Source: Synechococcus sp.
Lineage (GTDB): Bacteria > Cyanobacteriota > Cyanobacteriia > PCC-6307 > Cyanobiaceae
Length of the DNA stretch: 64,000 bases
Direction of reading: 5' to 3'
Assembly (NCBI GenBank): GCA_047285805.1
Contig: JBJBCN010000002.1
Span: 1,328,347-1,392,346, forward strand
The translations under genes were made by a program, and so were the position numbers. A model generated the notes under the pieces. It did not search any database and was not told where the DNA came from. It saw only the letters and a program-made list of their open reading frames with translations. Below are positions 1-64,000 of this stretch, in pieces (positions within the stretch are counted from its first letter, which is position 1; every line of letters begins with the position of its first letter).

Positions 1-2
1 TT

Positions 3-950
3 ACACAAGCGGCGGAAGTTCGTGTTTATTCTGGTCGTCACTATAACTCGGATCGCAAAGTCTTCAAAAAGTTCTCCGACCTGACAGGTATCAGGGTTCG
101 ACTTCTTGAGGCAACAGGCATCTCATTGGTTGAACGACTCAAACGCGAAGGAGATCGAGCTAATGCCGATGTGATCATTCTAGTTGACGCTGCACGGATT
201 CAATCAGCGGCAGATCAGGGTCTCTTGCAGTCATCAGCGACCGATGTTCTGGTTCGCCAGGTTCCAAGTGAATATCGGGATCCAAAGGGGAGATGGTTTG
301 GAATGACGCGCCGCATTAGGGGAATAATTGTCAATCCAAATCGTGTTGATAGCGAATTAATTCAAGGCTATGGTGATCTCACCTCTCCAAATCTGAATGG
401 TGAGCTGTGCTTGAGAAAGCGAAAGAATGTGTACAATCAATCGCTAGTTGCCAGCCAAATCGCCCTAAACGGACAGGCCAAAACCAAGCAATGGCTTAAT
501 GGGATGCTGCGAAATGTTTCCGAGCCATTCTTTTCTAGTGACACAGCATTGATACGAGCAGTCGCCCAGGGCAAATGCGGAGTTGGTGTTGTCAATCACT
601 ACTACTTGGCTAGAATGCAAGCTGGCGGGAATGGAAAACGGGATTCTGAATTATCCAAGAATGTCGAACTGATACTACCCAGACCTGCACATGTCAACAT
701 TAGTGCCATCGGAATCGCGGCCTCTGCCAAGAACTACAAGGAAGCAATCCAACTTACGGAGTTTTTAACATCCAATCGCGGAAGCTCTGCCCTCTCGAGC
801 TCTACCTATGAATACCCAATATTGGGGAATAGTTCTTCTAGCAAGCTCAAAGAATATGGAGCTTTTACACCAGATGGGGTATCGATTAGCAATCTCTCGA
901 AGCAGCTGAAACCAGCTCTAACTCTAATGACTAAAAGCGGCTGGAAGTAA
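3..950 (+). CDS. futA: Fe(III) ABC transporter substrate-binding protein (FutA/IdiA family), 5'-truncated by the window edge
   Basis: Frame open from position 3 (EVRVYSGRHYNSD...); motifs ADVIILVDAARI, YNQSLVAS, VVNHYYLAR typical of FutA/IdiA. Confidence 0.88.
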   Translation, partial: TQAAEVRVYSGRHYNSDRKVFKKFSDLTGIRVRLLEATGISLVERLKREGDRANADVIILVDAARIQSAADQGLLQSSATDVLVRQVPSEYRDPKGRWFGMTRRIRGIIVNPNRVDSELIQGYGDLTSPNLNGELCLRKRKNVYNQSLVASQIALNGQAKTKQWLNGMLRNVSEPFFSSDTALIRAVAQGKCGVGVVNHYYLARMQAGGNGKRDSELSKNVELILPRPAHVNISAIGIAASAKNYKEAIQLTEFLTSNRGSSALSSSTYEYPILGNSSSSKLKEYGAFTPDGVSISNLSKQLKPALTLMTKSGWK

Positions 951-1061
951 CTCGGAGCTCTCCACACAATCGAATCAACAGATGGGTCGACCATGGGCGA
1001 ATGCCGGTTGTGAATCAAAAATTTTCGCCAGGTTTAGCCACTGCAAATCTCTTTAGAGGCC

Positions 1062-2024
1062 TCAGCCCAACCTCAGCGACGAGCTATCTGCAGGGTTGGC
1101 GGCGACGTAGCCACCAGTCGTCGACGCCGATGAATGGGCCAGCGTGCATTGCAGAGTGAACACGTCCCACCCCCTACGAATGGTATGGGTCGCGTGAGTG
1201 TGCCGGCACCTGTACGGGTGAAGCAGGCCCCCCGCCTCTTGGCCCCACTTGGCCATTAGACCGGCCACGGCCTGACGGGTCAGCGGACCATCCCGACGAT
1301 CAGACGGGAAGAGCCATTCCTCCACCTCACCGCGGCCGAGCGACTCGAACAGCGCGAGCGTCTCCTTACTTGTACGAACGGTGCGGGCCTTTGATCCCTT
1401 CCCAAGCAAATGAATCTGGGCACCGTCTTCCAGGGGCTCGCTGTCCTGCCAGCGCAAACGGCACAACTCGGTGACGCGACAACCGATCAGGTAGCGGCCT
1501 TTGACCATGACGAAGTCGCGCGCGGCTGTCCCACGGCCCTGGCCGTCGGCCGCCTTGGCAATCGTGGCCAGCACCATGCCCAACTCGTCATCGGTCAAAG
1601 CCTTGGCGAGCTTTGGAGCGTGCAGGGTGGCTCGGCGCGGCATCAGGTTTCGGGGAACTTCCGTCACCGCAGACCGGGTGGGCTCGGAGGCCCAGCGGTA
1701 CATGGCACTGACGGCAGTGATGCGGCGGTTGAAACTGCGCGGCTTGAGTTCGTCAGCCGACACCATTTCCAGCAGCGAGGACACCCAGTCATCCACGAGG
1801 GCCGGGTCCAACTCCCGTAAGTGCAGGTGGGGGTGCAGCTCATCTCGCCAGCGGACGAACGGGCGCAGCTCGCGGGCGTAGCCGTTGATGGTCTCCTGGC
1901 TCCCGGTGCGGCTGCACTGTTCAAGGAAACGCTTCAAAAGAAGGTCGTCTCCCCACAGCACGGCCCCTGCCGTGGCGGCGTCGAACAGACGCGAGACGTA
2001 CGCCAAAGCCTCCGCCTTATCCAT
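1062..2024 (-). CDS. Xer-like tyrosine recombinase, copy 1 (possibly degenerating)
   Basis: GCRVTEL, GKGSKAR, C-terminal TTGGY; HxxR is YRCR and LGH is LAH here; near-identical to 19936-20907. Confidence 0.85.
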   Translation of the reverse strand: MDKAEALAYVSRLFDAATAGAVLWGDDLLLKRFLEQCSRTGSQETINGYARELRPFVRWRDELHPHLHLRELDPALVDDWVSSLLEMVSADELKPRSFNRRITAVSAMYRWASEPTRSAVTEVPRNLMPRRATLHAPKLAKALTDDELGMVLATIAKAADGQGRGTAARDFVMVKGRYLIGCRVTELCRLRWQDSEPLEDGAQIHLLGKGSKARTVRTSKETLALFESLGRGEVEEWLFPSDRRDGPLTRQAVAGLMAKWGQEAGGLLHPYRCRHTHATHTIRRGWDVFTLQCTLAHSSASTTGGYVAANPADSSSLRLG

Positions 2025-2047
2025 GCCGTCGAGCAGGGGAGGAAGCT

Positions 2048-2071
2048 CTTTGCGTGCAGTTTTGCGTGCAA
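2048..2071 (+). repeat. Tandem 12-bp repeat (core TTTGCGTGCA x2), putative integrase arm site of E1
   Basis: ctttgcgtgcag ttttgcgtgcaa, ending 53 nt before the att core. Confidence 0.6.
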
Positions 2072-2124
2072 CCGGTTTTCGAGCTTCTGACGTAATCGCC
2101 AGATCGGTTGCGGCGGAATGATTG

Positions 2125-2162
2125 AAGGGGCCTTCCAGCCCCAGCGGATCATTTGGTTGATA
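2125..2162 (-). repeat. att core: copy of the tmRNA 3' end (E1/E2 junction)
   Basis: 36/38 identical to 21006-21043. Confidence 0.9.
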
Positions 2163-2266
2163 AGACTGAGTGCCCCCAAAGCGGCACAGTTCTTTTCAGG
2201 CAGATGTCTTTCTAAGCCTGAGTTTACGAAAGCCACCCACAGCAAACGAAAGCTTGCGGGAGCTAT

Positions 2267-2290
2267 TTTATCCGGAGAATTATCCGGGGA
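2267..2290 (+). repeat. Tandem 12-bp repeat TTTATCCGGAGA/ATTATCCGGGGA, left arm site of E2
   Basis: Same motif as 11585-11608; ends 1 nt before the integrase ATG. Confidence 0.75.
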
Positions 2291-2291
2291 G

Positions 2292-3530
2292 ATGGCCGCC
2301 GAAGCTTGGGAAAAGGGTTTCCGCGCTGCGATAAAAACCGGGAGACAGGGGTGGGGAGTAAGCAACGACAAGAGCACAGGCCGAGTGCGCCTAAAACTCC
2401 AGTTCCCAAAGGCGGGGGACTGGCCAAGCAATAGCTCGGTCAACCTGCCTTACGCCTGGACGCCAGCGTCGATCAACCCGGTGATCCAACTCGTCAATGC
2501 GGCCTATGGACCTGTCATGGAAGGTCAGGTCCCGCTCAAGGCGGCGATTGAGAACCTGCTAGCCATAAGCGATCAAAAAGCTGATCTGGTGCGTACAGCC
2601 TGGCCAGGCATTGCGAGATCCTTCCGCACCAAAAAGCTAAGCACAGGAAATCGAATAGCCGATAGCACTTACAGCGCTTCCTATGGGCGCTACATAGAAG
2701 TGGCCTTGCAACACCTGCAGGGTCCCAAGTCTGCTCAAACAGGAAAAGCGCTGATCGAGCGTGTACTAATCCATCAACGAACCAACAAGAAGCCCGGCAA
2801 GCGTTTCGGAGAGCAGCTCACCCCCTGGATCGATCAGCCGAAATCCCGCATGCAGTGCTGCCTAGCGCTGAAACTGTTCCTTGAGTTTGCGGTTGCCGAG
2901 CATCGACAAGCGCAGTCCTTTCTGATCATCGAAAAGGACTACCTCCAGCTTCGTGGTGGTGATGGAAGGACAAGAAAGAAGGCAGTCCTTACAGATGCGC
3001 AGATATGCGAGCTCATCAGACTGCTCCCAGAGCACTGGAGCAACGTAGTGAAGGTGTGCCGATTGTTTGGCGTAAGGCCATGGGAGATCAACTTCATCGA
3101 ACGACGCATCAACCCGGGGGGCGAACAACAGCTATTCGTCAGGAAGGGCAAAGAAGTCACCAGCCGAAGCGGTGTCAAAGAAGAAACTGAGCCCCGCTGG
3201 TTAGAAGCGGTGGCCATTGATGGAACGACATTTGGACTTGTCGAGAAGTGGGAGAGCTTGAAGCTTCCCGCAAGAGTCAGCGGGGCGAACCTAGGCGCCA
3301 GGTTGCGAAGGCTCCAGTACTGGAATTGTCTCGTTGAGGAATTCAAGGCCAACGGAGAATGGCTGCGTCCGTACTCGTTCCGAGACACCTTCAGCGTGCG
3401 TGCGCACGACCTGAACATCAGCAGCACAAACATCGCTCAAGCAATGGGCCACAGCGTTGAGGTCCATCACCGAAGCTATAGGACTTCGGAGTGGAAGGGC
3501 GTCAGAAAAGCCTTCCTCCGAGCTAGCTAA
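2292..3530 (+). CDS. Tyrosine integrase of E2
   Basis: FGVRPWEI, RPYSFRD (YxxR variant), AMGHS...Y; homologous to 11860-13149; start moved to ATG 2292 because the longer ORF crosses the att site. Confidence 0.88.
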   Translation: MAAEAWEKGFRAAIKTGRQGWGVSNDKSTGRVRLKLQFPKAGDWPSNSSVNLPYAWTPASINPVIQLVNAAYGPVMEGQVPLKAAIENLLAISDQKADLVRTAWPGIARSFRTKKLSTGNRIADSTYSASYGRYIEVALQHLQGPKSAQTGKALIERVLIHQRTNKKPGKRFGEQLTPWIDQPKSRMQCCLALKLFLEFAVAEHRQAQSFLIIEKDYLQLRGGDGRTRKKAVLTDAQICELIRLLPEHWSNVVKVCRLFGVRPWEINFIERRINPGGEQQLFVRKGKEVTSRSGVKEETEPRWLEAVAIDGTTFGLVEKWESLKLPARVSGANLGARLRRLQYWNCLVEEFKANGEWLRPYSFRDTFSVRAHDLNISSTNIAQAMGHSVEVHHRSYRTSEWKGVRKAFLRAS

Positions 3531-4828
3531 TGGGACGCCCTGCAAAAAACGAAATCGGCAACACTTATGGCTTGCTGACAGTCGTTAGCGCCGGTCCCAA
3601 AAAGGGAAGTGCTACAGCTTGGATGTGTAGATGTGCTTGCGGAAATCAAGAGCTAATCCACTGCAGTGGGACGGAGCTAAGGGGAGGAGGTCGTAAAAGC
3701 TGTGGATGTATCAACCAGACACGACTGGAAGATCTGACTGGCCAGGTATTTGGACACCTAACGGTTGTGGAGCGGGGTCCCAACATTGGGCGAAGACCAG
3801 GCTGGTCTTGTCAATGCGATTGCGGCAGCCCAAAACTTGTTCTTCTTAGAGCAGACCAACTAAAGAAAGGAATCCCTGGAGACTGTGGCTGCTCGAAAAC
3901 ACCTTATACGAAAGGTATTTATGGTCCTTTTATCGATCGCCGGACGGCACTAAAGCAGGGGTTAACGCAGTACTTCCCTGGTTCTTTATGCGCTAAAGGG
4001 CACCTATCGCCAAGAATGACCTCTGGAGGATCATGCATGGTCTGCATACGCGAGCTGGCAGCAAAGAAACAGAAGGAGGGCTATTTCCGCGAATATGCAG
4101 CCAAGCGCAGAAAAACAGATCCCGACTGGAAGGCGAATAAAGCACGAGTAGCTCGAGAGTCATACCATCGTCATAAAGACGACGAGGGTGCCAAGGAAAA
4201 GAGAAGAGATTGGTACGAAAAGCACAAGACGACTGACTGGTACAAGGAGGCTTCAAAACGAGCCAAGGCCAAGTTCGTAGCTAGTGGGAAAAAAGCCCAG
4301 GCAGATCGGGCGTATAGCCAGAGCCAGGCAGGAACGGTTGCACGCATCAAAGCTCGCAGGGCGTGGCGAGAAAAGTTTGAGGCTGAGAAGGGCATGCCCA
4401 TCAGCAGCTGGAGGCTGAAGAACGACCCTCAGTTCAAATTGCATGTCCGTTTAAATCAACGCATCAGCGACGTCTTGAAGAGGCAGGGGGTCGTGAAAGC
4501 ATCAAAAACAGTTGACCTAATAGATGCTGAAATCGTCCACTTCAAGGCTTATCTCGCAGCCAACTGGGTCGAGGGCATGAGCTGGGAGAACTACGGTCGA
4601 GATGGTTGGCACGTTGATCACATACGACCTTGTGCAAGTTTTGACCTCACGGATGAGGACCAGCAACTCGTTTGCTTCAACTGGAGAAATCTAAGGCCCA
4701 TGTGGGCCACCGAGAACATCTCCAAGAGCGATAACTATGACCCTGCAGATGAAGTCGAATGGGCTGAGATGATGGTTGAGCTTGGCTTTGAGGGTGAGCT
4801 TTTTCTCCTCTATACGACCAACGAATGA
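3530..4828 (+). CDS. Multidomain HNH endonuclease
   Basis: Two N-terminal Cys-rich repeats (G.LTV...W.C.C.CG...CGC), a CxxGH...CxxC motif, C-terminal WHVDHIRP...NLRPMWATENISK; TAATG overlap with the integrase. Confidence 0.8.
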   Translation: MGRPAKNEIGNTYGLLTVVSAGPKKGSATAWMCRCACGNQELIHCSGTELRGGGRKSCGCINQTRLEDLTGQVFGHLTVVERGPNIGRRPGWSCQCDCGSPKLVLLRADQLKKGIPGDCGCSKTPYTKGIYGPFIDRRTALKQGLTQYFPGSLCAKGHLSPRMTSGGSCMVCIRELAAKKQKEGYFREYAAKRRKTDPDWKANKARVARESYHRHKDDEGAKEKRRDWYEKHKTTDWYKEASKRAKAKFVASGKKAQADRAYSQSQAGTVARIKARRAWREKFEAEKGMPISSWRLKNDPQFKLHVRLNQRISDVLKRQGVVKASKTVDLIDAEIVHFKAYLAANWVEGMSWENYGRDGWHVDHIRPCASFDLTDEDQQLVCFNWRNLRPMWATENISKSDNYDPADEVEWAEMMVELGFEGELFLLYTTNE

Positions 4829-5034
4829 AGAGATCTGGCACCTGATCTCTTCTCAGTTTTCACCAGGCTTTAGCATGGTTAACGGGGAAGGGGGAATCTC
4901 TACCAACTGCGGATCTTTGCCCTAGCGTTAACTCACTTTTTAACCTGACGCTAGACGAACCGTGCGCCTCCGGATGACCCACATAGATTGACCCAACAAG
5001 GACCCGACTAAACAGATTCAGTATTATGACTGAA

Positions 5035-5493
5035 TCATTCTTCGATAAACCTTGTTGTAGGCATGCCCTTGACAGAGGCAACTGTAACCCAGACGATCGT
5101 CGGCTCTTTACCGACATTTTCTACATAATGGGGCTCGTTGGCACCTTCAACAAATGCCTCACCGGGCTTGAAAACAGTTTTAACTTCAGTCCCGTCAGGC
5201 TGAACCCGAGTGTTGAGTAATGAACCAGATCTGACACCTTGCACGTAAACCATCATTGGAGCAGGGTGAGTATGCAGGGGAATCTTTCCTCCAGCAGGAA
5301 TTTCAACTCGATAGAGGCGCAGCTCTGGTTTGCCTGAGGGGTACTTAAGAGCAGTTCCGTTCAGTGTTTCTGAACTACTAAGGATCTCCTGAATCGCAGG
5401 TTTCGTTGAAGTTGACGACGTTTCACCTTTTTGATTAGGACTACATGCAGCCAATGCCAGGGCGACGGTTCCGAACGCGAGAAGGCGCTTCAT
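5035..5493 (-). CDS. Cupin-domain lipoprotein
   Basis: Lipobox LAAC; cupin motifs PLHTHP and GEAFVEG...HYVEN. Confidence 0.8.
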   Translation of the reverse strand: MKRLLAFGTVALALAACSPNQKGETSSTSTKPAIQEILSSSETLNGTALKYPSGKPELRLYRVEIPAGGKIPLHTHPAPMMVYVQGVRSGSLLNTRVQPDGTEVKTVFKPGEAFVEGANEPHYVENVGKEPTIVWVTVASVKGMPTTRFIEE

Positions 5494-6164
5494 CCAAGTT
5501 GAGATGCTGGGTTGATTCTGCACCAACTAGTCGCAACAAGCTACGGAATAAGCCCGAGGGAGTGATGCTCCTCGGGCGGAACTGCACCGCTGCAGGAGCT
5601 TTCGCGGTTATGCGATCGCGTCCTGCATCGCAGCGAAGCTTTCAGGGTGTCTGACGGGGGAACGCTCATCCGAGCCTCTGAGCGGCCTCCCAGTACAGGC
5701 ACGCTGTCTTGACTATCGGAGGTCCGTCCTTGAAAGGCAATGCGCATAAAGCCTGATTGCCCTCTGTTCGAATCAGGCCGATGGTGGGTCCATCGATCTC
5801 GGAGGCGTTTTGGACGACACTCCACCTCAGAAGCATCAGTGAGCTAGCTGACTGCAGACCCCTGCTCCACAGCTCTTTCTCATCCACCACGGGCACGTCC
5901 TAAATCTCGGTTCTGCCGGGGGACACTCCATCCGCACCCAGTGAGGTGCCCTAAGGAGCAAGAAGGCCCGCCAACTGGAAGCACGGCCCCAGGCGTCGAG
6001 ATCAGAAGCTCCATCCATCTCTTTCGTCCATCAAGCAGTGGGTGCATCCCATGCATGAACGACCTAGGTAGGCCGTCTCTTCCACCGGGGAGGGGCGGCC
6101 TTCCTTAATGAGTCGTAATTGGCGTTGCGGAGCGTCGGTCAAAATAGGGTGTCGCTTCAGAACT

Positions 6165-6452
6165 ATGCGCAAGCTTCTGCTCGGGACATTCGCAGTCTTG
6201 GCGGCTGCCCTTCCACTTGCGGCGCAGGAACTTTCGAGCCCCGACGGGACCGCTCCTGATGCGCCAGCACCTGCTGTCGAGCCACCCTCCATCTGGCTCG
6301 TTTTGCGATACGGAGTAGGCGGTCCTGGAGCGCTAGAAAAAATAGAGATGCGAGACATGGCGCAATGTGAAATGCAAGGTGCCATTTGGGAGTCAAGTAA
6401 GCGCCTCAGTGAAGGTGGTTACACAGGTTTTGAGTGTATGGAAGGCAAATGA
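6165..6452 (+). CDS. Small secreted hypothetical protein (cassette gene A)
   Basis: Signal peptide; QCE.QGA.W..S.R and GFEC.EG motifs shared with 17726-18040. Confidence 0.75.
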   Translation: MRKLLLGTFAVLAAALPLAAQELSSPDGTAPDAPAPAVEPPSIWLVLRYGVGGPGALEKIEMRDMAQCEMQGAIWESSKRLSEGGYTGFECMEGK

Positions 6453-6976
6453 AAAGATTTAGAGCCGCATTATTGGTATCCGCGTCAATCTCATGTCTTG
6501 GCATGAATCCTGCTTTCGCCGACTTTGGAGATGCAGACTTTCCTGAAGCCCTGTTTAACGACGGTCCCCGCAGCTATCACGATGCTTGGTGCCGAAGGAT
6601 AAAGAACAAGTGTCGGGTGCGCTTCCAGGGAAAGGGAATGTGGGTCGAGGGGCAAGGCGGGATTCAGCGCTCGCAACTAAAAAGTTTCAGAACAGATTTT
6701 GACGGAAACGAGTTCTATAACTATGTGGACTACATATCGTCGGAAGGCCGCCTTAAAAGTGCGTTATTCATGTTTTCAAACTTTGAAGCCAACAGGGAGT
6801 TCCTTCGCGCAGTGGTGAGGTGGCAGCGAATGGATGCAAGCCCAGTGCCGAACTTTCGTTTTCCAGCAAGCCAGGGTCCACAGGACACGCATGGTCGAGA
6901 TAAGAGCTACGGCAGGAACAACAATCCTTATGCCAATCCGCCAATTACTGACTGGAAAGAAAAGACCACGCCCTAG
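6449..6976 (+). CDS. Secreted hypothetical protein (cassette gene B)
   Basis: Signal peptide ending AFA; ATGA overlap with gene A; close homolog of 17127-17651. Confidence 0.8.
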   Translation: MKRFRAALLVSASISCLGMNPAFADFGDADFPEALFNDGPRSYHDAWCRRIKNKCRVRFQGKGMWVEGQGGIQRSQLKSFRTDFDGNEFYNYVDYISSEGRLKSALFMFSNFEANREFLRAVVRWQRMDASPVPNFRFPASQGPQDTHGRDKSYGRNNNPYANPPITDWKEKTTP

Positions 6977-7024
6977 CGGTAGGCCTGGTTGGTCGTAATC
7001 AGCCTTGCGGTGTCACAGACTTGC

Positions 7025-7384
7025 TCACGCCATCAGCGAATGAATGATCTTAATCAGTTCTGCTTTGGTGAGCTTCTCTAAGGGCGGTGGTGGTGCTTGA
7101 ACATTATTTTCCTTTAACAACTTACATAGAGCTGACTTGTTCAGGCCAGAGAATCGCTTTAGTCCGTTCTCTTTACAGAGACTTCGCAGGGTCTTCACCG
7201 ACTGCTTTTCAAAGCTGCCTTTGCCGAGGAGCAAACTTAGTCTGTCTTCACCCTTAAGTCGGCCTGCGCCTGAATTGCCTTGATTCGCTTTTTGAAGTTC
7301 TTCGCTGATTTCGCGCAGGCTGCGTGCATCCGATTGCGCAACCTCTCTTAAGTTGGCCCTAAGGGCTTCAGAGATCTTTCCCAT
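7025..7384 (-). CDS. Hypothetical protein with Rho-N/HeH-like motif
   Basis: SVKTLRSLCKENGLKRFSGLNKSALCKLL; overlaps the upstream gene. Confidence 0.7.
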   Translation of the reverse strand: MGKISEALRANLREVAQSDARSLREISEELQKANQGNSGAGRLKGEDRLSLLLGKGSFEKQSVKTLRSLCKENGLKRFSGLNKSALCKLLKENNVQAPPPPLEKLTKAELIKIIHSLMA

Positions 7385-7877
7385 CAGACTCCTTCAATTT
7401 GGCTTGAATCGACTGTTGCTTCTCGATAAGTGTTTCTAGCTTCTCTTTTGATCTTGTCCAGCGTGTGATGAACTCGATTACAGCCTTCATCAGGTTCCCA
7501 AGGAAGTTGCCGCCCTGATAGGTACGACGACCACTTCTGTAAGCCTCGAATTGAGTCACCAGATCATCTCCGGCATCTTCTAGCTCTCCAATAACTCCGG
7601 TCACAATCTCAAGCATTTCATAAGCCTCTGCTCGTACAGATGCTTCACGCTCGGCTATCGATCTGAGTTTCCCCTCTAGCTCAGACATGGCCGCGCGACT
7701 GCGTTGTGCTTGCCCGCGAAATTGTCCTCGACTCACCATGAGCCCCCTGTAGGAGCTTCTTAAATCCAAATAAACGGATTCCAGAGCCTCACGCTCTAGC
7801 TGACTTACCTCGGCAGGAAATGCGCTAGTTGAAGGGAGCATGCTGGTCATGGGGGTTGGTTCGTCTTTTTGATTCAT
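7368..7877 (-). CDS. Coiled-coil hypothetical protein
   Basis: Helical heptad pattern; paralog of 8281-8745. Confidence 0.72.
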   Translation of the reverse strand: MNQKDEPTPMTSMLPSTSAFPAEVSQLEREALESVYLDLRSSYRGLMVSRGQFRGQAQRSRAAMSELEGKLRSIAEREASVRAEAYEMLEIVTGVIGELEDAGDDLVTQFEAYRSGRRTYQGGNFLGNLMKAVIEFITRWTRSKEKLETLIEKQQSIQAKLKESDGKDL

Positions 7878-7919
7878 GAGCTTCTAGAGAAGAATCACAA
7901 GGGGGAATGACTCATCACA

Positions 7920-8294
7920 TCAATTTGAGAATTGCCTTTGGGAATCGATCCAGTACGCCAGGAGTTGTTCGTAGCTGGGCGCTAGGGGTGCGTGGTTGTT
8001 TATCAGGAATGTGATTATGTCTGCCTTACGCTTCGGCTTACTTCTGTTCGGTAGGTTCATTCGGGTTGCTATCGCCCTCAGCTCGCCGACCTTTAGTTTC
8101 GAGAATTGATCTTCCTTGGCTGGAGGGAGTGCACGAAATGCCTCTGGTGCGAAGGCTTTTGCATCTACCTCCTCTCTTAAAGCGGCGAGAGCCTTGTTCT
8201 GGGAGTCAATATGAGATCCAATATCTCGTGCGAGTTGTTTATCAAGACTATTTATCTCCTCAATAGCTGCTATTAGGCCATCAGCTATCGACAT
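7920..8294 (-). CDS. Hypothetical protein with Rho-N/HeH-like motif
   Basis: LKVGELRAIATRMNLPNRSKPKRKADIITFL; same layout as 7025-7384. Confidence 0.68.
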   Translation of the reverse strand: MSIADGLIAAIEEINSLDKQLARDIGSHIDSQNKALAALREEVDAKAFAPEAFRALPPAKEDQFSKLKVGELRAIATRMNLPNRSKPKRKADIITFLINNHAPLAPSYEQLLAYWIDSQRQFSN

Positions 8295-8745
8295 TGCTTT
8301 CACCCCTCACTGCGGCGAGACGAGCTTTTTGCTCTTCTCTGGCCTCTCTGGCTTGCTGCATGGCCAAACGGAAGGTCTGAATGAAAGCCCGCACTGCTTC
8401 CACGAGTGCACTGCCTGAAAACAAGCCCCAAGCACCGTTGTTTTCAAAAGCGTCTTCCAATGCGACGCCGGCGCCCTCAAGTTCCTTGAGTACTTGGCCG
8501 TAGCCCAAGACAATCTTGTTTAACTCTGCTTTTTGACGGAGGGTGAGGTCCATCTTTTCCTGGAACTCCAGCAGCTCTGCTTGGAGCTGAGCGATATGGG
8601 CCTTTTGCCTCGTGACAGTTCCCTTGTACTGACCCCTCGCGCGATTCAGGTACTGAGCTTCGTCGAACAGACGGTTGTAGAGCTTCAGGACATCGGCCCC
8701 AGGGTGGATGGGGTACCGGTTCCGCGTGATTTGTACTGGAGTCAT
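8281..8745 (-). CDS. Coiled-coil hypothetical protein
   Basis: RGQYKG, ELEGAG..L...FE and LVEAVRAFI align with 7368-7877. Confidence 0.72.
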   Translation of the reverse strand: MTPVQITRNRYPIHPGADVLKLYNRLFDEAQYLNRARGQYKGTVTRQKAHIAQLQAELLEFQEKMDLTLRQKAELNKIVLGYGQVLKELEGAGVALEDAFENNGAWGLFSGSALVEAVRAFIQTFRLAMQQAREAREEQKARLAAVRGESNVDS

Positions 8746-8827
8746 CGCTGTTCAGCCTGGTCCTTATCCGAAGTTTCTAGCACACAAGGTGTCTACACCC
8801 CGTGCTCACCCGGGCTACACTTATTTC

Positions 8828-8986
8828 ATGCCCACGACCAAGCCCCGAGTCGGCTGGATCATTGATCCCACGCTGCTCGACAAGCTCAAGGAGCTTTCCG
8901 ATAAGAGCGGCCGTACCGTTCCCAAAGAGGCTGAACAGGCGATTAAGAACTGGCTTCAGCTCCACGGGAAGCTCCCCGTCGATTGA
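8828..8986 (+). CDS. Ribbon-helix-helix (CopG/Arc-like) regulator
   Basis: 52 aa: beta strand RVGWII, then helix-SGRT-helix; divergent from the four-gene operon. Confidence 0.65.
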   Translation: MPTTKPRVGWIIDPTLLDKLKELSDKSGRTVPKEAEQAIKNWLQLHGKLPVD

Positions 8987-9066
8987 AGCTCGGTCCTGGC
9001 CGCTGATCATTCGTAGGGCTGGTTACGTCAGTGGACTTGGCCCGTCTCTGTCAGTTCAGCGGCAAT

Positions 9067-9095
9067 AAAAAACCGCGGTGGCTTCTCCGCGGCTT
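9067..9095 (-). terminator. Intrinsic terminator
   Basis: CCGCGG-8nt-CCGCGG followed by T6 on the minus strand. Confidence 0.65.
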
Positions 9096-9213
9096 AGATC
9101 TCCCTACCCGGGACTCGTCCCAGATGTCGTCATGGTGCCGGCGGTGGGAGCCGCTTCAATAGGGACGCCTACTCATCTCTGGTAGAGGTATCGCAACCGG
9201 ATAGGCCATTCGA

Positions 9214-9312
9214 GAAGGTTTTGAAGGTTTTAAAGGTGCTGTCCGCACAGGCACGTGACTCAAGGCGAGTGATGCCCTTGGGGGAGGGGCCTTCAAAACC
9301 TTCAAAACCTTC
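9214..9312. repeat. Inverted iteron arrays (GAAGGTTTT), putative replication origin of E2
   Basis: gaaggtttt x2 + aaagg at 9214-9236; inverse ccttc + aaaaccttc x2 at 9290-9312; directly after the replicase stop. Confidence 0.7.
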
Positions 9313-9318
9313 AGTCAC

Positions 9319-10689
9319 TCAGCTACTCATTGCTTTGAGCACCTCCTCGACAGGGCGAAAGAGTGATGCGGGGGCACCTCCCCGCCTCCCGTTCGAGTCT
9401 CTGAACCCGTCCTCAACGATCAGATGTTTGCGCTCTAAAGCCAGGAGCGTCTCCCTGGCCTTTTGAGGAGCATTCACCTCAATCCCCAAGGCATTGCCTA
9501 AGTGAACCGCATCCATACCCCTCTTGGTGGAGAGGTAGTGATGACATAGGTCTTTGAGCGCCTTGTACTGACGATCTGTGAGGTCGTCGAGCACTCCCTG
9601 AATTGCAGCTTGCCTTGCAACCTCCTCGCCGGATCCATGAAGGATCCAGCCAGTGTTGGTTTGCTCTATCAAGAGGTCAATTGGAGCTGACTCGCGGCCC
9701 TCTGCCATCAGCTTGCTCCGCTTGTCTCGTTGAGCGAGCGGGTTGTCATCGCCGTCCCCAAGAGACGCGATAGCAAGGGTTTGGCTCACGGCTCCGGGCA
9801 GAGCGTTATTGCCTCGACTGGCCTCTGAGGCCCGCAATGCACCAGGCCGTTTTTTTGCGTGGTGGATCAACAGCAGCGTTGCCTCGTGGGGAGCAAGTGC
9901 TTCTGTCAGATCGATGCAGGGGTCAGCAAAGGAGGCATCGCACTCCTGCAGCCCAAGCCTGCTGGTGAGTGCGTGATAGCTGTCGAGCAAAACGATCAAC
10001 CCTGGGTAGCGGGTGCAGTAACCGGCAATTCGCTCGATGCCTTCCTCATCCATTGAAAGGGGCGCACCCTTATGGAAGAGGCTGACGATTGACGGGTGCA
10101 TGCTCCGGTCTGGGTAAAGCAGGCCGGCACGCTTGAGGCATATCGCCCAGTCCCGTTGAGGTTGGTCGCTGCCAACGATCAGGATTTTGGGGTCCGGCCA
10201 TGGATGCAGAGGCTGTCCCAAGAAGGACGTTTCACCACGGACCAGAGCGCCAAGGACGGCGCACATCAGCCGTGATTTGCCGACCTTTGGAGGGCCAACG
10301 AACAGGTTGCTCGTTGCCTTAAGCAGGACGTTCTCCCAGAGCCAAGGTGCTTCTTCGAAGGAAAGCTTTCCGCCTTGTGGGATGGGCTCAACGGCGCCCA
10401 TCAGCTTTCGCCGCTCTTGCCCAAGTAGGCGGCGCATTTCGTCGTCTCGGACGCGCGTCTGAAGTTCAGATGCGGTTCGGCGTAGGTGGATAAGCCGCTG
10501 ATGGCTGGGAATGGCCTCATCGCAAAGGAGATCCCGCGCCTTCCTCTGCAGGGTGCGTAGGTCCTCTGCTGCCGATGGCTTGCGTCGAGGGGTGGGGTCA
10601 ACGCGTTTGAGCTGACCCTGAACGCGTTGTTGCCGTTCCCTTTGATCAAACGCGTCTGAGTTGTCGAGATATGCAAGTGGATCGCTCAT
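9319..10689 (-). CDS. RepA/AAA_25-type ATPase, putative replicative helicase
   Basis: Walker A GPPKVGKS, Walker B IVLLDS, LLIHHAKK; GAGGAGG RBS and ATGA overlap support start 10689. Confidence 0.8.
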   Translation of the reverse strand: MSDPLAYLDNSDAFDQRERQQRVQGQLKRVDPTPRRKPSAAEDLRTLQRKARDLLCDEAIPSHQRLIHLRRTASELQTRVRDDEMRRLLGQERRKLMGAVEPIPQGGKLSFEEAPWLWENVLLKATSNLFVGPPKVGKSRLMCAVLGALVRGETSFLGQPLHPWPDPKILIVGSDQPQRDWAICLKRAGLLYPDRSMHPSIVSLFHKGAPLSMDEEGIERIAGYCTRYPGLIVLLDSYHALTSRLGLQECDASFADPCIDLTEALAPHEATLLLIHHAKKRPGALRASEASRGNNALPGAVSQTLAIASLGDGDDNPLAQRDKRSKLMAEGRESAPIDLLIEQTNTGWILHGSGEEVARQAAIQGVLDDLTDRQYKALKDLCHHYLSTKRGMDAVHLGNALGIEVNAPQKARETLLALERKHLIVEDGFRDSNGRRGGAPASLFRPVEEVLKAMSS

Positions 10690-10946
10690 CTCGACCTCCT
10701 CGCCCACCGGGCCATTCGGAGGCAGCCGATCGGGTCTTGGCGCTCCAGAAGCGTTGCTGCTCGGTCGTAATCCGCTGAAGACCAGGTTTGTTCGCTGGTG
10801 AGACGCAGCAGCTTGCCGGTCAGATCAACGGAGTCCAGAGGCCGCGAAAAATCTCCGTAATGCCGCCAGCGGTAGCGCTTAGCGACAATTAGGTTGTCGT
10901 TAGACATTTCTTCGCGACCCCCAGCGCCAACTGGGGGTTTTTTCAT
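10686..10946 (-). CDS. Hypothetical protein
   Basis: ATGA-coupled to both neighbours. Confidence 0.6.
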   Translation of the reverse strand: MKKPPVGAGGREEMSNDNLIVAKRYRWRHYGDFSRPLDSVDLTGKLLRLTSEQTWSSADYDRAATLLERQDPIGCLRMARWARRSR

Positions 10947-11206
10947 GCCCGAACCTGCACGAGGGGCTGGTGCAGACCGAAGGTTTCTACTGAAGAAGCA
11001 GGCATACGCCGAAAACCTGTAAAGGCGGCTTCAGTGGTGGCGATATTCCACTGGAGTGATCCTGCTGTTGTCATTCCAGACCATCGGTAGTGACTTCCCT
11101 CGACAAATGGGCTGCGCCCATCACGACGCAGCTTCAACAGCGTCTGCCTGTGAATACCAAGGTGGTCAGCCATTACGGCCGAACTCACCCAACTTTGAAT
11201 TTTCAT
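10943..11206 (-). CDS. Excisionase-like HTH DNA-binding protein
   Basis: MADHLGIHRQTLLKLRR...PFVEGSHY; homolog of 13529-13798. Confidence 0.72.
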   Translation of the reverse strand: MKIQSWVSSAVMADHLGIHRQTLLKLRRDGRSPFVEGSHYRWSGMTTAGSLQWNIATTEAAFTGFRRMPASSVETFGLHQPLVQVRA

Positions 11207-11214
11207 TGGGGGGG

Positions 11215-11433
11215 CTAGATAGACCCCTTCGCCCGTAGAGCAAGCTGAAATGCCGGAACGGTCAGGAATTTCCTGAGAAGAGGATGCTCCTCTAAGGGGG
11301 GGTACAACCTGGTAGTGCGCTCCAACAGCTCAAGCGTCTGCATAAACCTTGTTGGAGTCCAACCTTTCGGAATCCGAATGGTCTGACCTCCAACGTGCAC
11401 TGCATTGACGCGTTGCTTCTGCTTGCCCGCCAT
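11215..11433 (-). CDS. Hypothetical protein
   Basis: 72-aa ATG ORF heading the xis-rep operon. Confidence 0.45.
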   Translation of the reverse strand: MAGKQKQRVNAVHVGGQTIRIPKGWTPTRFMQTLELLERTTRLYPPLEEHPLLRKFLTVPAFQLALRAKGSI

Positions 11434-11584
11434 AGCGAAGGGGAATGAACAGATGCCTCGCGCCCAACGGACTCATATCGGTCCATCGTGTTGAGCCTGT
11501 GCGATTTAGGAACGCCGGTGCAGAGCAGCTGCGTTCAGCAGGCTCACGATAACGGCTGTTTTCGATCGTGAAGCCAAGAGATCC

Positions 11585-11608
11585 TTTATCCGGAGATTTA
11601 TCCGGAGA
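11585..11608 (+). repeat. Perfect tandem TTTATCCGGAGA x2, right arm site of E2
   Basis: Ends 51 nt before the att core; matches 2267-2290. Confidence 0.78.
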
Positions 11609-11659
11609 CAGACCGAACGCGATCGCAACGCGCGCCAGAACTATTGCCACACAATTAAA

Positions 11660-11697
11660 AAGGGGCCTTCCAGCCCCCATGGATCATTTGGTTGATA
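11660..11697 (-). repeat. att core: copy of the tmRNA 3' end (E2/E3 junction)
   Basis: 37/38 identical to 21006-21043. Confidence 0.9.
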
Positions 11698-11810
11698 GGC
11701 ATGATCCACAGGATTACGGAAGGAGTGGCCGCAAGCGATTTCGCCGTAAAGCCAGTCAGAGACTAATCCCAAAGACAGTCCTTGACAGTCGTAGGCGGTC
11801 AGACAAAACT

Positions 11811-11838
11811 AATTTGTCGGAAATTTGTCGGAAATTTG
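11811..11838 (+). repeat. Tandem 11-bp repeat AATTTGTCGGA x2 plus a partial copy, left arm site of E3
   Basis: Core TTTGTCGGAA also at 20928-20951. Confidence 0.75.
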
Positions 11839-11859
11839 CCCAGGCGGAACCTGTCCTCC

Positions 11860-13149
11860 ATGCCCCTGTGGGAGATGCGCCTGGTCTCCATTGCGGCCAA
11901 GTGGCCGGGATGGAGCATCACCAATGACAAGGGCTACGTCTGCGTTCGATACCGCGTAGCTGGGCAGCCAAGGCAACAAGTCAACCTGCCGAAGCTCCGG
12001 TACCGCGAAGAGGACGAAGTTGCGGCCATCACCATGGCCAGGCAGCTCTTCAAGGTTTGGGACAAGGCAGGAGGGGGGCTATCGCTGAAAGCAGCCTTAA
12101 TTGAGGTCAAGGGCTCCTGCGATTCAGAGGGGTCGGCACAGGTCGTCACCTGGGGGCAGATCGTTGAGGCCATGCGCGAGGCAAAGGTCGAGAACGGCCG
12201 CAAGATCCAGCCCCAAACCTGGAAGACCAACTGGGCGCCGATCCTCAACCAAGCAGTGAGAGTTCTCAGCAGGAAGAACGCGCCGGCTGATGGCTACGAG
12301 TTGCTCAAGGCCGTTCAGAAGCATTGGAGCCACGCCCCCGCCACTCAGCGCGAGTGCGCCCGATACCTCAGTCGCTGGATGGAATTTGCAGAGCGGCGAT
12401 ACAAGGTCCCGCGGAGCTGGTTGATAACCGAGGCCGACAGGCAGGAGCTGGCGCCCCGAGCGCCCAAGCGAAGGAAGAAGGCCGTCCTGGAAGACGTTGA
12501 GATCTTGGAGTTCGTCGAACTGGTCGAGGCCCACAGCCCAGCCTGGTCGAACGTCTTCCGCCTGTGCGCGCAATACGGGTTACGACCGACTGAACTGCAG
12601 TACCTGTCAATCGTTAAGGACCCGATCACAGGCCAGCGGACGTTCTGGTGTTCGTACGAAAAAGACGCCGGCGGTGAGGCAAGTACAGAGCCTCGGTACC
12701 TGCGGGCCATGTACTTGCGGGACGCTGACGACAGGCCGGTGCAGTGGCCACTGATCGATGCGTGGGAGGCAGGAACACTGGCTCTTCCTCAGGACAGGAA
12801 CGGCGGGCTACGCAAGCTGAGCGGTTCTGCTGTGAATACCTACCTGGCGCGCCAGGGCAAAGACGGCGGCCCTGCCAGTGCGGTTCAACGATGGTGGAAG
12901 GCCAAGGTCGCCGAGTACGCATCAAAGCCCCAGCCCGAGTGGCTGAGGGCTTATTCGTTTCGGGACAGCTACAGCGTCAGGTGCCATCGCGAGGGCCTTC
13001 CGCTGGATGTGATTGTCAATGCGATGGGCCATTCCCACCAGGTCCATCAGCAGAGCTACCGAACCGTCACGAACTCAATCGTGGCCCGGGCTTTCGAATC
13101 TTGTGCCACAGATTTGCGGCTCCCGTCTACACCAGATACGGAGGACTGA
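11860..13149 (+). CDS. Tyrosine integrase of E3
   Basis: YGLRPTEL, RAYSFRDSY, AMGHS...Y; RRKKAVL motif shared with the E2 integrase. Confidence 0.88.
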   Translation: MPLWEMRLVSIAAKWPGWSITNDKGYVCVRYRVAGQPRQQVNLPKLRYREEDEVAAITMARQLFKVWDKAGGGLSLKAALIEVKGSCDSEGSAQVVTWGQIVEAMREAKVENGRKIQPQTWKTNWAPILNQAVRVLSRKNAPADGYELLKAVQKHWSHAPATQRECARYLSRWMEFAERRYKVPRSWLITEADRQELAPRAPKRRKKAVLEDVEILEFVELVEAHSPAWSNVFRLCAQYGLRPTELQYLSIVKDPITGQRTFWCSYEKDAGGEASTEPRYLRAMYLRDADDRPVQWPLIDAWEAGTLALPQDRNGGLRKLSGSAVNTYLARQGKDGGPASAVQRWWKAKVAEYASKPQPEWLRAYSFRDSYSVRCHREGLPLDVIVNAMGHSHQVHQQSYRTVTNSIVARAFESCATDLRLPSTPDTED

Positions 13150-13254
13150 CTGTCGAAAATGGCGTCAAACCGCCACAAATGGTGTACGTTGGCGATGAAC
13201 TCGGAGCAGCCGTCGGCGCACGGACCGAGTCTTGATTAACCCAAGTCTTCAAGC

Positions 13255-13578
13255 GTGCCTGTCACCGAGGGGCAAATCCTCCAGATGGTGCGAAGCACTG
13301 AGAGGCAGCAACTTCCTAGCTGGCTCGAAGTTCGCCGCAGCAAGTTTCAACGCTTCGTGGTCAACATGACCCGTAGCGGTGCGGTGCCGATTAGCGACTG
13401 CAGCCGTATGACCGTCAAACTAGGCGGAGAGCTGCTGAGCCCTGAGCAACGCGGACGGTTCTGGAAATTTGCCCAGAAGTGGCAAGACCATTTGCTGAAA
13501 GACGCGGGAGGCCAAAAGGAGGGTCGCAATGTCTATTGCGTCACCAACAACAGAGCCAGCCTTCGCGACAACAAGTGA
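13255..13578 (+). CDS. Hypothetical protein
   Basis: 107-aa ORF between the integrase and the xis-like gene. Confidence 0.5.
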   Translation: MPVTEGQILQMVRSTERQQLPSWLEVRRSKFQRFVVNMTRSGAVPISDCSRMTVKLGGELLSPEQRGRFWKFAQKWQDHLLKDAGGQKEGRNVYCVTNNRASLRDNK

Positions 13579-13798
13579 TGTCGCCGAAGCGGCCCAGCTT
13601 CACAAAGAGACGCTGCTCAAATTGCGGCGCTTAGGGCCCGAGGGCCCGTTCAAACTTGGACGCGATTACGTCCACCTGGGTAGTGGCAACCGCCGACTCG
13701 GGTGGAACAAGAGCCAGGCGCTGAAAAGCCTCTGGAGTTTCAACCGGCAGAGCTGGAGAGAGGTGGAAACCTTCTCCGGTTCGCGGAACCCGCGCTGA
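13529..13798 (+). CDS. Excisionase-like HTH DNA-binding protein
   Basis: AGGAGG RBS; HKETLLKLRR...PFKLGRDY...VETF aligns with 10943-11206. Confidence 0.72.
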   Translation: MSIASPTTEPAFATTSDVAEAAQLHKETLLKLRRLGPEGPFKLGRDYVHLGSGNRRLGWNKSQALKSLWSFNRQSWREVETFSGSRNPR

Positions 13799-13814
13799 GC
13801 AGAGGGCGACTCTG

Positions 13815-15788
13815 ATGCTCAATAAACAAGCGCGCCAACAATGGCGCGAGGACGTTCATCGTCTGAACGGGTTTCCACTCCTGCCTTGTGGCGGGGGTGC
13901 AAGTGGGAAGGCCCCACTAATCAAGAGCTGGCCAACAGCTAGCTGCAGCCCTGAAGAGGTGCTGGCGACACCCGGACTCCGCAGTGTCGGCATCCGCCTT
14001 GGGCCCGATGCCGGAGGGCTGGTCTGCATCGACTACGACGGCGCATCAGCCGTTGATTACGCCGCCGGCTTTGGCCATGACGCAAGGGAACTTACGTCCT
14101 GGGTCATTGGCCGCGACAGCGATGCGGATCGGTTCAAGGCCGTCTACCGCGTGGGCGAGAACGACTGGGGGGCACTCCCTGGGAAGACCGTCCACAGCAC
14201 CGGTCCCGGCGAGCAAGTCGAGGTCTTCTTCAAAAGCGGACAGGTCATCGTCTTGGGCGAGCACGTCCCAAGTGGCGGCCATTACCGCTGGCTTCACGGA
14301 GGGCCTGAGTCAATCGAACCCCTCCCCCGTGAGTTGGCTGAAATGTGGTTTGCGGCCATCGCCAGCAGCCCTAGCTCAACCGCCCGCGGGGGGCGCGGCG
14401 AATGGCGGGATTGTGTGCCCTGCACGATTTGCGGCAGGACCGAACCCGACTGTCGAATCAGCGGCGACGGGCGAACGATTGCTTGCCACCGGGGCATCAG
14501 GTGGACCCCTCCATTCCTGAAGCCTGGGGAGACGATCAAACGAGGCGACACCTCCTGGGCCTACTGCGGCGAGACCCAGACAGCGGTGGGGGCAGCGGCG
14601 CTCTTCAAAATCGACGAAACGCAAGTGCCATTGCGAAAGAAGCCGATGGTCCCTCCAAGTGAGGGGCTTCGGCTGATGAGTCAGGAACTGCATGGTGTCC
14701 CACGCCTCAATGTGCGGACGCGCGCAATCCACGTCGAAGACCAGGTGTTCACCGCTGAACAAGCGGCAAACGTTTACCTCGGCCTGTCGCAACGGGGGCG
14801 GTACTGCTGGCCCAAGCAACTAGCCGTCGATTGCCTAACGGCATTGGCCTCCAAAAACGAGTTCGACCCCGTCCGGGACTATCTCGACTCGATCAGAGCG
14901 GAGCCGCTGCCAATGGAGCAGTGGGACCGTTTGGACAGGTTGCTCTTCGGAACCGACGACACCATCACCGCGGCATTCTTCAAGCGGTACTTGGTTAGCG
15001 CGGTTCAAAGGGTCTTCGAACCCGGGTGCCCGCAAAGGATCTTGCCCGTTTTGGTCGGGCCACAAGCCATCGGGAAAACCACCCTGGGCAGTGCACTATT
15101 CGGCGTTGAGTTCTACGGCGATGCCGTCAGCGGCAACGCAAAGCTCGACGTTGATGACATCACCTCGATGGGTCTGACGTGGGCCACCGAGCTGGCCGAG
15201 CTAGACGGCCTTACTCGGAAGGCTCAAACGGCGTCGCTGAAAGCCTTCGTCTCTCGCACTCACGACCTCATCAGGAGGAAGTACCACCACGGTTCGGAGC
15301 GGGTGCCCCGGCGCAGTGTGTTGTTTGGCACTAGCAACCAGTGGCCGCTGAATGACCCAACAGGGTCAACGCGGTTCTGCCTGATCTCGCTGGGCAAAAA
15401 ACCACTCCCCTTCAACGAAGTCGCTCAGCTGCGCGACAACATTTGGGCGAGGGCTTTGGTCCAGTACCGCGACGGCTACCAGCCATTTCCAACCGCTCAA
15501 GAGGCCAAGGAAATTGCTGAACGCAATGCCTGTTACGACCCTGAGGATCCGCTTGAAGGCAAGCTCAGGCGCCTAGTCGAGCGAAAGGCGAGCGCGCCAT
15601 ACATCACGTTGGACGAAGTGCTCGATTTCATCGGCGCAGATCCAACAGGCTCGCCACAACTAAGCGCACGGCTCAATGTCGTTATGGCGCAACTGGGCTG
15701 GGACAAAAAGCGCCTCAGGTTCAACGGGCAAGGAAAAGTCTCTGCGTACTGGCCTGCGGCCAGGGAGGGCAGGGATGAAAGCGCATAA
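13815..15788 (+). CDS. Prim-Pol primase/polymerase fused to a VirE/VapE-like ATPase
   Basis: N-terminal GKAPL..W, GIRLG...CIDYD, H..G..Y.W; CxxC motif; Walker A GPQAIGKT; FDPVRDYL, DPTGSTRF. Confidence 0.85.
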   Translation: MLNKQARQQWREDVHRLNGFPLLPCGGGASGKAPLIKSWPTASCSPEEVLATPGLRSVGIRLGPDAGGLVCIDYDGASAVDYAAGFGHDARELTSWVIGRDSDADRFKAVYRVGENDWGALPGKTVHSTGPGEQVEVFFKSGQVIVLGEHVPSGGHYRWLHGGPESIEPLPRELAEMWFAAIASSPSSTARGGRGEWRDCVPCTICGRTEPDCRISGDGRTIACHRGIRWTPPFLKPGETIKRGDTSWAYCGETQTAVGAAALFKIDETQVPLRKKPMVPPSEGLRLMSQELHGVPRLNVRTRAIHVEDQVFTAEQAANVYLGLSQRGRYCWPKQLAVDCLTALASKNEFDPVRDYLDSIRAEPLPMEQWDRLDRLLFGTDDTITAAFFKRYLVSAVQRVFEPGCPQRILPVLVGPQAIGKTTLGSALFGVEFYGDAVSGNAKLDVDDITSMGLTWATELAELDGLTRKAQTASLKAFVSRTHDLIRRKYHHGSERVPRRSVLFGTSNQWPLNDPTGSTRFCLISLGKKPLPFNEVAQLRDNIWARALVQYRDGYQPFPTAQEAKEIAERNACYDPEDPLEGKLRRLVERKASAPYITLDEVLDFIGADPTGSPQLSARLNVVMAQLGWDKKRLRFNGQGKVSAYWPAAREGRDESA

Positions 15789-15879
15789 CTCCCCTTATTA
15801 CCTACCCCCTCTCTCTCCAGTTATGGAAAAAACCCCTGACCACCCCGCCCACTCATCCACCAACCCCCTGAACTCCACC

Positions 15880-16329
15880 ATGTCTCAGACAAAGCAACTC
15901 CCCGAAGGCATCCAATTCAGCGACGTCTACATCACTGACACAGTCAGTCAGCCAGCCCGTAAAGGACTGATCGACTCCAGTCAGCTATTGAAGTCTGATT
16001 GCCACTATCTAAAGCTCTGGAGCGAAGCGGAAGTAATCAGCGAACAGGCCCTCTACGACTGGCAGGTTGAAATCAACAACTGGCAGATCGACATTGAAGA
16101 CAAGGTCCGCCACAACGGAGGAATACCTCACGGATGCATTAGGGACGGGAACGGAAAGTTCCTCTACATGTGCGAACCGATCTGGGTGATCGGCAAGGGT
16201 GGTGACTACTGGTTCACCGTCTTCAACAACACGCCAGAGACAATGGCCTTCACCTCCCTGCGCGATGCCTGCATGTTCGTGCAGGGCTGGAAGCTCAAAA
16301 CGCACGGACCAGACTCAGAGATGGGCTAA
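15880..16329 (+). CDS. Hypothetical protein (start uncertain; 15775 possible)
   Basis: Open frame with gene-like codon use, ends just before a terminator. Confidence 0.6.
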   Translation: MSQTKQLPEGIQFSDVYITDTVSQPARKGLIDSSQLLKSDCHYLKLWSEAEVISEQALYDWQVEINNWQIDIEDKVRHNGGIPHGCIRDGNGKFLYMCEPIWVIGKGGDYWFTVFNNTPETMAFTSLRDACMFVQGWKLKTHGPDSEMG

Positions 16330-16336
16330 ACGTTCT

Positions 16337-16367
16337 GCCCCCGGGGTCTGACCTCGGGGGCTTTTTT
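16337..16367 (+). terminator. Intrinsic terminator
   Basis: GCCCCCGGGG...CCTCGGGGGC followed by T6. Confidence 0.8.
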
Positions 16368-16417
16368 GTGACGTAACCAGCCTTACGGGCCATGCTGGGC
16401 TGAGCCGCCTTCATGTC

Positions 16418-17056
16418 GTGCTTCGCCTTCTCGTAGCCCTTGCCGCCCTCAGCGCAGGGACAGCCTTGGCCCAGGGGCAGGTCGACCCCGCCATTCACAA
16501 GCTCTGCATTGAGGCGAAGGACTATGCAGGCTGCGTCAGAGCAATGAAAGGCGAGCCAGCTCCCACCACTCGCATCATCAATTCAGCAGGTGCTGAAGTG
16601 GCGGAAGGTAATCAATGCCCTGCATCTATGGCTTACAGGGGTGGGGGTAATTGCCAGGAAGTCATCTGTGCTGACCATGGGATGTGGTTCGTTGGGCCTC
16701 ATAACCCGCTGCTTGCCGGTAAGACATGGAAATGCACTGGAGGCGGGATTGGCAGCCCAGGGAGATTGGCTTGGGGTGCGACCACCGCAAGAGCTTCTCA
16801 GAATCCAAACTGCCCCGCTGGTGAAATAGAGATTGGATACAACAGCACTTGCGACAAACCTCCATTTGGATGGGAAAGCCCTGCTGCCAAGGCTGCACGC
16901 GAAGAAAGGGAAGGCCCTAAGTGCGACTTCAAGCTCAAGGCATACAAGTGCAGCTACAACGCGTACCTCGATGCCAACCCAGGCATGAAGAAATGGGCTG
17001 AACTAAACCCGGAACTTGCCCAAAAAGAAAGGCTCAAGCTGCAGTCAGTTGACTAA
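16418..17056 (+). CDS. Secreted cysteine-rich hypothetical protein
   Basis: Signal peptide ending ALA-Q; many Cys; HKLCIEAKDYAGCVRAM motif. Confidence 0.72.
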   Translation: MLRLLVALAALSAGTALAQGQVDPAIHKLCIEAKDYAGCVRAMKGEPAPTTRIINSAGAEVAEGNQCPASMAYRGGGNCQEVICADHGMWFVGPHNPLLAGKTWKCTGGGIGSPGRLAWGATTARASQNPNCPAGEIEIGYNSTCDKPPFGWESPAAKAAREEREGPKCDFKLKAYKCSYNAYLDANPGMKKWAELNPELAQKERLKLQSVD

Positions 17057-17126
17057 CCACCAAGCAATCTCTCTGCAACTTGCCCAGTAGTTACGCAAGG
17101 CTGATTACGACCGACCAAGCCTGCCG

Positions 17127-17651
17127 CTAAGGAGTGCTCTTCTCTTTCCAGTCCGTAATAGGCGGGTTGGCATAAGGATTGTTGTTCCTTCCATAGCTAT
17201 TATCCCGACCGTGAGTCTCCTGAGGCCCTTGACTCGCAGGAAGTCGATAGTTAGGTATGGGTTGAGCGACCTGCTTCTTCCAGCGGAAGAATGCTCTTAA
17301 GAATTCGTTTTGCGCGACTGGATTGGCAAACAGAAAAAGAGCCACCCTGGGCTCACCACTCGAGGAAACATATCGGAGATAATTATAATACTCGTTACCG
17401 TCTATATCGTACTTAAATCCTAGATACTGATTCGATTGAATGCCACCTTGACCTTCGACCCACATCCCCGGACCCTGAAAACGTATTCTGCATTGATTCT
17501 TGAGTTTTCGGCACCAGGCGTCGTGGTAACTCTTAGGCCCTTCATTAAAGGCACCCAAGGGAAAGTCTGCATCACCAAAATCAGCAAACGCTGCTCCGGG
17601 TAACGCAACGGCTGAGGCCAAGCAAAGCTTTGCAAGGAATCCCTTTATCAC
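17127..17651 (-). CDS. Secreted hypothetical protein (cassette gene B')
   Basis: AFADFGDADFP...YHDAWCR...NNNPYANPPITDWKEK shared with 6449-6976. Confidence 0.8.
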   Translation of the reverse strand: MIKGFLAKLCLASAVALPGAAFADFGDADFPLGAFNEGPKSYHDAWCRKLKNQCRIRFQGPGMWVEGQGGIQSNQYLGFKYDIDGNEYYNYLRYVSSSGEPRVALFLFANPVAQNEFLRAFFRWKKQVAQPIPNYRLPASQGPQETHGRDNSYGRNNNPYANPPITDWKEKSTP

Positions 17652-17725
17652 TTACTGCTCTCCATTCATGCAAATCTCCACATTTGCCATAGCCGCATGG
17701 GGACATTGAAGACCACTCTGCACTT

Positions 17726-18040
17726 TCATCTTGCCCCTTCAAAGCATTCGAATCCTCTGTACTCAAGAGGTTGGTCTAAGTAGGTAGGGATTCTGCTGGA
17801 TGCCATCCATTTCGCCCCTTGCTCCTCGCACTGGTCAAGCGACTTCATTGGAAGACTCACAATTCCATTGCCTCTTAAAGACTTCCCAAGCGTGAGTACA
17901 AGATACGTAGGTGAGTCGGGTCTAGCTTCCACAGGCAACTCCTCAACAGTTGTGACAGGTTCCAGCGGTTGCAGTTCTTGTGATACTGCAGGTAATGAGG
18001 CTGTTATGACTGCGATTGATCCAATTACAAGCTTGCGCAT
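17726..18040 (-). CDS. Small secreted hypothetical protein (cassette gene A')
   Basis: MRKL signal peptide; QCEEQGAKW and GFECFEG as in 6165-6452. Confidence 0.75.
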   Translation of the reverse strand: MRKLVIGSIAVITASLPAVSQELQPLEPVTTVEELPVEARPDSPTYLVLTLGKSLRGNGIVSLPMKSLDQCEEQGAKWMASSRIPTYLDQPLEYRGFECFEGAR

Positions 18041-18090
18041 GTTGGGAACCTGGCTGCCCTCCATGTTGCCCTAGCACACCGCAACGGTAA

Positions 18091-18447
18091 TTACGACCAA
18101 CGCTGGTGGCGGACGTGGCTGTTCACGCCCAGGCCACACAAGGCATCTAGCTCTCTGCAAGCGCCGACAACAGCGCCAGGGTTTCGCTGTTTGAGCGCGA
18201 CCCCTACGGCCGCCTGGAGCTGGGAGACGCACCAGGCCAAAAGCTGTCGTCGATCACAGCCAGCGCCTTCCACGTCGGCCTCTATCTGCGCCCAGGCTTT
18301 CTGGATCAGCCGATAGCCCTGGCTTCGTGAGACCCCCCACTGTTGTCGCGCAAAAGCGACACAAGAGGAGTTGCTGGTCCCTTCCAGGATCAGTCGCTGC
18401 AGCTCGTCGACTCGGTCTCTGGTGACTGAGGCGGTCGCTCGAGGCGT
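18091..18447 (-). CDS. HTH protein resembling a cyanophage terminase small subunit (start codon unclear; ACG at 18447)
   Basis: RVDELQRLILEG...FARQQWGVSRSQGYRLIQKA pattern, recalled as similar to the small genes preceding terL in cyanophages. Confidence 0.5.
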   Translation of the reverse strand, partial: TPRATASVTRDRVDELQRLILEGTSNSSCVAFARQQWGVSRSQGYRLIQKAWAQIEADVEGAGCDRRQLLAWCVSQLQAAVGVALKQRNPGAVVGACRELDALCGLGVNSHVRHQRWS

Positions 18448-18602
18448 TCCATTTCCAGGTCCAGGACGAAGAGCAACATTTCCCTGTGGGCCAAGGCCGT
18501 CATCCCGACAAACATCGGCACGACCTTCTGCAGAACGCTCGGGTGGTGGGTTGCTGTTGCCGCAATTGCTTTTGCGACCGCCTGGACCTCGGAGCTGATC
18601 AT
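18390..18602 (-). CDS. Hypothetical protein
   Basis: ATGA-coupled to 18599-18940. Confidence 0.4.
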   Translation of the reverse strand: MISSEVQAVAKAIAATATHHPSVLQKVVPMFVGMTALAHREMLLFVLDLEMERLERPPQSPETESTSCSD

Positions 18603-18940
18603 TCATCCAACAGCGCGCTGAGTTGTGCGCACAGCTCCTCCGCCGCGGCCTGTTCCGCGAGCTTTGAGCCGACAAGGCTGTGAACCTCACTGCCGATCGC
18701 TTCTGACCGCCGACGCAGCTGTTCGCAGTGCTGTTGAATCTGGCCGCGATACCGATCTTGTCGAGCAAGAGCAGGTAGCTGCTCACGCCACATCCAATCG
18801 ATGAAGCCGGGGGCAGGGCCTGCCCGCTGCTGGTCGGGATCGTTGTCGCGCTCAGTGATCAAGCGATCCATGGTGGCGCTGTAGTCGCGCCCTTCCAGCT
18901 TCAGCCAACCGAGTTGGGGATGAGATTTAGCGACCCTCAC
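18599..18940 (-). CDS. Hypothetical protein
   Basis: GTGA-coupled to 18937-19341. Confidence 0.6.
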   Translation of the reverse strand: MRVAKSHPQLGWLKLEGRDYSATMDRLITERDNDPDQQRAGPAPGFIDWMWREQLPALARQDRYRGQIQQHCEQLRRRSEAIGSEVHSLVGSKLAEQAAAEELCAQLSALLDE

Positions 18941-19341
18941 TGGCCAAGCCTCCGGTTGCTGTAAGGCTGTACCCCGCGTGCGAATGACTGCTCAACGTGG
19001 TGGCGGCGGGCGGCATTTTGACGACGCAGCCGTTCGGTTTGAGCCTCAAGCGATTTGACCCGCAAAGCCCTGGCCTCCTGGTCTTCCTCCTCCCGGATGT
19101 GAGCGTCAGAGGGGACGCCCAAGTAGGAAGCAAGCTCAGGGTCATGCTTTGCCAGTAGCGATCGCAGGGTCAACGACTTCGCCAGTGCGGCGGTGTCGAA
19201 GGGGCGGCCGTAACCGCGGGGTGGCAGTAGCTCAGCGGCCCCGTCGATCTTTTTGATCCGAGTTTCGATCGCCCGCGCCTGGGTCTCAGCGTGGGTGACG
19301 TTCTGATGGGCCTCCGCGACTTCTTTATTTAGATCAAACAT
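18937..19341 (-). CDS. Hypothetical helical protein
   Basis: 134-aa ATG ORF in a coupled operon. Confidence 0.62.
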   Translation of the reverse strand: MFDLNKEVAEAHQNVTHAETQARAIETRIKKIDGAAELLPPRGYGRPFDTAALAKSLTLRSLLAKHDPELASYLGVPSDAHIREEEDQEARALRVKSLEAQTERLRRQNAARRHHVEQSFARGVQPYSNRRLGQ

Positions 19342-19495
19342 GAGCAGACTTACGGCGCGCTTGGGGATTAGTCAGTGGCGATTCGGGAGCATTTGGCAGG
19401 TCATCATCGATCAGGTGACGCTCAAGCCTTGCCTCATCTTGTAGCTCACGAATTGCTAGCTCACCTAACAATGAGAGCTGTGTTCTGCTCTTCAT
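19334..19495 (-). CDS. Small hypothetical protein (53 aa, absent from the ORF track)
   Basis: MKSRTQLSLLGELAIRELQDEARLERHL...; stop overlaps the start of the next gene by 8 nt. Confidence 0.45.
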   Translation of the reverse strand: MKSRTQLSLLGELAIRELQDEARLERHLIDDDLPNAPESPLTNPQARRKSAHV

Positions 19496-19549
19496 CTTCT
19501 AGGGTCCGTAGATACGAATCTATTCTAGTGACAAAGTTATAATCTAAAT

Positions 19550-19615
19550 GTCGGGAACGCCATCCCTGACTGGTTACCGGTGTGGGCGCGGGAGTCGATC
19601 TCCCGCTTTTTCTTT
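19550..19615 (+). ncRNA. Candidate small RNA (~65 nt)
   Basis: TATAAT at 19538-19543, 5' hairpin, terminator GCGGGAG-5nt-CTCCCGC-T5; no ORF. Confidence 0.45.
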
Positions 19616-19935
19616 GCTAATCTAGTGGCCGAGCAGGGGTCGCCCGCGTTCGCCACATAGGGATAGCAGGTGTTGGCCACTATCCCGCAAAAAGGGGGGC
19701 AGGTATTAACCACCCCCCATTTTTGTTGGCTGTAGACGGCCTAAGACGATTTAACGCAATCGCAGTTACGTCTGTTCTTTCTCAAATCGCTTTCTTCGCA
19801 GCTCGCGGCAGAAGCTGCACATGCAAACAAAGTCGTCACCCTTGGCCCCGTAACCGTTGAGGCCACCAACACCCCAGCGAGTGTGCATCGTCCACCGGAA
19901 CATCACGGCCAGCTCTTCGTCAGAGGGAACCGCCA

Positions 19936-20907
19936 TCAGCCCAACCTCAGCGACGAACTATCCGCAGGATTAGCGGCGACGTAGCCACCAGTCGTCGATG
20001 CCGACGAATGGCCCAGCGTGCACTGCAGCGTGAACACGTCGCACCCCCTGCGAATGGCATGGGTCGCGTGGGTGTGGCGGCACCGGTGCGGATGAAGCCG
20101 GACCCCAGCCTCTTGGCCCCACTTCGCCATTCGACCGGCGACTGCCTGACGGGTCAGGGGGCCGTCCCGACGATCAGAAGGAAACAGCCATTCCTCCGCC
20201 TCGCCGCGGCCGAGCGACTCGAACAGCGCGAGTGTCTCCTTACTTGTACGAACGGTGCGGGCCTTTGATCCCTTCCCAAGCAAATGAATCTGGGCGCCGT
20301 CTTCCAGGGGCTCGATGTCCTGCCAGCGCAAACGGCACAACTCGGTGACGCGACAACCGATCAGGTAGCTGCCTTTGACCATGACGAAGTCGCGCGCGGC
20401 TGTCCCACGGCCCCGGTCGGCGGCCGCGGTCATCGCCTGGGCGATCGTGGCCAGCACCATGCCCAACTCGTCATCGGTCAAAGCCTTGGCGAGCTTGGGA
20501 GCGTGCAGGGTGGCTCGGCGGGGCATTGGGTTTCGGGGAACTCCCGTCACCGCAGAGCGGGTGGGCTCGGAGGCCCAGCGGTACATGGCACTGACGGCAC
20601 TGATGCGGCGGTTGAAACTGCGCGGCTTGAGTTCGTCTGCCGACACCATTTCCCGCAGCGAGGACACCCAGTCATCAACGAGGGCCGGGTCCAACTCCCG
20701 CAGGTGCAGGTGGGGGTGAAGCTCATCTCGCCAGCGAACGAAATGGCGCAGCTCTCGGGCGTAGCCGTTGATGGTCTCCTGGCTCCCGGTGCGGCTGCAC
20801 TGTTCGAGGAAACGCTTCAACAGAAGGTCGTCTCCCCACAGGGTGGCCCCTGCCGTGGCGGCGTCGAACAGACGCGAGACGTAGGCCAAAGCCTCCGCCT
20901 TATCCAT
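19936..20907 (-). CDS. Xer-like tyrosine recombinase, copy 2 (intact motifs)
   Basis: GCRVTEL, HPHRCRH, LGHSS, TTGGY; start set by identity to copy 1. Confidence 0.9.
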   Translation of the reverse strand: MDKAEALAYVSRLFDAATAGATLWGDDLLLKRFLEQCSRTGSQETINGYARELRHFVRWRDELHPHLHLRELDPALVDDWVSSLREMVSADELKPRSFNRRISAVSAMYRWASEPTRSAVTGVPRNPMPRRATLHAPKLAKALTDDELGMVLATIAQAMTAAADRGRGTAARDFVMVKGSYLIGCRVTELCRLRWQDIEPLEDGAQIHLLGKGSKARTVRTSKETLALFESLGRGEAEEWLFPSDRRDGPLTRQAVAGRMAKWGQEAGVRLHPHRCRHTHATHAIRRGCDVFTLQCTLGHSSASTTGGYVAANPADSSSLRLG

Positions 20908-20927
20908 GCCGCTTAAGACCGGCGGGA

Positions 20928-20951
20928 TTTTGTCGGAAGTTTTGTCGGAAA
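20928..20951 (+). repeat. Tandem 12-bp repeat TTTTGTCGGAAG/TTTTGTCGGAAA, right arm site of E3
   Basis: Ends 54 nt before the att core; core matches 11811-11838. Confidence 0.75.
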
Positions 20952-21005
20952 GCGATTTTCGAGGATCTGGCGTAATACCAAGATCCCCTGCACTGGAATG
21001 ATTTG

Positions 21006-21276
21006 AAGGGGCCTTCCAGCCCCCACGGATCATTTGGTTGATAAGGCTGATCTAACCCCATCTCCCTTAATTAGGGTCAGGCGGCCACAGGGGCGGTCTG
21101 ACGGGAGAAACGAACGATGTTGTTCGCTGTTACGGGTTCGCTCTAACCGAGCAGGCTTCAGTCACCCTCCTCATGCCCCGTCGAAACCATTGCAGCCCCT
21201 TGGAATGGAGCTGAGCGGAATCGAACCGCTGTCCGAAACACTGGTGTGAGCCACCTAGTCCGATCAAGACCGGACT
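21006..21276 (-). ncRNA. ssrA: Two-piece (circularly permuted) tmRNA; outer ends approximate
   Basis: Acceptor piece ...GGTTCGATTCCGCTCAGCTCCA ends at 21206, 6-nt spacer, coding piece starts GGGGCTG at 21199 (G3:U70 pair); tag ANNIVRFSRQTAPVAA* at 21127-21077. Confidence 0.95.
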
Positions 21277-21352
21277 TCTTCATTGTGCAGGGTGAACGCA
21301 CAATGAGAGAGGCCGCCCGATGGACGGGTGACCGACCGCGTTCATCAATGAC

Positions 21353-22522
21353 ATGACAGAGGCCTGGCGCCAGCAGTCCCATCGCCGCAGCGGCCTCATC
21401 CAAGGGATTGCGGTGCTCCCCCAGGGCCTGGAGGAGATTGGCGCTGACGAGCTCATCAAGCTGGGGGCCAAACAGGTGCAACCCCTCCGGCGCGCCGCGG
21501 CCTTCGAAGCCGACATGGCCTGCCTCTATCGGCTCCATCTGCAAAGCCGCTACCCCTTCCGCTTCCTTCGGGAAATGGCGCGGTTCCCCTGCCATGACCG
21601 CGAGTCCCTCTACTTCGGCATCCAGAATTCCCTCGACTGGCAGCGTTGGCTGCACCCCTCCATGAGCTTCCGTGTGGATGTCAGCGGAAGCAACCCGGGG
21701 CTCAGCCATAGCCACTACACGGCCCTACAGGTCAAAAACGCCGTGGTCGACCTGCAGCGGGATCTCTGGGGGGAGCGATCCTCCATCGATATCGAGGAAC
21801 CGGATCTCTCCCTCCATGTCCACCTCAACCGCCAGGAAGCCCTGCTCAGCCTGGATGGCTCCGGGGGCAGCCTGCATCGCCGGGGCTACCGCAGCGCCAT
21901 GGGCCTGGCCCCCCTCAAGGAAAACCTGGCTGCCGGTTTGGTTCGCCTCAGTGGCTGGGATGGGACCACTCCCCTGGTAGACCCCCTCTGCGGCTCGGGC
22001 ACGCTCTTGATCGAAGCCGCCAGCTGGGCCATCTCCCAAGCTCCCGGCCTGCATCGCCCCTTTGCCCTCGAGGGCTGGGCCGACTTCAACGCCGAGCTCT
22101 GGGAGGAGGAACAACGACGGGCCCAGGCCCGGGAGCAACCGCTCAGCACCCTGCCCGTGCTGCTGGGCTGCGAACAGAACCCGAGCGTCGCCGATCAAGC
22201 CCGCCACAACGTCCAGGCCGCCAGCCTGGGCGACGCGATCACGATCCAAACCGGTGACTTCCGCACGCTGGAGCTACCCAGCGGCCCCGGGGTCCTGGTC
22301 TGCAACCCGCCTTATGGCGAGCGGATTGGCGAACGGGAGGAACTCGAACAGCTCTACGCCGATCTGGGGGCCATGGTGAAAGAGCTCTGCAGCGGCTGGA
22401 GCCTCTGGCTACTGAGCGGAAACCCTGAGCTCACCGGAGCCCTGCGGATGAAAGCCAGCCGGCGCATTCCCGTAAGCAATGGCGGCATCGATTGCCGCTG
22501 GCTCCACTACGAGATTCGTTAG
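21353..22522 (+). CDS. THUMP-domain class I SAM-dependent RNA methyltransferase (RlmL-like)
   Basis: SLHRRGYR, APLKENLAA, DPLCGSGT, NPPYG. Confidence 0.9.
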   Translation: MTEAWRQQSHRRSGLIQGIAVLPQGLEEIGADELIKLGAKQVQPLRRAAAFEADMACLYRLHLQSRYPFRFLREMARFPCHDRESLYFGIQNSLDWQRWLHPSMSFRVDVSGSNPGLSHSHYTALQVKNAVVDLQRDLWGERSSIDIEEPDLSLHVHLNRQEALLSLDGSGGSLHRRGYRSAMGLAPLKENLAAGLVRLSGWDGTTPLVDPLCGSGTLLIEAASWAISQAPGLHRPFALEGWADFNAELWEEEQRRAQAREQPLSTLPVLLGCEQNPSVADQARHNVQAASLGDAITIQTGDFRTLELPSGPGVLVCNPPYGERIGEREELEQLYADLGAMVKELCSGWSLWLLSGNPELTGALRMKASRRIPVSNGGIDCRWLHYEIR

Positions 22523-22526
22523 CACC

Positions 22527-23852
22527 ATGGGCCATTTGCTGGCGAGTACCCAGGGACTCATGAGCGTCCCGCTTGAGATGCAACTGCTGTTTATCGGCGC
22601 GGTTTATCTCGGGACGTTGATCATCAGTCGCTTCTCCATTCGGATGGGTCTTCCCGCCGTGCTGGGCGTCCTGCTCTTAGGGCTCCTGATCAATCTCCAG
22701 GTCTTGGATGTGCATCCCTCGGAGGTGGAGCGCCTCCAGACCTTCTCCCTGGCCCTGCTGCTCTTTTATGCCGGCCTCAAAACAGACATCCAAGCGATTC
22801 GGGGCTTCCTGAAGTACGGACTCGTCCTCGCCATTGCCGGGGTCGCCATCTCGACCCTGGTGCTGGGGGCCGTCATCGTCTGGCTGACGTCCCAAAGCGG
22901 CAGTGCTATCACCCCAGGACTCGGTAACGCCATCCCCCTTGGGGCAGCGCTTTTGGTGGCGGCCTGCCTGGGGTCTACGGATGCCGGCGCAACCCTCGGG
23001 GTGCTGCGCCAGGTCAAACGCCATGTTCCTCAAAAAGTGCAGGACCTGCTGGAATTCGAATCCTCGGTGAATGACCCTTCGGCTCTGATTCTGTTCAGCG
23101 TTGCCGCCAGTCTCTTCACCGTTGGCGCGCAAGGACAAGCCCTCCCTGATGTCGTCATCGGAGCCTTCTCGAGCCTGCTGCAAAAAACGGGCTCAGGCGT
23201 CTTGGTGGGCCTGGGCTTTGGCTACATCGCCCGCTTGATGATTAACCGCTTAGTGGTCGACCGCGAGCAACTACTGATCGTGGCGATCTCCATCGCCTTT
23301 ATGGATTACGGCTGCACCCAAATTCTCGGCGGATCTGGCTTTGTCGCGGTTTACATCACTGGTCTTTTGATGACCAACGAGCACTACAACAGACCTGAGA
23401 TCAATCACCAAAGCATCCAAGACGTGTTGCTGCCGTTCAACACGATGACGGAGATCAGCATCTTCTTCATTTTTGGTTTGCTGGTGAACCCGAATCAGCT
23501 GCTCCCGGCCCTGCCCACCGGCCTGGCTACCGCTGCGGTCCTGATGCTCCTCGCCCGCCCCTTGAGCGTCCTGATCTTTCAACGGCTATCGCCCTTCAGC
23601 CTCAAGGAGTCCCTCTTAATTGCCTGGTGCGGCCTCCGCGGTGCGGTGCCCTTGGCGCTCTCCTTCAACGTCATGGCGGCCATCCCGATGCTGCGGGGGG
23701 TGCCCAGCGATACAAGTGCCAACTTTCTGGCTCAGAACTGCCAGGCCATCGTCTTCATCACGGTGATGATCAACCTCAGCCTGCAGGGCATCTCCCTACC
23801 CAGCCTCTGCCGCTGGCTCAGCGACCGACCAACGCCCGGGTCGTCTTCATAA
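22527..23852 (+). CDS. CPA1/NhaP-type cation:proton antiporter (start may be 22560)
   Basis: Many TM segments; STDA, FESSVND, GLRGAVPLAL. Confidence 0.88.
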   Translation: MGHLLASTQGLMSVPLEMQLLFIGAVYLGTLIISRFSIRMGLPAVLGVLLLGLLINLQVLDVHPSEVERLQTFSLALLLFYAGLKTDIQAIRGFLKYGLVLAIAGVAISTLVLGAVIVWLTSQSGSAITPGLGNAIPLGAALLVAACLGSTDAGATLGVLRQVKRHVPQKVQDLLEFESSVNDPSALILFSVAASLFTVGAQGQALPDVVIGAFSSLLQKTGSGVLVGLGFGYIARLMINRLVVDREQLLIVAISIAFMDYGCTQILGGSGFVAVYITGLLMTNEHYNRPEINHQSIQDVLLPFNTMTEISIFFIFGLLVNPNQLLPALPTGLATAAVLMLLARPLSVLIFQRLSPFSLKESLLIAWCGLRGAVPLALSFNVMAAIPMLRGVPSDTSANFLAQNCQAIVFITVMINLSLQGISLPSLCRWLSDRPTPGSSS

Positions 23853-24228
23853 GGCCCGCGAACGTTTCCGGCAGGTAGGGCCCTTTGGTCAACAGACCTC
23901 CGATTCGAAGGAAGAGGCCGCTCAAGAGAAGGTTCACGCCCATCACCCCAAGGGCGGCGTGGATCCAGCTCCAACCCCAGCCCTGATTCAGCCCGACCAG
24001 GAGCGCCACATCGGCCGCCAACCAGGCCATCAGGAGAGCGGAGAAACCCGCCATCAGCAGTACCACGCCGCCGATAAGGCGCCGCTTCTCCCGATCGGCC
24101 TCCTTCAGGGCAATGCGGACATGCAGGTCCATCACCGAGGCGACCAGACCGGTAATCCGAGACGCCGCCTTCAGGGGAACCCCACGCCGAGGAGCATCTT
24201 GCTGAGGAGAAGAGTCGGAGCTGGTCAT
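23818..24228 (-). CDS. YqjE/phage-holin-family membrane protein
   Basis: Two TM helices after HVRIALKEADRE; coupled to the upstream gene. Confidence 0.7.
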   Translation of the reverse strand: MTSSDSSPQQDAPRRGVPLKAASRITGLVASVMDLHVRIALKEADREKRRLIGGVVLLMAGFSALLMAWLAADVALLVGLNQGWGWSWIHAALGVMGVNLLLSGLFLRIGGLLTKGPYLPETFAGLMKTTRALVGR

Positions 24229-24731
24229 GACGAACGGCGGCCGGAGAGCATCAGACCCAACAACAGACCCACTCCAGCAGCCAAACCCAAGGCCATCAAG
24301 GGGCGTTCCCGCACGGGCTTCTCAATACGCGGCCGCAAAGTCGTGTTGAGGTCGTCCAGCAACTGCTCGAGCTGCTCCTCCAGGGGCCGCAGGGAATCCG
24401 CCCATTGCTGGGCCTGGTCCTCGCCGAGGGTCAGCAGATCCAAAAGCTGATCCTTGACCCCCTCGCTGGTGCGTCCGGTCTGGCGAGCGATCACCTCAAC
24501 CACATTGTCCAAACTGCCGCGGGTGGCCTCCAGGGTGTGGCGAGCCACCTCGGGCCACTGCCGCTGGATCGTCGGCAGAAACTGCTCAAAGTGCTCGCGG
24601 AACAGGGTCGCGACCGGGGAGACGGGCTCGGTCTCAGGCGGCTCGTCCAGTTCCTGCTCGATCTTGTCCTGCCAGGGCTGCTCCGGCGTGGGCTCCTTGG
24701 GGACACCTTTGCTGGTCGTGCCTAAGTCCAT
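24225..24731 (-). CDS. YqjD/ElaB-like tail-anchored protein
   Basis: C-terminal VRERPLMALGLAAGVGLLLG...RR. Confidence 0.72.
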   Translation of the reverse strand: MDLGTTSKGVPKEPTPEQPWQDKIEQELDEPPETEPVSPVATLFREHFEQFLPTIQRQWPEVARHTLEATRGSLDNVVEVIARQTGRTSEGVKDQLLDLLTLGEDQAQQWADSLRPLEEQLEQLLDDLNTTLRPRIEKPVRERPLMALGLAAGVGLLLGLMLSGRRSS

Positions 24732-24822
24732 GGGGCCGTGGGACAGCTAACACACCGTAATGACCATGCCTTGAAATCGACAGCGGGTCGGCTACCTTTC
24801 TGGTGCTCGACGCTCGGGCCTG

Positions 24823-27800
24823 TTGGTTCACATCAATCAGGTAGAGCTGACCCACTTCAAGTCCTTTGGAGGATCGGTGTCGATCCCACTGGACGAAGGC
24901 TTTACGGTAGTCACCGGCCCCAATGGCTCCGGCAAAAGCAACATCCTTGACGGGGTTCTTTTTTGTCTGGGCCTCGCCAGCAGCCGCGGGATGCGGGCTG
25001 ATCGACTCCCCGACCTCGTCAACAGCTCCAAGCTGAAGCAGGGCAAGGCCGCCGAAACGGTGGTCTCCGTTCGCTTTGACCTCAGCGAGTGGCAGCCCGA
25101 TGAGGCTGAACAGGGCCTGGAGGCCCCCGAAGAGGGGCCCTGGATCAAACCCGGGCAAACCGAGTGGACCGTGACCCGTCGGCTGCGCATCGCCCCGGGC
25201 GGCACCTACGCCAGCACGTACAGCGCCGACGGAGTCCCCTGCAACCTCCAGCAGCTCCAAACCCAGCTCCGGCGCCTGCGGGTGGACCCCGAAGGCAGCA
25301 ACGTTGTCATGCAGGGCGACGTTACCCGCATTGTCTCGATGAGTTCCCGGGACCGCCGCGGAATCATCGACGAATTGGCCGGGGTGGCGCTCTTTGACTC
25401 CCGGATCGAGCAGACCCGCTCCAAACTCTCCGACGTCCAAGACCGGGAGGAGCGCTGCGCCATCGTCCAGCAGGAACTTCTGGTCTCCCGCCAGAAGCTT
25501 GAGCGGGACTGCGCCAAGGCGCGCACCTATCAGGAGCTGCGGGACCGCTTCCAGCGAGGCCGGCTCCAGGAGCAAGTGCTGGGCTTCGAACAGGCCGAGA
25601 GCCAGTTCAAGCAGCTGCAAAGCCGTCAGGAAGCGCTGAAACACCAGCAGGACAGCGAGCGCCAAAGCGTCATCGAAGGCAGGACCGCCCTCGAAAGTGC
25701 CGCCACGGCCCTCGAGGCGCTGCAAGCCGAGGTCAAGGCCCTCGGGGAAGACCAGTTACTGGCGGTTCAATCTGAGCTGGCGGGACTCGAGGCCAGCTCC
25801 CGGGAACTCAGCCGCCAGGCCGAGAAGCACCAGCAGGGCGCCGAAGAGCTGCAGCGCCAACGGATGGAGCTGGGGCGTCATCAGGCCGACCTCAAGCAAC
25901 AGCAGAGCCAGCTGAACAGCGCCGACGACCAAGCCAGCCTCGAGCAGGCCGAAGCCAATTGCCGCGGCGCAGAAGCCGCCGTCGAACTCTCCCGCCGGCG
26001 CCTCGGGGAAGTGGCCGGCCGCAGCGGCAGCTGGCTCGAAGAACAAAAAAAGCGCAGCCGCCAACGCCAGGACATCCAGTCCAAGCTCTCCCCGCTGCAG
26101 GCCGAGCAACAGCAACTCGTCGAGCGCCTGCGTCAGGAGGAGGAGCGCCTGGGCGAACTCCAGGAGCAACTCCAGCAGGACTCCGCCAGCAGCGATGGGG
26201 TCTCCAGCTCCTTGACCGCGCTCGCGAAAGAGTGGCAACAGCTCCTCGACGACCTCAAAGCCCAGCAGACCCGCGCCCAGGAGATCGCCGAAGCCCTCGC
26301 CCTCCAGCAGCGCACCCGCCAGCGGCTCGAACAGGAGCAGGTCAGCCTGGAGAGGGAGATCGCCCGGATGGAATCCCGGCGCGAAACCATCCAGGAAAGC
26401 CGCGGGACAGGGGCTCTGCGCCTGCTGCTGGAGGCCGGACTCGAGGGCATCCATGGTCCCGTCGCCCAACTCGGCGACGTGGAAGAAGCCCATCGCCTGG
26501 CCCTCGAAGTGGCCGCAGGGGCCCGCCTCGGCCAGGTCGTGGTCGATGACGACCGCATTGCGGCCCGGGCGATCGATCTGCTCAAAAGCCGCAGGGCCGG
26601 ACGGCTGACCTTCCTGCCCCTCAACAAGATCCGCGGCGGCGGGGCTGCGATGCGCAATGGCGCCGCGTTCGAGCGAGGCGGTAGTGCCGTGGGCGGTGAC
26701 GGTCTGGTGGGCCGCGCCGTGGAGCTGGTGCGCTTCGAACCCGTCTATGGCGAGGTCTTCCGCTACGTCTTCGGCGACACCCTGGTCTTCCGGGATCTCG
26801 CCAGCGCCCGCCGCGAACTGGGCCGCTGCCGCGCCGTCACCCTCGATGGCGAACTGCTCGAGAAGAGCGGGGCCATGACCGGAGGCAGCTTCCAGCAGCG
26901 GGGCAACCAACTGAGCTTTGGCGCGGCCAGCGACGCCGATGAAGCCGAGCCCCTGCGCCGGCGCCTGCTGGAGCTCGGTGAAACCCTGCTGGCCTGTAAG
27001 CGCAAAGAGTCCGATCTCGGACGGGCCCTCGAGGAACTGCGCCCGCAGCTCAGCCGCCTCGAGCAGCGCAAAGCCGCCCTTGAGGCCGAACGCATGGCCG
27101 CCCAACGGTCCCATGGCCCCCTGCAGGAGCGGCGCGATCAGCTGACGACACGGATCAAGCAGATCGAGACCGACCTCAGCGGCGGTCAGCAGCGGCTGCA
27201 AACCATCGCCACGGAACTCAGCCCGCTGCAACAGTCCCTGCAGGAACTGGAAGCCAGCGAAACCAGCGCCCAGGCCAGCGGCGACAGCGAGCGTTGGCAG
27301 GGACTCCAGCAGGAACTCGAAGTCGCCGACGCCGCCCTGACCAAGGCCAGGCAGGAACGGGACAACTTGCTAGCCGCCCGCCGTGAGAGGGGACTGGCCG
27401 CGGAGCGGGTCAGCAGCCAACTGCAGGCCCTCGGTGGCGAAGAACAGCGACTAGCCCAAGCCGTGAACGCCCTGATCGCCGAGCGCAGCCAATGGAAGGA
27501 GCAACACCAGGCCGACCAGCAGAAGCGCAGCGAACTCGAGACCAAACAACAGGAGCTGCAAACCCGCTTCGGTGAACGGCGCCGCGCCCGCGATGAAGCC
27601 GAGGCCCAACTCGCCAAGCAGCGCCAGGGCCTGCAGCAGCAGGAGTGGGAACTACAGCGCCTCGGCGAAGAACTCCTGGCCCTGGCCGAGGAGGAGCGCA
27701 GCAGCGGCGCTCGGCTCGAGCAGCTGCAGCTGGAGCTTCCCGATCCCCTGCCAGAGATTCCCGACGAGGTGCGCGAGAACGGCCTAGAAGCCCTTCAGGC

Positions 27801-28428
27801 CGAACTCAAGAGCCTGCGGCAGCGGATGGAGGCTCTTGAGCCGGTCAACATGCTCGCCCTGCAGGAGCTCGAGGAGCTGGAGACCCGGCTAGCGGACCTG
27901 CAGGAGCGCCTCGATGTCCTCTGCAAGGAGCGCGAGGAACTGCTACTGCGGATCGAGACCGTGGCGACCCTGCGCCAGGAGGCCTTCATGGAGGCCTTCA
28001 AGGCCGTCGATGAACACTTCCGCGACATCTTTGCGGGCCTCTCCGATGGCGAAGGATTCCTGCAACTGGAGAACCCCGAGGCACCGCTCGAAGGGGGGCT
28101 GAACCTCGTGGCCCACCCCAAGGGAAAAGCGGTACGCCGCCTGGCCTCCATGAGCGGTGGCGAAAAGTCCCTGACCGCCCTGAGCTTCCTCTTTGCGCTG
28201 CAGCGCTTCCGTCCCTCCCCCTTCTATGCCCTCGATGAGGTCGACAGCTTCCTCGATGGCGTCAACGTCGAGCGTTTGGCCACATTGATCGCCCAGCAGG
28301 CCGATGCCGCCCAGTTCCTCGTGGTCAGCCACCGCCGTCCGATGATTGGAGCAGCCACCCGCACCATCGGTGTGACACAGGCCCGCGGTGCCCACACCCA
28401 AGTGGTGGGATTACCCCAAGCGGCGTAA
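24823..28428 (+). CDS. smc: Chromosome segregation protein SMC
   Basis: FKSF, GPNGSGKSN, hinge GRLTFLPL, SGGEKSL, LDEVD. Confidence 0.97.
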   Translation: MVHINQVELTHFKSFGGSVSIPLDEGFTVVTGPNGSGKSNILDGVLFCLGLASSRGMRADRLPDLVNSSKLKQGKAAETVVSVRFDLSEWQPDEAEQGLEAPEEGPWIKPGQTEWTVTRRLRIAPGGTYASTYSADGVPCNLQQLQTQLRRLRVDPEGSNVVMQGDVTRIVSMSSRDRRGIIDELAGVALFDSRIEQTRSKLSDVQDREERCAIVQQELLVSRQKLERDCAKARTYQELRDRFQRGRLQEQVLGFEQAESQFKQLQSRQEALKHQQDSERQSVIEGRTALESAATALEALQAEVKALGEDQLLAVQSELAGLEASSRELSRQAEKHQQGAEELQRQRMELGRHQADLKQQQSQLNSADDQASLEQAEANCRGAEAAVELSRRRLGEVAGRSGSWLEEQKKRSRQRQDIQSKLSPLQAEQQQLVERLRQEEERLGELQEQLQQDSASSDGVSSSLTALAKEWQQLLDDLKAQQTRAQEIAEALALQQRTRQRLEQEQVSLEREIARMESRRETIQESRGTGALRLLLEAGLEGIHGPVAQLGDVEEAHRLALEVAAGARLGQVVVDDDRIAARAIDLLKSRRAGRLTFLPLNKIRGGGAAMRNGAAFERGGSAVGGDGLVGRAVELVRFEPVYGEVFRYVFGDTLVFRDLASARRELGRCRAVTLDGELLEKSGAMTGGSFQQRGNQLSFGAASDADEAEPLRRRLLELGETLLACKRKESDLGRALEELRPQLSRLEQRKAALEAERMAAQRSHGPLQERRDQLTTRIKQIETDLSGGQQRLQTIATELSPLQQSLQELEASETSAQASGDSERWQGLQQELEVADAALTKARQERDNLLAARRERGLAAERVSSQLQALGGEEQRLAQAVNALIAERSQWKEQHQADQQKRSELETKQQELQTRFGERRRARDEAEAQLAKQRQGLQQQEWELQRLGEELLALAEEERSSGARLEQLQLELPDPLPEIPDEVRENGLEALQAELKSLRQRMEALEPVNMLALQELEELETRLADLQERLDVLCKEREELLLRIETVATLRQEAFMEAFKAVDEHFRDIFAGLSDGEGFLQLENPEAPLEGGLNLVAHPKGKAVRRLASMSGGEKSLTALSFLFALQRFRPSPFYALDEVDSFLDGVNVERLATLIAQQADAAQFLVVSHRRPMIGAATRTIGVTQARGAHTQVVGLPQAA

Positions 28429-28463
28429 CCAAGCCCCGCCAGCTTTTCGGTCAAAATGCGCCC

Positions 28464-29387
28464 ATGACAAGCACCCCACCCGGAAGCGACCCCGCGGCCA
28501 CCCCAAGCGATCGCCTTTGGCTGCGCTCGGAGCTTATGGGCACCCAGGTGATCACCCGCGACACCGGACGGCGTCTGGGTGTGGTGGGCGAAGTCGTCGT
28601 CGATATCGACCGCCGCGAGGTGGTCTCCCTGGGCCTGCGCGACAACCCGCTGACCCGTTTCCTGCCGGGCCTGCCACGCTGGATGCCCCTGGAGAGCATT
28701 CGCCAGGTGGGCGACGTGATCCTGGTGGATTCCGCGGACTCTCTCTCCGAGAACTTCGATCCGGACCGGTACTCCCGGGTGATCAACTGCCAGGTGATCA
28801 CCGAATCGGGCGAACAGCTGGGCCGGGTGCTGGGCTTCAGCTTTGACATCGAAACCGGCGAGCTCACCACCTTGGTGATCGGGGCCGTCGGCGTTCCCCT
28901 GCTCGGGGAAGGGGTGCTGAGCACCTGGGAGCTGACCGTTGAGGAGATCGTCAGCAGCGGACCCGACCGAATCATTGTTTATGAGGGCGCCGAGGAGAAG
29001 CTGAAGCAACTCGGCACCGGACTGCTGGAGAAGCTGGGCGTCGGTGGACCGAGCTGGGAGCAGGAGGAGCGCGAGCGCTATCGCCTCAACATGGTTCCGG
29101 TTGAGAACCAGCTGGCCGCCGGTCAACCAACGGCCCAAGAGGAACAGCGCCGGATTGCACCGGCCACCAATCGCCGCTTCGAGCCGGAAGAGGATTACGA
29201 CTACGTCGAGGTGGAGCAGCGCCGCGAACGGGAGCCCCTGCGCCAGCGCCGCTATCTGGACGACGAGCCCACGCCACGCCGCTATGTGCGTGATGAGTCC
29301 CCGCTGGACGTGGAGCCCTATGAGCCCTACGACGAGCGGGCACCCATACCGCGACGGCGGGAGCCCTCCGGCGGCGATCCCTGGTGA
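28464..29387 (+). CDS. PRC-barrel domain protein
   Basis: Two PRC-barrel-like repeats (G..LG.V), charged tail. Confidence 0.85.
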   Translation: MTSTPPGSDPAATPSDRLWLRSELMGTQVITRDTGRRLGVVGEVVVDIDRREVVSLGLRDNPLTRFLPGLPRWMPLESIRQVGDVILVDSADSLSENFDPDRYSRVINCQVITESGEQLGRVLGFSFDIETGELTTLVIGAVGVPLLGEGVLSTWELTVEEIVSSGPDRIIVYEGAEEKLKQLGTGLLEKLGVGGPSWEQEERERYRLNMVPVENQLAAGQPTAQEEQRRIAPATNRRFEPEEDYDYVEVEQRREREPLRQRRYLDDEPTPRRYVRDESPLDVEPYEPYDERAPIPRRREPSGGDPW

Positions 29388-29399
29388 TGGGGGAAGGGA

Positions 29400-29801
29400 C
29401 TAGACCTTCTCCTCCTTGAAGTTCAGGGACGCAGAGTTAACGCAGTAACGCAGCCCGGTGGGTTTGGGACCGTCGTTGAAGACGTGACCTAGGTGGGCGT
29501 CACAGTTGGCGCACTTGATCTCGGTACGGACCATTCCGTGGCTGGTATCAGAGTGGATGCTGATGGCGCCCTCCTTGGCACCATCCCAGAAGCTCGGCCA
29601 GCCGGTGCCCGAGTTGAACTTGGTCTCGGAGCTAAAGAGCTCACTGCCGCAGCAGACGCAGCGGTACATGCCCTTCGCTTTGTTGTCCCAGTAGACCCCG
29701 GTGAAGGCCCGCTCGGTCCCCCCCATCCGGGCCACCTGGAACTGCTCAGGGGTGAGCTTCTCGCGCCATTGCTCGTGGTCGTGCCGGGCGGCGTCAGCCA
29801 T
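29400..29801 (-). CDS. msrB: Methionine-R-sulfoxide reductase
   Basis: GTERAF, GWPSF, HLGHVF.DGP, RYCVNS. Confidence 0.96.
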
Positions 29802-29830
29802 CGCTGGAGATCCTGCGGATTGCGCTCAAA

Positions 29831-31135
29831 TTAGGCAGCGTCCACAGGGGACGGCGGCAGCAATTCCCGCACCATCGTGGCCAGGGCCGCCACGGCACCG
29901 GGCTGCCCTCTCAGGCTGCGCAGGTCCTCCCGCATCCCCTCCAACCGCTGGGGATGGGACAACCAATCGGTGGCTTCCGCGGCGATCTCCTCAGGCGTGA
30001 TCGCCCCGACACGCTCGGGCACCACCTGACGTTCCGCCGAGATGTTCGGCCAGGCCAAGAAGCCGTGGTTGCGCATCCGCCAGGCGGTCAAGGCCGCCCC
30101 CAACAGCCAGCGCAGCAAGGGCAAGCGAGCCAGGATCCCGATGCCCCCATCCCAGGCCTGCATCACATGCAGGTGCTGCGTGGGCACCAGAACGATCATC
30201 GGGACCCCAAGGGCCCCCAACTCCGCCGTGTTCGCCCCGACCGTGGTCAGCGCCAATTGGCATTGGCTGAGCACCCCATGGGCGGGCTGCTCCTCCACCA
30301 AACGAATTCGTGAGCCGGCAGGGGTGATCAGATCCTCGCCCTCAAGCCAGGGCTCCCCGGAGCCGTAGTGCTGGGCAATCGGATTGGCCGCGCTGCCATA
30401 AGCCACCAGCTCTGCAACGCTTGTGGTGGGGGCAACGGGCAGCAGAAAGCGGCAGCCGGGCCGCTGGGCGGCCAGGCGATCGGCGGCCTCCAGCAAAAAC
30501 GGCATGCCCACCTGGAGCTTCGCCCTCTTGGATCCGGGCATCAACGCCACCCATTCGCCCTGGGGCAGGGGGCGCTCCGAACGGGCGGCCTCCGAGAGAT
30601 CGGCCATCAAGTCCCCCACCACTTGGCAGCGGGGCTGCCAGCGGCGGGAGAGGCGATCCGCGGCCGCTGGCCCCATCGCTGCAATCCGGTCGTTCCAGCG
30701 GGGCCAGCGGGCCACCCATTCGGCGTAGGTGATGTGGCGATAGCCCAGGCGGGCCGAGAGGAGCACCGTCCAGAACTGATCACCGCCGAGGAAGACCACC
30801 ACACCGCGCCGTGGCCACCGCCCCCAGCGCTGCGGGCACAGCAGCAGGCTCCAGAAGCGTTTGGCGGGGCTGATCCGCTCAAACAGACCCATCCGCTCCG
30901 CCACCTGGTGCTCAATGCCCGTGGCATTGGGGCATGGAACCAGCACCAGCTGTAGCGCCATCTCCGCCCCTGGTATCACCGGGCGCAGGTCCAGTTCACG
31001 GTGAAGGCGCTGGGCCAGGGGGCGCACCCAAGTGGCAAGTTCGCCGGGGCCATTACAAACCAGGACGATGCATGCTGGATCACTCCCGCCAGGGGGGGAA
31101 TGCTGTTGCTGTTGCTCAGCGGCGGCAGGCTTCAC
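29831..31135 (-). CDS. Lipid-A-disaccharide synthase-related glycosyltransferase
   Basis: NGPGE, LMPGSK, TTVGANTAEL. Confidence 0.75.
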   Translation of the reverse strand: MKPAAAEQQQQHSPPGGSDPACIVLVCNGPGELATWVRPLAQRLHRELDLRPVIPGAEMALQLVLVPCPNATGIEHQVAERMGLFERISPAKRFWSLLLCPQRWGRWPRRGVVVFLGGDQFWTVLLSARLGYRHITYAEWVARWPRWNDRIAAMGPAAADRLSRRWQPRCQVVGDLMADLSEAARSERPLPQGEWVALMPGSKRAKLQVGMPFLLEAADRLAAQRPGCRFLLPVAPTTSVAELVAYGSAANPIAQHYGSGEPWLEGEDLITPAGSRIRLVEEQPAHGVLSQCQLALTTVGANTAELGALGVPMIVLVPTQHLHVMQAWDGGIGILARLPLLRWLLGAALTAWRMRNHGFLAWPNISAERQVVPERVGAITPEEIAAEATDWLSHPQRLEGMREDLRSLRGQPGAVAALATMVRELLPPSPVDAA

Positions 31136-31154
31136 GCTGCGGAGCTTTGAAGAA

Positions 31155-31236
31155 TGCGGATGGCGAGACTTGAACTCGCAAGACCGAAGTCACACGCCCC
31201 TCAAACGTGCGTGTCTACCAATTCCACCACATCCGC
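31155..31236 (-). tRNA. trnL: tRNA-Leu(GAG)
   Basis: 82-nt cloverleaf with long variable arm, anticodon GAG. Confidence 0.96.
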
Positions 31237-31448
31237 GTGGTAGTGAGAGCCCACACCAGAACGATGTCCTAGACTGGATTCTCGGGGGGAATGCACCACC
31301 GAGAAACGGTGGCGTGAGGGGTGCAGCGCTGATGCACTGCCCAGGCAATATACCCATCACCTGACCCCGCTCAGCAACGGGAGGGTCTCGGTCAACACTG
31401 ATACAGTCCCACCGGCCTGCCCTGCCGGATTCGCCGGACTGCCACTGG

Positions 31449-32801
31449 ATGCCCATCGGCAAACTGCTGATCGCCAACCGCGGCGAAATTGCTCTTCGGA
31501 TCCTGCGCACCTGCAGGGAATTGGGTATTCCCACCGTGGCCGTCTACAGCACGGTTGATCGCAACGCCCTGCACGTTCAACTGGCTGACGAAGCGGTCTG
31601 CATCGGCGATGCACCGAGCAGCAAGAGCTACCTCAATATCCCCAACATCCTCGCGGCAGCGACCTCGAGGGACGCCGACGCGATCCACCCCGGCTATGGC
31701 TTCCTGGCCGAGAACGACAAGTTCGCCGAAATCTGCGCCGACCACGGCCTGACCTTTGTTGGCCCCTCGCCCGAGTCGATCCGCTCGATGGGCGATAAGT
31801 CCACGGCCAAGGCCACCATGCAGAAGGTGGGAGTCCCCACCATCCCCGGCAGCGAAGGCCTGCTGGAGAACGTGGACGATGCCCGCAGCCTGGCGGAGTC
31901 CATGGGCTACCCCGTGATGATTAAGGCGACCGCCGGTGGCGGTGGCCGCGGGATGCGCCTGGTTCCCTCAGCGGACCAACTCGACAACCTCTTCAAGGCC
32001 GCCCAAGGGGAGGCGGAAGCCGCCTTTGGCAACCCCGGTCTCTACATGGAGAAGTTCATCGACCGGCCCCGGCACGTCGAGGTTCAGGTGCTGGCTGACC
32101 GCCATGGAAACGTGGTCCATGTCGGAGAGAGAGACTGCTCCATTCAGCGACGTCACCAAAAGCTACTCGAGGAAGCCCCGAGCGTGGCTATCGACGCAGA
32201 ACTGCGCCGGCGCATGGGCCAGGCCGCCGTCGCCGCAGCTCGCACGATTGGCTACGAGGGCGCCGGCACCGTGGAGTTCCTGGTGGATCGCACCGGCAAC
32301 TTCTATTTCATGGAGATGAACACCCGCATTCAAGTCGAGCATCCCGTGACCGAGATGGTCAGCGGTGTAGACCTGATTGCCGAGCAACTGCGCATCGCCG
32401 GCGGTAAGCCCATCTCAGTCAGCCAGGACCAGATCAAACTCACCGGCCACGCCATTGAAGTCCGGATCAACGCAGAGGACCCCCGCCAAAACTTCCGGCC
32501 TGCCCCCGGCAAGATCACCGGTTGGCTTCCGCCCGGCGGCCCCGGGGTTCGCTTCGACAGCCACGTCTACACGGGCTATGAGATCCCGCCCTTCTACGAC
32601 TCCTTGATCGGCAAGCTGATCGTCTGGGGCAAGGACCGCGATCACGCCCTGAAGCGCCTGCGCCGCGCCCTGGCGGAATGTGCCGTTACCGGGATTCCCA
32701 CCACAATTGATTTCCACCTACAACTGCTGGAGCGCCCGGAGTTCATCTCCGGTGACGTGCACACCAAGTTCGTTGAGCAGGAGATGCTGCCGAACGGCTA
32801 A
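31449..32801 (+). CDS. accC: Acetyl-CoA carboxylase biotin carboxylase subunit
   Basis: [25 protein letters not shown]. Confidence 0.97.
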
Positions 32802-33142
32802 GCCTGCAGCACGCTCAAGCGCATCACCATCTGGGTCAGCAGCCCCTGCTGACCCACCAACAGCTCTCGAATCAGGCTGACCAGCCCCACCCAGATCACG
32901 GGGGTGACATCCACCCCGCCGATCGGAGCGATCAACTTGCGGCTGACGGCAAGCACCGGCTCAGTCGGAATCGCCACCAGCTTCCAAAACCCCTGGCTGA
33001 GATCCACCTGCGGGTACCAGGTCAGAACGATCCGGAACAAGAACAGCAAGGTCCAGGCCGAGAGCACCAGACCCAGGCCCACTGCAAAGGGCGGCAGCAC
33101 AAGACGGAGCAGTTCCAAGCTGGAGCCATCAGTTCCCGTCAC
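32798..33142 (-). CDS. YggT family membrane protein
   Basis: [14 protein letters not shown]...PIGGVDVTP. Confidence 0.88.
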
Positions 33143-33219
33143 AAAGCCCTAAGCAGCGGCTACGCAATCGTAGGAAGTTGCCATCACTGCCTAGGATTAC
33201 CCGCGGATTCGGCACAGTC

Positions 33220-33342
33220 ATGACCCCTTCCCTCGCCAATTTTCTGAGCAGCCTTCTCTGGGGCGCCGTGATCGTGGTCATCCCTGTGGCAGCCGCAGTG
33301 ATCCTGATCAGCCAGAACGACCGGGTCGACCGCAAGCTCTGA
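33220..33342 (+). CDS. psbX: Photosystem II protein PsbX (absent from the ORF track)
   Basis: MTPSLANFLSSLLWGAVIVVIPVAAAVILISQNDRVDRKL. Confidence 0.93.
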   Translation: MTPSLANFLSSLLWGAVIVVIPVAAAVILISQNDRVDRKL

Positions 33343-33408
33343 TTCCGCTTCGGCTGCCGGGCCGGTCTCGACGCCCGCCCTAGAGTGGCCTGAAAGGGCA
33401 ATCGATCT

Positions 33409-34296
33409 GTGGTTAACGCCAGCCTGAATTGGGCCAGCATTGTCGGGATCGTGCTGGCCGTCGGCGGGGCTCTCCTCTATTTCATGAGGAGCTTCAAACC
33501 GGCTCTGGCCCGCGACTACGACGTGTTTTTTGCCGCCGTTGGGCTTCTCTGCGGCGGCATTCTCTTTTTCCAGGGCTGGCGCCTGGATCCGATACTCCAG
33601 TTCGGTCAATTCCTGCTGGCCGCAACCACCGTCTTCTTCGGCTACGAGAGCGTGCGGCTCCGGGGTGTGACAACGGAACAGGCCCGGCGCTCCTCCTACT
33701 TCGACGACGACGACGAACCCAGTCCAAGGCCGCGCATGGGTGGCGGAGGGGACTTCCGCGACGACGCCGACCGCTTTGACGATCCCCAGCCCCTGCGCCG
33801 GCGGATCCGCTCCCGAGAGGACAGCTACGGCGAACGGGAAGAAGATGATTTCTACCGTCCCCGTCGCCCCGCCCGTGCCGCCATCCCCGAGCGGGCCGCG
33901 TCCCGGGATGATTGGCAAGGCCAAGGCGGCCGCTCCGAGCGGGACCGCGAGCCCTCCAGCCGCTTCCGCGCTAGCGGCGCCCCAGCCTCCTCGCCTTCGG
34001 AATTCGGCAGTCGCCGCCAAGGCCGAGAGGATATGCGCCGCGGCAGCCGTCCGACGATTCGCCCTGACGACATGCCCCGCTCCAGCCGTCGCGGCAGCCC
34101 CATGGGGGAGGCCTCCTCGACCCCGAGCACCGGCAATCCGGGTGTGCCCCAAGGGGCTCCCTATCAAGCCAACGCCAAACCAGAATCGGAAGCGGGCGTG
34201 AGTGATGCCGAGTTCCGGCCGGTCAAGCCGGCCGCTGGTGGCAGCACCAACGGATCCCCCCGTCCCCGCGACAACAGTTCCCGCTTCGACGACTGA
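33409..34296 (+). CDS. ycf66: Ycf66 family protein
   Basis: LARDYDVFF, QGWRLDPILQFGQ, charged tail. Confidence 0.9.
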   Translation: MVNASLNWASIVGIVLAVGGALLYFMRSFKPALARDYDVFFAAVGLLCGGILFFQGWRLDPILQFGQFLLAATTVFFGYESVRLRGVTTEQARRSSYFDDDDEPSPRPRMGGGGDFRDDADRFDDPQPLRRRIRSREDSYGEREEDDFYRPRRPARAAIPERAASRDDWQGQGGRSERDREPSSRFRASGAPASSPSEFGSRRQGREDMRRGSRPTIRPDDMPRSSRRGSPMGEASSTPSTGNPGVPQGAPYQANAKPESEAGVSDAEFRPVKPAAGGSTNGSPRPRDNSSRFDD

Positions 34297-34301
34297 GGCC
34301 G

Positions 34302-34841
34302 TTGCACACCCGAGCACTGGTGATGGCTGGCGTGCTGCTGGCCATCGGCGGATGCGGATTGCGCCGGCAGACGGCCAGTCCGATCGGCCTCAATGGGGCT
34401 GAGAACCGCGAGCAGCCGGCCCTGAGCGGCGATGGTCGTTTGCTGGCCTCCCTCGTCGAGCGCGGCGGACGCACCACGGTTCTGCTGCAGGAGCGCCGCA
34501 GCGGCAAGGTGCTGCCCCTGGGGCACCTGCGGAGACATCAACCCCACAGTTCCCCTTCGCTGAGTTGGAACGGCCGCTACCTGGCCCTCTTGATCCAACG
34601 GGGGGCCCGCCGGGAGGCGGTCATTGAAGATCGGGCCAGCGGCGCCCTCCAGCCCCTCTTTCTGCCTGGGAATGCGGAGCCCAGGCGACTCAGCCTGGCG
34701 CCGGATGCCCGCCAACTGGCGGTGGAGCTCACCAGCCAAGGCAGCACGCGGCTGCAGCTCTATGACCTGAGCGGACTGCTGGAGCCGGACCTGGCCCCGG
34801 GTCTGCGCGAGAGCGGCGGTGGACCAGGGGGGCCGCCGTGA
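34302..34841 (+). CDS. TolB-like (PD40 repeat) lipoprotein
   Basis: Lipobox; PALSGDGR and PSLSWNGRY repeats. Confidence 0.75.
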   Translation: MHTRALVMAGVLLAIGGCGLRRQTASPIGLNGAENREQPALSGDGRLLASLVERGGRTTVLLQERRSGKVLPLGHLRRHQPHSSPSLSWNGRYLALLIQRGARREAVIEDRASGALQPLFLPGNAEPRRLSLAPDARQLAVELTSQGSTRLQLYDLSGLLEPDLAPGLRESGGGPGGPP

Positions 34842-35323
34842 CGCGGCGCCTCGTGCTCACAGCCGGCACGGCGCTGCTCCTGCTCAGCGGCTGTGGCGGT
34901 GGACGGCTGCGGCCCCTCGCCGGGCTCAACCAGCAACTCAATCAACTGGGCCAAGGCCGGAGTCCTTCGCTCTCCGGCGGCTGGCTGGCCTTAATCGCCG
35001 CCCGCGGCAGCGGCCGCGTCCAGGTGCAGCTGATCGACGTCAACCGCCGCAACCCCGTCCCCCTGCCCGGGCTGAATCGACCAGATGCCCTGCCGATCAG
35101 CGTCGCCGTGGACCAAAACGCGGAACGCCTCGCCGTCGTGCGCCAACGGGAGGACCGCACCGAATTAGTGCTTTATAAACGCAGACTGCAGGCCACACAA
35201 CTCCTTCCGATGGAGCCCGCCGGGGTGCCGCGTCAAGTGAGCTTCAGCGCCGATGGGCGCGTGCTGGCGGTAGAGGTCAGCCGCGGCGGACTCTGGCAGA
35301 TAGATCTCCTGGAGATCCCCTAG
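34838..35323 (+). CDS. TolB-like lipoprotein
   Basis: LLSGC lipobox; PLPGLN and SFSADGR motifs. Confidence 0.72.
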   Translation: MTRRLVLTAGTALLLLSGCGGGRLRPLAGLNQQLNQLGQGRSPSLSGGWLALIAARGSGRVQVQLIDVNRRNPVPLPGLNRPDALPISVAVDQNAERLAVVRQREDRTELVLYKRRLQATQLLPMEPAGVPRQVSFSADGRVLAVEVSRGGLWQIDLLEIP

Positions 35324-35330
35324 ACGAGCC

Positions 35331-35513
35331 TCAGCCGACGAAGCCGGCCCAACTCAGGAAAGTCTTCCCGCTGATGGCCTCCACCACGAGGATCGCCACG
35401 AAGCCGACCATGGCGAAGCGACCGTTGACCCGCTCGGCATAACCGCTCCACCCGAAGGCCGGAGCGTCATTGGTGGTGGCGCTTGTGGCAGGGACGTCGG
35501 GCGTCTCGGACAT
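35331..35513 (-). CDS. hli: High-light-inducible protein
   Basis: AERVNGRFAMVGF chlorophyll-binding motif. Confidence 0.92.
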   Translation of the reverse strand: MSETPDVPATSATTNDAPAFGWSGYAERVNGRFAMVGFVAILVVEAISGKTFLSWAGFVG

Positions 35514-35520
35514 CGTGGGA

Positions 35521-37512
35521 TCAGGCTCCTGAGCTGAAGTCATAGCTGGTGGCGGGAATCAGCTTCCATCCCCCCTGGCCGTCGAGCTCGAGCACCAGGT
35601 CGTGGAAGCTCTTGAGGCTAGGGCGGTGGCCCACGCTCACGAAGGCCATCTCCCGTTGGGAGAGCAGCTCATAGAGGTGTCTCTCCGTACCCACGTCCAG
35701 GGCACTGGTGGCCTCATCCAGCACCACAAAGCGCGGGGAATTCAGCAACAGGCGAGCAAAGGCCAAGCGCTGCTGCTCGCCCAGCGAGAGCAGCCGCGGC
35801 CAGTCCTGCTTGATGTCGAAATCGGGGTAACGCTGCACCAGGGCCGACAGACGCACCTCGTTCAAAACGCTGCGCAGGTGCTCATCGCTGAAGCGCTGGG
35901 GCTCCTGGGGATAACAGAGCTGCTCCCGCAGGCTGCCCAGAATCATGTAAGGCTTCTGGGGGATGAACAGCAGCTCTGAGAGGGGCGGACGCTGGACCTC
36001 ACCAAGGGCCGCCGGCCAGAGGCCACTGACCAGACGCAGAAAGGAGGTCTTACCGCAGCCGCTGGGGCCCACGACCAACACCCGCTGCCCCGGACCCACC
36101 TCGAGGCTCAAATCCTGAATCAAGCGCCGCTCACTATTGGGGGGCACCAGATCGACGTGACGCACCAACAGCGAACCAGAGGCCCCAGCGCTGGATTGCG
36201 CCTCGCTCAAACGCTGCTGCTCGGCGTTGAACTCGCTAATGGCTTCGACCTTGCCCTGGAACCCCTCCAGACGGCTAATCGATGCGGAGAAGGCGGCCAG
36301 GCGGTCGATGTTGTTGACGATGAAACTCACCGAGAACAGCACCTGGGAGAAGGCAATCCCGGCCTGGGCGAAGACCCCGAAATCCACCTCCTTGGCGAAG
36401 TAGATCGGAGCGATCACCAACCATGGCAAAAAGCGTGAGAAATAGTCATAAGAGCGCTGAATCACGCTGATCAGTGCTTCCCAAATGATCAGCTTGTTGT
36501 AGTTCTGAATCGCCCCACCAAGGCGCCGCTCCGCCTCCCGTGATTCCTGCTGCTCACCGCGGTAGAAGGCGATCGATTCGGCGTTATCGCGGATGTGCAC
36601 CAAGCCGTAACGGAAGTCGGCTTCCAGGCGCAACTGGTCGTAGTTCAGAGCCACCAGCTTGCGGCTGGCGAAGACGATCACGGCCGTCCCGCCCAGGGAA
36701 TAGATCAGCAGCCATAGGGCCAGGGTCGAGCTGATCGTCCACAGCACCACTATGAAGCTGAGAAAGGTCAAAACGGCAGACACGACCTCGACACTGACGC
36801 TCAGGCTGGTGCCCGTGAAGCTGGCGGTGTCCTGGGAGATCCGTTGGTCCGGGTTATCAATTTCTTCGGCCGCCTCATCGTTGGGATTGAGGACGTAGTA
36901 AGCGCGATTAGTCAGGTAGCGCCGCAAAAGGCGGCCACTGAGCCATTCCCGCCACAACAAACCCAAGCGGGGAATCAGGTAGCTCTGCAGGGCCCGGATC
37001 GGCAACGCCAGCACCAAGCAGAAGGCGTAGATCGCGACGATCTGCCAGAACTCTTCGACCTTGTAGGTGACAAGAGCGTTTTCAACGTTGCGGGCGACAT
37101 AGCTGATGCCGACGTTGATCCCGTTGATCACCAGGATCAGCAGGGTGATCACACCGAGCATCAGCCACGGGAGCCAGCGCCCCTGACGCAACTTGCTGCG
37201 CAGGGAGACAAAACTGCCGACCCCTGCCGCAAACAGGACCATCAAGATCGGTCCGGCGGGACTGGCCCAAATCGAAGCCACCTGCTCGGGCACCCCTGGC
37301 AGGAAACGGGCCTGAAACTCAGGCAGCAGCGCAACACTCAGGGCGATGACCCCACTGAGCAGCAACAGGGTGCTGCCGGCCACGACCGCCAACAGAGCCA
37401 GAATCAGCAGCAGGAACTGCCAACCACTGGTCTCCTCAACGGGAAGGAAGTAGGGCTGAGCCAGCCGCTGCAGCTTGATGAGCTGACGGCGGAAGGCCTG
37501 CAGGGGATTCAT
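35521..37512 (-). CDS. ABC transporter fused permease/ATPase (ABCD/YddA-like)
   Basis: DNPDQRI, EADFRY, GPSGCGKT, LSLGEQQR. Confidence 0.92.
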   Translation of the reverse strand: MNPLQAFRRQLIKLQRLAQPYFLPVEETSGWQFLLLILALLAVVAGSTLLLLSGVIALSVALLPEFQARFLPGVPEQVASIWASPAGPILMVLFAAGVGSFVSLRSKLRQGRWLPWLMLGVITLLILVINGINVGISYVARNVENALVTYKVEEFWQIVAIYAFCLVLALPIRALQSYLIPRLGLLWREWLSGRLLRRYLTNRAYYVLNPNDEAAEEIDNPDQRISQDTASFTGTSLSVSVEVVSAVLTFLSFIVVLWTISSTLALWLLIYSLGGTAVIVFASRKLVALNYDQLRLEADFRYGLVHIRDNAESIAFYRGEQQESREAERRLGGAIQNYNKLIIWEALISVIQRSYDYFSRFLPWLVIAPIYFAKEVDFGVFAQAGIAFSQVLFSVSFIVNNIDRLAAFSASISRLEGFQGKVEAISEFNAEQQRLSEAQSSAGASGSLLVRHVDLVPPNSERRLIQDLSLEVGPGQRVLVVGPSGCGKTSFLRLVSGLWPAALGEVQRPPLSELLFIPQKPYMILGSLREQLCYPQEPQRFSDEHLRSVLNEVRLSALVQRYPDFDIKQDWPRLLSLGEQQRLAFARLLLNSPRFVVLDEATSALDVGTERHLYELLSQREMAFVSVGHRPSLKSFHDLVLELDGQGGWKLIPATSYDFSSGA

Positions 37513-37550
37513 GAGGGCGCTCAGATGCCTTCATTCTCGCCGCTTGCAAC

Positions 37551-37913
37551 TCAGCCTGGAGGCCAAGCCAAGGGACGGCCACCGATCACGTGCACATGCA
37601 GGTGGAAGACGGTCTGGCCGGCCTCCTCGCCGCTGTTGATGACCGTGCGGAAGCCCGTAAGCCCCTCCTGCTTGGCCACCTTGGCGGCCACCAGCAGCAG
37701 ATGGCCCAGCAATGACGCCTGGCAGGCCTCGGCCTCCGCCAGGTTCACCACGTGCTCGCGCGGGATCACCAGGATGTGGACCGGAGCCTGGGGAGCCACG
37801 TCGCGAAAAGCCAGACACTGTCCATCGGCATAGACCTGATCGCAGGGAATCTCCCCCCGCAGGATCCGGCCAAAAATCGTGTCGTTTCTAGCGAGGTCAG
37901 CGGCGTCGGCCAT
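37551..37913 (-). CDS. Histidine triad (HIT) nucleotide-binding protein
   Basis: QTVFHLHVHVIGG. Confidence 0.95.
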   Translation of the reverse strand: MADAADLARNDTIFGRILRGEIPCDQVYADGQCLAFRDVAPQAPVHILVIPREHVVNLAEAEACQASLLGHLLLVAAKVAKQEGLTGFRTVINSGEEAGQTVFHLHVHVIGGRPLAWPPG

Positions 37914-37973
37914 GGGTTCAGGCAGCTGGTGAAACAGCGGTGGAACTTCGAAACCAGCGCTGTCCTTAAGCCG

Positions 37974-39080
37974 ATGCTGGCACGATCAAGCACCGCCGCC
38001 CTGGTCGGGATCGAGGCCTATCCCGGCCATGTGGAGGTGGATCTCGCCACCGGCCGGCCTGCTCTGGTCATCGTCGACCTAGCCGATGCGGTCGTTCAGG
38101 AATCCCGGGAGCGGGTGCGCTCAGCCCTGCGCAAAAGCGGGCTGGGGCTGCCGCTCTCGCGAGTGGTCGTCAGCCTGGCGCGAGCTTACCGCCGCAAGCA
38201 GGGGCCCAGCTTTGATCTCCCCATCGCCCTAGCCCTGGCCTGAGCGAGTGGACAACTACAACCCGAGCAACTCGAGGGGATCTGGTGCTGCGGCGAACTC
38301 GGCCTCGATGGCCAGCTACGGCCCATCCGCGGGGCCCTCTTGATCGCTCTGGGCGCGCACGAGTCCGGAGTCCGGGTCCTCCTGGTCCCCGAGACCAATG
38401 GGCCGGAAGCCGCTTTGGTGGAGGGGCTTGAGGTTCGGCCGGCCGGCAGCTTGAACGAAGACTTCGAGGCCCTGCAGCCGAGCCACACCCCCAAGCCGCT
38501 GCCGGCTCAAGGTCCCCTCCAAGCGCCAGGGGCACGCCCGTCGATTGCGGGACGTGCACGGCCAGCCCAACGGCCGCCGTGCCTTGAAAATCGCCGCGGC
38601 AGGGGGCTATCGCCTCCTGCTCGTGGACCCGCCCGGCAGCTGCTCCAGCGCCAAACGCCAACGCTACTGGGGACGCCTCTCAGGCCCCTTGCTCAATCGC
38701 ATTGACCTGAAGGTGGTCATGCGGCGGGTTCCGGCGACGATCCTGCGGTAGGGCTATGGAGCAGGCCGCCGCCTCGCGTCCCCGGAATCCACGGGCTGCG
38801 TCGCCCAGCGAATCCAGCAGGCACGGGCGCGGATGGTCCAGCGCAATCCCCCAGGGATCAACAACCACAGCTGAGCGCACGCGATCAGCGCGAGGGTGCT
38901 CAGCTGGTCCCAGACGGGCTCAGCCTCTGGGAGCAGGTCATGGCGGCGCGGGCCCTGTCCACCCGCAGCGGTCAACATCTGCTGAGCGTGGCCCGAATCA
39001 TTGCCGATCTCGATGGCACAGCGCAGGTCGGGACCCTAGCGGTGGCCGAAGCCCTCACCTACCGCAGCTTTACGCCCTAG
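37974..39080 (+). pseudogene. comM: ComM/YifB Mg-chelatase-like ATPase pseudogene
   Basis: ESRERVRSAL, FDLPIAL, GELGLDG and RLSGPLL.RIDL recognisable; stop at 38241, frameshifts, central AAA region deleted. Confidence 0.88.
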
Positions 39081-39220
39081 TGCTTGTGGGGAGGTGTATC
39101 GCGGTAAGGCTGCACGCCCACGTTGGGGGGCTGGTGCTGGCGCTCTTCGAGCGGATTGCCAAAGGCATTGCCCACGCTTTTGCCAAACCAGCGGTTGATG
39201 GCATTGAACAACTGCTTCAC
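39077..39220 (-). CDS. Small hypothetical protein (47 aa)
   Basis: MKQLFNAINRWFGKSVGNAFGNPLEERQHQPPNVGVQPYRD...; co-oriented downstream of rpsU. Confidence 0.5.
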   Translation of the reverse strand: MKQLFNAINRWFGKSVGNAFGNPLEERQHQPPNVGVQPYRDTPPHKH

Positions 39221-39322
39221 AGCGCACCTCGATGGAGACCTTCACCATCATTGGTAGCCATGAAAAAACGGGAATCAGTGTTTCTACCGATTCCCGCTGA
39301 AAGGTTGGGCTGAAGCCGAAGC

Positions 39323-39493
39323 TCAGCGGCGGCGGCGGCGCTGCTGGGCCTTGCGCTTGTACTTCTCTACGGGAGTCTCGTGGTGACGCAGACGCTTGAG
39401 ATCGGCAAAGATCCCGGCCTTGGAGACCTGGCGCTTGAAACGGCGCAGCGCCGACTCAATGCCCTCGTTCTCGCCGACGGTGACCTGGGTCAT
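39323..39493 (-). CDS. rpsU: 30S ribosomal protein S21 (absent from the ORF track)
   Basis: [41 protein letters not shown]. Confidence 0.96.
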
Positions 39494-39570
39494 AAAACCG
39501 ATCTAAGAATTTTGCAGTTTGAAGATGATACCAAGCGCTCTTCACCCAATCCCCCGCGAGGGGGAGGGGA

Positions 39571-40188
39571 TCACCAAAGACCAGGGACAGCGGGATCCAT
39601 AGCGGGCTGATCACCGGTCGGAGCGGGCTGCTCAGCCACCGGCCAGCTTTCCCTAAAGATGTAGATGTGACCGAGGTTCCGTCCACCGAACTGACGGCGC
39701 ATCAGCTTCCAGCCGGGTTCGGGCTGCAGAAGAAGGTAGTCGGTGTTTTTGTTATGGCCGCCGGTGCGGGCAATAACCATCTCCGGGCCGGCGCTGGGCT
39801 TTGAGGGGAAGGCCATCAGAACGTTGTCGCCCTTCTCCCGCACCACGCTGATGCGGTAAATACTGGCCAGGTCGTCCTCGCCCACCCGCAGGGAATAGCC
39901 GTTGCCGTCGATGTAGCGGCTACAGATCCCCGTGAAGTCAAAGCTGGAAAGCAGGGGGTCGACCTTCACCGGCCCCTCCTCCACCAAGGCGAAACAAGGA
40001 CGGGTGTCCTTGCGTTGTTCGTAGATATTCAGCTGGGCCCGCTCGCCTGTTCCAATCGGGGCAGCGACGATGACGAACCTGGTCTGATCGACCTCTACAG
40101 CTTCAAACAACGCTTTGGCCTGCACGGGCGCAGCTATCAGGCTTGCGACCGGAAGCAGGGCAGCCAGGGTTCGGACCAGAGAAAACAC
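39571..40188 (-). CDS. DUF3747-like secreted protein
   Basis: LNIYEQ, DPLL..FDFTGIC.RYIDGNGYSLR. Confidence 0.8.
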   Translation of the reverse strand: MFSLVRTLAALLPVASLIAAPVQAKALFEAVEVDQTRFVIVAAPIGTGERAQLNIYEQRKDTRPCFALVEEGPVKVDPLLSSFDFTGICSRYIDGNGYSLRVGEDDLASIYRISVVREKGDNVLMAFPSKPSAGPEMVIARTGGHNKNTDYLLLQPEPGWKLMRRQFGGRNLGHIYIFRESWPVAEQPAPTGDQPAMDPAVPGLW

Positions 40189-40247
40189 AGAGTCGCTTCA
40201 GTTGGCAGGGGCTGATCGTAAAAGTGATCGGCAGCGGCGCCAGTCCC

Positions 40248-40445
40248 TCAGGCCGGCTTGTTGATCCGAATGGCCACCAACAGGCTGATCAACGTGCCAG
40301 GCAGGGACAGGCCAAGGATCGTGCCGGTGGCGGTCACCCCCAGCTCGGGGTCGCCGTAGGCCAACTCAAATACTGATCCGGTAGCGGCAATACCCAAAAC
40401 GCAGGCCAAGGCAAGGAAGAGTCCCGCTAGGGGTTTCATCGGCAT
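40248..40445 (-). CDS. Small membrane protein
   Basis: Two TM helices, GSVFELAYGDPELG. Confidence 0.7.
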   Translation of the reverse strand: MPMKPLAGLFLALACVLGIAATGSVFELAYGDPELGVTATGTILGLSLPGTLISLLVAIRINKPA

Positions 40446-40455
40446 AACGAATGGC

Positions 40456-41058
40456 TCAGGCGATGGTATGGACGTCGGAGCGGTCAAACCCCTTTTCTTT
40501 CAAACCCTCGAGGAGCTTCTCATCGTCGGTAACCCGATCCACAAAGAGAACCCCGTTGAGATGGTCCATCTCGTGCTGGATGCAGCGGGCCATCAGGCCA
40601 TCGGCCTTCATCCGCTTGGGGCGGCCGAAGGCATCCCGGTAGCTCACATCCACCACGCTGGGGCGAACCACATCCAGGTAAACGCCGGGGATGCTCAGGC
40701 AACCCTCTTCATAGGTGCACAGGCCACCGCCCACGGAGGTGATCTCCGGGTTGATCAACACCAGGGGAGGGCTATTAGGGTCATCCAGCTCCAAGTCGAT
40801 CACCAGCAGCTGTTGGTTCACACCAATCTGCGGAGCAGCAAGGCCAATGCCTTTGGCGGCGTACATGCTCACCAGCATGTCGGTGGCCAGCTTGCGGACC
40901 GCGTCATCAACCTTGCCGATGCGCCGCGCCGGCTCCCGCAGGGCCTCATCACCCAGCTTGTGGATTTCGAAGGGAGGATTCTCGATGGGCTCCTTGGACA
41001 CCTGCAGGCGTCCAGAGAGCTCAGCCGAGCGCGCCAACTTGGCGAAGCTATTGGCCAA
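40456..41058 (-). CDS. def: Peptide deformylase
   Basis: GIGLAAPQ, EGCLS, QHEMDH. Confidence 0.97.
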   Translation of the reverse strand: MANSFAKLARSAELSGRLQVSKEPIENPPFEIHKLGDEALREPARRIGKVDDAVRKLATDMLVSMYAAKGIGLAAPQIGVNQQLLVIDLELDDPNSPPLVLINPEITSVGGGLCTYEEGCLSIPGVYLDVVRPSVVDVSYRDAFGRPKRMKADGLMARCIQHEMDHLNGVLFVDRVTDDEKLLEGLKEKGFDRSDVHTIA

Positions 41059-41117
41059 GACGTGTCCTCAACAGCGTTGCAAACAGCGATTCTAGGAGGC
41101 CTGATCTGCATGTTCCG

Positions 41118-43010
41118 TTGAGCCTGACCCCTCCAGCCACGCTCACTCCCCTCTCCGCCGAACTGGTGCTGGGGAAAACTCCCAGCCTCAAGGAGCCTGC
41201 GCTGTTGGGTGGGGCGCTCTATTGGCTGGAGCAGCGGCCGCACGAACAGGGACGCACCACCTTGATGGGGCGATCGACCCCAGGGCAGGAGGCCCGCGAA
41301 TACACCCCAGGGAGCTGGAATCTGCGCTGCCGGGTCCATGAGTACGGCGGCGGCGCCTGTGCGATCGGCCGCCGAGCTAACGGAGAGGCCGTGGCGGTGT
41401 TTGTCCATGACGCTGACGGCAGCCTCTGGCGCCTGAATCTCGATCAAGTCGGGGCCGAACCGCAGCGGCTGGGGGATCGCTTCGAGGGAGCCCTGGGGGG
41501 CGGCCTGATCGACCCGCAGCAGGACCGCTGGATCGGCGTTCTCGAGCGCGATGGCCGCGACCAGTTGGTGGCCCTGCCCCTGGCCGGCGGGGAACTCCAT
41601 CTGCTGTATCAAGCCGCCGACTTCTGCGGCTACCCCGCCCTGAGCCCCGATGGAACGCGACTGGCCTGGGTGGAGTGGCAGCAACCGAGCATGCCCTGGG
41701 ACCGCAGCAGCCTCTGGCTGGCGGAGGTCAATGGCGCCGGTCCGATCAGCCGGGCCCAACGGGTGGCAGGAGCCTCCCCCGAGGACGCCCAAGCGATTTC
41801 GGTCTTTCAACCCATCTGGGCGGGGCACGACCTGGTGGTCGCCAATGACCGCAGCGGCTTTTGGAATCTGGAGGGCTGGTCCGGCGCCGCTCAGGCGCCC
41901 CTGGAGACGCACAAATGGGCCCCCTTGTTGACGCTGGAGGCCGAGTTCGCGATGCCCCAGTGGGTGTTTGGCATGAGCACCCACGCCTGGGATGGAGAAC
42001 GGCTGCTGGCCATCGCCTGCCGCCAGGGCCGTTGGGAACTCGGCGAAGTCACCGGCGAAACATGGCAACCGATCGAGCAACCCTGCAGCGACCTGGCGGG
42101 ACTCTGCGCCGAAGCCGGAAAGCTGGCCTGCATCGCCAGTAGCCCAACCCATCCCTCGGGCCTGCTGGAGGTCGCGCTGGAGGGCGGCCAATGGAGCCAT
42201 CGCGCCGCGGCCCCCTGCCCGATCGCCCCGGAGGCCATCAGCCAGCCCGAAGAACTGTGGTTTGACGGCCATGGCGGCCAGCCCACTCAGGCCTGGTACT
42301 ACCCGCCCGCCGGAGGCGGCCACAGTGAGGCGCCGCTGCTCGTAAAGAGCCACAGCGGCCCCACCGCGATGGCCCGCACCGGTCTGAATCTGGCCATCCA
42401 GTTCTGGACCAGCCGCGGCTGGGGGGTGGTCGACGTGAACTACGGCGGGTCCACGGGCTTTGGCCGGGCCTACCGCGAACGGCTCAACGGTCAGTGGGGT
42501 GTGGTCGATGTCGCCGACTGTGCCGCCGCGGCCCAGGCCGTGATCGACCAAGAGCAGGCCCACCCGGAGCGGGTGGCGATCGAGGGGGGCAGCGCCGGCG
42601 GCTTTACGACCCTGGCAGCCCTCTGTTTCACAGACCGCTTCAGTGCTGGAGCGAGCCGCTACGGAGTGGCCGATCTGAGCGCCCTCGCAGAGGACACCCA
42701 CCGCTTTGAGGCCCGCTACCTCGATGGCCTCGTGGGTCCGTGGCCGGACGTGCGCGCCAACTATGCGAACCGCTCTCCCTTAAACCATGCCGAGCGGATG
42801 AGCTGCCCGGTGATCTTCTTCCAGGGGCTCGAGGACGTCGTGGTGCCCCCCGAGCAAACCGAGCGGATGGCAGAAGCCCTCCGCGAGAAGGGCATCCCCG
42901 TGGAGGTGCGCCTCTTTCCAGAAGAGGGCCACGGGTTCCGGAAAGGCAGCACCCAGATCGAGGTGCTAGAGGCCACGGAAGCCTTCTTCCGAACGCACTT
43001 CGCCCTCTGA
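41118..43010 (+). CDS. S9 family peptidase
   Basis: GGSAGG nucleophile motif, D.VV, EGHGF. Confidence 0.92.
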   Translation: MSLTPPATLTPLSAELVLGKTPSLKEPALLGGALYWLEQRPHEQGRTTLMGRSTPGQEAREYTPGSWNLRCRVHEYGGGACAIGRRANGEAVAVFVHDADGSLWRLNLDQVGAEPQRLGDRFEGALGGGLIDPQQDRWIGVLERDGRDQLVALPLAGGELHLLYQAADFCGYPALSPDGTRLAWVEWQQPSMPWDRSSLWLAEVNGAGPISRAQRVAGASPEDAQAISVFQPIWAGHDLVVANDRSGFWNLEGWSGAAQAPLETHKWAPLLTLEAEFAMPQWVFGMSTHAWDGERLLAIACRQGRWELGEVTGETWQPIEQPCSDLAGLCAEAGKLACIASSPTHPSGLLEVALEGGQWSHRAAAPCPIAPEAISQPEELWFDGHGGQPTQAWYYPPAGGGHSEAPLLVKSHSGPTAMARTGLNLAIQFWTSRGWGVVDVNYGGSTGFGRAYRERLNGQWGVVDVADCAAAAQAVIDQEQAHPERVAIEGGSAGGFTTLAALCFTDRFSAGASRYGVADLSALAEDTHRFEARYLDGLVGPWPDVRANYANRSPLNHAERMSCPVIFFQGLEDVVVPPEQTERMAEALREKGIPVEVRLFPEEGHGFRKGSTQIEVLEATEAFFRTHFAL

Positions 43011-44395
43011 TGGACGCGCTTCTGCCGGGACTCTGGGGCCCTGATCTCTTCGATGGGATCAGCTGGCTGGTCCTGGCCGGAGGCGTTCTGGCCGGAATCC
43101 TGGCGACCGGTCGGGCCATCGGCCGGCGGCTGCAGCTGCAGCTCTGGGGCATTCCCGAGGCCTTGGTGGCCGGTGTCTTGGGCCTGCTGGTGGCCCCCAA
43201 GGGCCCCTTCCCGCTACTGCCCGAGCACCTGATGGAGCTCTGGGCGCAGCTGCCCTTGGTACTGCTCACCTTGGTCTTCGGCTCCTTGATGCTCGGCAAA
43301 CCCCTGCCCAAGCTCGCGGGGGTGCTCAAGCCGGTGGGCGGCCACGTCGCACTCGCCTTGGTCCTGGCCTTCGGTCAGTACGTCGTGGCGGGGTTGGTGG
43401 TGCTGCTGGTGCTGCACCCCCTGCTGGGCTTCAGCCCGGTAATGGCATGCCTGATCGAGGTGGCCTTTGAAGGCGGCCATGGCGCCGCCGCGGCCATGGG
43501 GGCAAGCTATGCGGCCCTGGGATTCGAGAGCGGCCAAGACCTCGGGCTCGCCCTGGCGACGGTGGGGCTGCTCTCCTCGACATTGATCGGGGGCTTGGTG
43601 GTGGTGCTCGGGCGCTCCCGAGGTTGGCTGGTGGCGGATCTCGCCCCAGAGGCGATCCAGCCCCCCGCGACGCCAACAGGGACCCGCGACGGTCCAGGAC
43701 ATCCGCTGGCCGCGTGGCTCTGCAACCTCGGCCTGGTGGGCCTCGCCGTTGGCGTTGGCTGGATTCTGCAACTGCTGCTGCGACAGCTGACCGGCTGGAT
43801 CGGAGGCGGGGTGGCCACGGTGGGACAGGCCCTGCCAGTGTTTCCGCTGGCGATCCTGGGGTCCCTGCTGGTGCGCTGGCTGCTGCAGCGCAGCGGGCGC
43901 AGCCAATGGGCGTCCGCAACGATACAAAGCGAAGTCAGCACCCTGGCCGCCGATCTGCTGATCGCTTCGGCCACCGCCGGGCTCAATCTGGAACTTCTGC
44001 AGGCCAACTGGCTACCGATCAGCCTGCTGGCAGGGGCTGGCTTGGCCTGGAACCTCCTGATCAGTCTTTGGCTGGCCCCCAAGCTGCTGCCGAAGGACTG
44101 GTTTGAGCGGGCCCTGGTGGAATTCGGCCAGGCCACCGGCGTGGCCGCCTCGGGCCTGCTGCTGCTGCGCATGGCGGATCCGGAGGCCCACAGCGACGCC
44201 CTCCCAGCCTTCTCGCTAAAGCAATTGCTACTACAACCCCTGCTCTCGGGCGGGGTGATCACCGTGGTGGCCCCCCTGGCCGTGGCGGGCTGGGGGCTGC
44301 CGCTCTGGACCCTGGTCTGCGCCGGGGTGATGCTGCTGGCCGCGGGCGCGGGCCTCTGGATCGCTCAGCTGCAGGAGCTCGAGGAGGCCCGGTAG
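43010..44395 (+). CDS. Sodium/glutamate symporter (GltS family)
   Basis: FEGGHG, GQATGV, multi-TM; TGATG coupling. Confidence 0.85.
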   Translation: MDALLPGLWGPDLFDGISWLVLAGGVLAGILATGRAIGRRLQLQLWGIPEALVAGVLGLLVAPKGPFPLLPEHLMELWAQLPLVLLTLVFGSLMLGKPLPKLAGVLKPVGGHVALALVLAFGQYVVAGLVVLLVLHPLLGFSPVMACLIEVAFEGGHGAAAAMGASYAALGFESGQDLGLALATVGLLSSTLIGGLVVVLGRSRGWLVADLAPEAIQPPATPTGTRDGPGHPLAAWLCNLGLVGLAVGVGWILQLLLRQLTGWIGGGVATVGQALPVFPLAILGSLLVRWLLQRSGRSQWASATIQSEVSTLAADLLIASATAGLNLELLQANWLPISLLAGAGLAWNLLISLWLAPKLLPKDWFERALVEFGQATGVAASGLLLLRMADPEAHSDALPAFSLKQLLLQPLLSGGVITVVAPLAVAGWGLPLWTLVCAGVMLLAAGAGLWIAQLQELEEAR

Positions 44396-45042
44396 AGCAG
44401 GGTGAGGAACTGGTGGCGCACCTGCTCCATCTGCTCAGCACTCAGCAACGGCGGCTCGCCAAGGGCGAGAGCCTGCAGGTAGATCCGCGCCAGGGTTTCA
44501 ACCTCGACGGCGAGGGCGAGAGCTTTGTCGAGGGTGGGGCCCACCGCGACTTGACCGTGCTGAGCCATCAGGCAAGCCAGCCGTCCCTCGAGGGCTTGGA
44601 CCACCCCATCGGAGAGCTCCTGGGTTCCAAAGGTGGCGTAGGGGGCGCAGCGGATGTCATGGCCGCCGGCCACCGCCGTCATGTAGTGGAAGGGAGGGAT
44701 ATCGCGGCCATGGCAAGCCAGGGCGGTGGCGTGGATGGAGTGGCAGTGCAGCACCGCCTGCACCTCTGGGCGGCTGTCCAGGACATCGGCATGCAGGCGC
44801 CACTCCGAGGAGGGCCGGCGCTGAGGACGGCCATCGGCGGGTATGAAGAGGGGCTCCCCCTTGAGATCAAGCGCCACCAAGTCGGTGGGCTGCATCTGCT
44901 CGTAGGGCAGGGAGCTGGGGGTGATCAGCATCCCGCCGGGGATGCGCACCGAGAGGTTGCCAGAGGTGCCCTGGTTAATCCCGCTGGCCTGCATGCGACG
45001 TGCGCAGTCGACCAGTTGCTCGCGCAGATCCAGATCAGACAT
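44365..45042 (-). CDS. Class II aldolase (FucA/Ald2-like)
   Basis: GTSGNLS, PSSEWRLH, HCH, HG metal ligands. Confidence 0.88.
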   Translation of the reverse strand: MSDLDLREQLVDCARRMQASGINQGTSGNLSVRIPGGMLITPSSLPYEQMQPTDLVALDLKGEPLFIPADGRPQRRPSSEWRLHADVLDSRPEVQAVLHCHSIHATALACHGRDIPPFHYMTAVAGGHDIRCAPYATFGTQELSDGVVQALEGRLACLMAQHGQVAVGPTLDKALALAVEVETLARIYLQALALGEPPLLSAEQMEQVRHQFLTLLYRASSSSCS

Positions 45043-46123
45043 CGGCGTAGAGCTCCTGGAGCCCCTCCGCGCTGGCGGCGACGACGCCGCGCTCGGTGAT
45101 TAAGGCCGTCACCAGGAGGGCCGGGGTGACATCAAAGGCGGGGTTAAAGCCAGGGCTGCAATCGGGGCTGAGCCGCACGCTGGTGATCAACCCATCGGGG
45201 CAGCGGCCCTGGATGTGGGTGACCTCCTCGGGGCTGCGGGCCTCGATCGGAATCTCGGCCACCCCGTCATCGATCTGCCAGTCGATCGTGGAGGCCGGCA
45301 GGGCGACATAGAAGGGGACGTTGTTGTCGCGCGCCGCCAGGGCCTTGAGGTAGGTCCCGATCTTGTTGCAGACATCGCCGCGGCGGGTGGTGCGGTCGGT
45401 GCCGACGATCACGGCATTCACCTGACCGTGCTGCATGAGGTGCCCGCCGGCGTTGTCGACGATGACGGTGTGGGGGACCCCTTCGCGGCCAAGCTCATAG
45501 GCGGTCAACGAGGCGCCCTGGTTGCGAGGGCGGGTCTCATCGACCCAGACGTGAATGTCCAGGCCAGCGCGATGGGCTTTGTAAATCGGCGCGAGGGCGG
45601 TGCCCCAATCGACGGTAGCCAGCCAACCGGCATTGCAGTGGGTGAGGACGTTGAAGGTCTTGCCCGGCCGAGCCGCGGCCAGCTCCTGAAAGATCGCGAG
45701 GCCGTGGTCACCGATGGCCTCACACATGGCCACGTCCTCATCTGCGATGGCTGCCGCTTCGGCTTGGGCCGCCTCGGCCCGCTGCTCGGGGGCCAGCGGT
45801 GCGACACGATCCCGGACCCGCTCGAGGGCCCAGCGAAGGTTCACGGCCGTGGGGCGGGTGGCATTGAGTTGCTCAAAGGCGGCCGCCAGAGCGGCATCGC
45901 TGGGGTCAGCCTGCAGGGCGAGCATCAGGCCGTAACCCCCGGTGACCCCGATCAGGGGGGCACCGCGAACAACCATCGTACGAATGGCCGCGGCGGCTTC
46001 ATCGCAGCTGCTCAGGCTGCGGGTGGTGAAGCGGTGGGGCAGCAGGGTCTGATCGATGACCCCGACCGAGCGACCACCCTCTTCAAGCCAGATGGTACGC
46101 CAGGCCTGGCCGTCGATGTTCAT
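45035..46123 (-). CDS. mtnA: Methylthioribose-1-phosphate isomerase
   Basis: VRGAP, RPTAVNL, THCNAG, ETRP, NKIGT. Confidence 0.95.
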   Translation of the reverse strand: MNIDGQAWRTIWLEEGGRSVGVIDQTLLPHRFTTRSLSSCDEAAAAIRTMVVRGAPLIGVTGGYGLMLALQADPSDAALAAAFEQLNATRPTAVNLRWALERVRDRVAPLAPEQRAEAAQAEAAAIADEDVAMCEAIGDHGLAIFQELAAARPGKTFNVLTHCNAGWLATVDWGTALAPIYKAHRAGLDIHVWVDETRPRNQGASLTAYELGREGVPHTVIVDNAGGHLMQHGQVNAVIVGTDRTTRRGDVCNKIGTYLKALAARDNNVPFYVALPASTIDWQIDDGVAEIPIEARSPEEVTHIQGRCPDGLITSVRLSPDCSPGFNPAFDVTPALLVTALITERGVVAASAEGLQELYADV

Positions 46124-46171
46124 GGCTGCTGCCCGCGCAAAGGACTGCACCGATCATCCCCTCCAGCCCCC

Positions 46172-46717
46172 TCAGATCGGGCGATAGCCCTGCCAATCGG
46201 GCACCTGGGGCGGGCTGAATCCCGCCGGATCGTGGCTGAGCTGCACATGCCAGCGCTCACCGCCGAGCAGGTCCAACTGCTCGAGGGCCAGGCAGTTATC
46301 GACCGCACAGAGGTCGTCCTTGTGTTGCTGCAGGGCGCCCTGGAGCCACTGGCGTTTCGCCAGGGCCTTGGCCGCCTTGGGGCTGCGGGCCACCACAAGA
46401 CCGAACTGGTGGAGTTCCGCGAGGGAGTCCGGGCGGTAGGCGCCCAGGTTGACGAACCAGAGCTTCTCGGGCCGGGGCGCGGCGGGCTCGAGCCCCAAGC
46501 TCACCGTCCAGCCATCGATCGATCGCACCGCCATGTAGGCATCCACGTGCAGGCCCTCAAGCCTCCCGAACCACTGGCGCTTGAGCTCCGGGATGGTGGC
46601 ATCGAGGCTCGATCCAGCCACAAAGCGGACGTCATGGAGCTCGATCAGGCTGGAGGCGGTGCGCCCACCGAGGACCACCAGAAATAGGGTTGGGGCGCTG
46701 GGAGATGGCGGCGTCAT
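46172..46717 (-). CDS. DUF1543-like protein
   Basis: LGG...IELHDVRFV, KLWFVNLGAY, HKDD. Confidence 0.8.
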   Translation of the reverse strand: MTPPSPSAPTLFLVVLGGRTASSLIELHDVRFVAGSSLDATIPELKRQWFGRLEGLHVDAYMAVRSIDGWTVSLGLEPAAPRPEKLWFVNLGAYRPDSLAELHQFGLVVARSPKAAKALAKRQWLQGALQQHKDDLCAVDNCLALEQLDLLGGERWHVQLSHDPAGFSPPQVPDWQGYRPI

Positions 46718-47405
46718 GGACCTGTTTCAGCAGCAATGGGCCACCTACCGGGCCGTACTCGATCACGACCTGATGGAGCACCAGGCCATGAGTGAGGTCT
46801 GCGGGCAGCAGCTGCGGCAGTGCTGCGCAGAAGCCGAGCCCCCCAGATTGGTGGATTTAGGCTGTGGCGATCTTGCCTTGCTGGCGCCGCTGCTGCGGGA
46901 ACTGCCGTTGGCGAACTACACCGGCCTGGATCTCAGCGCCCAGGTGCTGCCCCTGGCGCAGGCGGCCCTGGAGGGGGCGCCTTATCCCCGCCGTTGGATC
47001 GCCGGCGACATGCTGAGCTGGGCCTGCGAGCCCGGTGGGACCGCCGTGGACGTCATCCACACCAGCTACGCGGTGCACCACCTCCAGGACGCCGAGAAAG
47101 CGCAGTGGCTCGATGGCTGCCGCCGTCGCATCGCCCCGGGCGGGTACTTGATCTGGATCGATGTCTTCCGCGAGACCGGGGAGAGCCTCTCGGACTACCT
47201 GGCCCGCTACGAGACGAGGGTTGAGCGCTGGAGCGACCTCAGCCCGAAGCAACGCCAGGCGGTCCTGGGGCACATCCAGCGTTTTGACCGTCCCGCCGAA
47301 CGGGGCCCCATTGAATCGACCGCGGCGGCCGCCGGCTGGTCATGGCATTGGGCCTGGCGAGGGAGCCACCGCGCCGAGGCCATGGCCGTGCTGAGACCGG
47401 CCTAG
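46716..47405 (+). CDS. Class I SAM-dependent methyltransferase
   Basis: VDLGCGD, YTGLDLS, YAVHHL. Confidence 0.85.
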   Translation: MDLFQQQWATYRAVLDHDLMEHQAMSEVCGQQLRQCCAEAEPPRLVDLGCGDLALLAPLLRELPLANYTGLDLSAQVLPLAQAALEGAPYPRRWIAGDMLSWACEPGGTAVDVIHTSYAVHHLQDAEKAQWLDGCRRRIAPGGYLIWIDVFRETGESLSDYLARYETRVERWSDLSPKQRQAVLGHIQRFDRPAERGPIESTAAAAGWSWHWAWRGSHRAEAMAVLRPA

Positions 47406-48679
47406 CTGTGCTCGCGCAGGAAGCTGATCGTTCCCTGCAGTTCATCGGCGAACCGATCGATCTCCTCGAGCGTCGTCGTGAAGCTGAGGCTGGCTCGTGC
47501 TGAGGCACTGATGCCGTAATGACGGTGGAGGGGCTGCGTGCAGTGGTGGCCGCTGCGAATGCAGATACCAGCGGCGTCCAGCAGAGCCGAGATGTCGTTG
47601 GCATGGACACCCTCCACGTGGAAGGCCGCCAGCGCCGCGCGATCCGGCTGTTGCTCGGGGGTGGGGCCCAGCACGGTCACTCCATCAATGGTCTGCAGCC
47701 GTTCAAAGAGATGGGCGGTGAGCTGCTGCTCCCAGGCGTGGATGCGATCGAGCCCCAAGGCCTGGAGGTAATCCAGGGCGGCACCCATGCCGATCGCCTC
47801 GCCGATGGCGGGGGTCCCGGCCTCAAATTTGTGGGGCAGGCCCGCCCAGCTGCTGTGGTCCAGGTAGACGTCCTGAATCATCTCGCCGCCGCCGAGGAAG
47901 GGCGGCATCGCCTCAAGCAGCGCCTCTTTGCCCCAGAGAAAGCCAATGCCCGTCGGGCCACAGAGCTTGTGTGAGCTTCCGACCAGGAAGTCCGCGCCCA
48001 TGTCTTTGACATTGACGGGCAGGTGCGGAAGGCTCTGGCAGGCATCCACCAGCACCAGAGCGCCAGATGCATGGGCCAGGTCAGCCACCGCACTGATTGG
48101 GTTGAGGCAGCCCAGGGTGTTGCTGACCTGCACCAGGCTCACCAGCCGGGTGCGTTCGTTGATTTTACTGCGCAGGTCTTCCAGATCCAGCTCACCGCTA
48201 TCGGTGAGTCCGGCGTGGCGCAGGACGCAACCGGTGCGATCGGCCAGAAGCTGCCAGGGCACCAGGTTGCTGTGGTGCTCCATCACCGTCAGCAGGACCT
48301 GATCCCCCGGGCGGAGGTTGGCTTCCCCCCAGCTGCGGGCCACCAGGTTGATGGCCTCACTCGCATTGCGGGTGAAGACGATTTCGTTCGGGGTCGAGGC
48401 ACCTACAAAGGCGGCGACTTTGGCCCGCGCACCCTCAAAGCCTTCGGTGGCCCGGACGCTCAGCTGGTGGGCACCCCGATGGACGTTGGCGTTGTCGTGG
48501 TCGTAGTAGTGCTGCAGCGCCTCCAGCACCTGGTGGGGCTTTTGGCTGGTAGCGGCGTAATCGAGGTAGATCAAGGGCTGGCCCAGGCAGGCCTTCTGCG
48601 CCAGCAAGGGGAAGTCCTGGCGGGTGTGGGCCGCTAAATCCACCGCGGGAACGCTCATCAGGCCGGCGGAGCTGCTCAT
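47402..48679 (-). CDS. sufS: Cysteine desulfurase
   Basis: YLDYAATSQKP, SSHK, RSGHHC; ATGA overlap with sufD. Confidence 0.95.
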   Translation of the reverse strand: MSSSAGLMSVPAVDLAAHTRQDFPLLAQKACLGQPLIYLDYAATSQKPHQVLEALQHYYDHDNANVHRGAHQLSVRATEGFEGARAKVAAFVGASTPNEIVFTRNASEAINLVARSWGEANLRPGDQVLLTVMEHHSNLVPWQLLADRTGCVLRHAGLTDSGELDLEDLRSKINERTRLVSLVQVSNTLGCLNPISAVADLAHASGALVLVDACQSLPHLPVNVKDMGADFLVGSSHKLCGPTGIGFLWGKEALLEAMPPFLGGGEMIQDVYLDHSSWAGLPHKFEAGTPAIGEAIGMGAALDYLQALGLDRIHAWEQQLTAHLFERLQTIDGVTVLGPTPEQQPDRAALAAFHVEGVHANDISALLDAAGICIRSGHHCTQPLHRHYGISASARASLSFTTTLEEIDRFADELQGTISFLREHS

Positions 48680-49914
48680 GCCGACTCCAGCTCCAACCGA
48701 TCCAGGGGGCACCAATGGCGCGCGGGCTCCGGCAGGGTGCGTAGAACTTCTTCGCAAAAGGCGCGCTTCAGCAGGCCAGCAGCTTGCTCGGCTCCAATGC
48801 CGCGGCTCTGGAGGTAGAAGAGCTCGTCGGTTTGAAGGCTGCTGACCGTGGCGCCGTGGGCACATTTCACGTCATCAGCCACGATCTCGAGCTCGGGCTT
48901 GGTGTCGATCCGGGCGCGGTCCGAGAGCAGCAGGTTGCGGCTCAACTGCGCCGCGTTGGTCCTCTGGGCTTCACGGGGAACCCGCACCGCACCGTTGAAT
49001 ACGCTCCTGCCCTGGCCAGCCGCCACGGCCTTGTGCACCTGATCAAGCTCCCCTTCAGGACCGGAGAACTGCACGAAGCTATGGGTGTCAGCGATCTGAT
49101 GCTCCCCAACCAGTTGCAGACCCCTCAGGGTGGAGTAGGCCTGGCCATTCACCTGCACCAGGCGGGGTTCATGGCGCGCCAGTCCCCAGCCCGCCGCGAC
49201 GTTGCTCAGGGCCGCCTGACTCTCCTGCTCTTGCTCAACTGCAATATGGCTGAACAGGGCGGCATCGCTCTGACCCAGGGCCACCAGGCCATGGCGCAAC
49301 TGGGCGCTGCGGGCCAGATGGGCTTCGATCACCACGCTGACAAGCCCCGCCCCTTGAGCCTCAATCAGCTGAGAGAGATCAAGATCGGCCTTCTCCTCCA
49401 GCACCAGAAGGATGCGTAGCGGAAGCATCCCACCGGCGCAGGCACTCACCAATTCCAGGGCAGCCGACGTGCGGCTTTTCACCCGCAGGGCCAGCAGCTG
49501 AGTCGCGCTGGCATGGTTCAACTCAACGGGCCAATGCTGCTCGCAGCTGGTGGCCGCCAGAGTGTGGCCCAACCCTTGGGCCACCTCAGAGGCGCTCAGG
49601 GGCTCCAGCCCCTCCGGCAGGGCCACACCAGCGAGTGGATCGCTGGATCCATCCAGCTGCAGCCGCAGGCCCGGACCGCTGGAGCCAGCGGTCGGGTGGG
49701 CCGCCTGCGGGGCACCCAGGGGAAGCCCCTGCAAAAGGCTGAGGTCAGTGAAGCGCCAGTCCTCAAGGCGGGAGGACGGCACACCCTGCTGGGTCAAGGC
49801 GTGACGGCCGCGCTGCTGCACGGCAACCAAGGAACCCGAGGCTGGGGGAAGCTCGGAGAGCCAGTGCTCCAGCCAAGCTGCCCGATGGGTGGGGGCGCTG
49901 AGGCTGGCGGTCAT
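48676..49914 (-). CDS. sufD: Fe-S cluster assembly protein SufD
   Basis: EDWRFT, PELEIVADDVKCAHGAT. Confidence 0.94.
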   Translation of the reverse strand: MTASLSAPTHRAAWLEHWLSELPPASGSLVAVQQRGRHALTQQGVPSSRLEDWRFTDLSLLQGLPLGAPQAAHPTAGSSGPGLRLQLDGSSDPLAGVALPEGLEPLSASEVAQGLGHTLAATSCEQHWPVELNHASATQLLALRVKSRTSAALELVSACAGGMLPLRILLVLEEKADLDLSQLIEAQGAGLVSVVIEAHLARSAQLRHGLVALGQSDAALFSHIAVEQEQESQAALSNVAAGWGLARHEPRLVQVNGQAYSTLRGLQLVGEHQIADTHSFVQFSGPEGELDQVHKAVAAGQGRSVFNGAVRVPREAQRTNAAQLSRNLLLSDRARIDTKPELEIVADDVKCAHGATVSSLQTDELFYLQSRGIGAEQAAGLLKRAFCEEVLRTLPEPARHWCPLDRLELESA

Positions 49915-50711
49915 CAGGCCACCTCCGCTGCGGCCAAGGCGGCCAGCTCCTGGTCGACCCAGTCGTAACCACGCTCTTCCAGTTCCAAGGCCAGCTCTTT
50001 CCCGCCCGTGCGCAACATCCGGCCCGCTGCCATGACGTGGACGTAGTCCGGGGTGATCGCGTCGAGCAGGCGCTGGTAGTGGGTGATCAGCAGAGTCGCG
50101 TTGTCGGGGCTCGCCAGCTGATTGACGCCGCCGGCCACGATCCGGAGGGCGTCGATGTCCAGGCCGGAATCGGTCTCATCGAGGATCGCCACCATGGGAT
50201 CCAGCAGAGCCATCTGCAGAATCTCGTTGCGCTTTTTCTCACCGCCGCTGAAGCCCTCGTTAACAGAGCGGTCCAAGAAGGCGGGATCCATCTGAACCAC
50301 CTGGAGGCGCTCGCGAACGAGATCCTCAAAGGCAAAGGTGTCGAGCTCCTCGTCGCCCTTCTCGGCACGGCGGGCATTGGTGGCCACCCGCAGGAACTCA
50401 AGATTGCTCACGCCTGGGATTTCGACCGGGTACTGGAAACCTAGGAAGACCCCTGTACGCGCGCGCTGCTCGGGGTCCAGCTCCAGCAGGTTCTCACCGC
50501 GGTAAGTCACGCTGCCGCCGGTGACCGCGTAAGCGGGATGGCCAGCGAGCACCTTGGTGAGGGTGCTCTTACCGCTGCCGTTGCGACCCATCACCGCGTG
50601 GATTTCGCCGGCACGAATCCTCAGGTTGACGCCCTTAAGGATCTCCTTGTCCTCGACCCGAGCGTGGAGATCCCGGATCTCAAGCAGCACTGGAGCGTCA
50701 GGGCGAATCAC
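49914..50711 (-). CDS. sufC: Fe-S cluster assembly ATPase SufC
   Basis: [19 protein letters not shown]. Confidence 0.96.
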
Positions 50712-50785
50712 GGGGGAAGGGAGACGAAGGGAAACAGATAAAGGAATGCGAGCGGTCGGATCGGGGCCGCCCGCAGCGGTGGGAT

Positions 50786-52228
50786 TTAACCGACCGAGCC
50801 CTCAAGCTTCAGGGCCAGGAGCTTGTCCGCCTCAGCGGCGAACTCCATGGGGAGCTGGTTGAAGACGTCGCGGCAAAAACCGCTGACCATCATCGAAACC
50901 GCCTCTTCAAAACCGATACCTCGGCTTTGGAGATAGAAGAGCTGGTCCTCGGAGATACGGCAGGTGCTGGCCTCATGCTCAACCGCGGCCTGGGGCTGCT
51001 GGGAACGGATGTAGGGATAGGTATTGGCGGCCGCCTGATCGCCGATCAGCATCGAGTCGCACTGGCTGTAGTTCTTGGCGCCTGTGGCCTTCGGGCCGAT
51101 CTGGACCAAGCCGCGATAGCTGTTCGAGGAGCGTCCGGCACTGATGCCCTTGCTGACGATCGTCGAGCGGGTGCGAGGCCCCACATGGATCATCTTGGTG
51201 CCGGTGTCAGCCTGCTGCATGTTATTGGTCAGGGCCACCGAGTAGAACTCGCCAACGGAATCGGCCCCTTGCAGTACGCAACTGGGGTATTTCCAGGTGA
51301 TGGATGAGCCGGTTTCCACCTGAGTCCAGCTGATCTTGCTGCGCTCACCACGGCACTGACCGCGCTTGGTCACGAAGTTGTAGATGCCACCGACCCCGTT
51401 CTCATCGCCGGCGTACCAGTTCTGAACGGTCGAGTACTTGATCGACGCGTCGTCGAGAACCACCAGTTCAACCACCGCCGCATGCAGTTGGTTCGTGTCA
51501 AACATCGGGGCCGTGCAGCCCTCGAGATAGCTGACCGATGCCCCCTCTTCGGCAACGATCAGGGTGCGCTCGAACTGGCCGGTGTCCCCGGAATTGATCC
51601 GGAAATAGGTGGAGAGCTCCATCGGGCACTCCACGCCCTTGGGAATAAAGACGAAAGAGCCGTCGCTGAAGACCGCTGAGTTCAGAGCTGCGAAATAGTT
51701 GTCATTGCTGGGAACCACGGTGCCCAAGTAGCGCTCAATCAGCTCGGGGTATTCCTTGACCGCTTCGCTTATCGAGCAGAAGACAACCCCGTGCTCGGCC
51801 AGCTTTTCCCTGTAGGTCGTAGCGATCGAAACGCTGTCAAAGACGGCATCCACCGCCACATTCGACAGCCGCTTTTGCTCGCTCAGGGGGATCCCGAGCT
51901 TGTCAAAGGTCTCAAGCAGCTTCGGATCCACCTCTTCGAGGCTGGCCTTTTTGTCCTGCTGCTTTGGAGCCGCGTAATAAATAATGTCCTGGTAGTCGAT
52001 GGGAGGGAAGCCCAGTGCGGCCCAGTCCGGCTCATCCATCTGGAGCCACTGGCGGTATGCCCGCAGGCGGAAGTCCAGCAAGAAAGACGGTTCGTCTTTC
52101 TTGCTGGAAATCAGACGCACCACGTCCTCACTGAGGCCCTTGGCGATCTTTTCGGTTTCGATATCCGTGACGAAGCCGTACTTGTACGGCCGACTCACTA
52201 AGTCACCAACAGCCTGCGGGTTACTCAT
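50786..52228 (-). CDS. sufB: Fe-S cluster assembly protein SufB
   Basis: [20 protein letters not shown]. Confidence 0.97.
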
Positions 52229-52237
52229 TGGCGAGCC

Positions 52238-52591
52238 TCAACCAACGATGTGGGCTTTGACGTCATCCATGGAGATGGTCTGGTTCTCGCCGCGGAAGGG
52301 GTTGTCCTCGGTCAGGAACAGCATGCAATGGCACTCTTTGCGCTCACGCATGGGCACACAGGGGCAGTTCCAGAAGGCTTGGGCGACTTCGGCTTCCTTG
52401 TCTTCGTAGTGGCGGCAAGGGCAGAGAGCACCACCTAATTCGTCCTTGTGTCGAGCCAGACCCTCGAGCACAACAGCGGTGACGCTGGGATCGCTACAGA
52501 AATATGTCCCCGTGCGCTGCGCGTAGGTCTCAGCAAACTTGCGGATCACCTCAAGGCTGTCGCTGGCTGAAGGGGAGGGGGCTGCAGACAT
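52238..52591 (-). CDS. ftrC: Ferredoxin-thioredoxin reductase catalytic subunit
   Basis: CPC, CPC and CHC motifs. Confidence 0.95.
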   Translation of the reverse strand: MSAAPSPSASDSLEVIRKFAETYAQRTGTYFCSDPSVTAVVLEGLARHKDELGGALCPCRHYEDKEAEVAQAFWNCPCVPMRERKECHCMLFLTEDNPFRGENQTISMDDVKAHIVG

Positions 52592-52644
52592 GAGCGCAGG
52601 GACGAAGCTTGAACGTGCGGACTGGCGACCCGTCCATCAACAAA

Positions 52645-52668
52645 TTACGAAACACCATGGTTTCGTAA
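52645..52668. promoter_or_regulatory. Palindromic operator, probable SufR site
   Basis: TTACGAAAC-N6-GTTTCGTAA between divergent ftrC-suf and sufR. Confidence 0.65.
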
Positions 52669-52808
52669 CTCAACAATAGAGGTCTAGGGCGTCGCCATTG
52701 AATGGCCATTGTTGCGTGTTACCTGCGCCAATCGGGGCCTGGACCTGTCAGCCCACACTCGCCAGTGCCTGTTGGGCCGTGGCATGGTGTGGGCGACCGC
52801 CTCAAACC

Positions 52809-53444
52809 ATGAGCGTCTCCGCCCAGGCACCTACCCGCGAAGCCGCTCTGAGCTTGATGTTGCGGCGGGGGAACCTCACGGCAGCCCAGCTCGCCGAGGC
52901 CCTGCAGGTATCCGTCCAGGTGATGCGGCGCCATTTGCGCTCCTTAGAACAAGAGGGGCTAGTCGAGGCGAGTCCGTTGAGCGAGGGTCAAGGCCGGCCC
53001 AGCAACCGCTGGCGACTCACCACCCGCGGCCGAGGGCATTTCCCTAACGGCAGCGAGCACTTCGCCTTGGGGCTCCTCACCTCTATGACCGCCAACTTGC
53101 CCAGCGGCATGGTCGAAGAGTTGCTCGAGCGGCAGGCCAGCGACAAGGCCGAGGACTACCGCGAGCAAATCGGTACGGGCACGGTTCCCGAACGGCTTGA
53201 GCGGCTGGTGGAGCTGCGGCGGGGCGAGGGTTACCTGGCCGAATTCCATGCCGAACCCGATCAGAACAGCTGGGTACTCAGCGAGTTCCACTGCTCGGTC
53301 CAATCCATTGCCCAGCAATTCCCCTGCGTCTGCGAGCAGGAACTGGAACTGATTCGCCACACCTTCCCGGACTGCCAGGTCGATCGGGTGCACTGGTTGC
53401 TCGAAGGCAACCAGGCCTGCGGCTTCCGGCTCGCGCCGAGCTGA
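52809..53444 (+). CDS. sufR: Fe-S cluster biosynthesis regulator SufR
   Basis: N-terminal HTH, GRP motif, C-terminal Cys ligands, divergent from suf. Confidence 0.92.
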   Translation: MSVSAQAPTREAALSLMLRRGNLTAAQLAEALQVSVQVMRRHLRSLEQEGLVEASPLSEGQGRPSNRWRLTTRGRGHFPNGSEHFALGLLTSMTANLPSGMVEELLERQASDKAEDYREQIGTGTVPERLERLVELRRGEGYLAEFHAEPDQNSWVLSEFHCSVQSIAQQFPCVCEQELELIRHTFPDCQVDRVHWLLEGNQACGFRLAPS

Positions 53445-53448
53445 TGCC

Positions 53449-53799
53449 GTGCTGAGCGACCAGGATCTGAACGAGCTGGAGAGCACCCTGCTGCCCGCGC
53501 TCGAGCGCCACCACCTGCGCCTTCTGGCCCACAGCCTGCGCTGCTTGCAACAGGCCTCCGCCCAAGCGGGTGAGCAGCCACAGGGCGAGCGGCTCAGGGC
53601 CTGGGCGGAACGCCAACCCAACCTGGCGGTGGATCCCACCTTTATTCCGGTCTTGGTGGAGCAGCTGGGCAAGGCCTCCGTCCAACTCGAGAGCATTGGC
53701 AATGCCCTCGGGAAGCCGGCGCTCCAGCTGGACATCGCCGACCTCGTGCGATGGGGGCAACAGCAAGCCGACAATCGGCTCAAACCACCACAAAACTGA
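53449..53799 (+). CDS. Hypothetical protein
   Basis: LERHHLRLLAHSLR; follows sufR. Confidence 0.7.
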   Translation: MLSDQDLNELESTLLPALERHHLRLLAHSLRCLQQASAQAGEQPQGERLRAWAERQPNLAVDPTFIPVLVEQLGKASVQLESIGNALGKPALQLDIADLVRWGQQQADNRLKPPQN

Positions 53800-54649
53800 C
53801 ACCCGCCAGGCCCATCAAGGCCGCGCAGACCCCACGCCAGCCAGGGGGGTCCCCCTCAAGAGACGCCAGCGGAAGGGCCATCACCGGAGCCGTGGCCAAG
53901 AGGGCCACGGCCAACGCGCTGGGCAGATGCAGCAGTGCCGTCTGCTGGAGAGCTATCCCAGCCGTTGTTCCCAGCAGGGTAGCGAGCACGCCAAGGGGCC
54001 AGCGCCGACCAAGTGGCCTAGGGCCCTGGGGCCGATGCAGGAGTGAGGGCAGCAGCGGCAGCAACACAAGGGTCGCCGCCAACAGGCGAAGGGCGGCCGC
54101 ATCGAGCGGAGTAATAGCACCGGAACGCAACGCCGCCCGGGCGAGAACGGCCCCGCCGCTACCGCAGGCCAAGGCCCCCAGGGCGAAGGCGACCCCGAGA
54201 CCCCAACCCCTGAAGCGCGGCCCTTCTGCATCACGCCCCGCCACCAGCCAGAGGGCGGCCGTGATCAGGGCAATGCCCAGCCATTGCAGCGGGCTGGGGC
54301 GCTCCGATAGGGCCACCATCCCCAGCAGCGCCGTTACGCCCGGACCGCCGGCATCCAGAGTCAAAGTGCGGCGGGTGCCAATCCGGCGTAGGGCTGCAAA
54401 AAAAAGACTGTCGCCGACCGCAATCCCCAGAACCCCACTGGCGGCGAGCAGCAGCAAGGCCGGGGGCTCCTGGCCAAAGGCCGCCACTCCGGTGCGTCCC
54501 AGGAGCGGGAGCAGCAACACCAGGGCCAAGGCGTTTTTGAGCAAGTTGAGCTGGCTGGCGCTCAGGGCCGTGGGCAGGCGCCGCCAAAGGCTGCTTGCCA
54601 GGGTCCAGCAGAGGGCGCCCGCCAAAGCCGCCAAGACTCCACTCAGCAC
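53780..54649 (-). CDS. DMT/EamA family transporter
   Basis: About 10 TM segments, GD.LFF.ALRRIG. Confidence 0.85.
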   Translation of the reverse strand: MLSGVLAALAGALCWTLASSLWRRLPTALSASQLNLLKNALALVLLLPLLGRTGVAAFGQEPPALLLLAASGVLGIAVGDSLFFAALRRIGTRRTLTLDAGGPGVTALLGMVALSERPSPLQWLGIALITAALWLVAGRDAEGPRFRGWGLGVAFALGALACGSGGAVLARAALRSGAITPLDAAALRLLAATLVLLPLLPSLLHRPQGPRPLGRRWPLGVLATLLGTTAGIALQQTALLHLPSALAVALLATAPVMALPLASLEGDPPGWRGVCAALMGLAGVSFVVV

Positions 54650-54702
54650 CGCGGCAGGGAATAACTACTGCTTGCGATGATCGCTGAAACTGCTCAGGCG
54701 CC

Positions 54703-55308
54703 GTGACCCTTGCGATTGAGGATGCCCTCAGCTTTTTCCAGCTGAGCTGCGGCCGCTGGCGCTCCCAGCGCAGCGTCCATCACCTGCTGCACCGCCGCAC
54801 TGAAGCCGGCGGGTCGCTGATCGTGGTCGAGGAGCTGGAGCGCAGCGACAAGCGCCTGGCCAACATTGCGGCACACCACGGTCAAGATCCCGCTCGCCTC
54901 GTGGGGGGCTGCTGGGTGCGCTGGAGCGCCTCGATGGCTTGGGACAAAGCTGGCGAAGACCACACCGGAGCAAGCCTATTTGGCCTGATCCCAACCGATG
55001 AACGGGGACGCTCAGGGATCCTGCTACGCGATCAGGGCTACGCCGAAAAGGCTCCAGCCAGCTCGGAGTTCTCGATGGATGAACGGGACGGGCTGCTGCT
55101 GAGCACCGGCTACGAAACCATGAGCGTTTGGGAGCGCTTCTCGTTCTCCGGCCCCAACGTTCGGGTTCGCAGTAGCACCGTTGAGGGGCTATCAAATAAT
55201 GCGTCCTTCTGCGTCGAGATCCGATGCGACGACGACAAATCGGCCGCGCCAAATTCGAACTCCAGTGAGCAGAGACCTTTCGAGGCCATCTCTCCCCTGG
55301 GCTGGTGA
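54703..55308 (+). CDS. Phycobiliprotein lyase, CpcS/CpeS family
   Basis: FFQLSCGRWRSQR, LLRDQGYAEK, ERF. Confidence 0.88.
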   Translation: MTLAIEDALSFFQLSCGRWRSQRSVHHLLHRRTEAGGSLIVVEELERSDKRLANIAAHHGQDPARLVGGCWVRWSASMAWDKAGEDHTGASLFGLIPTDERGRSGILLRDQGYAEKAPASSEFSMDERDGLLLSTGYETMSVWERFSFSGPNVRVRSSTVEGLSNNASFCVEIRCDDDKSAAPNSNSSEQRPFEAISPLGW

Positions 55309-55407
55309 ATCCTCAGGAACGTTACGGACTGTGATTCATCCTCTCAGAAGTGCTCTGGCCGAAACAGGGCCACTATTAGGGTCGTGAAGTTGGTTTGTGG
55401 AGCTCGA

Positions 55408-56166
55408 GTGGCCATCCCTCTTCTGGAGTACGCCCCTACTACTCAAAACAACAGGGTGGCTCCTGTTCGAGTGAACTCCGACGAGACCTCCCGAGCGAAT
55501 TCCTTGGAATTCGCCACAGATAGCGAGAACTGCAAGACCGTTATCGAGAGTGCGTACCGCCAGGTCTTCTTCCACGCTTTCAAAACAGACCGCAGTCCCT
55601 TCTTAGAGTCACAACTCAAGAACGGTCAGATCACGGTTCGCGACTTTGTAAGAGGCCTGTGCCTTTCTGACACCTTTAAGCGCAGTTTCTATGGGATGAA
55701 CAGCAACTACAAAGTTGTTCGTCACCTCGTAGAGAAGCTGCTGGGTCGCAAAACACACGGCAAATCTGAGGAAATCGCCTGGTCCATAGTGATCGCCACA
55801 CGTGGCGTAGAAGGACTGGTCGACACCATCCTCGACAGCGAGGAGTACCTAGACAACTTCGGATACCACACTGTTCCTCATCAGCGGGCCAGGGTTCTGC
55901 CCGGCCGCGAACTCGGCGAGACTCCCTTCAACATCACCAGTCCCCGGTACGACGAGTACTACCGCGGCATCCTGGGCTTCCCCCAAATCGTCTACACCGG
56001 CACCGCAAAGAGTCTTCCCGCACGCGCCAAGCGTCGCCGTGGTGGCTACATCGAGGACTACACCGATTGGGTTCGCTCCATGCCTTCACCGCGAGGTGCA
56101 AGCCCCAGTGGTGGCAGCAACATCGACTACCTCTCCAAAGTGCCCTATCGCAGCCTCGGCCGCTGA
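55408..56166 (+). CDS. cpcG: Phycobilisome rod-core linker CpcG
   Basis: AIPLLEYAP, AYRQVF, LESQL..GQITVRDF, PFNITSPRY. Confidence 0.93.
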   Translation: MAIPLLEYAPTTQNNRVAPVRVNSDETSRANSLEFATDSENCKTVIESAYRQVFFHAFKTDRSPFLESQLKNGQITVRDFVRGLCLSDTFKRSFYGMNSNYKVVRHLVEKLLGRKTHGKSEEIAWSIVIATRGVEGLVDTILDSEEYLDNFGYHTVPHQRARVLPGRELGETPFNITSPRYDEYYRGILGFPQIVYTGTAKSLPARAKRRRGGYIEDYTDWVRSMPSPRGASPSGGSNIDYLSKVPYRSLGR

Positions 56167-56186
56167 TATCCGTTGCAAGACCTCTG

Positions 56187-56214
56187 AAGCGGCGGTTGAT
56201 CCGCCGCTTTTTTT
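56187..56214 (+). terminator. Intrinsic terminator after cpcG
   Basis: GCGGCGG-TTGAT-CCGCCGC followed by T7. Confidence 0.88.
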
Positions 56215-56319
56215 GTGTTTCCACACCAGAAGCAGTCACGGGATCCTGACCCCGACTGCCGATTCCCTTTGGGATCAGGGAGAGTAAGCGTATTGATCCC
56301 GAAAGGAATCCGAAGAGCT

Positions 56320-57375
56320 GTGACGCAAGCCCTGTCTTCACTAGCACGCATGACCCTTCGCCAACTGCGGCAGGTGGCCAGCGAACTTGGGGTGACGCTT
56401 TACAGCCGCAAGACCAAGGCGGAATTGATGAACGCCATCGGCGAGCGCCAGGCTGATATCAGCAGCGTCGAGCAGGAGCACAGCCCACCTCCGAAAACGA
56501 TCGACAGCACCCGCGTGGTGTTTCTGCCCCGCGATCCTCAGTGGGCCTACGTCTTCTGGGAAATCTCAGAAATAGATCGCCAGCAGGCTTTCAAGAACGG
56601 CGCCAACCAGCTCTGCCTGCGCGTAGCCGACGTCACCGGCGTGAGCGACGGTGGCGTGCACCCACACACCCTGCAGGAGGTGCCGGTCGATAGCCATGCC
56701 ACCGAGTGGTACCTCCCTGTGCCCCTGAGCGATCGCGACTACCGCGTCGAGCTGGGCTACCGGGTCAACGCCGGAGGGTGGATCTCCCTGGCCTACTCAT
56801 CGGTGGCCCGCGTTCCGGCTCTCCATCCCAGCGAGCAGATCCTTGACCAGTTCGTTCCCTTCTCCCTCGATGCCCCCCTTGAGTCGGCCGATGCGGCAGG
56901 GATCACGACCCAACCCAGCAGCGGTCCTGACAGCGGGCTGCATGAGCGGCTTTACCAAACCGCGACCAGCTTCGGACGCACGATGGGGCGCGGCTCTGAG
57001 GGCTTCCACGAACTGGACAGCGCCGGCCTGAACGCCTCAGGTGCCGGACTCTGGGCCAGCGGCCGTAATGAATCTGGCAGCGGTATGGTCGGTCAACGCA
57101 AGCGCGCCTTCTGGCTCGTGGCCGATGCCGAGTTGATCGTCTACGGCGCCACCGACCCTTCAGCCCGCCTTAGCATTGGCGGCGAAGACGTGCCCCTCTC
57201 CAGCGACGGGACCTTCCGTGTCCAGGTGCCCTTCCGCGACGGCGAGCAGGTCTACGCGATTGAGGCGATTTCGACCGACGGCGAGCAGAAGCGCAACATC
57301 ACCTTGAATTTCGATCGCAGCACACCGGAAGACAACAGCAACCCCAGCGACCAAGCTGTGGCCGAGTGGTTCTGA
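56320..57375 (+). CDS. DUF4912 protein with N-terminal Rho-N/HeH motif
   Basis: TLRQLRQVA...YSRKTK, LPRDPQWAYVFWE, FWLVADAELIVYGAT. Confidence 0.85.
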   Translation: MTQALSSLARMTLRQLRQVASELGVTLYSRKTKAELMNAIGERQADISSVEQEHSPPPKTIDSTRVVFLPRDPQWAYVFWEISEIDRQQAFKNGANQLCLRVADVTGVSDGGVHPHTLQEVPVDSHATEWYLPVPLSDRDYRVELGYRVNAGGWISLAYSSVARVPALHPSEQILDQFVPFSLDAPLESADAAGITTQPSSGPDSGLHERLYQTATSFGRTMGRGSEGFHELDSAGLNASGAGLWASGRNESGSGMVGQRKRAFWLVADAELIVYGATDPSARLSIGGEDVPLSSDGTFRVQVPFRDGEQVYAIEAISTDGEQKRNITLNFDRSTPEDNSNPSDQAVAEWF

Positions 57376-57388
57376 TGACCGATCCGCC

Positions 57389-57562
57389 ATGAAAGCCTTT
57401 GTTGCCTTCACCCCTCTTGCTGGAGCCGTTCTTCTCCCCATCTCAGTCCCCCTGTTGATGGTCAAGGTCAGCACTGGCGCCGGGGTGTTGGCGGCGGTTG
57501 TCCTCAGCGCCCTTTGGTTTGGCTCGATGCTGCTCACCTCTGAGATGCCGGAGCACGGCTGA
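57389..57562 (+). CDS. Small membrane protein (57 aa)
   Basis: MKAFVAFTPLAGAVLLP...WF..ML.TSEMP; two TM helices. Confidence 0.6.
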   Translation: MKAFVAFTPLAGAVLLPISVPLLMVKVSTGAGVLAAVVLSALWFGSMLLTSEMPEHG

Positions 57563-57606
57563 GCCCACCCGGGAATACTGATCTTGAAACCGTCTTGGCA
57601 TCCCCC

Positions 57607-59000
57607 ATGGCGCGGTGGCCCAGGTTGAACTGGGTGCTCGCCCTGGCTGCCCTGCTCCAGGGATGCAGCACGGCGGGCCAACTGTTCGGCGCCGAGCGTG
57701 TCCCGAACCTCGAGTAACACCCGCAGACCCAGGTGGTCTTCAACCAGCGGTAAGAGAGCCATTACGGCAGCCACATCAGCGACCAATGGCAGGCGAGGGA
57801 GAACCTCGAGGCCCTGATCCTAGAGGCCATTGGCACCGCTCGGTCCCAAATCCCAGTGGCGGTTTAGGAGCTCTCATTGCCCTCCATAGCCCAAGCCTTG
57901 GCCGAACAACACCAGCGTGGCGTCCAGGTGAAGGTGGTGCGGGAGCACCTCTACAGCCAACCCTGGGGTGGGGAGCATGATGCGGCGCTCTCATCCCATC
58001 AACGGCAACGCAAGCGGCAGCTGATTGCCCTCGCGGACCGCAACGGTGACGGCCAGCTATCCGAAGACGGGCACCAGCAAGGGGTTGCCTTCACGATCCT
58101 TCAGCGGGCAGGGGTACCGCTGCTGGATGACACCGCCGATGGCAGCAAGGGCAGCGGGCTCATGCACAGCAAGTACCTGGTCGTGGATGGCCGCACCGTC
58201 ATCATGGGATCGGCCAACTTCACGGCCTCCGGAATCCATGGCGACCCCGGAGCCCCGCCAACCCGGGGCAACGCCAACCATCTGCTGGGGATCGAAAGCC
58301 AGGAGCGGGCCACACGATTCCGAGAAGAATTCGGCCAGATGTGGGGCGACGGCCCAGACGGCCGCAGCGCCAGTCACTTTGGCCTAGCCAAGGGCCAGGG
58401 CGGAACCGAAAGCCTGCGCGTTGGCGACACTCCTGTCCAAGTGCTCTTTACCGCCCATCGCCGGAGTGACCCCGGCAACGGCCTAGCCCTCATCGCCTCG
58501 GTCTTGGCGGAGGTGAAAGAGCAGATCGATCTGGCGCTGTTTGTCTTCTCCGCCCAAGCGCTCACCAACAAGCTGGCCGAGCGCTTAAACCACCAGGTCA
58601 GGCTGCGACTGGTGGCGAACCCGGGCTTCGCCAGCCGACCCTTTTCGGAAGTTTTCGACCTGGTGGAGCTAGCGATGGCCGATCGCGACTGCAGGATCGA
58701 GCAGGGAAACCAACAGCTCCAAGAGAGAGCCGATGGGGTTGGCACGCCGCAGCTGGCCCGCGGCGACAAGCTGCACCACAAGTTCGCCGTGATCGAGAAC
58801 AAAACTGTGATCTCAGGCAGCTTCAACTGGTCACAATCAGCGGCTCACACCAATGACGAAACGCTACTTGTGATCCATTCACCTCAACTTTCCAAGCACT
58901 TCACCCGCCAGATGGATCGCCTTTGGGACAACGCTGAACTGGGGATCAGACCGCGCCTGCAATGCAAACTTGAGCATCATTCGATGCGAAGATGGAGTGG
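57607..59000 (+). pseudogene. PLD-family nuclease lipoprotein pseudogene (cyanobacterial ComA-like); 3' end approximate
   Basis: Lipobox LQGC, in-frame TAA at 57715 and 57751; HSKYLVVD and HHKFAVIE motifs; frame runs on into the next gene. Confidence 0.75.
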
Positions 59001-59077
59001 AGAGGGGCTGAGAAGGGAGAGAGAAGGGCAAATTGGCTGGGGAGGTGGCTTAAAGTCTGCAGACATTCAGGCGGAAG

Positions 59078-61627
59078 ATGGCAGGATTTGGGGAGCAAAA
59101 AGAAAGGAAGAAGAAAAGAGCTCAGCAAAAGCCACAAATAAATGGTGCTAGCCTTCTGAAGAACGCAATACACAACCACCTCCAAGGCGATCTAAAGAAA
59201 GCCGAGACAAATTACAGAGCAGCCATTGATTCCGGCCTGATAAATGTCACATTGTTTTCAAATCTAGGTACTATTTGCCAAACAAGCCAGCGCATAGAAG
59301 AAGCAATCTCGCTTTATAGAAAGGCTATAGAAATAAACGCTGATCACCCAGATACTTACACTAATTTAGGAGGCTTGTACAAAGATCTCGGCGACCTTGA
59401 TCAGGCGCTTGATTCCACTCTCAAGTCCCTAGAGCTCAAGCCTGATAACCCCACTGCCCTCATCAACCTGGGCGGCATCTACCAAGACCTAGGCAAACTT
59501 GATCAGGCTCTTGCCTCAACTCTCAAGTCCCTAGAGCTCAAACCTGATAACCCCACTGCCCTCATGAACCTGGGCGGCATCTACAAAGACCTAGGCAACC
59601 TTGATCAAGCACTTGCCTACACACTCAAATCGTTAGAACTCAAACCTGATAACCCCACTGCCCTCACCAACCTGGGCGGCATCTACATAGATCTCGGCAA
59701 CCTTGATCAGGCTCTTGCCTCCACACTTAAATCCCTAGAACTCAAACCTGACAATCCCGATGCCCTCATGAACCTGGGTGACATCTATAAAGACCTCGGC
59801 AACCTTGATCAAGCACTTTCCTACACACTCAAATCCTTAGAACTCAAACCTGACAACCCCACTGCCCACATGAACCTGGGCGGCATCTATAAAGACCTCG
59901 GCAACCTTGATCAAGCCCTTGCCTCCACTCTCAAATCACTCGAGCTCAAACCTGATAACCCCACTGCCTACATGAACCTGAGCGGGATCTACATAGATCT
60001 CGGCAACCTTGATCAGGCACTTGCCTCCACTCTCAAGTCCCTAGAGCTCAAACCTAATACCCCTGGCGAGATTAATAATCTCAAAGCATTCATCGATGAA
60101 CTAAGTATAAGCCCATCCAACGCCAAGGATGTCACGCAAGCATATGTATTACTACTAAACCAGACGGACATACCACACAAAAAGCTAAGGCGAATATTCT
60201 TGCAAGTATTCTTGCCGACAATCCAAAGGGCATCTACATCAGATCCGATTATCTCTGAAGACAATGAGGCATTAGAAACACTAGCCGCCGACTGGAGATT
60301 TCACAAATCTCTTACCCTACTGACCTCTTCAAGCCCAGAAGTCGAGAAATTTTTCACTAGATTAAGGAAGGAGCTGCTAACACTCACAATTCAAAAGGGC
60401 ACAGTCCCAAAAAAACTAAGACCTTTAACAGAAGCCCTAGCAGCACAGTGTTTTCTAAATGAATACGTTTACTTCACATCACAAGAAGAAGATGTTGCTA
60501 TATCCCAGTTCGTTGAGGCAGCAGCCAATAGCCAGGAAGCTACCAATCGATATCTTACGATTATAGGCTGCTACAAAGCGATTTACACGACAGGAATAAG
60601 TCCGGTATTCATCGGCAATTACCCCACCCCTGATGACAACAGCAAAGAGCTGATTAAAGCTCAATTCAAAGAACCGCTCCTGGAGCAAGAGTTCAAGACT
60701 TCCTTCCAAGAAAAACAGAACATTACCGACGCAACCTCCCAAAGAGTTCAAGAGATGTATGAGGAGAGTCCATATCCCAGATTCAAGTTTTCTAACTACA
60801 CAAACAGCAAGCTAGCAAAGCCTGTTTATAAATCTATTGAGATTGAAACAACCAGAAAATGTCTATCTTTCTCGGAAGAATTAAAGTCCCCTACCGCCGC
60901 ACCAAGCGTCCTGATTGCTGGCTGCGGCACTGGCAATCAAGTAATCTCTGCCAGCCGTTATAAAAATGCTCAAATCACAGCGATTGATCTCAGCAGCAGC
61001 AGCCTGGCATATGCAATAAGAAAGTCAAATGAATATGACATGAATAACGTGTCTTTCAAAAAAATGGATCTGCTCAATATCTCTAAGCTCGAAGCCACAT
61101 TCGACATTATTGAATGTGGTGGTGTTCTCCACCACATGGAGCAACCAGCTGAGGGATTATCGGCACTCGTTCAACAACTTAAGCCTGGTGGATACATCAA
61201 GCTAGGTCTATATAGCGAAATTGCCCGCAAAATCATCGTGGAAGCACGCAAGACAATTCGAACTCTAAGGATCAACAGCTCTCCTGAGGGCATTCGAGAA
61301 TTTAGGAGGAAAGTCCTCCATGAAAAGATGAGAGAACTCGCACCTCTTCAGCAAAGAGGAGATTTTTGGTCGCTGTCGGAATGCCGAGACCTTTGTTTCC
61401 ATGTTCAAGAACATCGCTACACAACAGAAAAACTCCAAAAGCTACTGAATTCTCAGAATCTGACTTTCTGTGGATTCATGGTACCAAAACAGATAAAGAA
61501 ACTCTACCAAGAACGATACCCAGAAGATGGCGACATGACTTCATTGTCTAACTGGGGAAAATTCGAGGAAGAACATCCCTCAACTTTTAATGGCATGTAT
61601 CAATTCTGGGCGCATAAGCCGACCTGA
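59078..61627 (+). CDS. TPR-repeat protein with C-terminal class I SAM methyltransferase
   Basis: 34-aa TPR units, QCFLNEY, MYEESPYPR, LIAGCGTG, GVLHHM. Confidence 0.9.
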   Translation: MAGFGEQKERKKKRAQQKPQINGASLLKNAIHNHLQGDLKKAETNYRAAIDSGLINVTLFSNLGTICQTSQRIEEAISLYRKAIEINADHPDTYTNLGGLYKDLGDLDQALDSTLKSLELKPDNPTALINLGGIYQDLGKLDQALASTLKSLELKPDNPTALMNLGGIYKDLGNLDQALAYTLKSLELKPDNPTALTNLGGIYIDLGNLDQALASTLKSLELKPDNPDALMNLGDIYKDLGNLDQALSYTLKSLELKPDNPTAHMNLGGIYKDLGNLDQALASTLKSLELKPDNPTAYMNLSGIYIDLGNLDQALASTLKSLELKPNTPGEINNLKAFIDELSISPSNAKDVTQAYVLLLNQTDIPHKKLRRIFLQVFLPTIQRASTSDPIISEDNEALETLAADWRFHKSLTLLTSSSPEVEKFFTRLRKELLTLTIQKGTVPKKLRPLTEALAAQCFLNEYVYFTSQEEDVAISQFVEAAANSQEATNRYLTIIGCYKAIYTTGISPVFIGNYPTPDDNSKELIKAQFKEPLLEQEFKTSFQEKQNITDATSQRVQEMYEESPYPRFKFSNYTNSKLAKPVYKSIEIETTRKCLSFSEELKSPTAAPSVLIAGCGTGNQVISASRYKNAQITAIDLSSSSLAYAIRKSNEYDMNNVSFKKMDLLNISKLEATFDIIECGGVLHHMEQPAEGLSALVQQLKPGGYIKLGLYSEIARKIIVEARKTIRTLRINSSPEGIREFRRKVLHEKMRELAPLQQRGDFWSLSECRDLCFHVQEHRYTTEKLQKLLNSQNLTFCGFMVPKQIKKLYQERYPEDGDMTSLSNWGKFEEEHPSTFNGMYQFWAHKPT
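59348..60061 (+). repeat. Seven near-identical 102-bp TPR-coding repeats
   Basis: Unit ~PTALMNLGGIYKDLGNLDQALASTLKSLELKPDN. Confidence 0.92.
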
Positions 61628-61791
61628 GAATGCGACAAATGCCACGCCAGTGTACATTTCCAAAGCAGTAATCATCCGCATAGTCGAAGCATCAATGAAA
61701 TATTGGAACTGATTCATGCCTCATAAAGGGTGATCGCATCACCCAAGCGCGTCAAAGGGTCCCCCGAAGAAACCACCAGGTGGGGTGGCAA

Positions 61792-62232
61792 TCAATCTAA
61801 ATGTACAACGGCAAATTCATCGTCACCCGGCACATCCCTGCATCCAGCGATCCAGACATCAAGAACACCTCGCCGCAACAGACTCAATGGAATTGAGACA
61901 TCAAGCAAGTCAGATTTACCGCAGAGCCATCCCTGCGGTGACTGGTTGAGAAATAACGAACTGGAACAATGTTGTGCATCAATGCGTAGAGGAAGGTCCC
62001 GCTTGAAGCGGCAATCTTGATGCACCTGCCGCCACAAGTTCAGCAGGCTGAGATCACCTTCGATGTCCCATTCACTGGCCGATTTCTTGACTTCAAGGCC
62101 AAAGGCCGCCACCGCTCGCCGCGCTTTGCGGGAGATCTAGGTCTGATCCATATTGAGCCGCTTCGCCACTCGATCCCCGGTGCGCAACCAGACCATGTGG
62201 TCGAGGCAATCCAGTTAATCTAGACCAATCAT
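61792..62232 (-). pseudogene. LysR-like HTH regulator pseudogene, copy 2
   Basis: MIGLD*LDCLDHMVWLRTG...DQT*ISR...GDLSLLN...LRIDA; two in-frame stops. Confidence 0.6.
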
Positions 62233-62528
62233 GGACGTCTCAGCAGCACTCCAGCGCTGGCCGTGATTCAGACAGGAGCTGAGCCCGCCCGCGCAGCTGA
62301 GCGACAAGCTGCCGAAAGATCTCGCTGCCGGCAAACCGGCGCTTCACCACCAGGGAGTCCCCCAGGGTTAGTCCTCTGGAGAAGGGCAACGGAACCTTTG
62401 CACCGCCAAAGCAAGCCACGTGTGGGGGCTGCCGTAGCTGATGGTGATTTGATCTTCGGTGCGCCCCTCCCAACGCCTGGGCTCATGCCGTGTGGCACCC
62501 ACCGGCGCGCGCTCAAGCCCCAAGCCCT

Positions 62529-63109
62529 TCAAATGCACTTGCATCTTGGGAAAGGCACCCTTGGGGAGTGCGAGCACCGGCCCCCCCCCCGCAAACCCTC
62601 GAGCTCCAGAGCCGCGGGATGCACAAACAGTGGGTGGGCCCGGTCCACCAGGAAAAACGCCGGATAGCGGCTGAGGTGAATCACAGAAAAGTCGGGGTCC
62701 TCCTCGGGAAAATCTGGATAGCAACCGATCCAGACATCCAACATGGATTGCCACAGCAAAGCAATGGGGTAGGTGATACAAATGAAGTCGGAGCGCTCGC
62801 CGACCCAGGGCGCAGCCAACCCCTCGAGATAGGGGTCGCCCACGCCATAGATGGCATCAATCCGCAGCTCTTCGCCCTGGGTCCAGCGGTAGAGATGATG
62901 CACATCCCGCTCGGCGTTGAGCAAAGACAGATCCCCACCCAAAGTCCACTCGCCTTCGAGCTTGCGGGCATCGAGCTCGAGGAAATCAGTAACGGACTTG
63001 GCGTTACGCGACACCGTGGACTGATTGCAACCCAAGCGATAGGTTGCCTTCTGCCGGAACGCAGCCAGATCAAATAATCCAGACAGGACAGGCGGAACGG
63101 ATCAAACAT
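62529..63109 (-). pseudogene. LysR-like HTH regulator pseudogene, copy 1
   Basis: CLDYLIWLRSG, frameshift, then GCNQSTVSR...GDLSLLN...LRIDA; paralog of copy 2. Confidence 0.6.
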
Positions 63110-63240
63110 GACTCGGCATCCGTGTCGCTGATCGATGGCGCAAGTCTGTTTATATCGAAAGCGCCCGATTTAAGGATCAGCCCAGGTCCTTTTGGGACTG
63201 CCCGCAACAAGGAGATGGACGCCCCGGCCAGAAGCAGCCG

Positions 63241-63429
63241 CTAACGCCGCGTCCAACGCCACAGCCCCCAGAGCACCAGAACCAAGACCATCCAGGGCAG
63301 CAGGGTCCGCAGCAAGAAGGCCGCCACCACCAAGGCAAGGGCCGACATTGCAACCCGCTTGGTCAGGGCCTTGGCCTCGTCGGTCATGAAGCGCCAGCGC
63401 GGCAGAAGAGGCATCGCTCCCACGGCCAT
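63241..63429 (-). CDS. Small membrane protein
   Basis: Hydrophobic LLRTLLPW...LW.W; start may be the downstream ATG (MTDEAK). Confidence 0.55.
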   Translation of the reverse strand: MAVGAMPLLPRWRFMTDEAKALTKRVAMSALALVVAAFLLRTLLPWMVLVLVLWGLWRWTRR

Positions 63430-63785
63430 GGAACCCCATTTCTAGCGAGCCGCGATGAAGAAGGGTGACCTGATAGCCGCCCTTGGCACCAGAGCGCCCG
63501 GACAAGGGCCGCCTGTTAGCACCTAACCCTCTACCAAGGGAAAGCTAGGCCGGCAAAAAATGGGACAACCGTGGCGCTAGAAGATAGCCAAACACAGGCT
63601 CCGATTTCAGAAGAGGAAGGCAGGGACAATCCACAAAAAACGAGCAATAAAAAATACGAAAATCAACCCTTATAAAACAACTGTTCAACTCAGACACTAC
63701 TTAAAAAGGTGATATTCAGAGCTTCAAGCCAATGGCTGAGTTTTAAGTACCAGTCCACAGGAGAAGAACCATAGACATCAACTGT

Positions 63786-64000
63786 CTATAGCTCATCAAG
63801 CTGTACCTCAGCCGCAGGAACCTCCGCACCCTCAGGAGTTGACGCCCCTTCACTCTCAATGACTTCCACTTCATTGACCTCTACCTCACCCGCAGGAACC
63901 TCCGCACCCTCAGGAGTTGACGCCCCTTCACTCTCAATGACTTCCACTTCATTGACCTCTACCTCACCCGCAGGAACCTCCGCACCCTCAGAAGTTGACG
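63786..64000 (-). CDS. C-terminus of an acidic repeat protein (5' part outside the window)
   Basis: Open frame ending TAG at 63786, with 26-aa repeats ASTPEGAEVPAGEVEVNEVEVIESEG. Confidence 0.6.
   Translation of the reverse strand, partial: STSEGAEVPAGEVEVNEVEVIESEGASTPEGAEVPAGEVEVNEVEVIESEGASTPEGAEVPAAEVQLDEL
63804..64000. repeat. 78-bp tandem repeat (at least 2.5 copies)
   Basis: ccgcaggaacc at 63812, 63890 and 63968. Confidence 0.92.

Follow-up and report, generated by a model that had tools for sequence, protein, structure and literature searches.

A candidate arm-site address code for integrases sharing one tmRNA attachment site in Synechococcus

Integrative elements with related integrases can lie in tandem at a single tRNA or tmRNA gene, and it is not obvious how each keeps its own integrase from excising its neighbours, or whole blocks of them. 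The 3' end of a permuted tmRNA gene in Synechococcus sp. is such a stacking site: within the 64,000-nucleotide stretch of DNA analysed here, referred to as the window, it has accumulated two intact integrative elements (E2 and E3), preceded by what is left of a third, the right end of E1.

Stacked elements and doubled motifs at a permuted tmRNA gene

The integration target is a permuted (two-piece) tmRNA gene on the minus strand at 20986..21295. A 40-nt att core exists in exactly three copies in the genome, all on the plus strand, at the E1/E2 junction (2125..2164), at the E2/E3 junction (11660..11699), and in the 3'-terminal part of the tmRNA gene (21006..21045). All three junctions are bridged by contigs of three runs, possibly the assembly's source. 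Contigs of four runs held no circle or empty-site joints at the att cores, and contigs drop rare forms; two scans of viral contigs returned no findings. A joint from 2023 to 20994 in a shallow metagenome, with a 26-nt side, could be either an E1-like end abutting the tmRNA gene or an artefact of xer paralogues, and was left unused.

Each element carries a doubled motif of about 10 nt that differs between elements and sits at fixed distances from the common core. The right end of E1 has two copies of TTTGCGTGCA (2049..2070, copies at 2049 and 2061, period 12), an orphan arm whose cognate integrase is absent from the assembly. At the left end of E2, TTTATCCGGAGA at 2267 is followed by an imperfect second copy, ATTATCCGGGGA, at 2279 (2267..2290), adjoining the integrase ATG at 2292, and TTTATCCGGAGA recurs twice at the right end (11585..11608). 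For E3, TTTGTCGGAA is doubled on the left (11811..11833, period 11, with copies at 11813 and 11824 in a repeat that starts at 11811) and on the right (20929..20950, copies at 20929 and 20941, period 12); all these doublets are given on the plus strand. The right doublets of E1, E2 and E3 end 54, 51 and 55 nt before the att core, while the left doublets start approximately 102 (E2) and 113 nt (E3) past it and stop 1-2 nt short of likely integrase start codons. An earlier note on this DNA had claimed a separate tandem-repeat motif at both ends of every element, in a constant geometry. The motifs are indeed present at both ends of E2 and E3 and, in the assembly, at the right end only of E1, and the geometry survived re-measurement, with the earlier distances off by 0-2 nt depending on the core boundary chosen. 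Exact doublets, defined as repeats of 9 nt or more with a period of 10-13, number 117 in the 2.37 Mb genome (about 0.05 per kb); four of the six in the window are at these att arms, and neither TTTATCCGGAGA (three copies) nor TTTGTCGGAA (four copies) occurs elsewhere in the genome.

The prediction that an E1 doublet, an integrase and a further att copy lie to the left of the window was not borne out in this genome. Neither there nor genome-wide did the left end of E1 turn up, whether the query was a piece of the att core, a degenerate form of the doublet or, by tblastn, the integrases of the window and of a complete tmRNA element from another genome (L188); to the left of the window there is no additional att copy, no doublet of E1 type and no integrase of tmRNA type. 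The L188 element carries the E1 motif at both of its ends, illustrating that element ends can be paired from sequence, and so provides an integrase type for the orphan E1 end.

The E2 integrase (2292..3530, plus strand, 412 aa) is predicted to begin with a helix, three strands and a second helix (residues 5-76), followed by core-binding and catalytic domains. The E3 integrase (11836..13149, plus strand) is 28% identical to it and likely starts at a TTG at 11836, based on comparison with the L175 and L192 elements, the next ATG being at 11860. They are tyrosine integrases (phrog_1) of predicted lambda-like fold, and related integrases occur throughout the family at both tRNA-Pro and tmRNA genes. 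The replication genes are differently placed, with a Prim-Pol/VapE primase-helicase near int in E3 (13815..15788, plus strand) and an AAA_25 (RepA-like helicase) gene at the opposite end of E2 (9319..10707, minus strand). E2 also encodes a small HTH_17/excisionase-like protein (10943..11206, minus strand), a candidate directionality factor whose weak matches fall below cut-offs, and an HNH/endonuclease VII-like cargo gene (3530..4828, plus strand). The cargo includes cupin and HNH-like genes, most cargo genes have no match, and none of 24 proteins searched matched capsid or terS. XerC/D-like tyrosine recombinases are encoded on the minus strand of E1 (1062..2024) and, as a passenger gene that the motif does not track, of E3 (19936..20907), and the two are 93% identical. 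The E1 copy has YxxR in place of the HxxR motif and is possibly impaired.

Doublets among related elements

Among the matches listed, 147 related integrases were compared with 441 control windows, and 108 of the 147 relatives proved to have a doublet just upstream of the integrase start, versus 5 of the 441 controls. The motifs are diverse, with 48 of them in 102 integrases (16 types at tmRNA and 26 at tRNA-Pro), but all have a T-tract in common and mostly G4, C7 and C9. Of 46 complete elements, 37 carry their left motif again at their right end, as compared to 32 of 820 swaps; for tmRNA elements the figures are 20 of 20 and 12 of 380, with 8 of those 12 being same-motif pairs. Ends with at least two mismatches account for the other 9 of 46, three of which are explained by inverted left pairs and six of which are unexplained. 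In all 20 tmRNA elements the right doublet ends 61-63 nt ahead of the att pattern, and left distances (n=86) fall into clusters of 92-95 (47 elements), 104-108 (36) and 115 nt (3), approximately 11 nt apart, a helically phased spacing. Repeated sites flank the core on both sides at conserved spacing, as in lambda-type arm-binding systems, and the doublets are most likely lambda-type arm sites of tycheposon-like integrases.

Could the doublets be operators only, autorepressing int on the left and right-end genes such as xer on the right, with no role in recombination? The left doublets of E2 and E3 lie immediately before the likely integrase starts, the E1 and E3 right doublets lie 21-24 nt from the xer start, and KplE1 offers a documented case of an integrase regulating its own gene at attL (PMC2951348). 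The distance that is conserved, however, is that to the att core, whereas the left doublet of tmRNA elements lies anywhere from 4 to 58 nt from the start codon; moreover, only 4 of 46 complete elements have a xer gene at the right end, and no sigma70-like site emerged when both left arms were scanned for promoters. A purely regulatory role is thus very improbable. Autoregulation of int from an arm site is nevertheless plausible by analogy with KplE1 IntS, whose gene is likewise transcribed out of attL and has arm sites a short way upstream; promoter overlap and repression are features of KplE1.

Covariation of the motif with the integrase N-terminus

Sequence comparison indicates that the motif is associated with the N-terminal domain of the integrase and not with its catalytic part. 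Of 45 pairs that are at least 75% identical in the N-terminal part, 41 share the motif, versus 42 of 112 pairs that are at least 75% identical in the C-terminal part, and the 48 motifs require 50 changes on the N-terminal tree as compared to 59 on the C-terminal tree. Within codons 1-60, synonymous differences amount to 135 of 201 in different-motif pairs and 139 of 485 in same-motif pairs, while outside these codons both sets of pairs give 0.34-0.42. This synonymous divergence indicates that old N-terminal alleles have probably been exchanged by recombination, and new specificities appear to spread when an old block of left doublet and N-terminal codons is joined by recombination to a catalytic body that stays conserved. 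Physical linkage between the left doublet and these codons counts against reading their covariation as recognition.

Two models place N-terminal strands at residues 21-26, 31-36 and 48-55 and a helix at 58-76, a three-stranded sheet and helix as in arm-binding integrases. The best fold match of the full-length model is full-length lambda integrase (1z1b), over 410 columns. The N-terminal domain alone matches the solved arm-binding domain 3jtz weakly (Z 3.9, rmsd 3.8, 62 aligned, rank 16), Foldseek with the isolated domain gave no match, and 70 members matched no arm-domain family in Pfam.

For motif positions 5-9, the top-scoring column of 380 is residue 35, 24, 33, 26 and 27, respectively (E2 numbering), and these five residues lie in one predicted beta-hairpin, alternating on one face. 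The chemistry is that of Arg-G and Asp/Glu-C pairings: R27 occurs with C9 in 41 of 43 cases, R33 with C7 in 44 of 48, R/K24 with G6 in 24 of 27, D/E26 with G8 in 9 of 10, and E/Q35 with C5 in 19 of 22. Independent pairs on the C-terminal tree point in the same direction (7.6 vs 0.1, 8.0 vs 0.5, 6.6 vs 0.4 and 5.8 vs 0.3), and mismatched residue-base controls show no such trend. Two of the associations, R33-C7 and Q37-A4, fell short of significance in independent pairs; with the N-terminal tree, D/E26-G8 was the sole one at p<0.05, and in a co-change test of 33 disjoint pairs only residue 27 came first. In the trio of L216, L092 and L094, which have D, S and Q at residue 26, the motifs differ at position 8 alone. 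Position 4 of the code is confounded by phylogeny and was not accepted as established. Leave-cluster-out prediction, using columns picked on the same data, recovered 276 of 426 bases where background gave 255; for 12 held-out elements it recovered 50 versus 48 of 72 bases, with a median rank of 7 versus 14.5 of 54, and did better in 9 of 12. Any residue-base code read from these alignments is therefore partial.

Another protein of the element, be it an Xis/AlpA-like HTH protein, the Xer passenger or a replication protein, might bind the doublets, with N-terminal tracking reflecting nothing but linkage in a recombining block. No more than tens of bases separate the left doublet from the N-terminal codons, the circle form makes right arm, core, left arm and N-terminus contiguous, E2 has its weak xis-like gene, and in PMC10111431 AlpA is still a candidate for binding the doubled motif described there. 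Linkage, however, would not pick five of 380 columns on one hairpin face with the pairings above, and would not leave mismatched residue-base pairs to fail. Xer itself was ruled out as the motif reader, since it is found at few right ends and near-identical xer genes lie beside different motifs; in the 300 nt that lead to the start codon those of E1 and E3 are 95% identical, yet their doublets differ. A different binder is accordingly unlikely, with only a slight chance of being correct.

Because the motif covaries with N-terminal hairpin residues of its own integrase, the doublets are likely arm-type sites with a specificity that would keep each integrase to its own element, even though the att core is common to all. 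The covariation across genomes that the earlier note proposed looking for was found, and its suggestion that divergent N-termini read different motifs is favoured by the matched ends (20 of 20), phased spacing, N-terminal tracking and residue covariation; the E1 left end that it predicted is absent from the assembly. On the lambda paradigm, the core-binding and catalytic part would recognise the tmRNA core, and four integrase protomers would each place an N-terminal domain on one half-site, two in either arm and helically phased, to loop the arms onto the core. Residues 35, 24, 33, 26 and 27 on the predicted exposed sheet face would contact the major groove to recognise motif positions 5-9, and residue 37 may read position 4.

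Neighbouring elements, known systems and significance

Whether such specificity keeps neighbours apart is a separate question. One attB may be common to dozens of mutually non-interfering integrase-arm pairs, a natural orthogonality that would operate through a partly predictable beta-hairpin code, be changed by swapping a cassette of approximately 250 bp (left arm and N-terminal codons), and be likened to incompatibility groups, here for integrative elements; this reading is put forward tentatively, at just under even probability. It is also quite possible, if rather less than an even chance, that the doublets are arm sites whose diversity is unrelated to keeping neighbours apart, having arisen by protein-DNA co-drift or by escape from repression or free-riding by resident integrases, with cross-talk possible between similar motifs. 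Same-motif neighbours number 1 of 47 where about two are expected from motif frequencies, no departure from chance in a test of low power with 48 motifs; several neighbours (L081, L217, L216, L092, L094) differ by one base, and all motifs share the T-tract. On the other side, swapped N-terminal alleles are close to saturation in synonymous divergence although the bodies that carry them are nearly identical, which suggests long-maintained allelic diversity and not simple drift.

The elements resemble tycheposons in being marine picocyanobacterial, in occupying tRNA-Pro or tmRNA with flanking partial-tRNA repeats, and in having an inward-facing tyrosine integrase at one end with a small replication module beside or opposite it. 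The main text of the tycheposon preprint by Hackl et al. (bioRxiv 10.1101/2020.12.28.424599) groups integrases by target tRNA and does not contain 'arm', 'N-terminal' or 'binding site'; here, unlike that scheme, a second specificity layer divides each tRNA class into many motif types. Arm doublets as such are already known. The attP of HE-PICI (PMC10111431) has a co-oriented doubled motif twice, 81 and 132 bp either side of the centre, proposed to form four arm half-sites. One motif serves that clade while attB varies, whereas here attB is common and it is the motif that changes, in step with the N-terminus of the integrase; the target is tmRNA and not a helper prophage late gene, and the motifs differ from TGTATTGC. 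Like lambda Int, Tn916 and HPI (PMC8138268), these integrases have an N-terminal three-strand and helix domain on a core-binding and catalytic body, with arm repeats near the core, but they differ in an extra N-terminal helix, the missing Pfam arm family match, a hypervariable putative reading head, the partial residue-base code and allele swapping. A literature search did not find a precedent at a single attB for arm specificity that is hypervariable, coded by residues and swappable. Phage 21 and e14 reportedly use different integrases at one attB with distinct attP specificity, work said to be that of Wang and colleagues in 1997; these are two unrelated elements, whereas here dozens of specificities occur in one clade and appear to be exchanged by recombination.

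Beta-sheet DNA recognition has few solved examples, and the family offers about 100 natural protein-site pairs for its study. If orthogonality is true, it would also allow stable tandem stacking and supply a ready, programmable panel of integrases for one landing site. For the elements themselves, the arm doublets offer a testable answer to how those with related integrases may coexist in tandem at one tRNA or tmRNA site without excising each other, or being excised in blocks.

The stacked elements and their doublets

Within the 2.37-Mb picocyanobacterial host genome of the window, the 40-nt sequence of the tmRNA 3' end is present in exactly three copies, at 2125, 11660 and 21006, whose source is the permuted tmRNA gene (20986-21295), and which delimit E2 (9.5 kb) and E3 (9.3 kb) and mark where E1 ends on the right. 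Contigs of three runs, possibly the source of the assembly, span every junction. An inward-facing tyrosine integrase opens both E2 and E3, the two sharing 28% identity; E2 carries an AAA_25 gene and an xis-like gene (a weak match) at its far end, and E3 a Prim-Pol/VapE gene close to int. E1 and E3 terminate in XerC/D-like genes with 93% identity, and the doublets (doubled motifs of ~10 nt) just past the start codon of each differ at aligned columns.

The earlier note had read five doublets as a possible address code for each element's integrase, and all five are present, with positions agreeing within 1-2 nt. Exact doublets of this kind number 117 genome-wide (~0.05 per kb); the window holds six, four of them at the E1-E3 arms, and the E2 left doublet falls outside this count because it is imperfect. 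The left end of E1, predicted to lie nearby, did not materialize: the assembly contains neither a left end, a further att copy nor an integrase of E1, and E1 is thus a remnant.

Several other features of the region deserve mention. In the E1 xer copy (1062-2024) HxxR is replaced by YxxR, and there are further substitutions relative to the E3 copy, which suggests a decaying gene; among 46 complete elements, four carry a Xer-like gene at the right end, each of them at tmRNA. A low-GC island extending ~12 kb left of the window (window 3-950; L001, 11313-18787), with genes for a solute-binding protein, an iron-uptake porin and a phycobilisome linker, is possibly old E1 cargo. Inverted arms of repeated GAAGGTTTT units at 9214-9312, just beyond the AAA_25 stop codon in E2, form a candidate replication origin, and an 84%-identical copy of this AAA_25 gene lies elsewhere in this genome (contig C2, 549773-551155). 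Cargo stretches of E2 (6165-7013) and E3 (17094-18101) are homologous in opposite orientation (71-88% complementary), and a family search with them returned no match. The region 59001-62000 is of low GC (0.44-0.48), and its doublet at 60195 is at chance level.

Matched ends and conserved geometry

Relatives were drawn from a metagenome scan (40 loci), a genome scan (6 loci) and a profile search across 401 genomes of the family, which gave its best 150 matches, with 841 lying beyond them; 140 regions were fetched, and 4 loci of the profile search were retained. The sample is thus biased to top-scoring matches. The 182 profile hits yielded 154 distinct full-length integrases, 147 of which, both window integrases included, had sufficient upstream DNA. 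By att class these are tRNA-Pro (81), tmRNA (39), other (11) and none (16); two tRNA-Pro-like rows, both outside the training set, were apparently mis-called tmRNA.

A blind search (at least 9/10 matches) recovered a doublet near the integrase start in 108/147 cases, as compared to 5/441 control windows within genes. In 37 of 46 complete elements the right end again carries the element's own left motif, doubled, versus 32/820 same-class swaps; for tmRNA elements this holds in 20/20 (18/18 without the window) versus 12/380 swaps, eight of the twelve being pairs with the same motif. The doublet observation is real and general. L188, a complete 12-kb tmRNA element of another genome, carries the E1 motif left and right; the E3-like L192 bears the E3 motif. 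In three of the nine unmatched elements (L120, L124, L199) an inverted left pair includes the right motif, and perfect inverted pairs occur in 12/34 integrases that have no perfect direct doublet versus 1/102 controls; the remaining six are possibly hybrid or nested elements. An inverted-left-pair subclass (L093, L119, L120, L124, L126, L135, L143, L187) has direct right arms where seen, and in L082, L083, L132 and L205 the left arm and nearest right arm are mismatched, again possibly reflecting hybrid or nested elements. The window's genome has two further, distant integrase homologues, at C2 164173-165381 and 388925-389461, one of them adjoining tRNA-Ala; ~6 kb from the tRNA-Ala integrase, C2 157316-159185 is 82% identical to a 1.9-kb block some 10 kb into L188.

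The right doublet ends 61-63 nt before the att pattern in 20/20 tmRNA elements. Within a search range of 85-122 nt, the left doublet starts 92-95 (47), 104-108 (36) or 115 (3) nt past it in 86 integrases, steps of ~11 nt that suggest helical phasing. Weak ~10-bp periodic repeats between att core and left doublet at many loci (for example L049-L078, L008, L013), CTGTC-like in tRNA-Pro and GAGAGT-like in tmRNA elements, are candidate Xis sites.

Motif and integrase N-terminus

In 102 of 147 integrases the two copies are the same at six core positions, and these integrases yield 48 different TTTG-N5 motifs; the other 45 were excluded from covariation work. The motif is the same in 41/45 pairs with N-terminal identity of at least 75% and in 42/112 with C-terminal identity of at least 75%, and it differs in 47/50 pairs, not independent of one another, whose C-termini are close but whose N-termini are distant. 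Parsimony on FastTree trees requires 50 motif changes for the N-terminal tree versus 59 for the C-terminal tree. Covariation of motif with integrase is seen across genomes, with the motif tracking the N-terminal more than the C-terminal part.

Among disjoint pairs with C-terminal identity of at least 80%, 135/201 four-fold sites in codons 1-60 differ in the 11 different-motif pairs, near saturation, as compared to 0.35-0.42 downstream; in the 16 same-motif pairs 139/485 differ, similar to the remaining gene. L216/L094 and L061/L092 share an att-to-doublet spacer that is 93% identical and 94-99% residue identity beyond residue 60. The simplest reading of these sequences is that old N-terminal alleles, with their own left doublet, recombined onto conserved bodies. 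In the circular form both arms and the N-terminus would lie within ~450 bp and could travel as one block, a possible route to right-arm matching.

An AlphaFold model of the E2 integrase (pLDDT 95) starts with a helix at the N-terminus, followed by strands 21-26, 31-36 and 48-55 and a second helix. By fold, the model is closest to full-length lambda integrase, and the isolated N-terminal domain matches a solved arm-binding domain weakly. Across 71 dereplicated integrases and 380 columns, the top columns for motif positions 5, 6, 7, 8 and 9 are residues 35, 24, 33, 26 and 27; position 4 is confounded because catalytic-domain columns score higher. Residues 24, 26, 33 and 35 would face outward, since they alternate with hydrophobic strand residues, and residue 27 sits at the hairpin turn. 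Arg stands opposite G (R27-C9, 41/43; R33-C7, 44/48; R/K24-G6, 24/27) and Asp/Glu opposite C (D/E26-G8, 9/10; E/Q35-C5, 19/22), consistent with textbook read-out of G by Arg and of C by Asp/Glu. In independent pairs on the C-terminal tree, 5/7 pairings are supported (median p 0.008-0.03), R33-C7 and Q37-A4 are not significant, and four mismatched controls have no support; on the N-terminal tree D/E26-G8 is the sole significant pairing. Motif prediction from residues is modest: with clusters left out, the true motif has a median rank of 8/48 versus 24 for background, with 276/426 versus 255/426 bases right (columns picked on the same data), and for 12 held-out elements the values are 7/54 versus 14.5/54 and 50/72 versus 48/72. 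The residue-base code is real yet context-dependent.

Neighbouring elements and known systems

Phage 21 and e14 reportedly have one attB in common and distinct specificity. Arm-binding integrase domains and their sites are established (PMC8138268), integrase autoregulation at attL has been shown for KplE1 (PMC2951348), and HE-PICIs have been described with the same four-half-site arm geometry as the present elements but one constant motif (PMC10111431). The elements resemble tycheposons in organisation; the main text of the preprint by Hackl (10.1101/2020.12.28.424599) does not mention arms, and its supplements and journal version could bear on the point. Searches of a largely open-access literature, at the level of listings and abstract openings, turned up no account of arm motifs being hypervariable where attB is shared, of arm domains reading DNA by a residue-base code or of N-terminal alleles being swapped.

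No excision product was seen in contigs of the runs examined, and a scan for a promoter that would serve the proposed autoregulation of int found none. The neighbour's right doublet is visible at the conserved distance in 47/92 junctions, and the two neighbours have a common motif in 1/47, close to the ~2 expected from motif frequencies; neighbours thus almost always differ, the condition that independent excision needs. Mutual orthogonality of integrase-arm pairs is a plausible hypothesis, and the doublets are likely arm-type sites with swappable, partly decodable specificity.

Follow-up and report, generated by a model that had tools for sequence, protein, structure and literature searches.

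The conserved unit at this locus is a two-gene module, in which a coiled-coil (CC) gene is followed by a gene for a Rho_N/SAP-type helix-extension-helix (HeH) protein, and not a four-gene operon. From its gene context across cyanobacterial genomes, the module is most likely an enzyme-free leader that regulates defence operons, a reading that leads those weighed below and is put forward tentatively. The window, as the whole stretch of 64,000 nucleotides from Synechococcus sp. is called here, carries two such pairs side by side, together with a divergent ribbon-helix-helix (RHH) gene:

8281..8745, minus strand: CC1, coiled-coil protein of the rarer subfamily, 154 aa
7920..8294, minus strand: HeH1, N-terminal helix plus Rho_N/SAP-type helix-extension-helix, cognate partner of CC1
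7368..7850, minus strand: CC2, coiled-coil protein of the common subfamily, alternative ATG at 7877
7025..7384, minus strand: HeH2, cognate partner of CC2, 119 aa, pI 9.9
8828..8986, plus strand: RHH, ribbon-helix-helix protein divergent from CC1, 52 aa
8788..8799, no strand: GGTGT-N2-ACACC palindrome in the CC1-RHH spacer, candidate RHH operator

All five open reading frames of the initial annotation are present in the order given there, with the claimed frame overlaps within each pair (14 nt for CC1/HeH1 and 17 nt for CC2/HeH2), and the motifs that it quoted for CC1/CC2 and HeH1/HeH2 can be read in the translations. Regarding the start sites, HeH1 begins at 8294, the same ATG as in its homologues, and the homologues of CC2 begin near 7850, not at 7877, the other possible ATG. 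A spacer of 42 nt separates the CC1-HeH1 pair from the CC2-HeH2 pair. On the 3' side of HeH2 no gene lies behind it in the window, the next gene being convergent, and a promoter search at the locus gave no sigma-70-type match. Close by, the same unannotated gene with a signal-peptide-like start is present at 6434-6976 and at 17127-17651, in both tandem elements and in opposite orientation.

Across 80 CC2-type loci from GTDB, with flanks of up to 10 kb, the HeH gene comes next in 79, and CC1-HeH1 lies upstream in none. Similarly, the HeH gene is directly behind in 30/30 of the best CC2-type loci from 301 family genomes, among which the four-gene order is found only at the window's own locus (0/29 of the others), and each of the seven CC1-type loci carries CC1-HeH1 as its only pair. 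L160 retains most of CC with HeH absent, and CC is broken in L037, L066 and L179, where the adjacent HeH is matched over its full length. In trees built from 39 CC and 32 HeH proteins, the latter leaving out six distant partners, CC1 and CC2 occupy distinct clades (support 97/94 and 96/99). The other members of these clades come from modules that stand alone in their genomes, and HeH1 and HeH2 cluster with the HeH proteins that these modules encode. This separation suggests that the pairs diverged long ago, and the simplest reading of the trees is that two pairs were brought together at the window locus; L097 is a second locus with two different pairs, within 4 kb. An in-place duplication giving a conserved four-gene heteromer, as first proposed, is not supported, the order being absent from 80, 29 and 7 other loci and the trees setting the pairs apart. 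The two-gene unit (79/80 and 30/30) and the agreement of the cognate trees, in turn, favour a leader role.

The five-gene block is found at high identity in metagenomes of four studies, and in X13 one contig covers 7863 to 9015 and diverges beyond. Among the 40 best-supported variant sites listed from four metagenomes, 19 fall in the four ORFs, 15 of them synonymous. In RNA runs X16-X18, CC1, CC2, HeH2 and the spacer are covered by short contigs, which are not counted as expression because they give neither strand nor level.

The RHH protein matches a PHROG of Arc-like repressors (E 4e-4). Its gene occurs in 5 of 301 genomes, adjoining CC1 in four of the five, and is absent from four other CC1-type loci. 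The GGTGT-N2-ACACC palindrome, with two copies in the whole genome, is also present in L032 and partially in L034, and is absent from the four CC1-type loci that lack RHH. The link first proposed for RHH is thus seen with CC1 only, with which gene and palindrome travel; the RHH protein would likely add a control of CC1 through the spacer palindrome.

Regarding the paralogy of the pairs that was initially suggested, CC1 and CC2 are 25% identical over their alignment and related beyond chance (BLASTP 36% over 67 aa, E 5e-7; profile-profile P 98%, E 1e-13). HeH1 and HeH2 are weakly alike (BLASTP E 5.6; profile-profile P 59%, E 9e-5) and are bridged by a third HeH subfamily, of which L051, for example, matches them with E 2e-5 and 6e-23. 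At E<=0.01, Pfam recognises Rho_N in 18 of 33 HeH family members and SAP in 9 of 33, and the family profile matches the Ku70 SAP domain (E 2e-8); the assignment as a Rho_N/SAP-like domain is thus confirmed at the family level, the window proteins themselves being under the Pfam cut-offs. SAP and Rho_N domains bind nucleic acids, usually without sequence specificity.

The predicted structure of CC2 has a helix at residues 20-110, a glycine turn and a second helix at 115-154 (pLDDT 80, pTM 0.44), which starts amphipathic, with a hydrophobic moment of 0.62-0.67 near residues 116-135. No transmembrane segment is found, the best 19-residue hydropathy values being 1.14 and 0.74. HeH2 is modelled with a helix at 2-35, a linker, the helix-extension-helix at 63-92 and a C-terminal helix at 107-118 (pLDDT 71), and SAP and Rho N-terminal domains are among its top fold neighbours, at non-significant E values of 1-4. 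The coiled-coil protein is unnamed in Pfam, NCBIfam, PHROGs, PADLOC, PDB sequence and Foldseek searches, which return generic coiled coils at most, and it matches no known toxin domain or fold in the Pfam, domain and fold searches. None of the five window proteins fits a PADLOC model at E<=1, nor any of four homologues at E<=1e-10. The initial view that the four proteins carry no enzymatic motif and belong to no named system agrees with these searches, as Pfam, NCBIfam, PADLOC and PHROGs gave neither an enzymatic motif in the four nor a family that names a system for any window protein.

Both pairs reside in an element integrated at the tmRNA gene, whose tag, like the named relatives, indicates a picocyanobacterium:

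2125..11706, no strand: host element of 9.6 kb, with tmRNA attachment-sequence copies at both ends
2125-2162 and 11660-11706: attachment-sequence copies, with a third copy at 21006-21052 in the tmRNA
2118..3530, plus strand: inward-facing integrase-like gene, 28% identical to the integrase at 11782-13149
9319..11433, minus strand: replication/excision module with an AAA_25 helicase (9319-10707), an excisionase-like HTH gene (10943-11206) and two small ORFs

This arrangement fits a tycheposon-like element with the CC/HeH genes as cargo. The tmRNA site, the inward integrase, the replication module at the far end and the cargo in between are shared with tycheposons (10.1101/2020.12.28.424599), the likeness being one of vehicle layout only, as the available passages of that source do not describe CC/HeH cargo. 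Pfam finds no terminase or capsid among the main ORFs of the element, and PHROGs, run on nine ORFs, gives only weak terS matches, with the excisionase-like HTH (E 0.005) and with HeH2 (E 0.057). As no packaging gene was found, the element is considered a cargo element, and the label of satellite originally given to it is not supported. Xer-type recombinase genes at 1062-2169 and 19936-21050 are 90% identical in DNA and each adjoins a tmRNA attachment copy, a pairing that indicates nested or tandem elements at the tmRNA. Directly behind the integrase, a 432-aa cysteine-rich protein (3530-4828) matches nothing in Pfam or PADLOC and contains what we take, by eye, to be an HNH-like motif. A copy of the helicase, 84% identical, occurs elsewhere in the genome (G000:C2:549773-551155) without CC-HeH genes, and tandem repeats, whose periods are about 102 and 78 nt, lie at 59328-60063 and 63793-64000 of the window.

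The module is present in 87 of 300 sampled genomes of the family, and close relatives of CC1 in 7 of 300, three of them broken; its distribution is patchy, and some genomes carry several divergent copies. A profile search of 1.84 billion proteins returned 190 representatives, and the nearest clusters in the ESM Atlas are cyanobacterial and unnamed. Among 401 genomes of the phylum, 20 match the first profile and 40 the widened one, the latter figure being an overcount due to false weak matches, such as a 1110-aa protein of G064 that is an unrelated coiled coil. Distant cyanobacterial copies keep the order of a CC gene followed by a small helical partner, which shows weak homology to HeH2 (P 23%), and have housekeeping genes of various kinds as neighbours; by eye, none is followed by a defence operon. 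One of the distant copies is located on the conjugative plasmid A of Trichormus variabilis ATCC 29413 (AVA_RS27490/27495). At L208:2016-2465 and L217:2022-2474, also in distant cyanobacteria and by eye, a further CC-like gene, shorter than CC itself, lies ahead of the CC-partner pair. CC2 was not found in plasmids, and no viral relative appeared in IMG/VR with four queries or in phage records.

The most useful result concerns the genes around the module, although these counts come from related rather than independent loci, with genes missed by the caller in GC-rich DNA. Of 105 distinct HeH genes, 37 are followed on the same strand by a gene of at least 130 aa that starts within -20 to +100 nt and is thus counted as tightly coupled, many of them with a 4-nt overlap. 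In the upstream direction, an equally close same-strand gene end is found for only 8 of 110 CC genes, with no overlaps; this polarity favours a leader. When CC2 of the window itself is excluded, 36 coupled downstream genes remain, and 22 of these match PADLOC, which bears out the suspected link to defence: GmrSD/HEC-05-like (8), type I methyltransferase (6), DrmD (5), DEDDh PDC-S48 (2) and PDC-S03 (1). The remaining 14 comprise seven HD-domain genes, one CC fusion and six without assignment. Upstream, three of the eight close genes match PADLOC (one nuclease and two protease domains). PDC-M21A comes first downstream of the module in 10 of the 80 loci. At L105:10832-11476 and at six similar loci, the HeH stop codon is overlapped or immediately followed by an HD_4-domain gene, a candidate for a role in defence or signalling. 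A further unannotated pair, encoding a coiled-coil-rich and a small basic protein with no Pfam or PADLOC match, lies divergently on the upstream side in 13-14 of the 80 loci (e.g., L131:2348-3190 and L144:8316-8852).

Regarding the third subfamily, ten loci chosen from 22, not blindly, and extended to 19 kb all run into defence operons, nine of them directly; these are type I (7), type III (1), IIG-like (1) and DISARM (1) operons. The fourth subfamily lies upstream of type I R-M operons in G009 and G047. Together with the PADLOC matches, these operons argue for the leader reading, as does a palindrome, ATGCA-N5-TGCAT, which precedes 33 of 109 CC genes, in almost every case at -82 to -93 or -62 (e.g., in L016, L024, L142 and L052), against a background of 92 in 6283 tiles (1.5%) and 18 of 498 other ORFs. 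This palindrome, which may resemble the LysR NtcB site, is absent from the window and from 19/19 marine CC2-type and 6/6 CC1-type upstream regions.

As a leader, the CC and HeH proteins would likely form a DNA-binding complex controlling the promoter of the module itself and whatever defence operon is coupled to it downstream. The HeH protein would pair with the coiled coil through its N-terminal helix, while its basic HeH domain would contact DNA and hold the complex there, and the coiled coil would set the oligomer state or sense the signal that releases repression. As nothing lies behind HeH2 in the window, the two stacked pairs would act on their own genes or in trans.

Such a role has precedents in CapH/CapP (10.1101/2022.04.27.489752) and CapK/CapS (PMC13373217), which the available passages of both sources describe as two-gene modules upstream of diverse immune operons (including DISARM for CapH/CapP), with one partner binding DNA. 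That position is shared by the CC/HeH family but not by the window locus, and the likeness is positional only. CapH/CapP joins an HTH repressor to a metallopeptidase and CapK/CapS a STAS repressor to a kinase, both activated by ssDNA according to the same passages, whereas the CC/HeH module joins an HeH protein to a plain coiled coil and has no enzyme; Pfam, NCBIfam, PDB and fold searches find in it neither HTH and metallopeptidase nor STAS and kinase domains. RptR, as far as its source describes it in the passages available (PMC12255303), likewise stands first in type I R-M defence islands and encodes a small, enzyme-free protein made of helices only; it is a single 79-aa gene that binds TAGCTA repeats, with no cyanobacteria reported in those passages, and its structure (9R2Z) is absent among the profile and fold matches of CC/HeH. 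It is the 5'-head position before unrelated defence operons, common to CapH/CapP, CapK/CapS and RptR, that makes a regulatory leader the most likely reading. The 35-residue helix-extension-helix itself is shared with the Ku70 SAP domain and the Rho N-terminus, where it forms an accessory part of a larger machine, and with the defence proteins Rst_3HP Hp2 and TOXO, the latter of 365 aa (PMC13092281); in the HeH proteins, it is the sole recognisable domain, always paired with a coiled-coil gene. MtvS1/S2 (PMC13627669), RHON1 (PMC12642595) and the HEH insert of the BREX ATPase (PMC12839542) were set aside as unrelated on the passages available. No description of the CC/HeH module was found in the literature covered, outside which lie subscription papers and bioRxiv supplements, such as the tycheposon gene tables that may list this cargo. 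Within this scope, the module is an undescribed defence-linked family, outside every named system compared.

Several observations weaken the leader reading. No tightly coupled gene follows 68 of the 105 modules, HeH2 included, and the distant homologues sit, by eye, among housekeeping genes with no defence operon behind. The ATGCA-N5-TGCAT palindrome, missing from the window, could belong to a host regulator, SAP and Rho_N binding is usually not sequence-specific, and the module has no sensor or enzyme domain. The relatedness of the loci, the non-blind choice of ten and the missed gene calls weigh in the same direction. Besides, the head position could arise if defence cassettes insert behind an autonomous, promoter-supplying module.

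This last possibility is part of the closest alternative, where each pair is a stand-alone toxin-antitoxin (TA) or abortive-infection system, which is possible, if on balance unlikely. The freed CC hairpin, through its amphipathic helix, would damage the membrane or stall growth, the HeH partner would restrain it and sense phage or damaged nucleic acid, and defence operons would accumulate behind the module's promoter. The modules share with type II TA systems two small coupled genes, mobility and a patchy distribution, with several divergent copies in some genomes, and TA or R-M genes occur within 3 kb in at least 22 of the 80 loci (104 of 177 neighbour clusters scanned). The frequency of lone modules (68/105) and the broken state of CC in L037, L066 and L179, where HeH is still matched over its full length, are in line with it, and it best explains why a mobile element keeps two versions, stacked and conserved as cargo, with nothing behind. 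The hydrophobic moment near residues 116-135 also speaks for a membrane-active helix, but amphipathy is expected of any helical hairpin, and there is neither a transmembrane segment nor a fold match to a known toxin. In addition, L160 has most of CC and no HeH, and the strong 5' polarity that supports the leader is not predicted by a TA system alone.

A structural role is improbable, with the pair organising DNA as a tether, compaction or partition aid that recruits DNA-acting machines (Druantia, restriction complexes) at the protein level or helps to keep the element. It best explains the fusion of the CC domain to the N-terminus of proteins of 856-1118 aa (P0201, P0210 and L083:10939-13509), of which P0201 matches DruF (E 3e-11), the DruF2 models covering residues 202-400. 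Neither P0210 nor the G080 fusion contains the segment that matches DruF, and both can be aligned to P0201 only in the CC and C-terminal parts; in G080, the fusion comes after a CC-HeH pair, in an island that also holds DruE and a type I R-M operon. These proteins are possibly a variant Druantia, the likeness to type II DruF being limited to P0201; the window proteins match no Dru model. A separate search for longer fused CC forms gave no match, which is weak evidence; the fusions came from other searches. P0198 and P0200 were set aside as apparent chimeric gene calls. The presence of the module on the conjugative Trichormus plasmid and among chromosomal housekeeping genes would also suit an organiser. 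On the other hand, a single docking surface would not suit downstream partners of such diversity, the patchy distribution is unlike that of a core function, and partition finds no link to the module in the form of a centromere-like repeat array or a ParA/actin-like ATPase (a ParA-like neighbour appears in 1 of 104 scanned neighbour clusters).

Rather doubtful, too, is a bolder version, in which a cyanobacteria-specific, enzyme-free CC/HeH assembly would tether DNA to the membrane through the amphipathic hairpin, in the manner of LEM/SAP proteins, as a shared platform gating or recruiting restriction, DISARM and Druantia systems, with mobile elements stacking several specificities, as in the window. 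It is very unlikely that the four genes are a duplicated operon encoding a single obligate four-protein heteromer. In favour of it, contigs from X4, X5 and X13 bridge the 42-nt spacer, X13 shows block ends near 6994 and 9015, and L097 also carries two different pairs; against it, each subfamily stays intact without the other at loci lacking that order.

With the leader as the preferred reading, the four-gene arrangement is a local stacking and matters less than the two-gene module, which is found in more than a quarter of the sampled family genomes, at the head of very different defence operons. The module also marks defence loci, and the coupled genes behind it are candidate new defence genes, including the seven HD-domain genes and the six without assignment among the 36. 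If the pairs were instead stand-alone toxins, they would represent a new fold combination. In the literature covered, no regulator was found for the costly restriction and DISARM operons of picocyanobacteria, and the module may offer a direct handle on how these are switched on.
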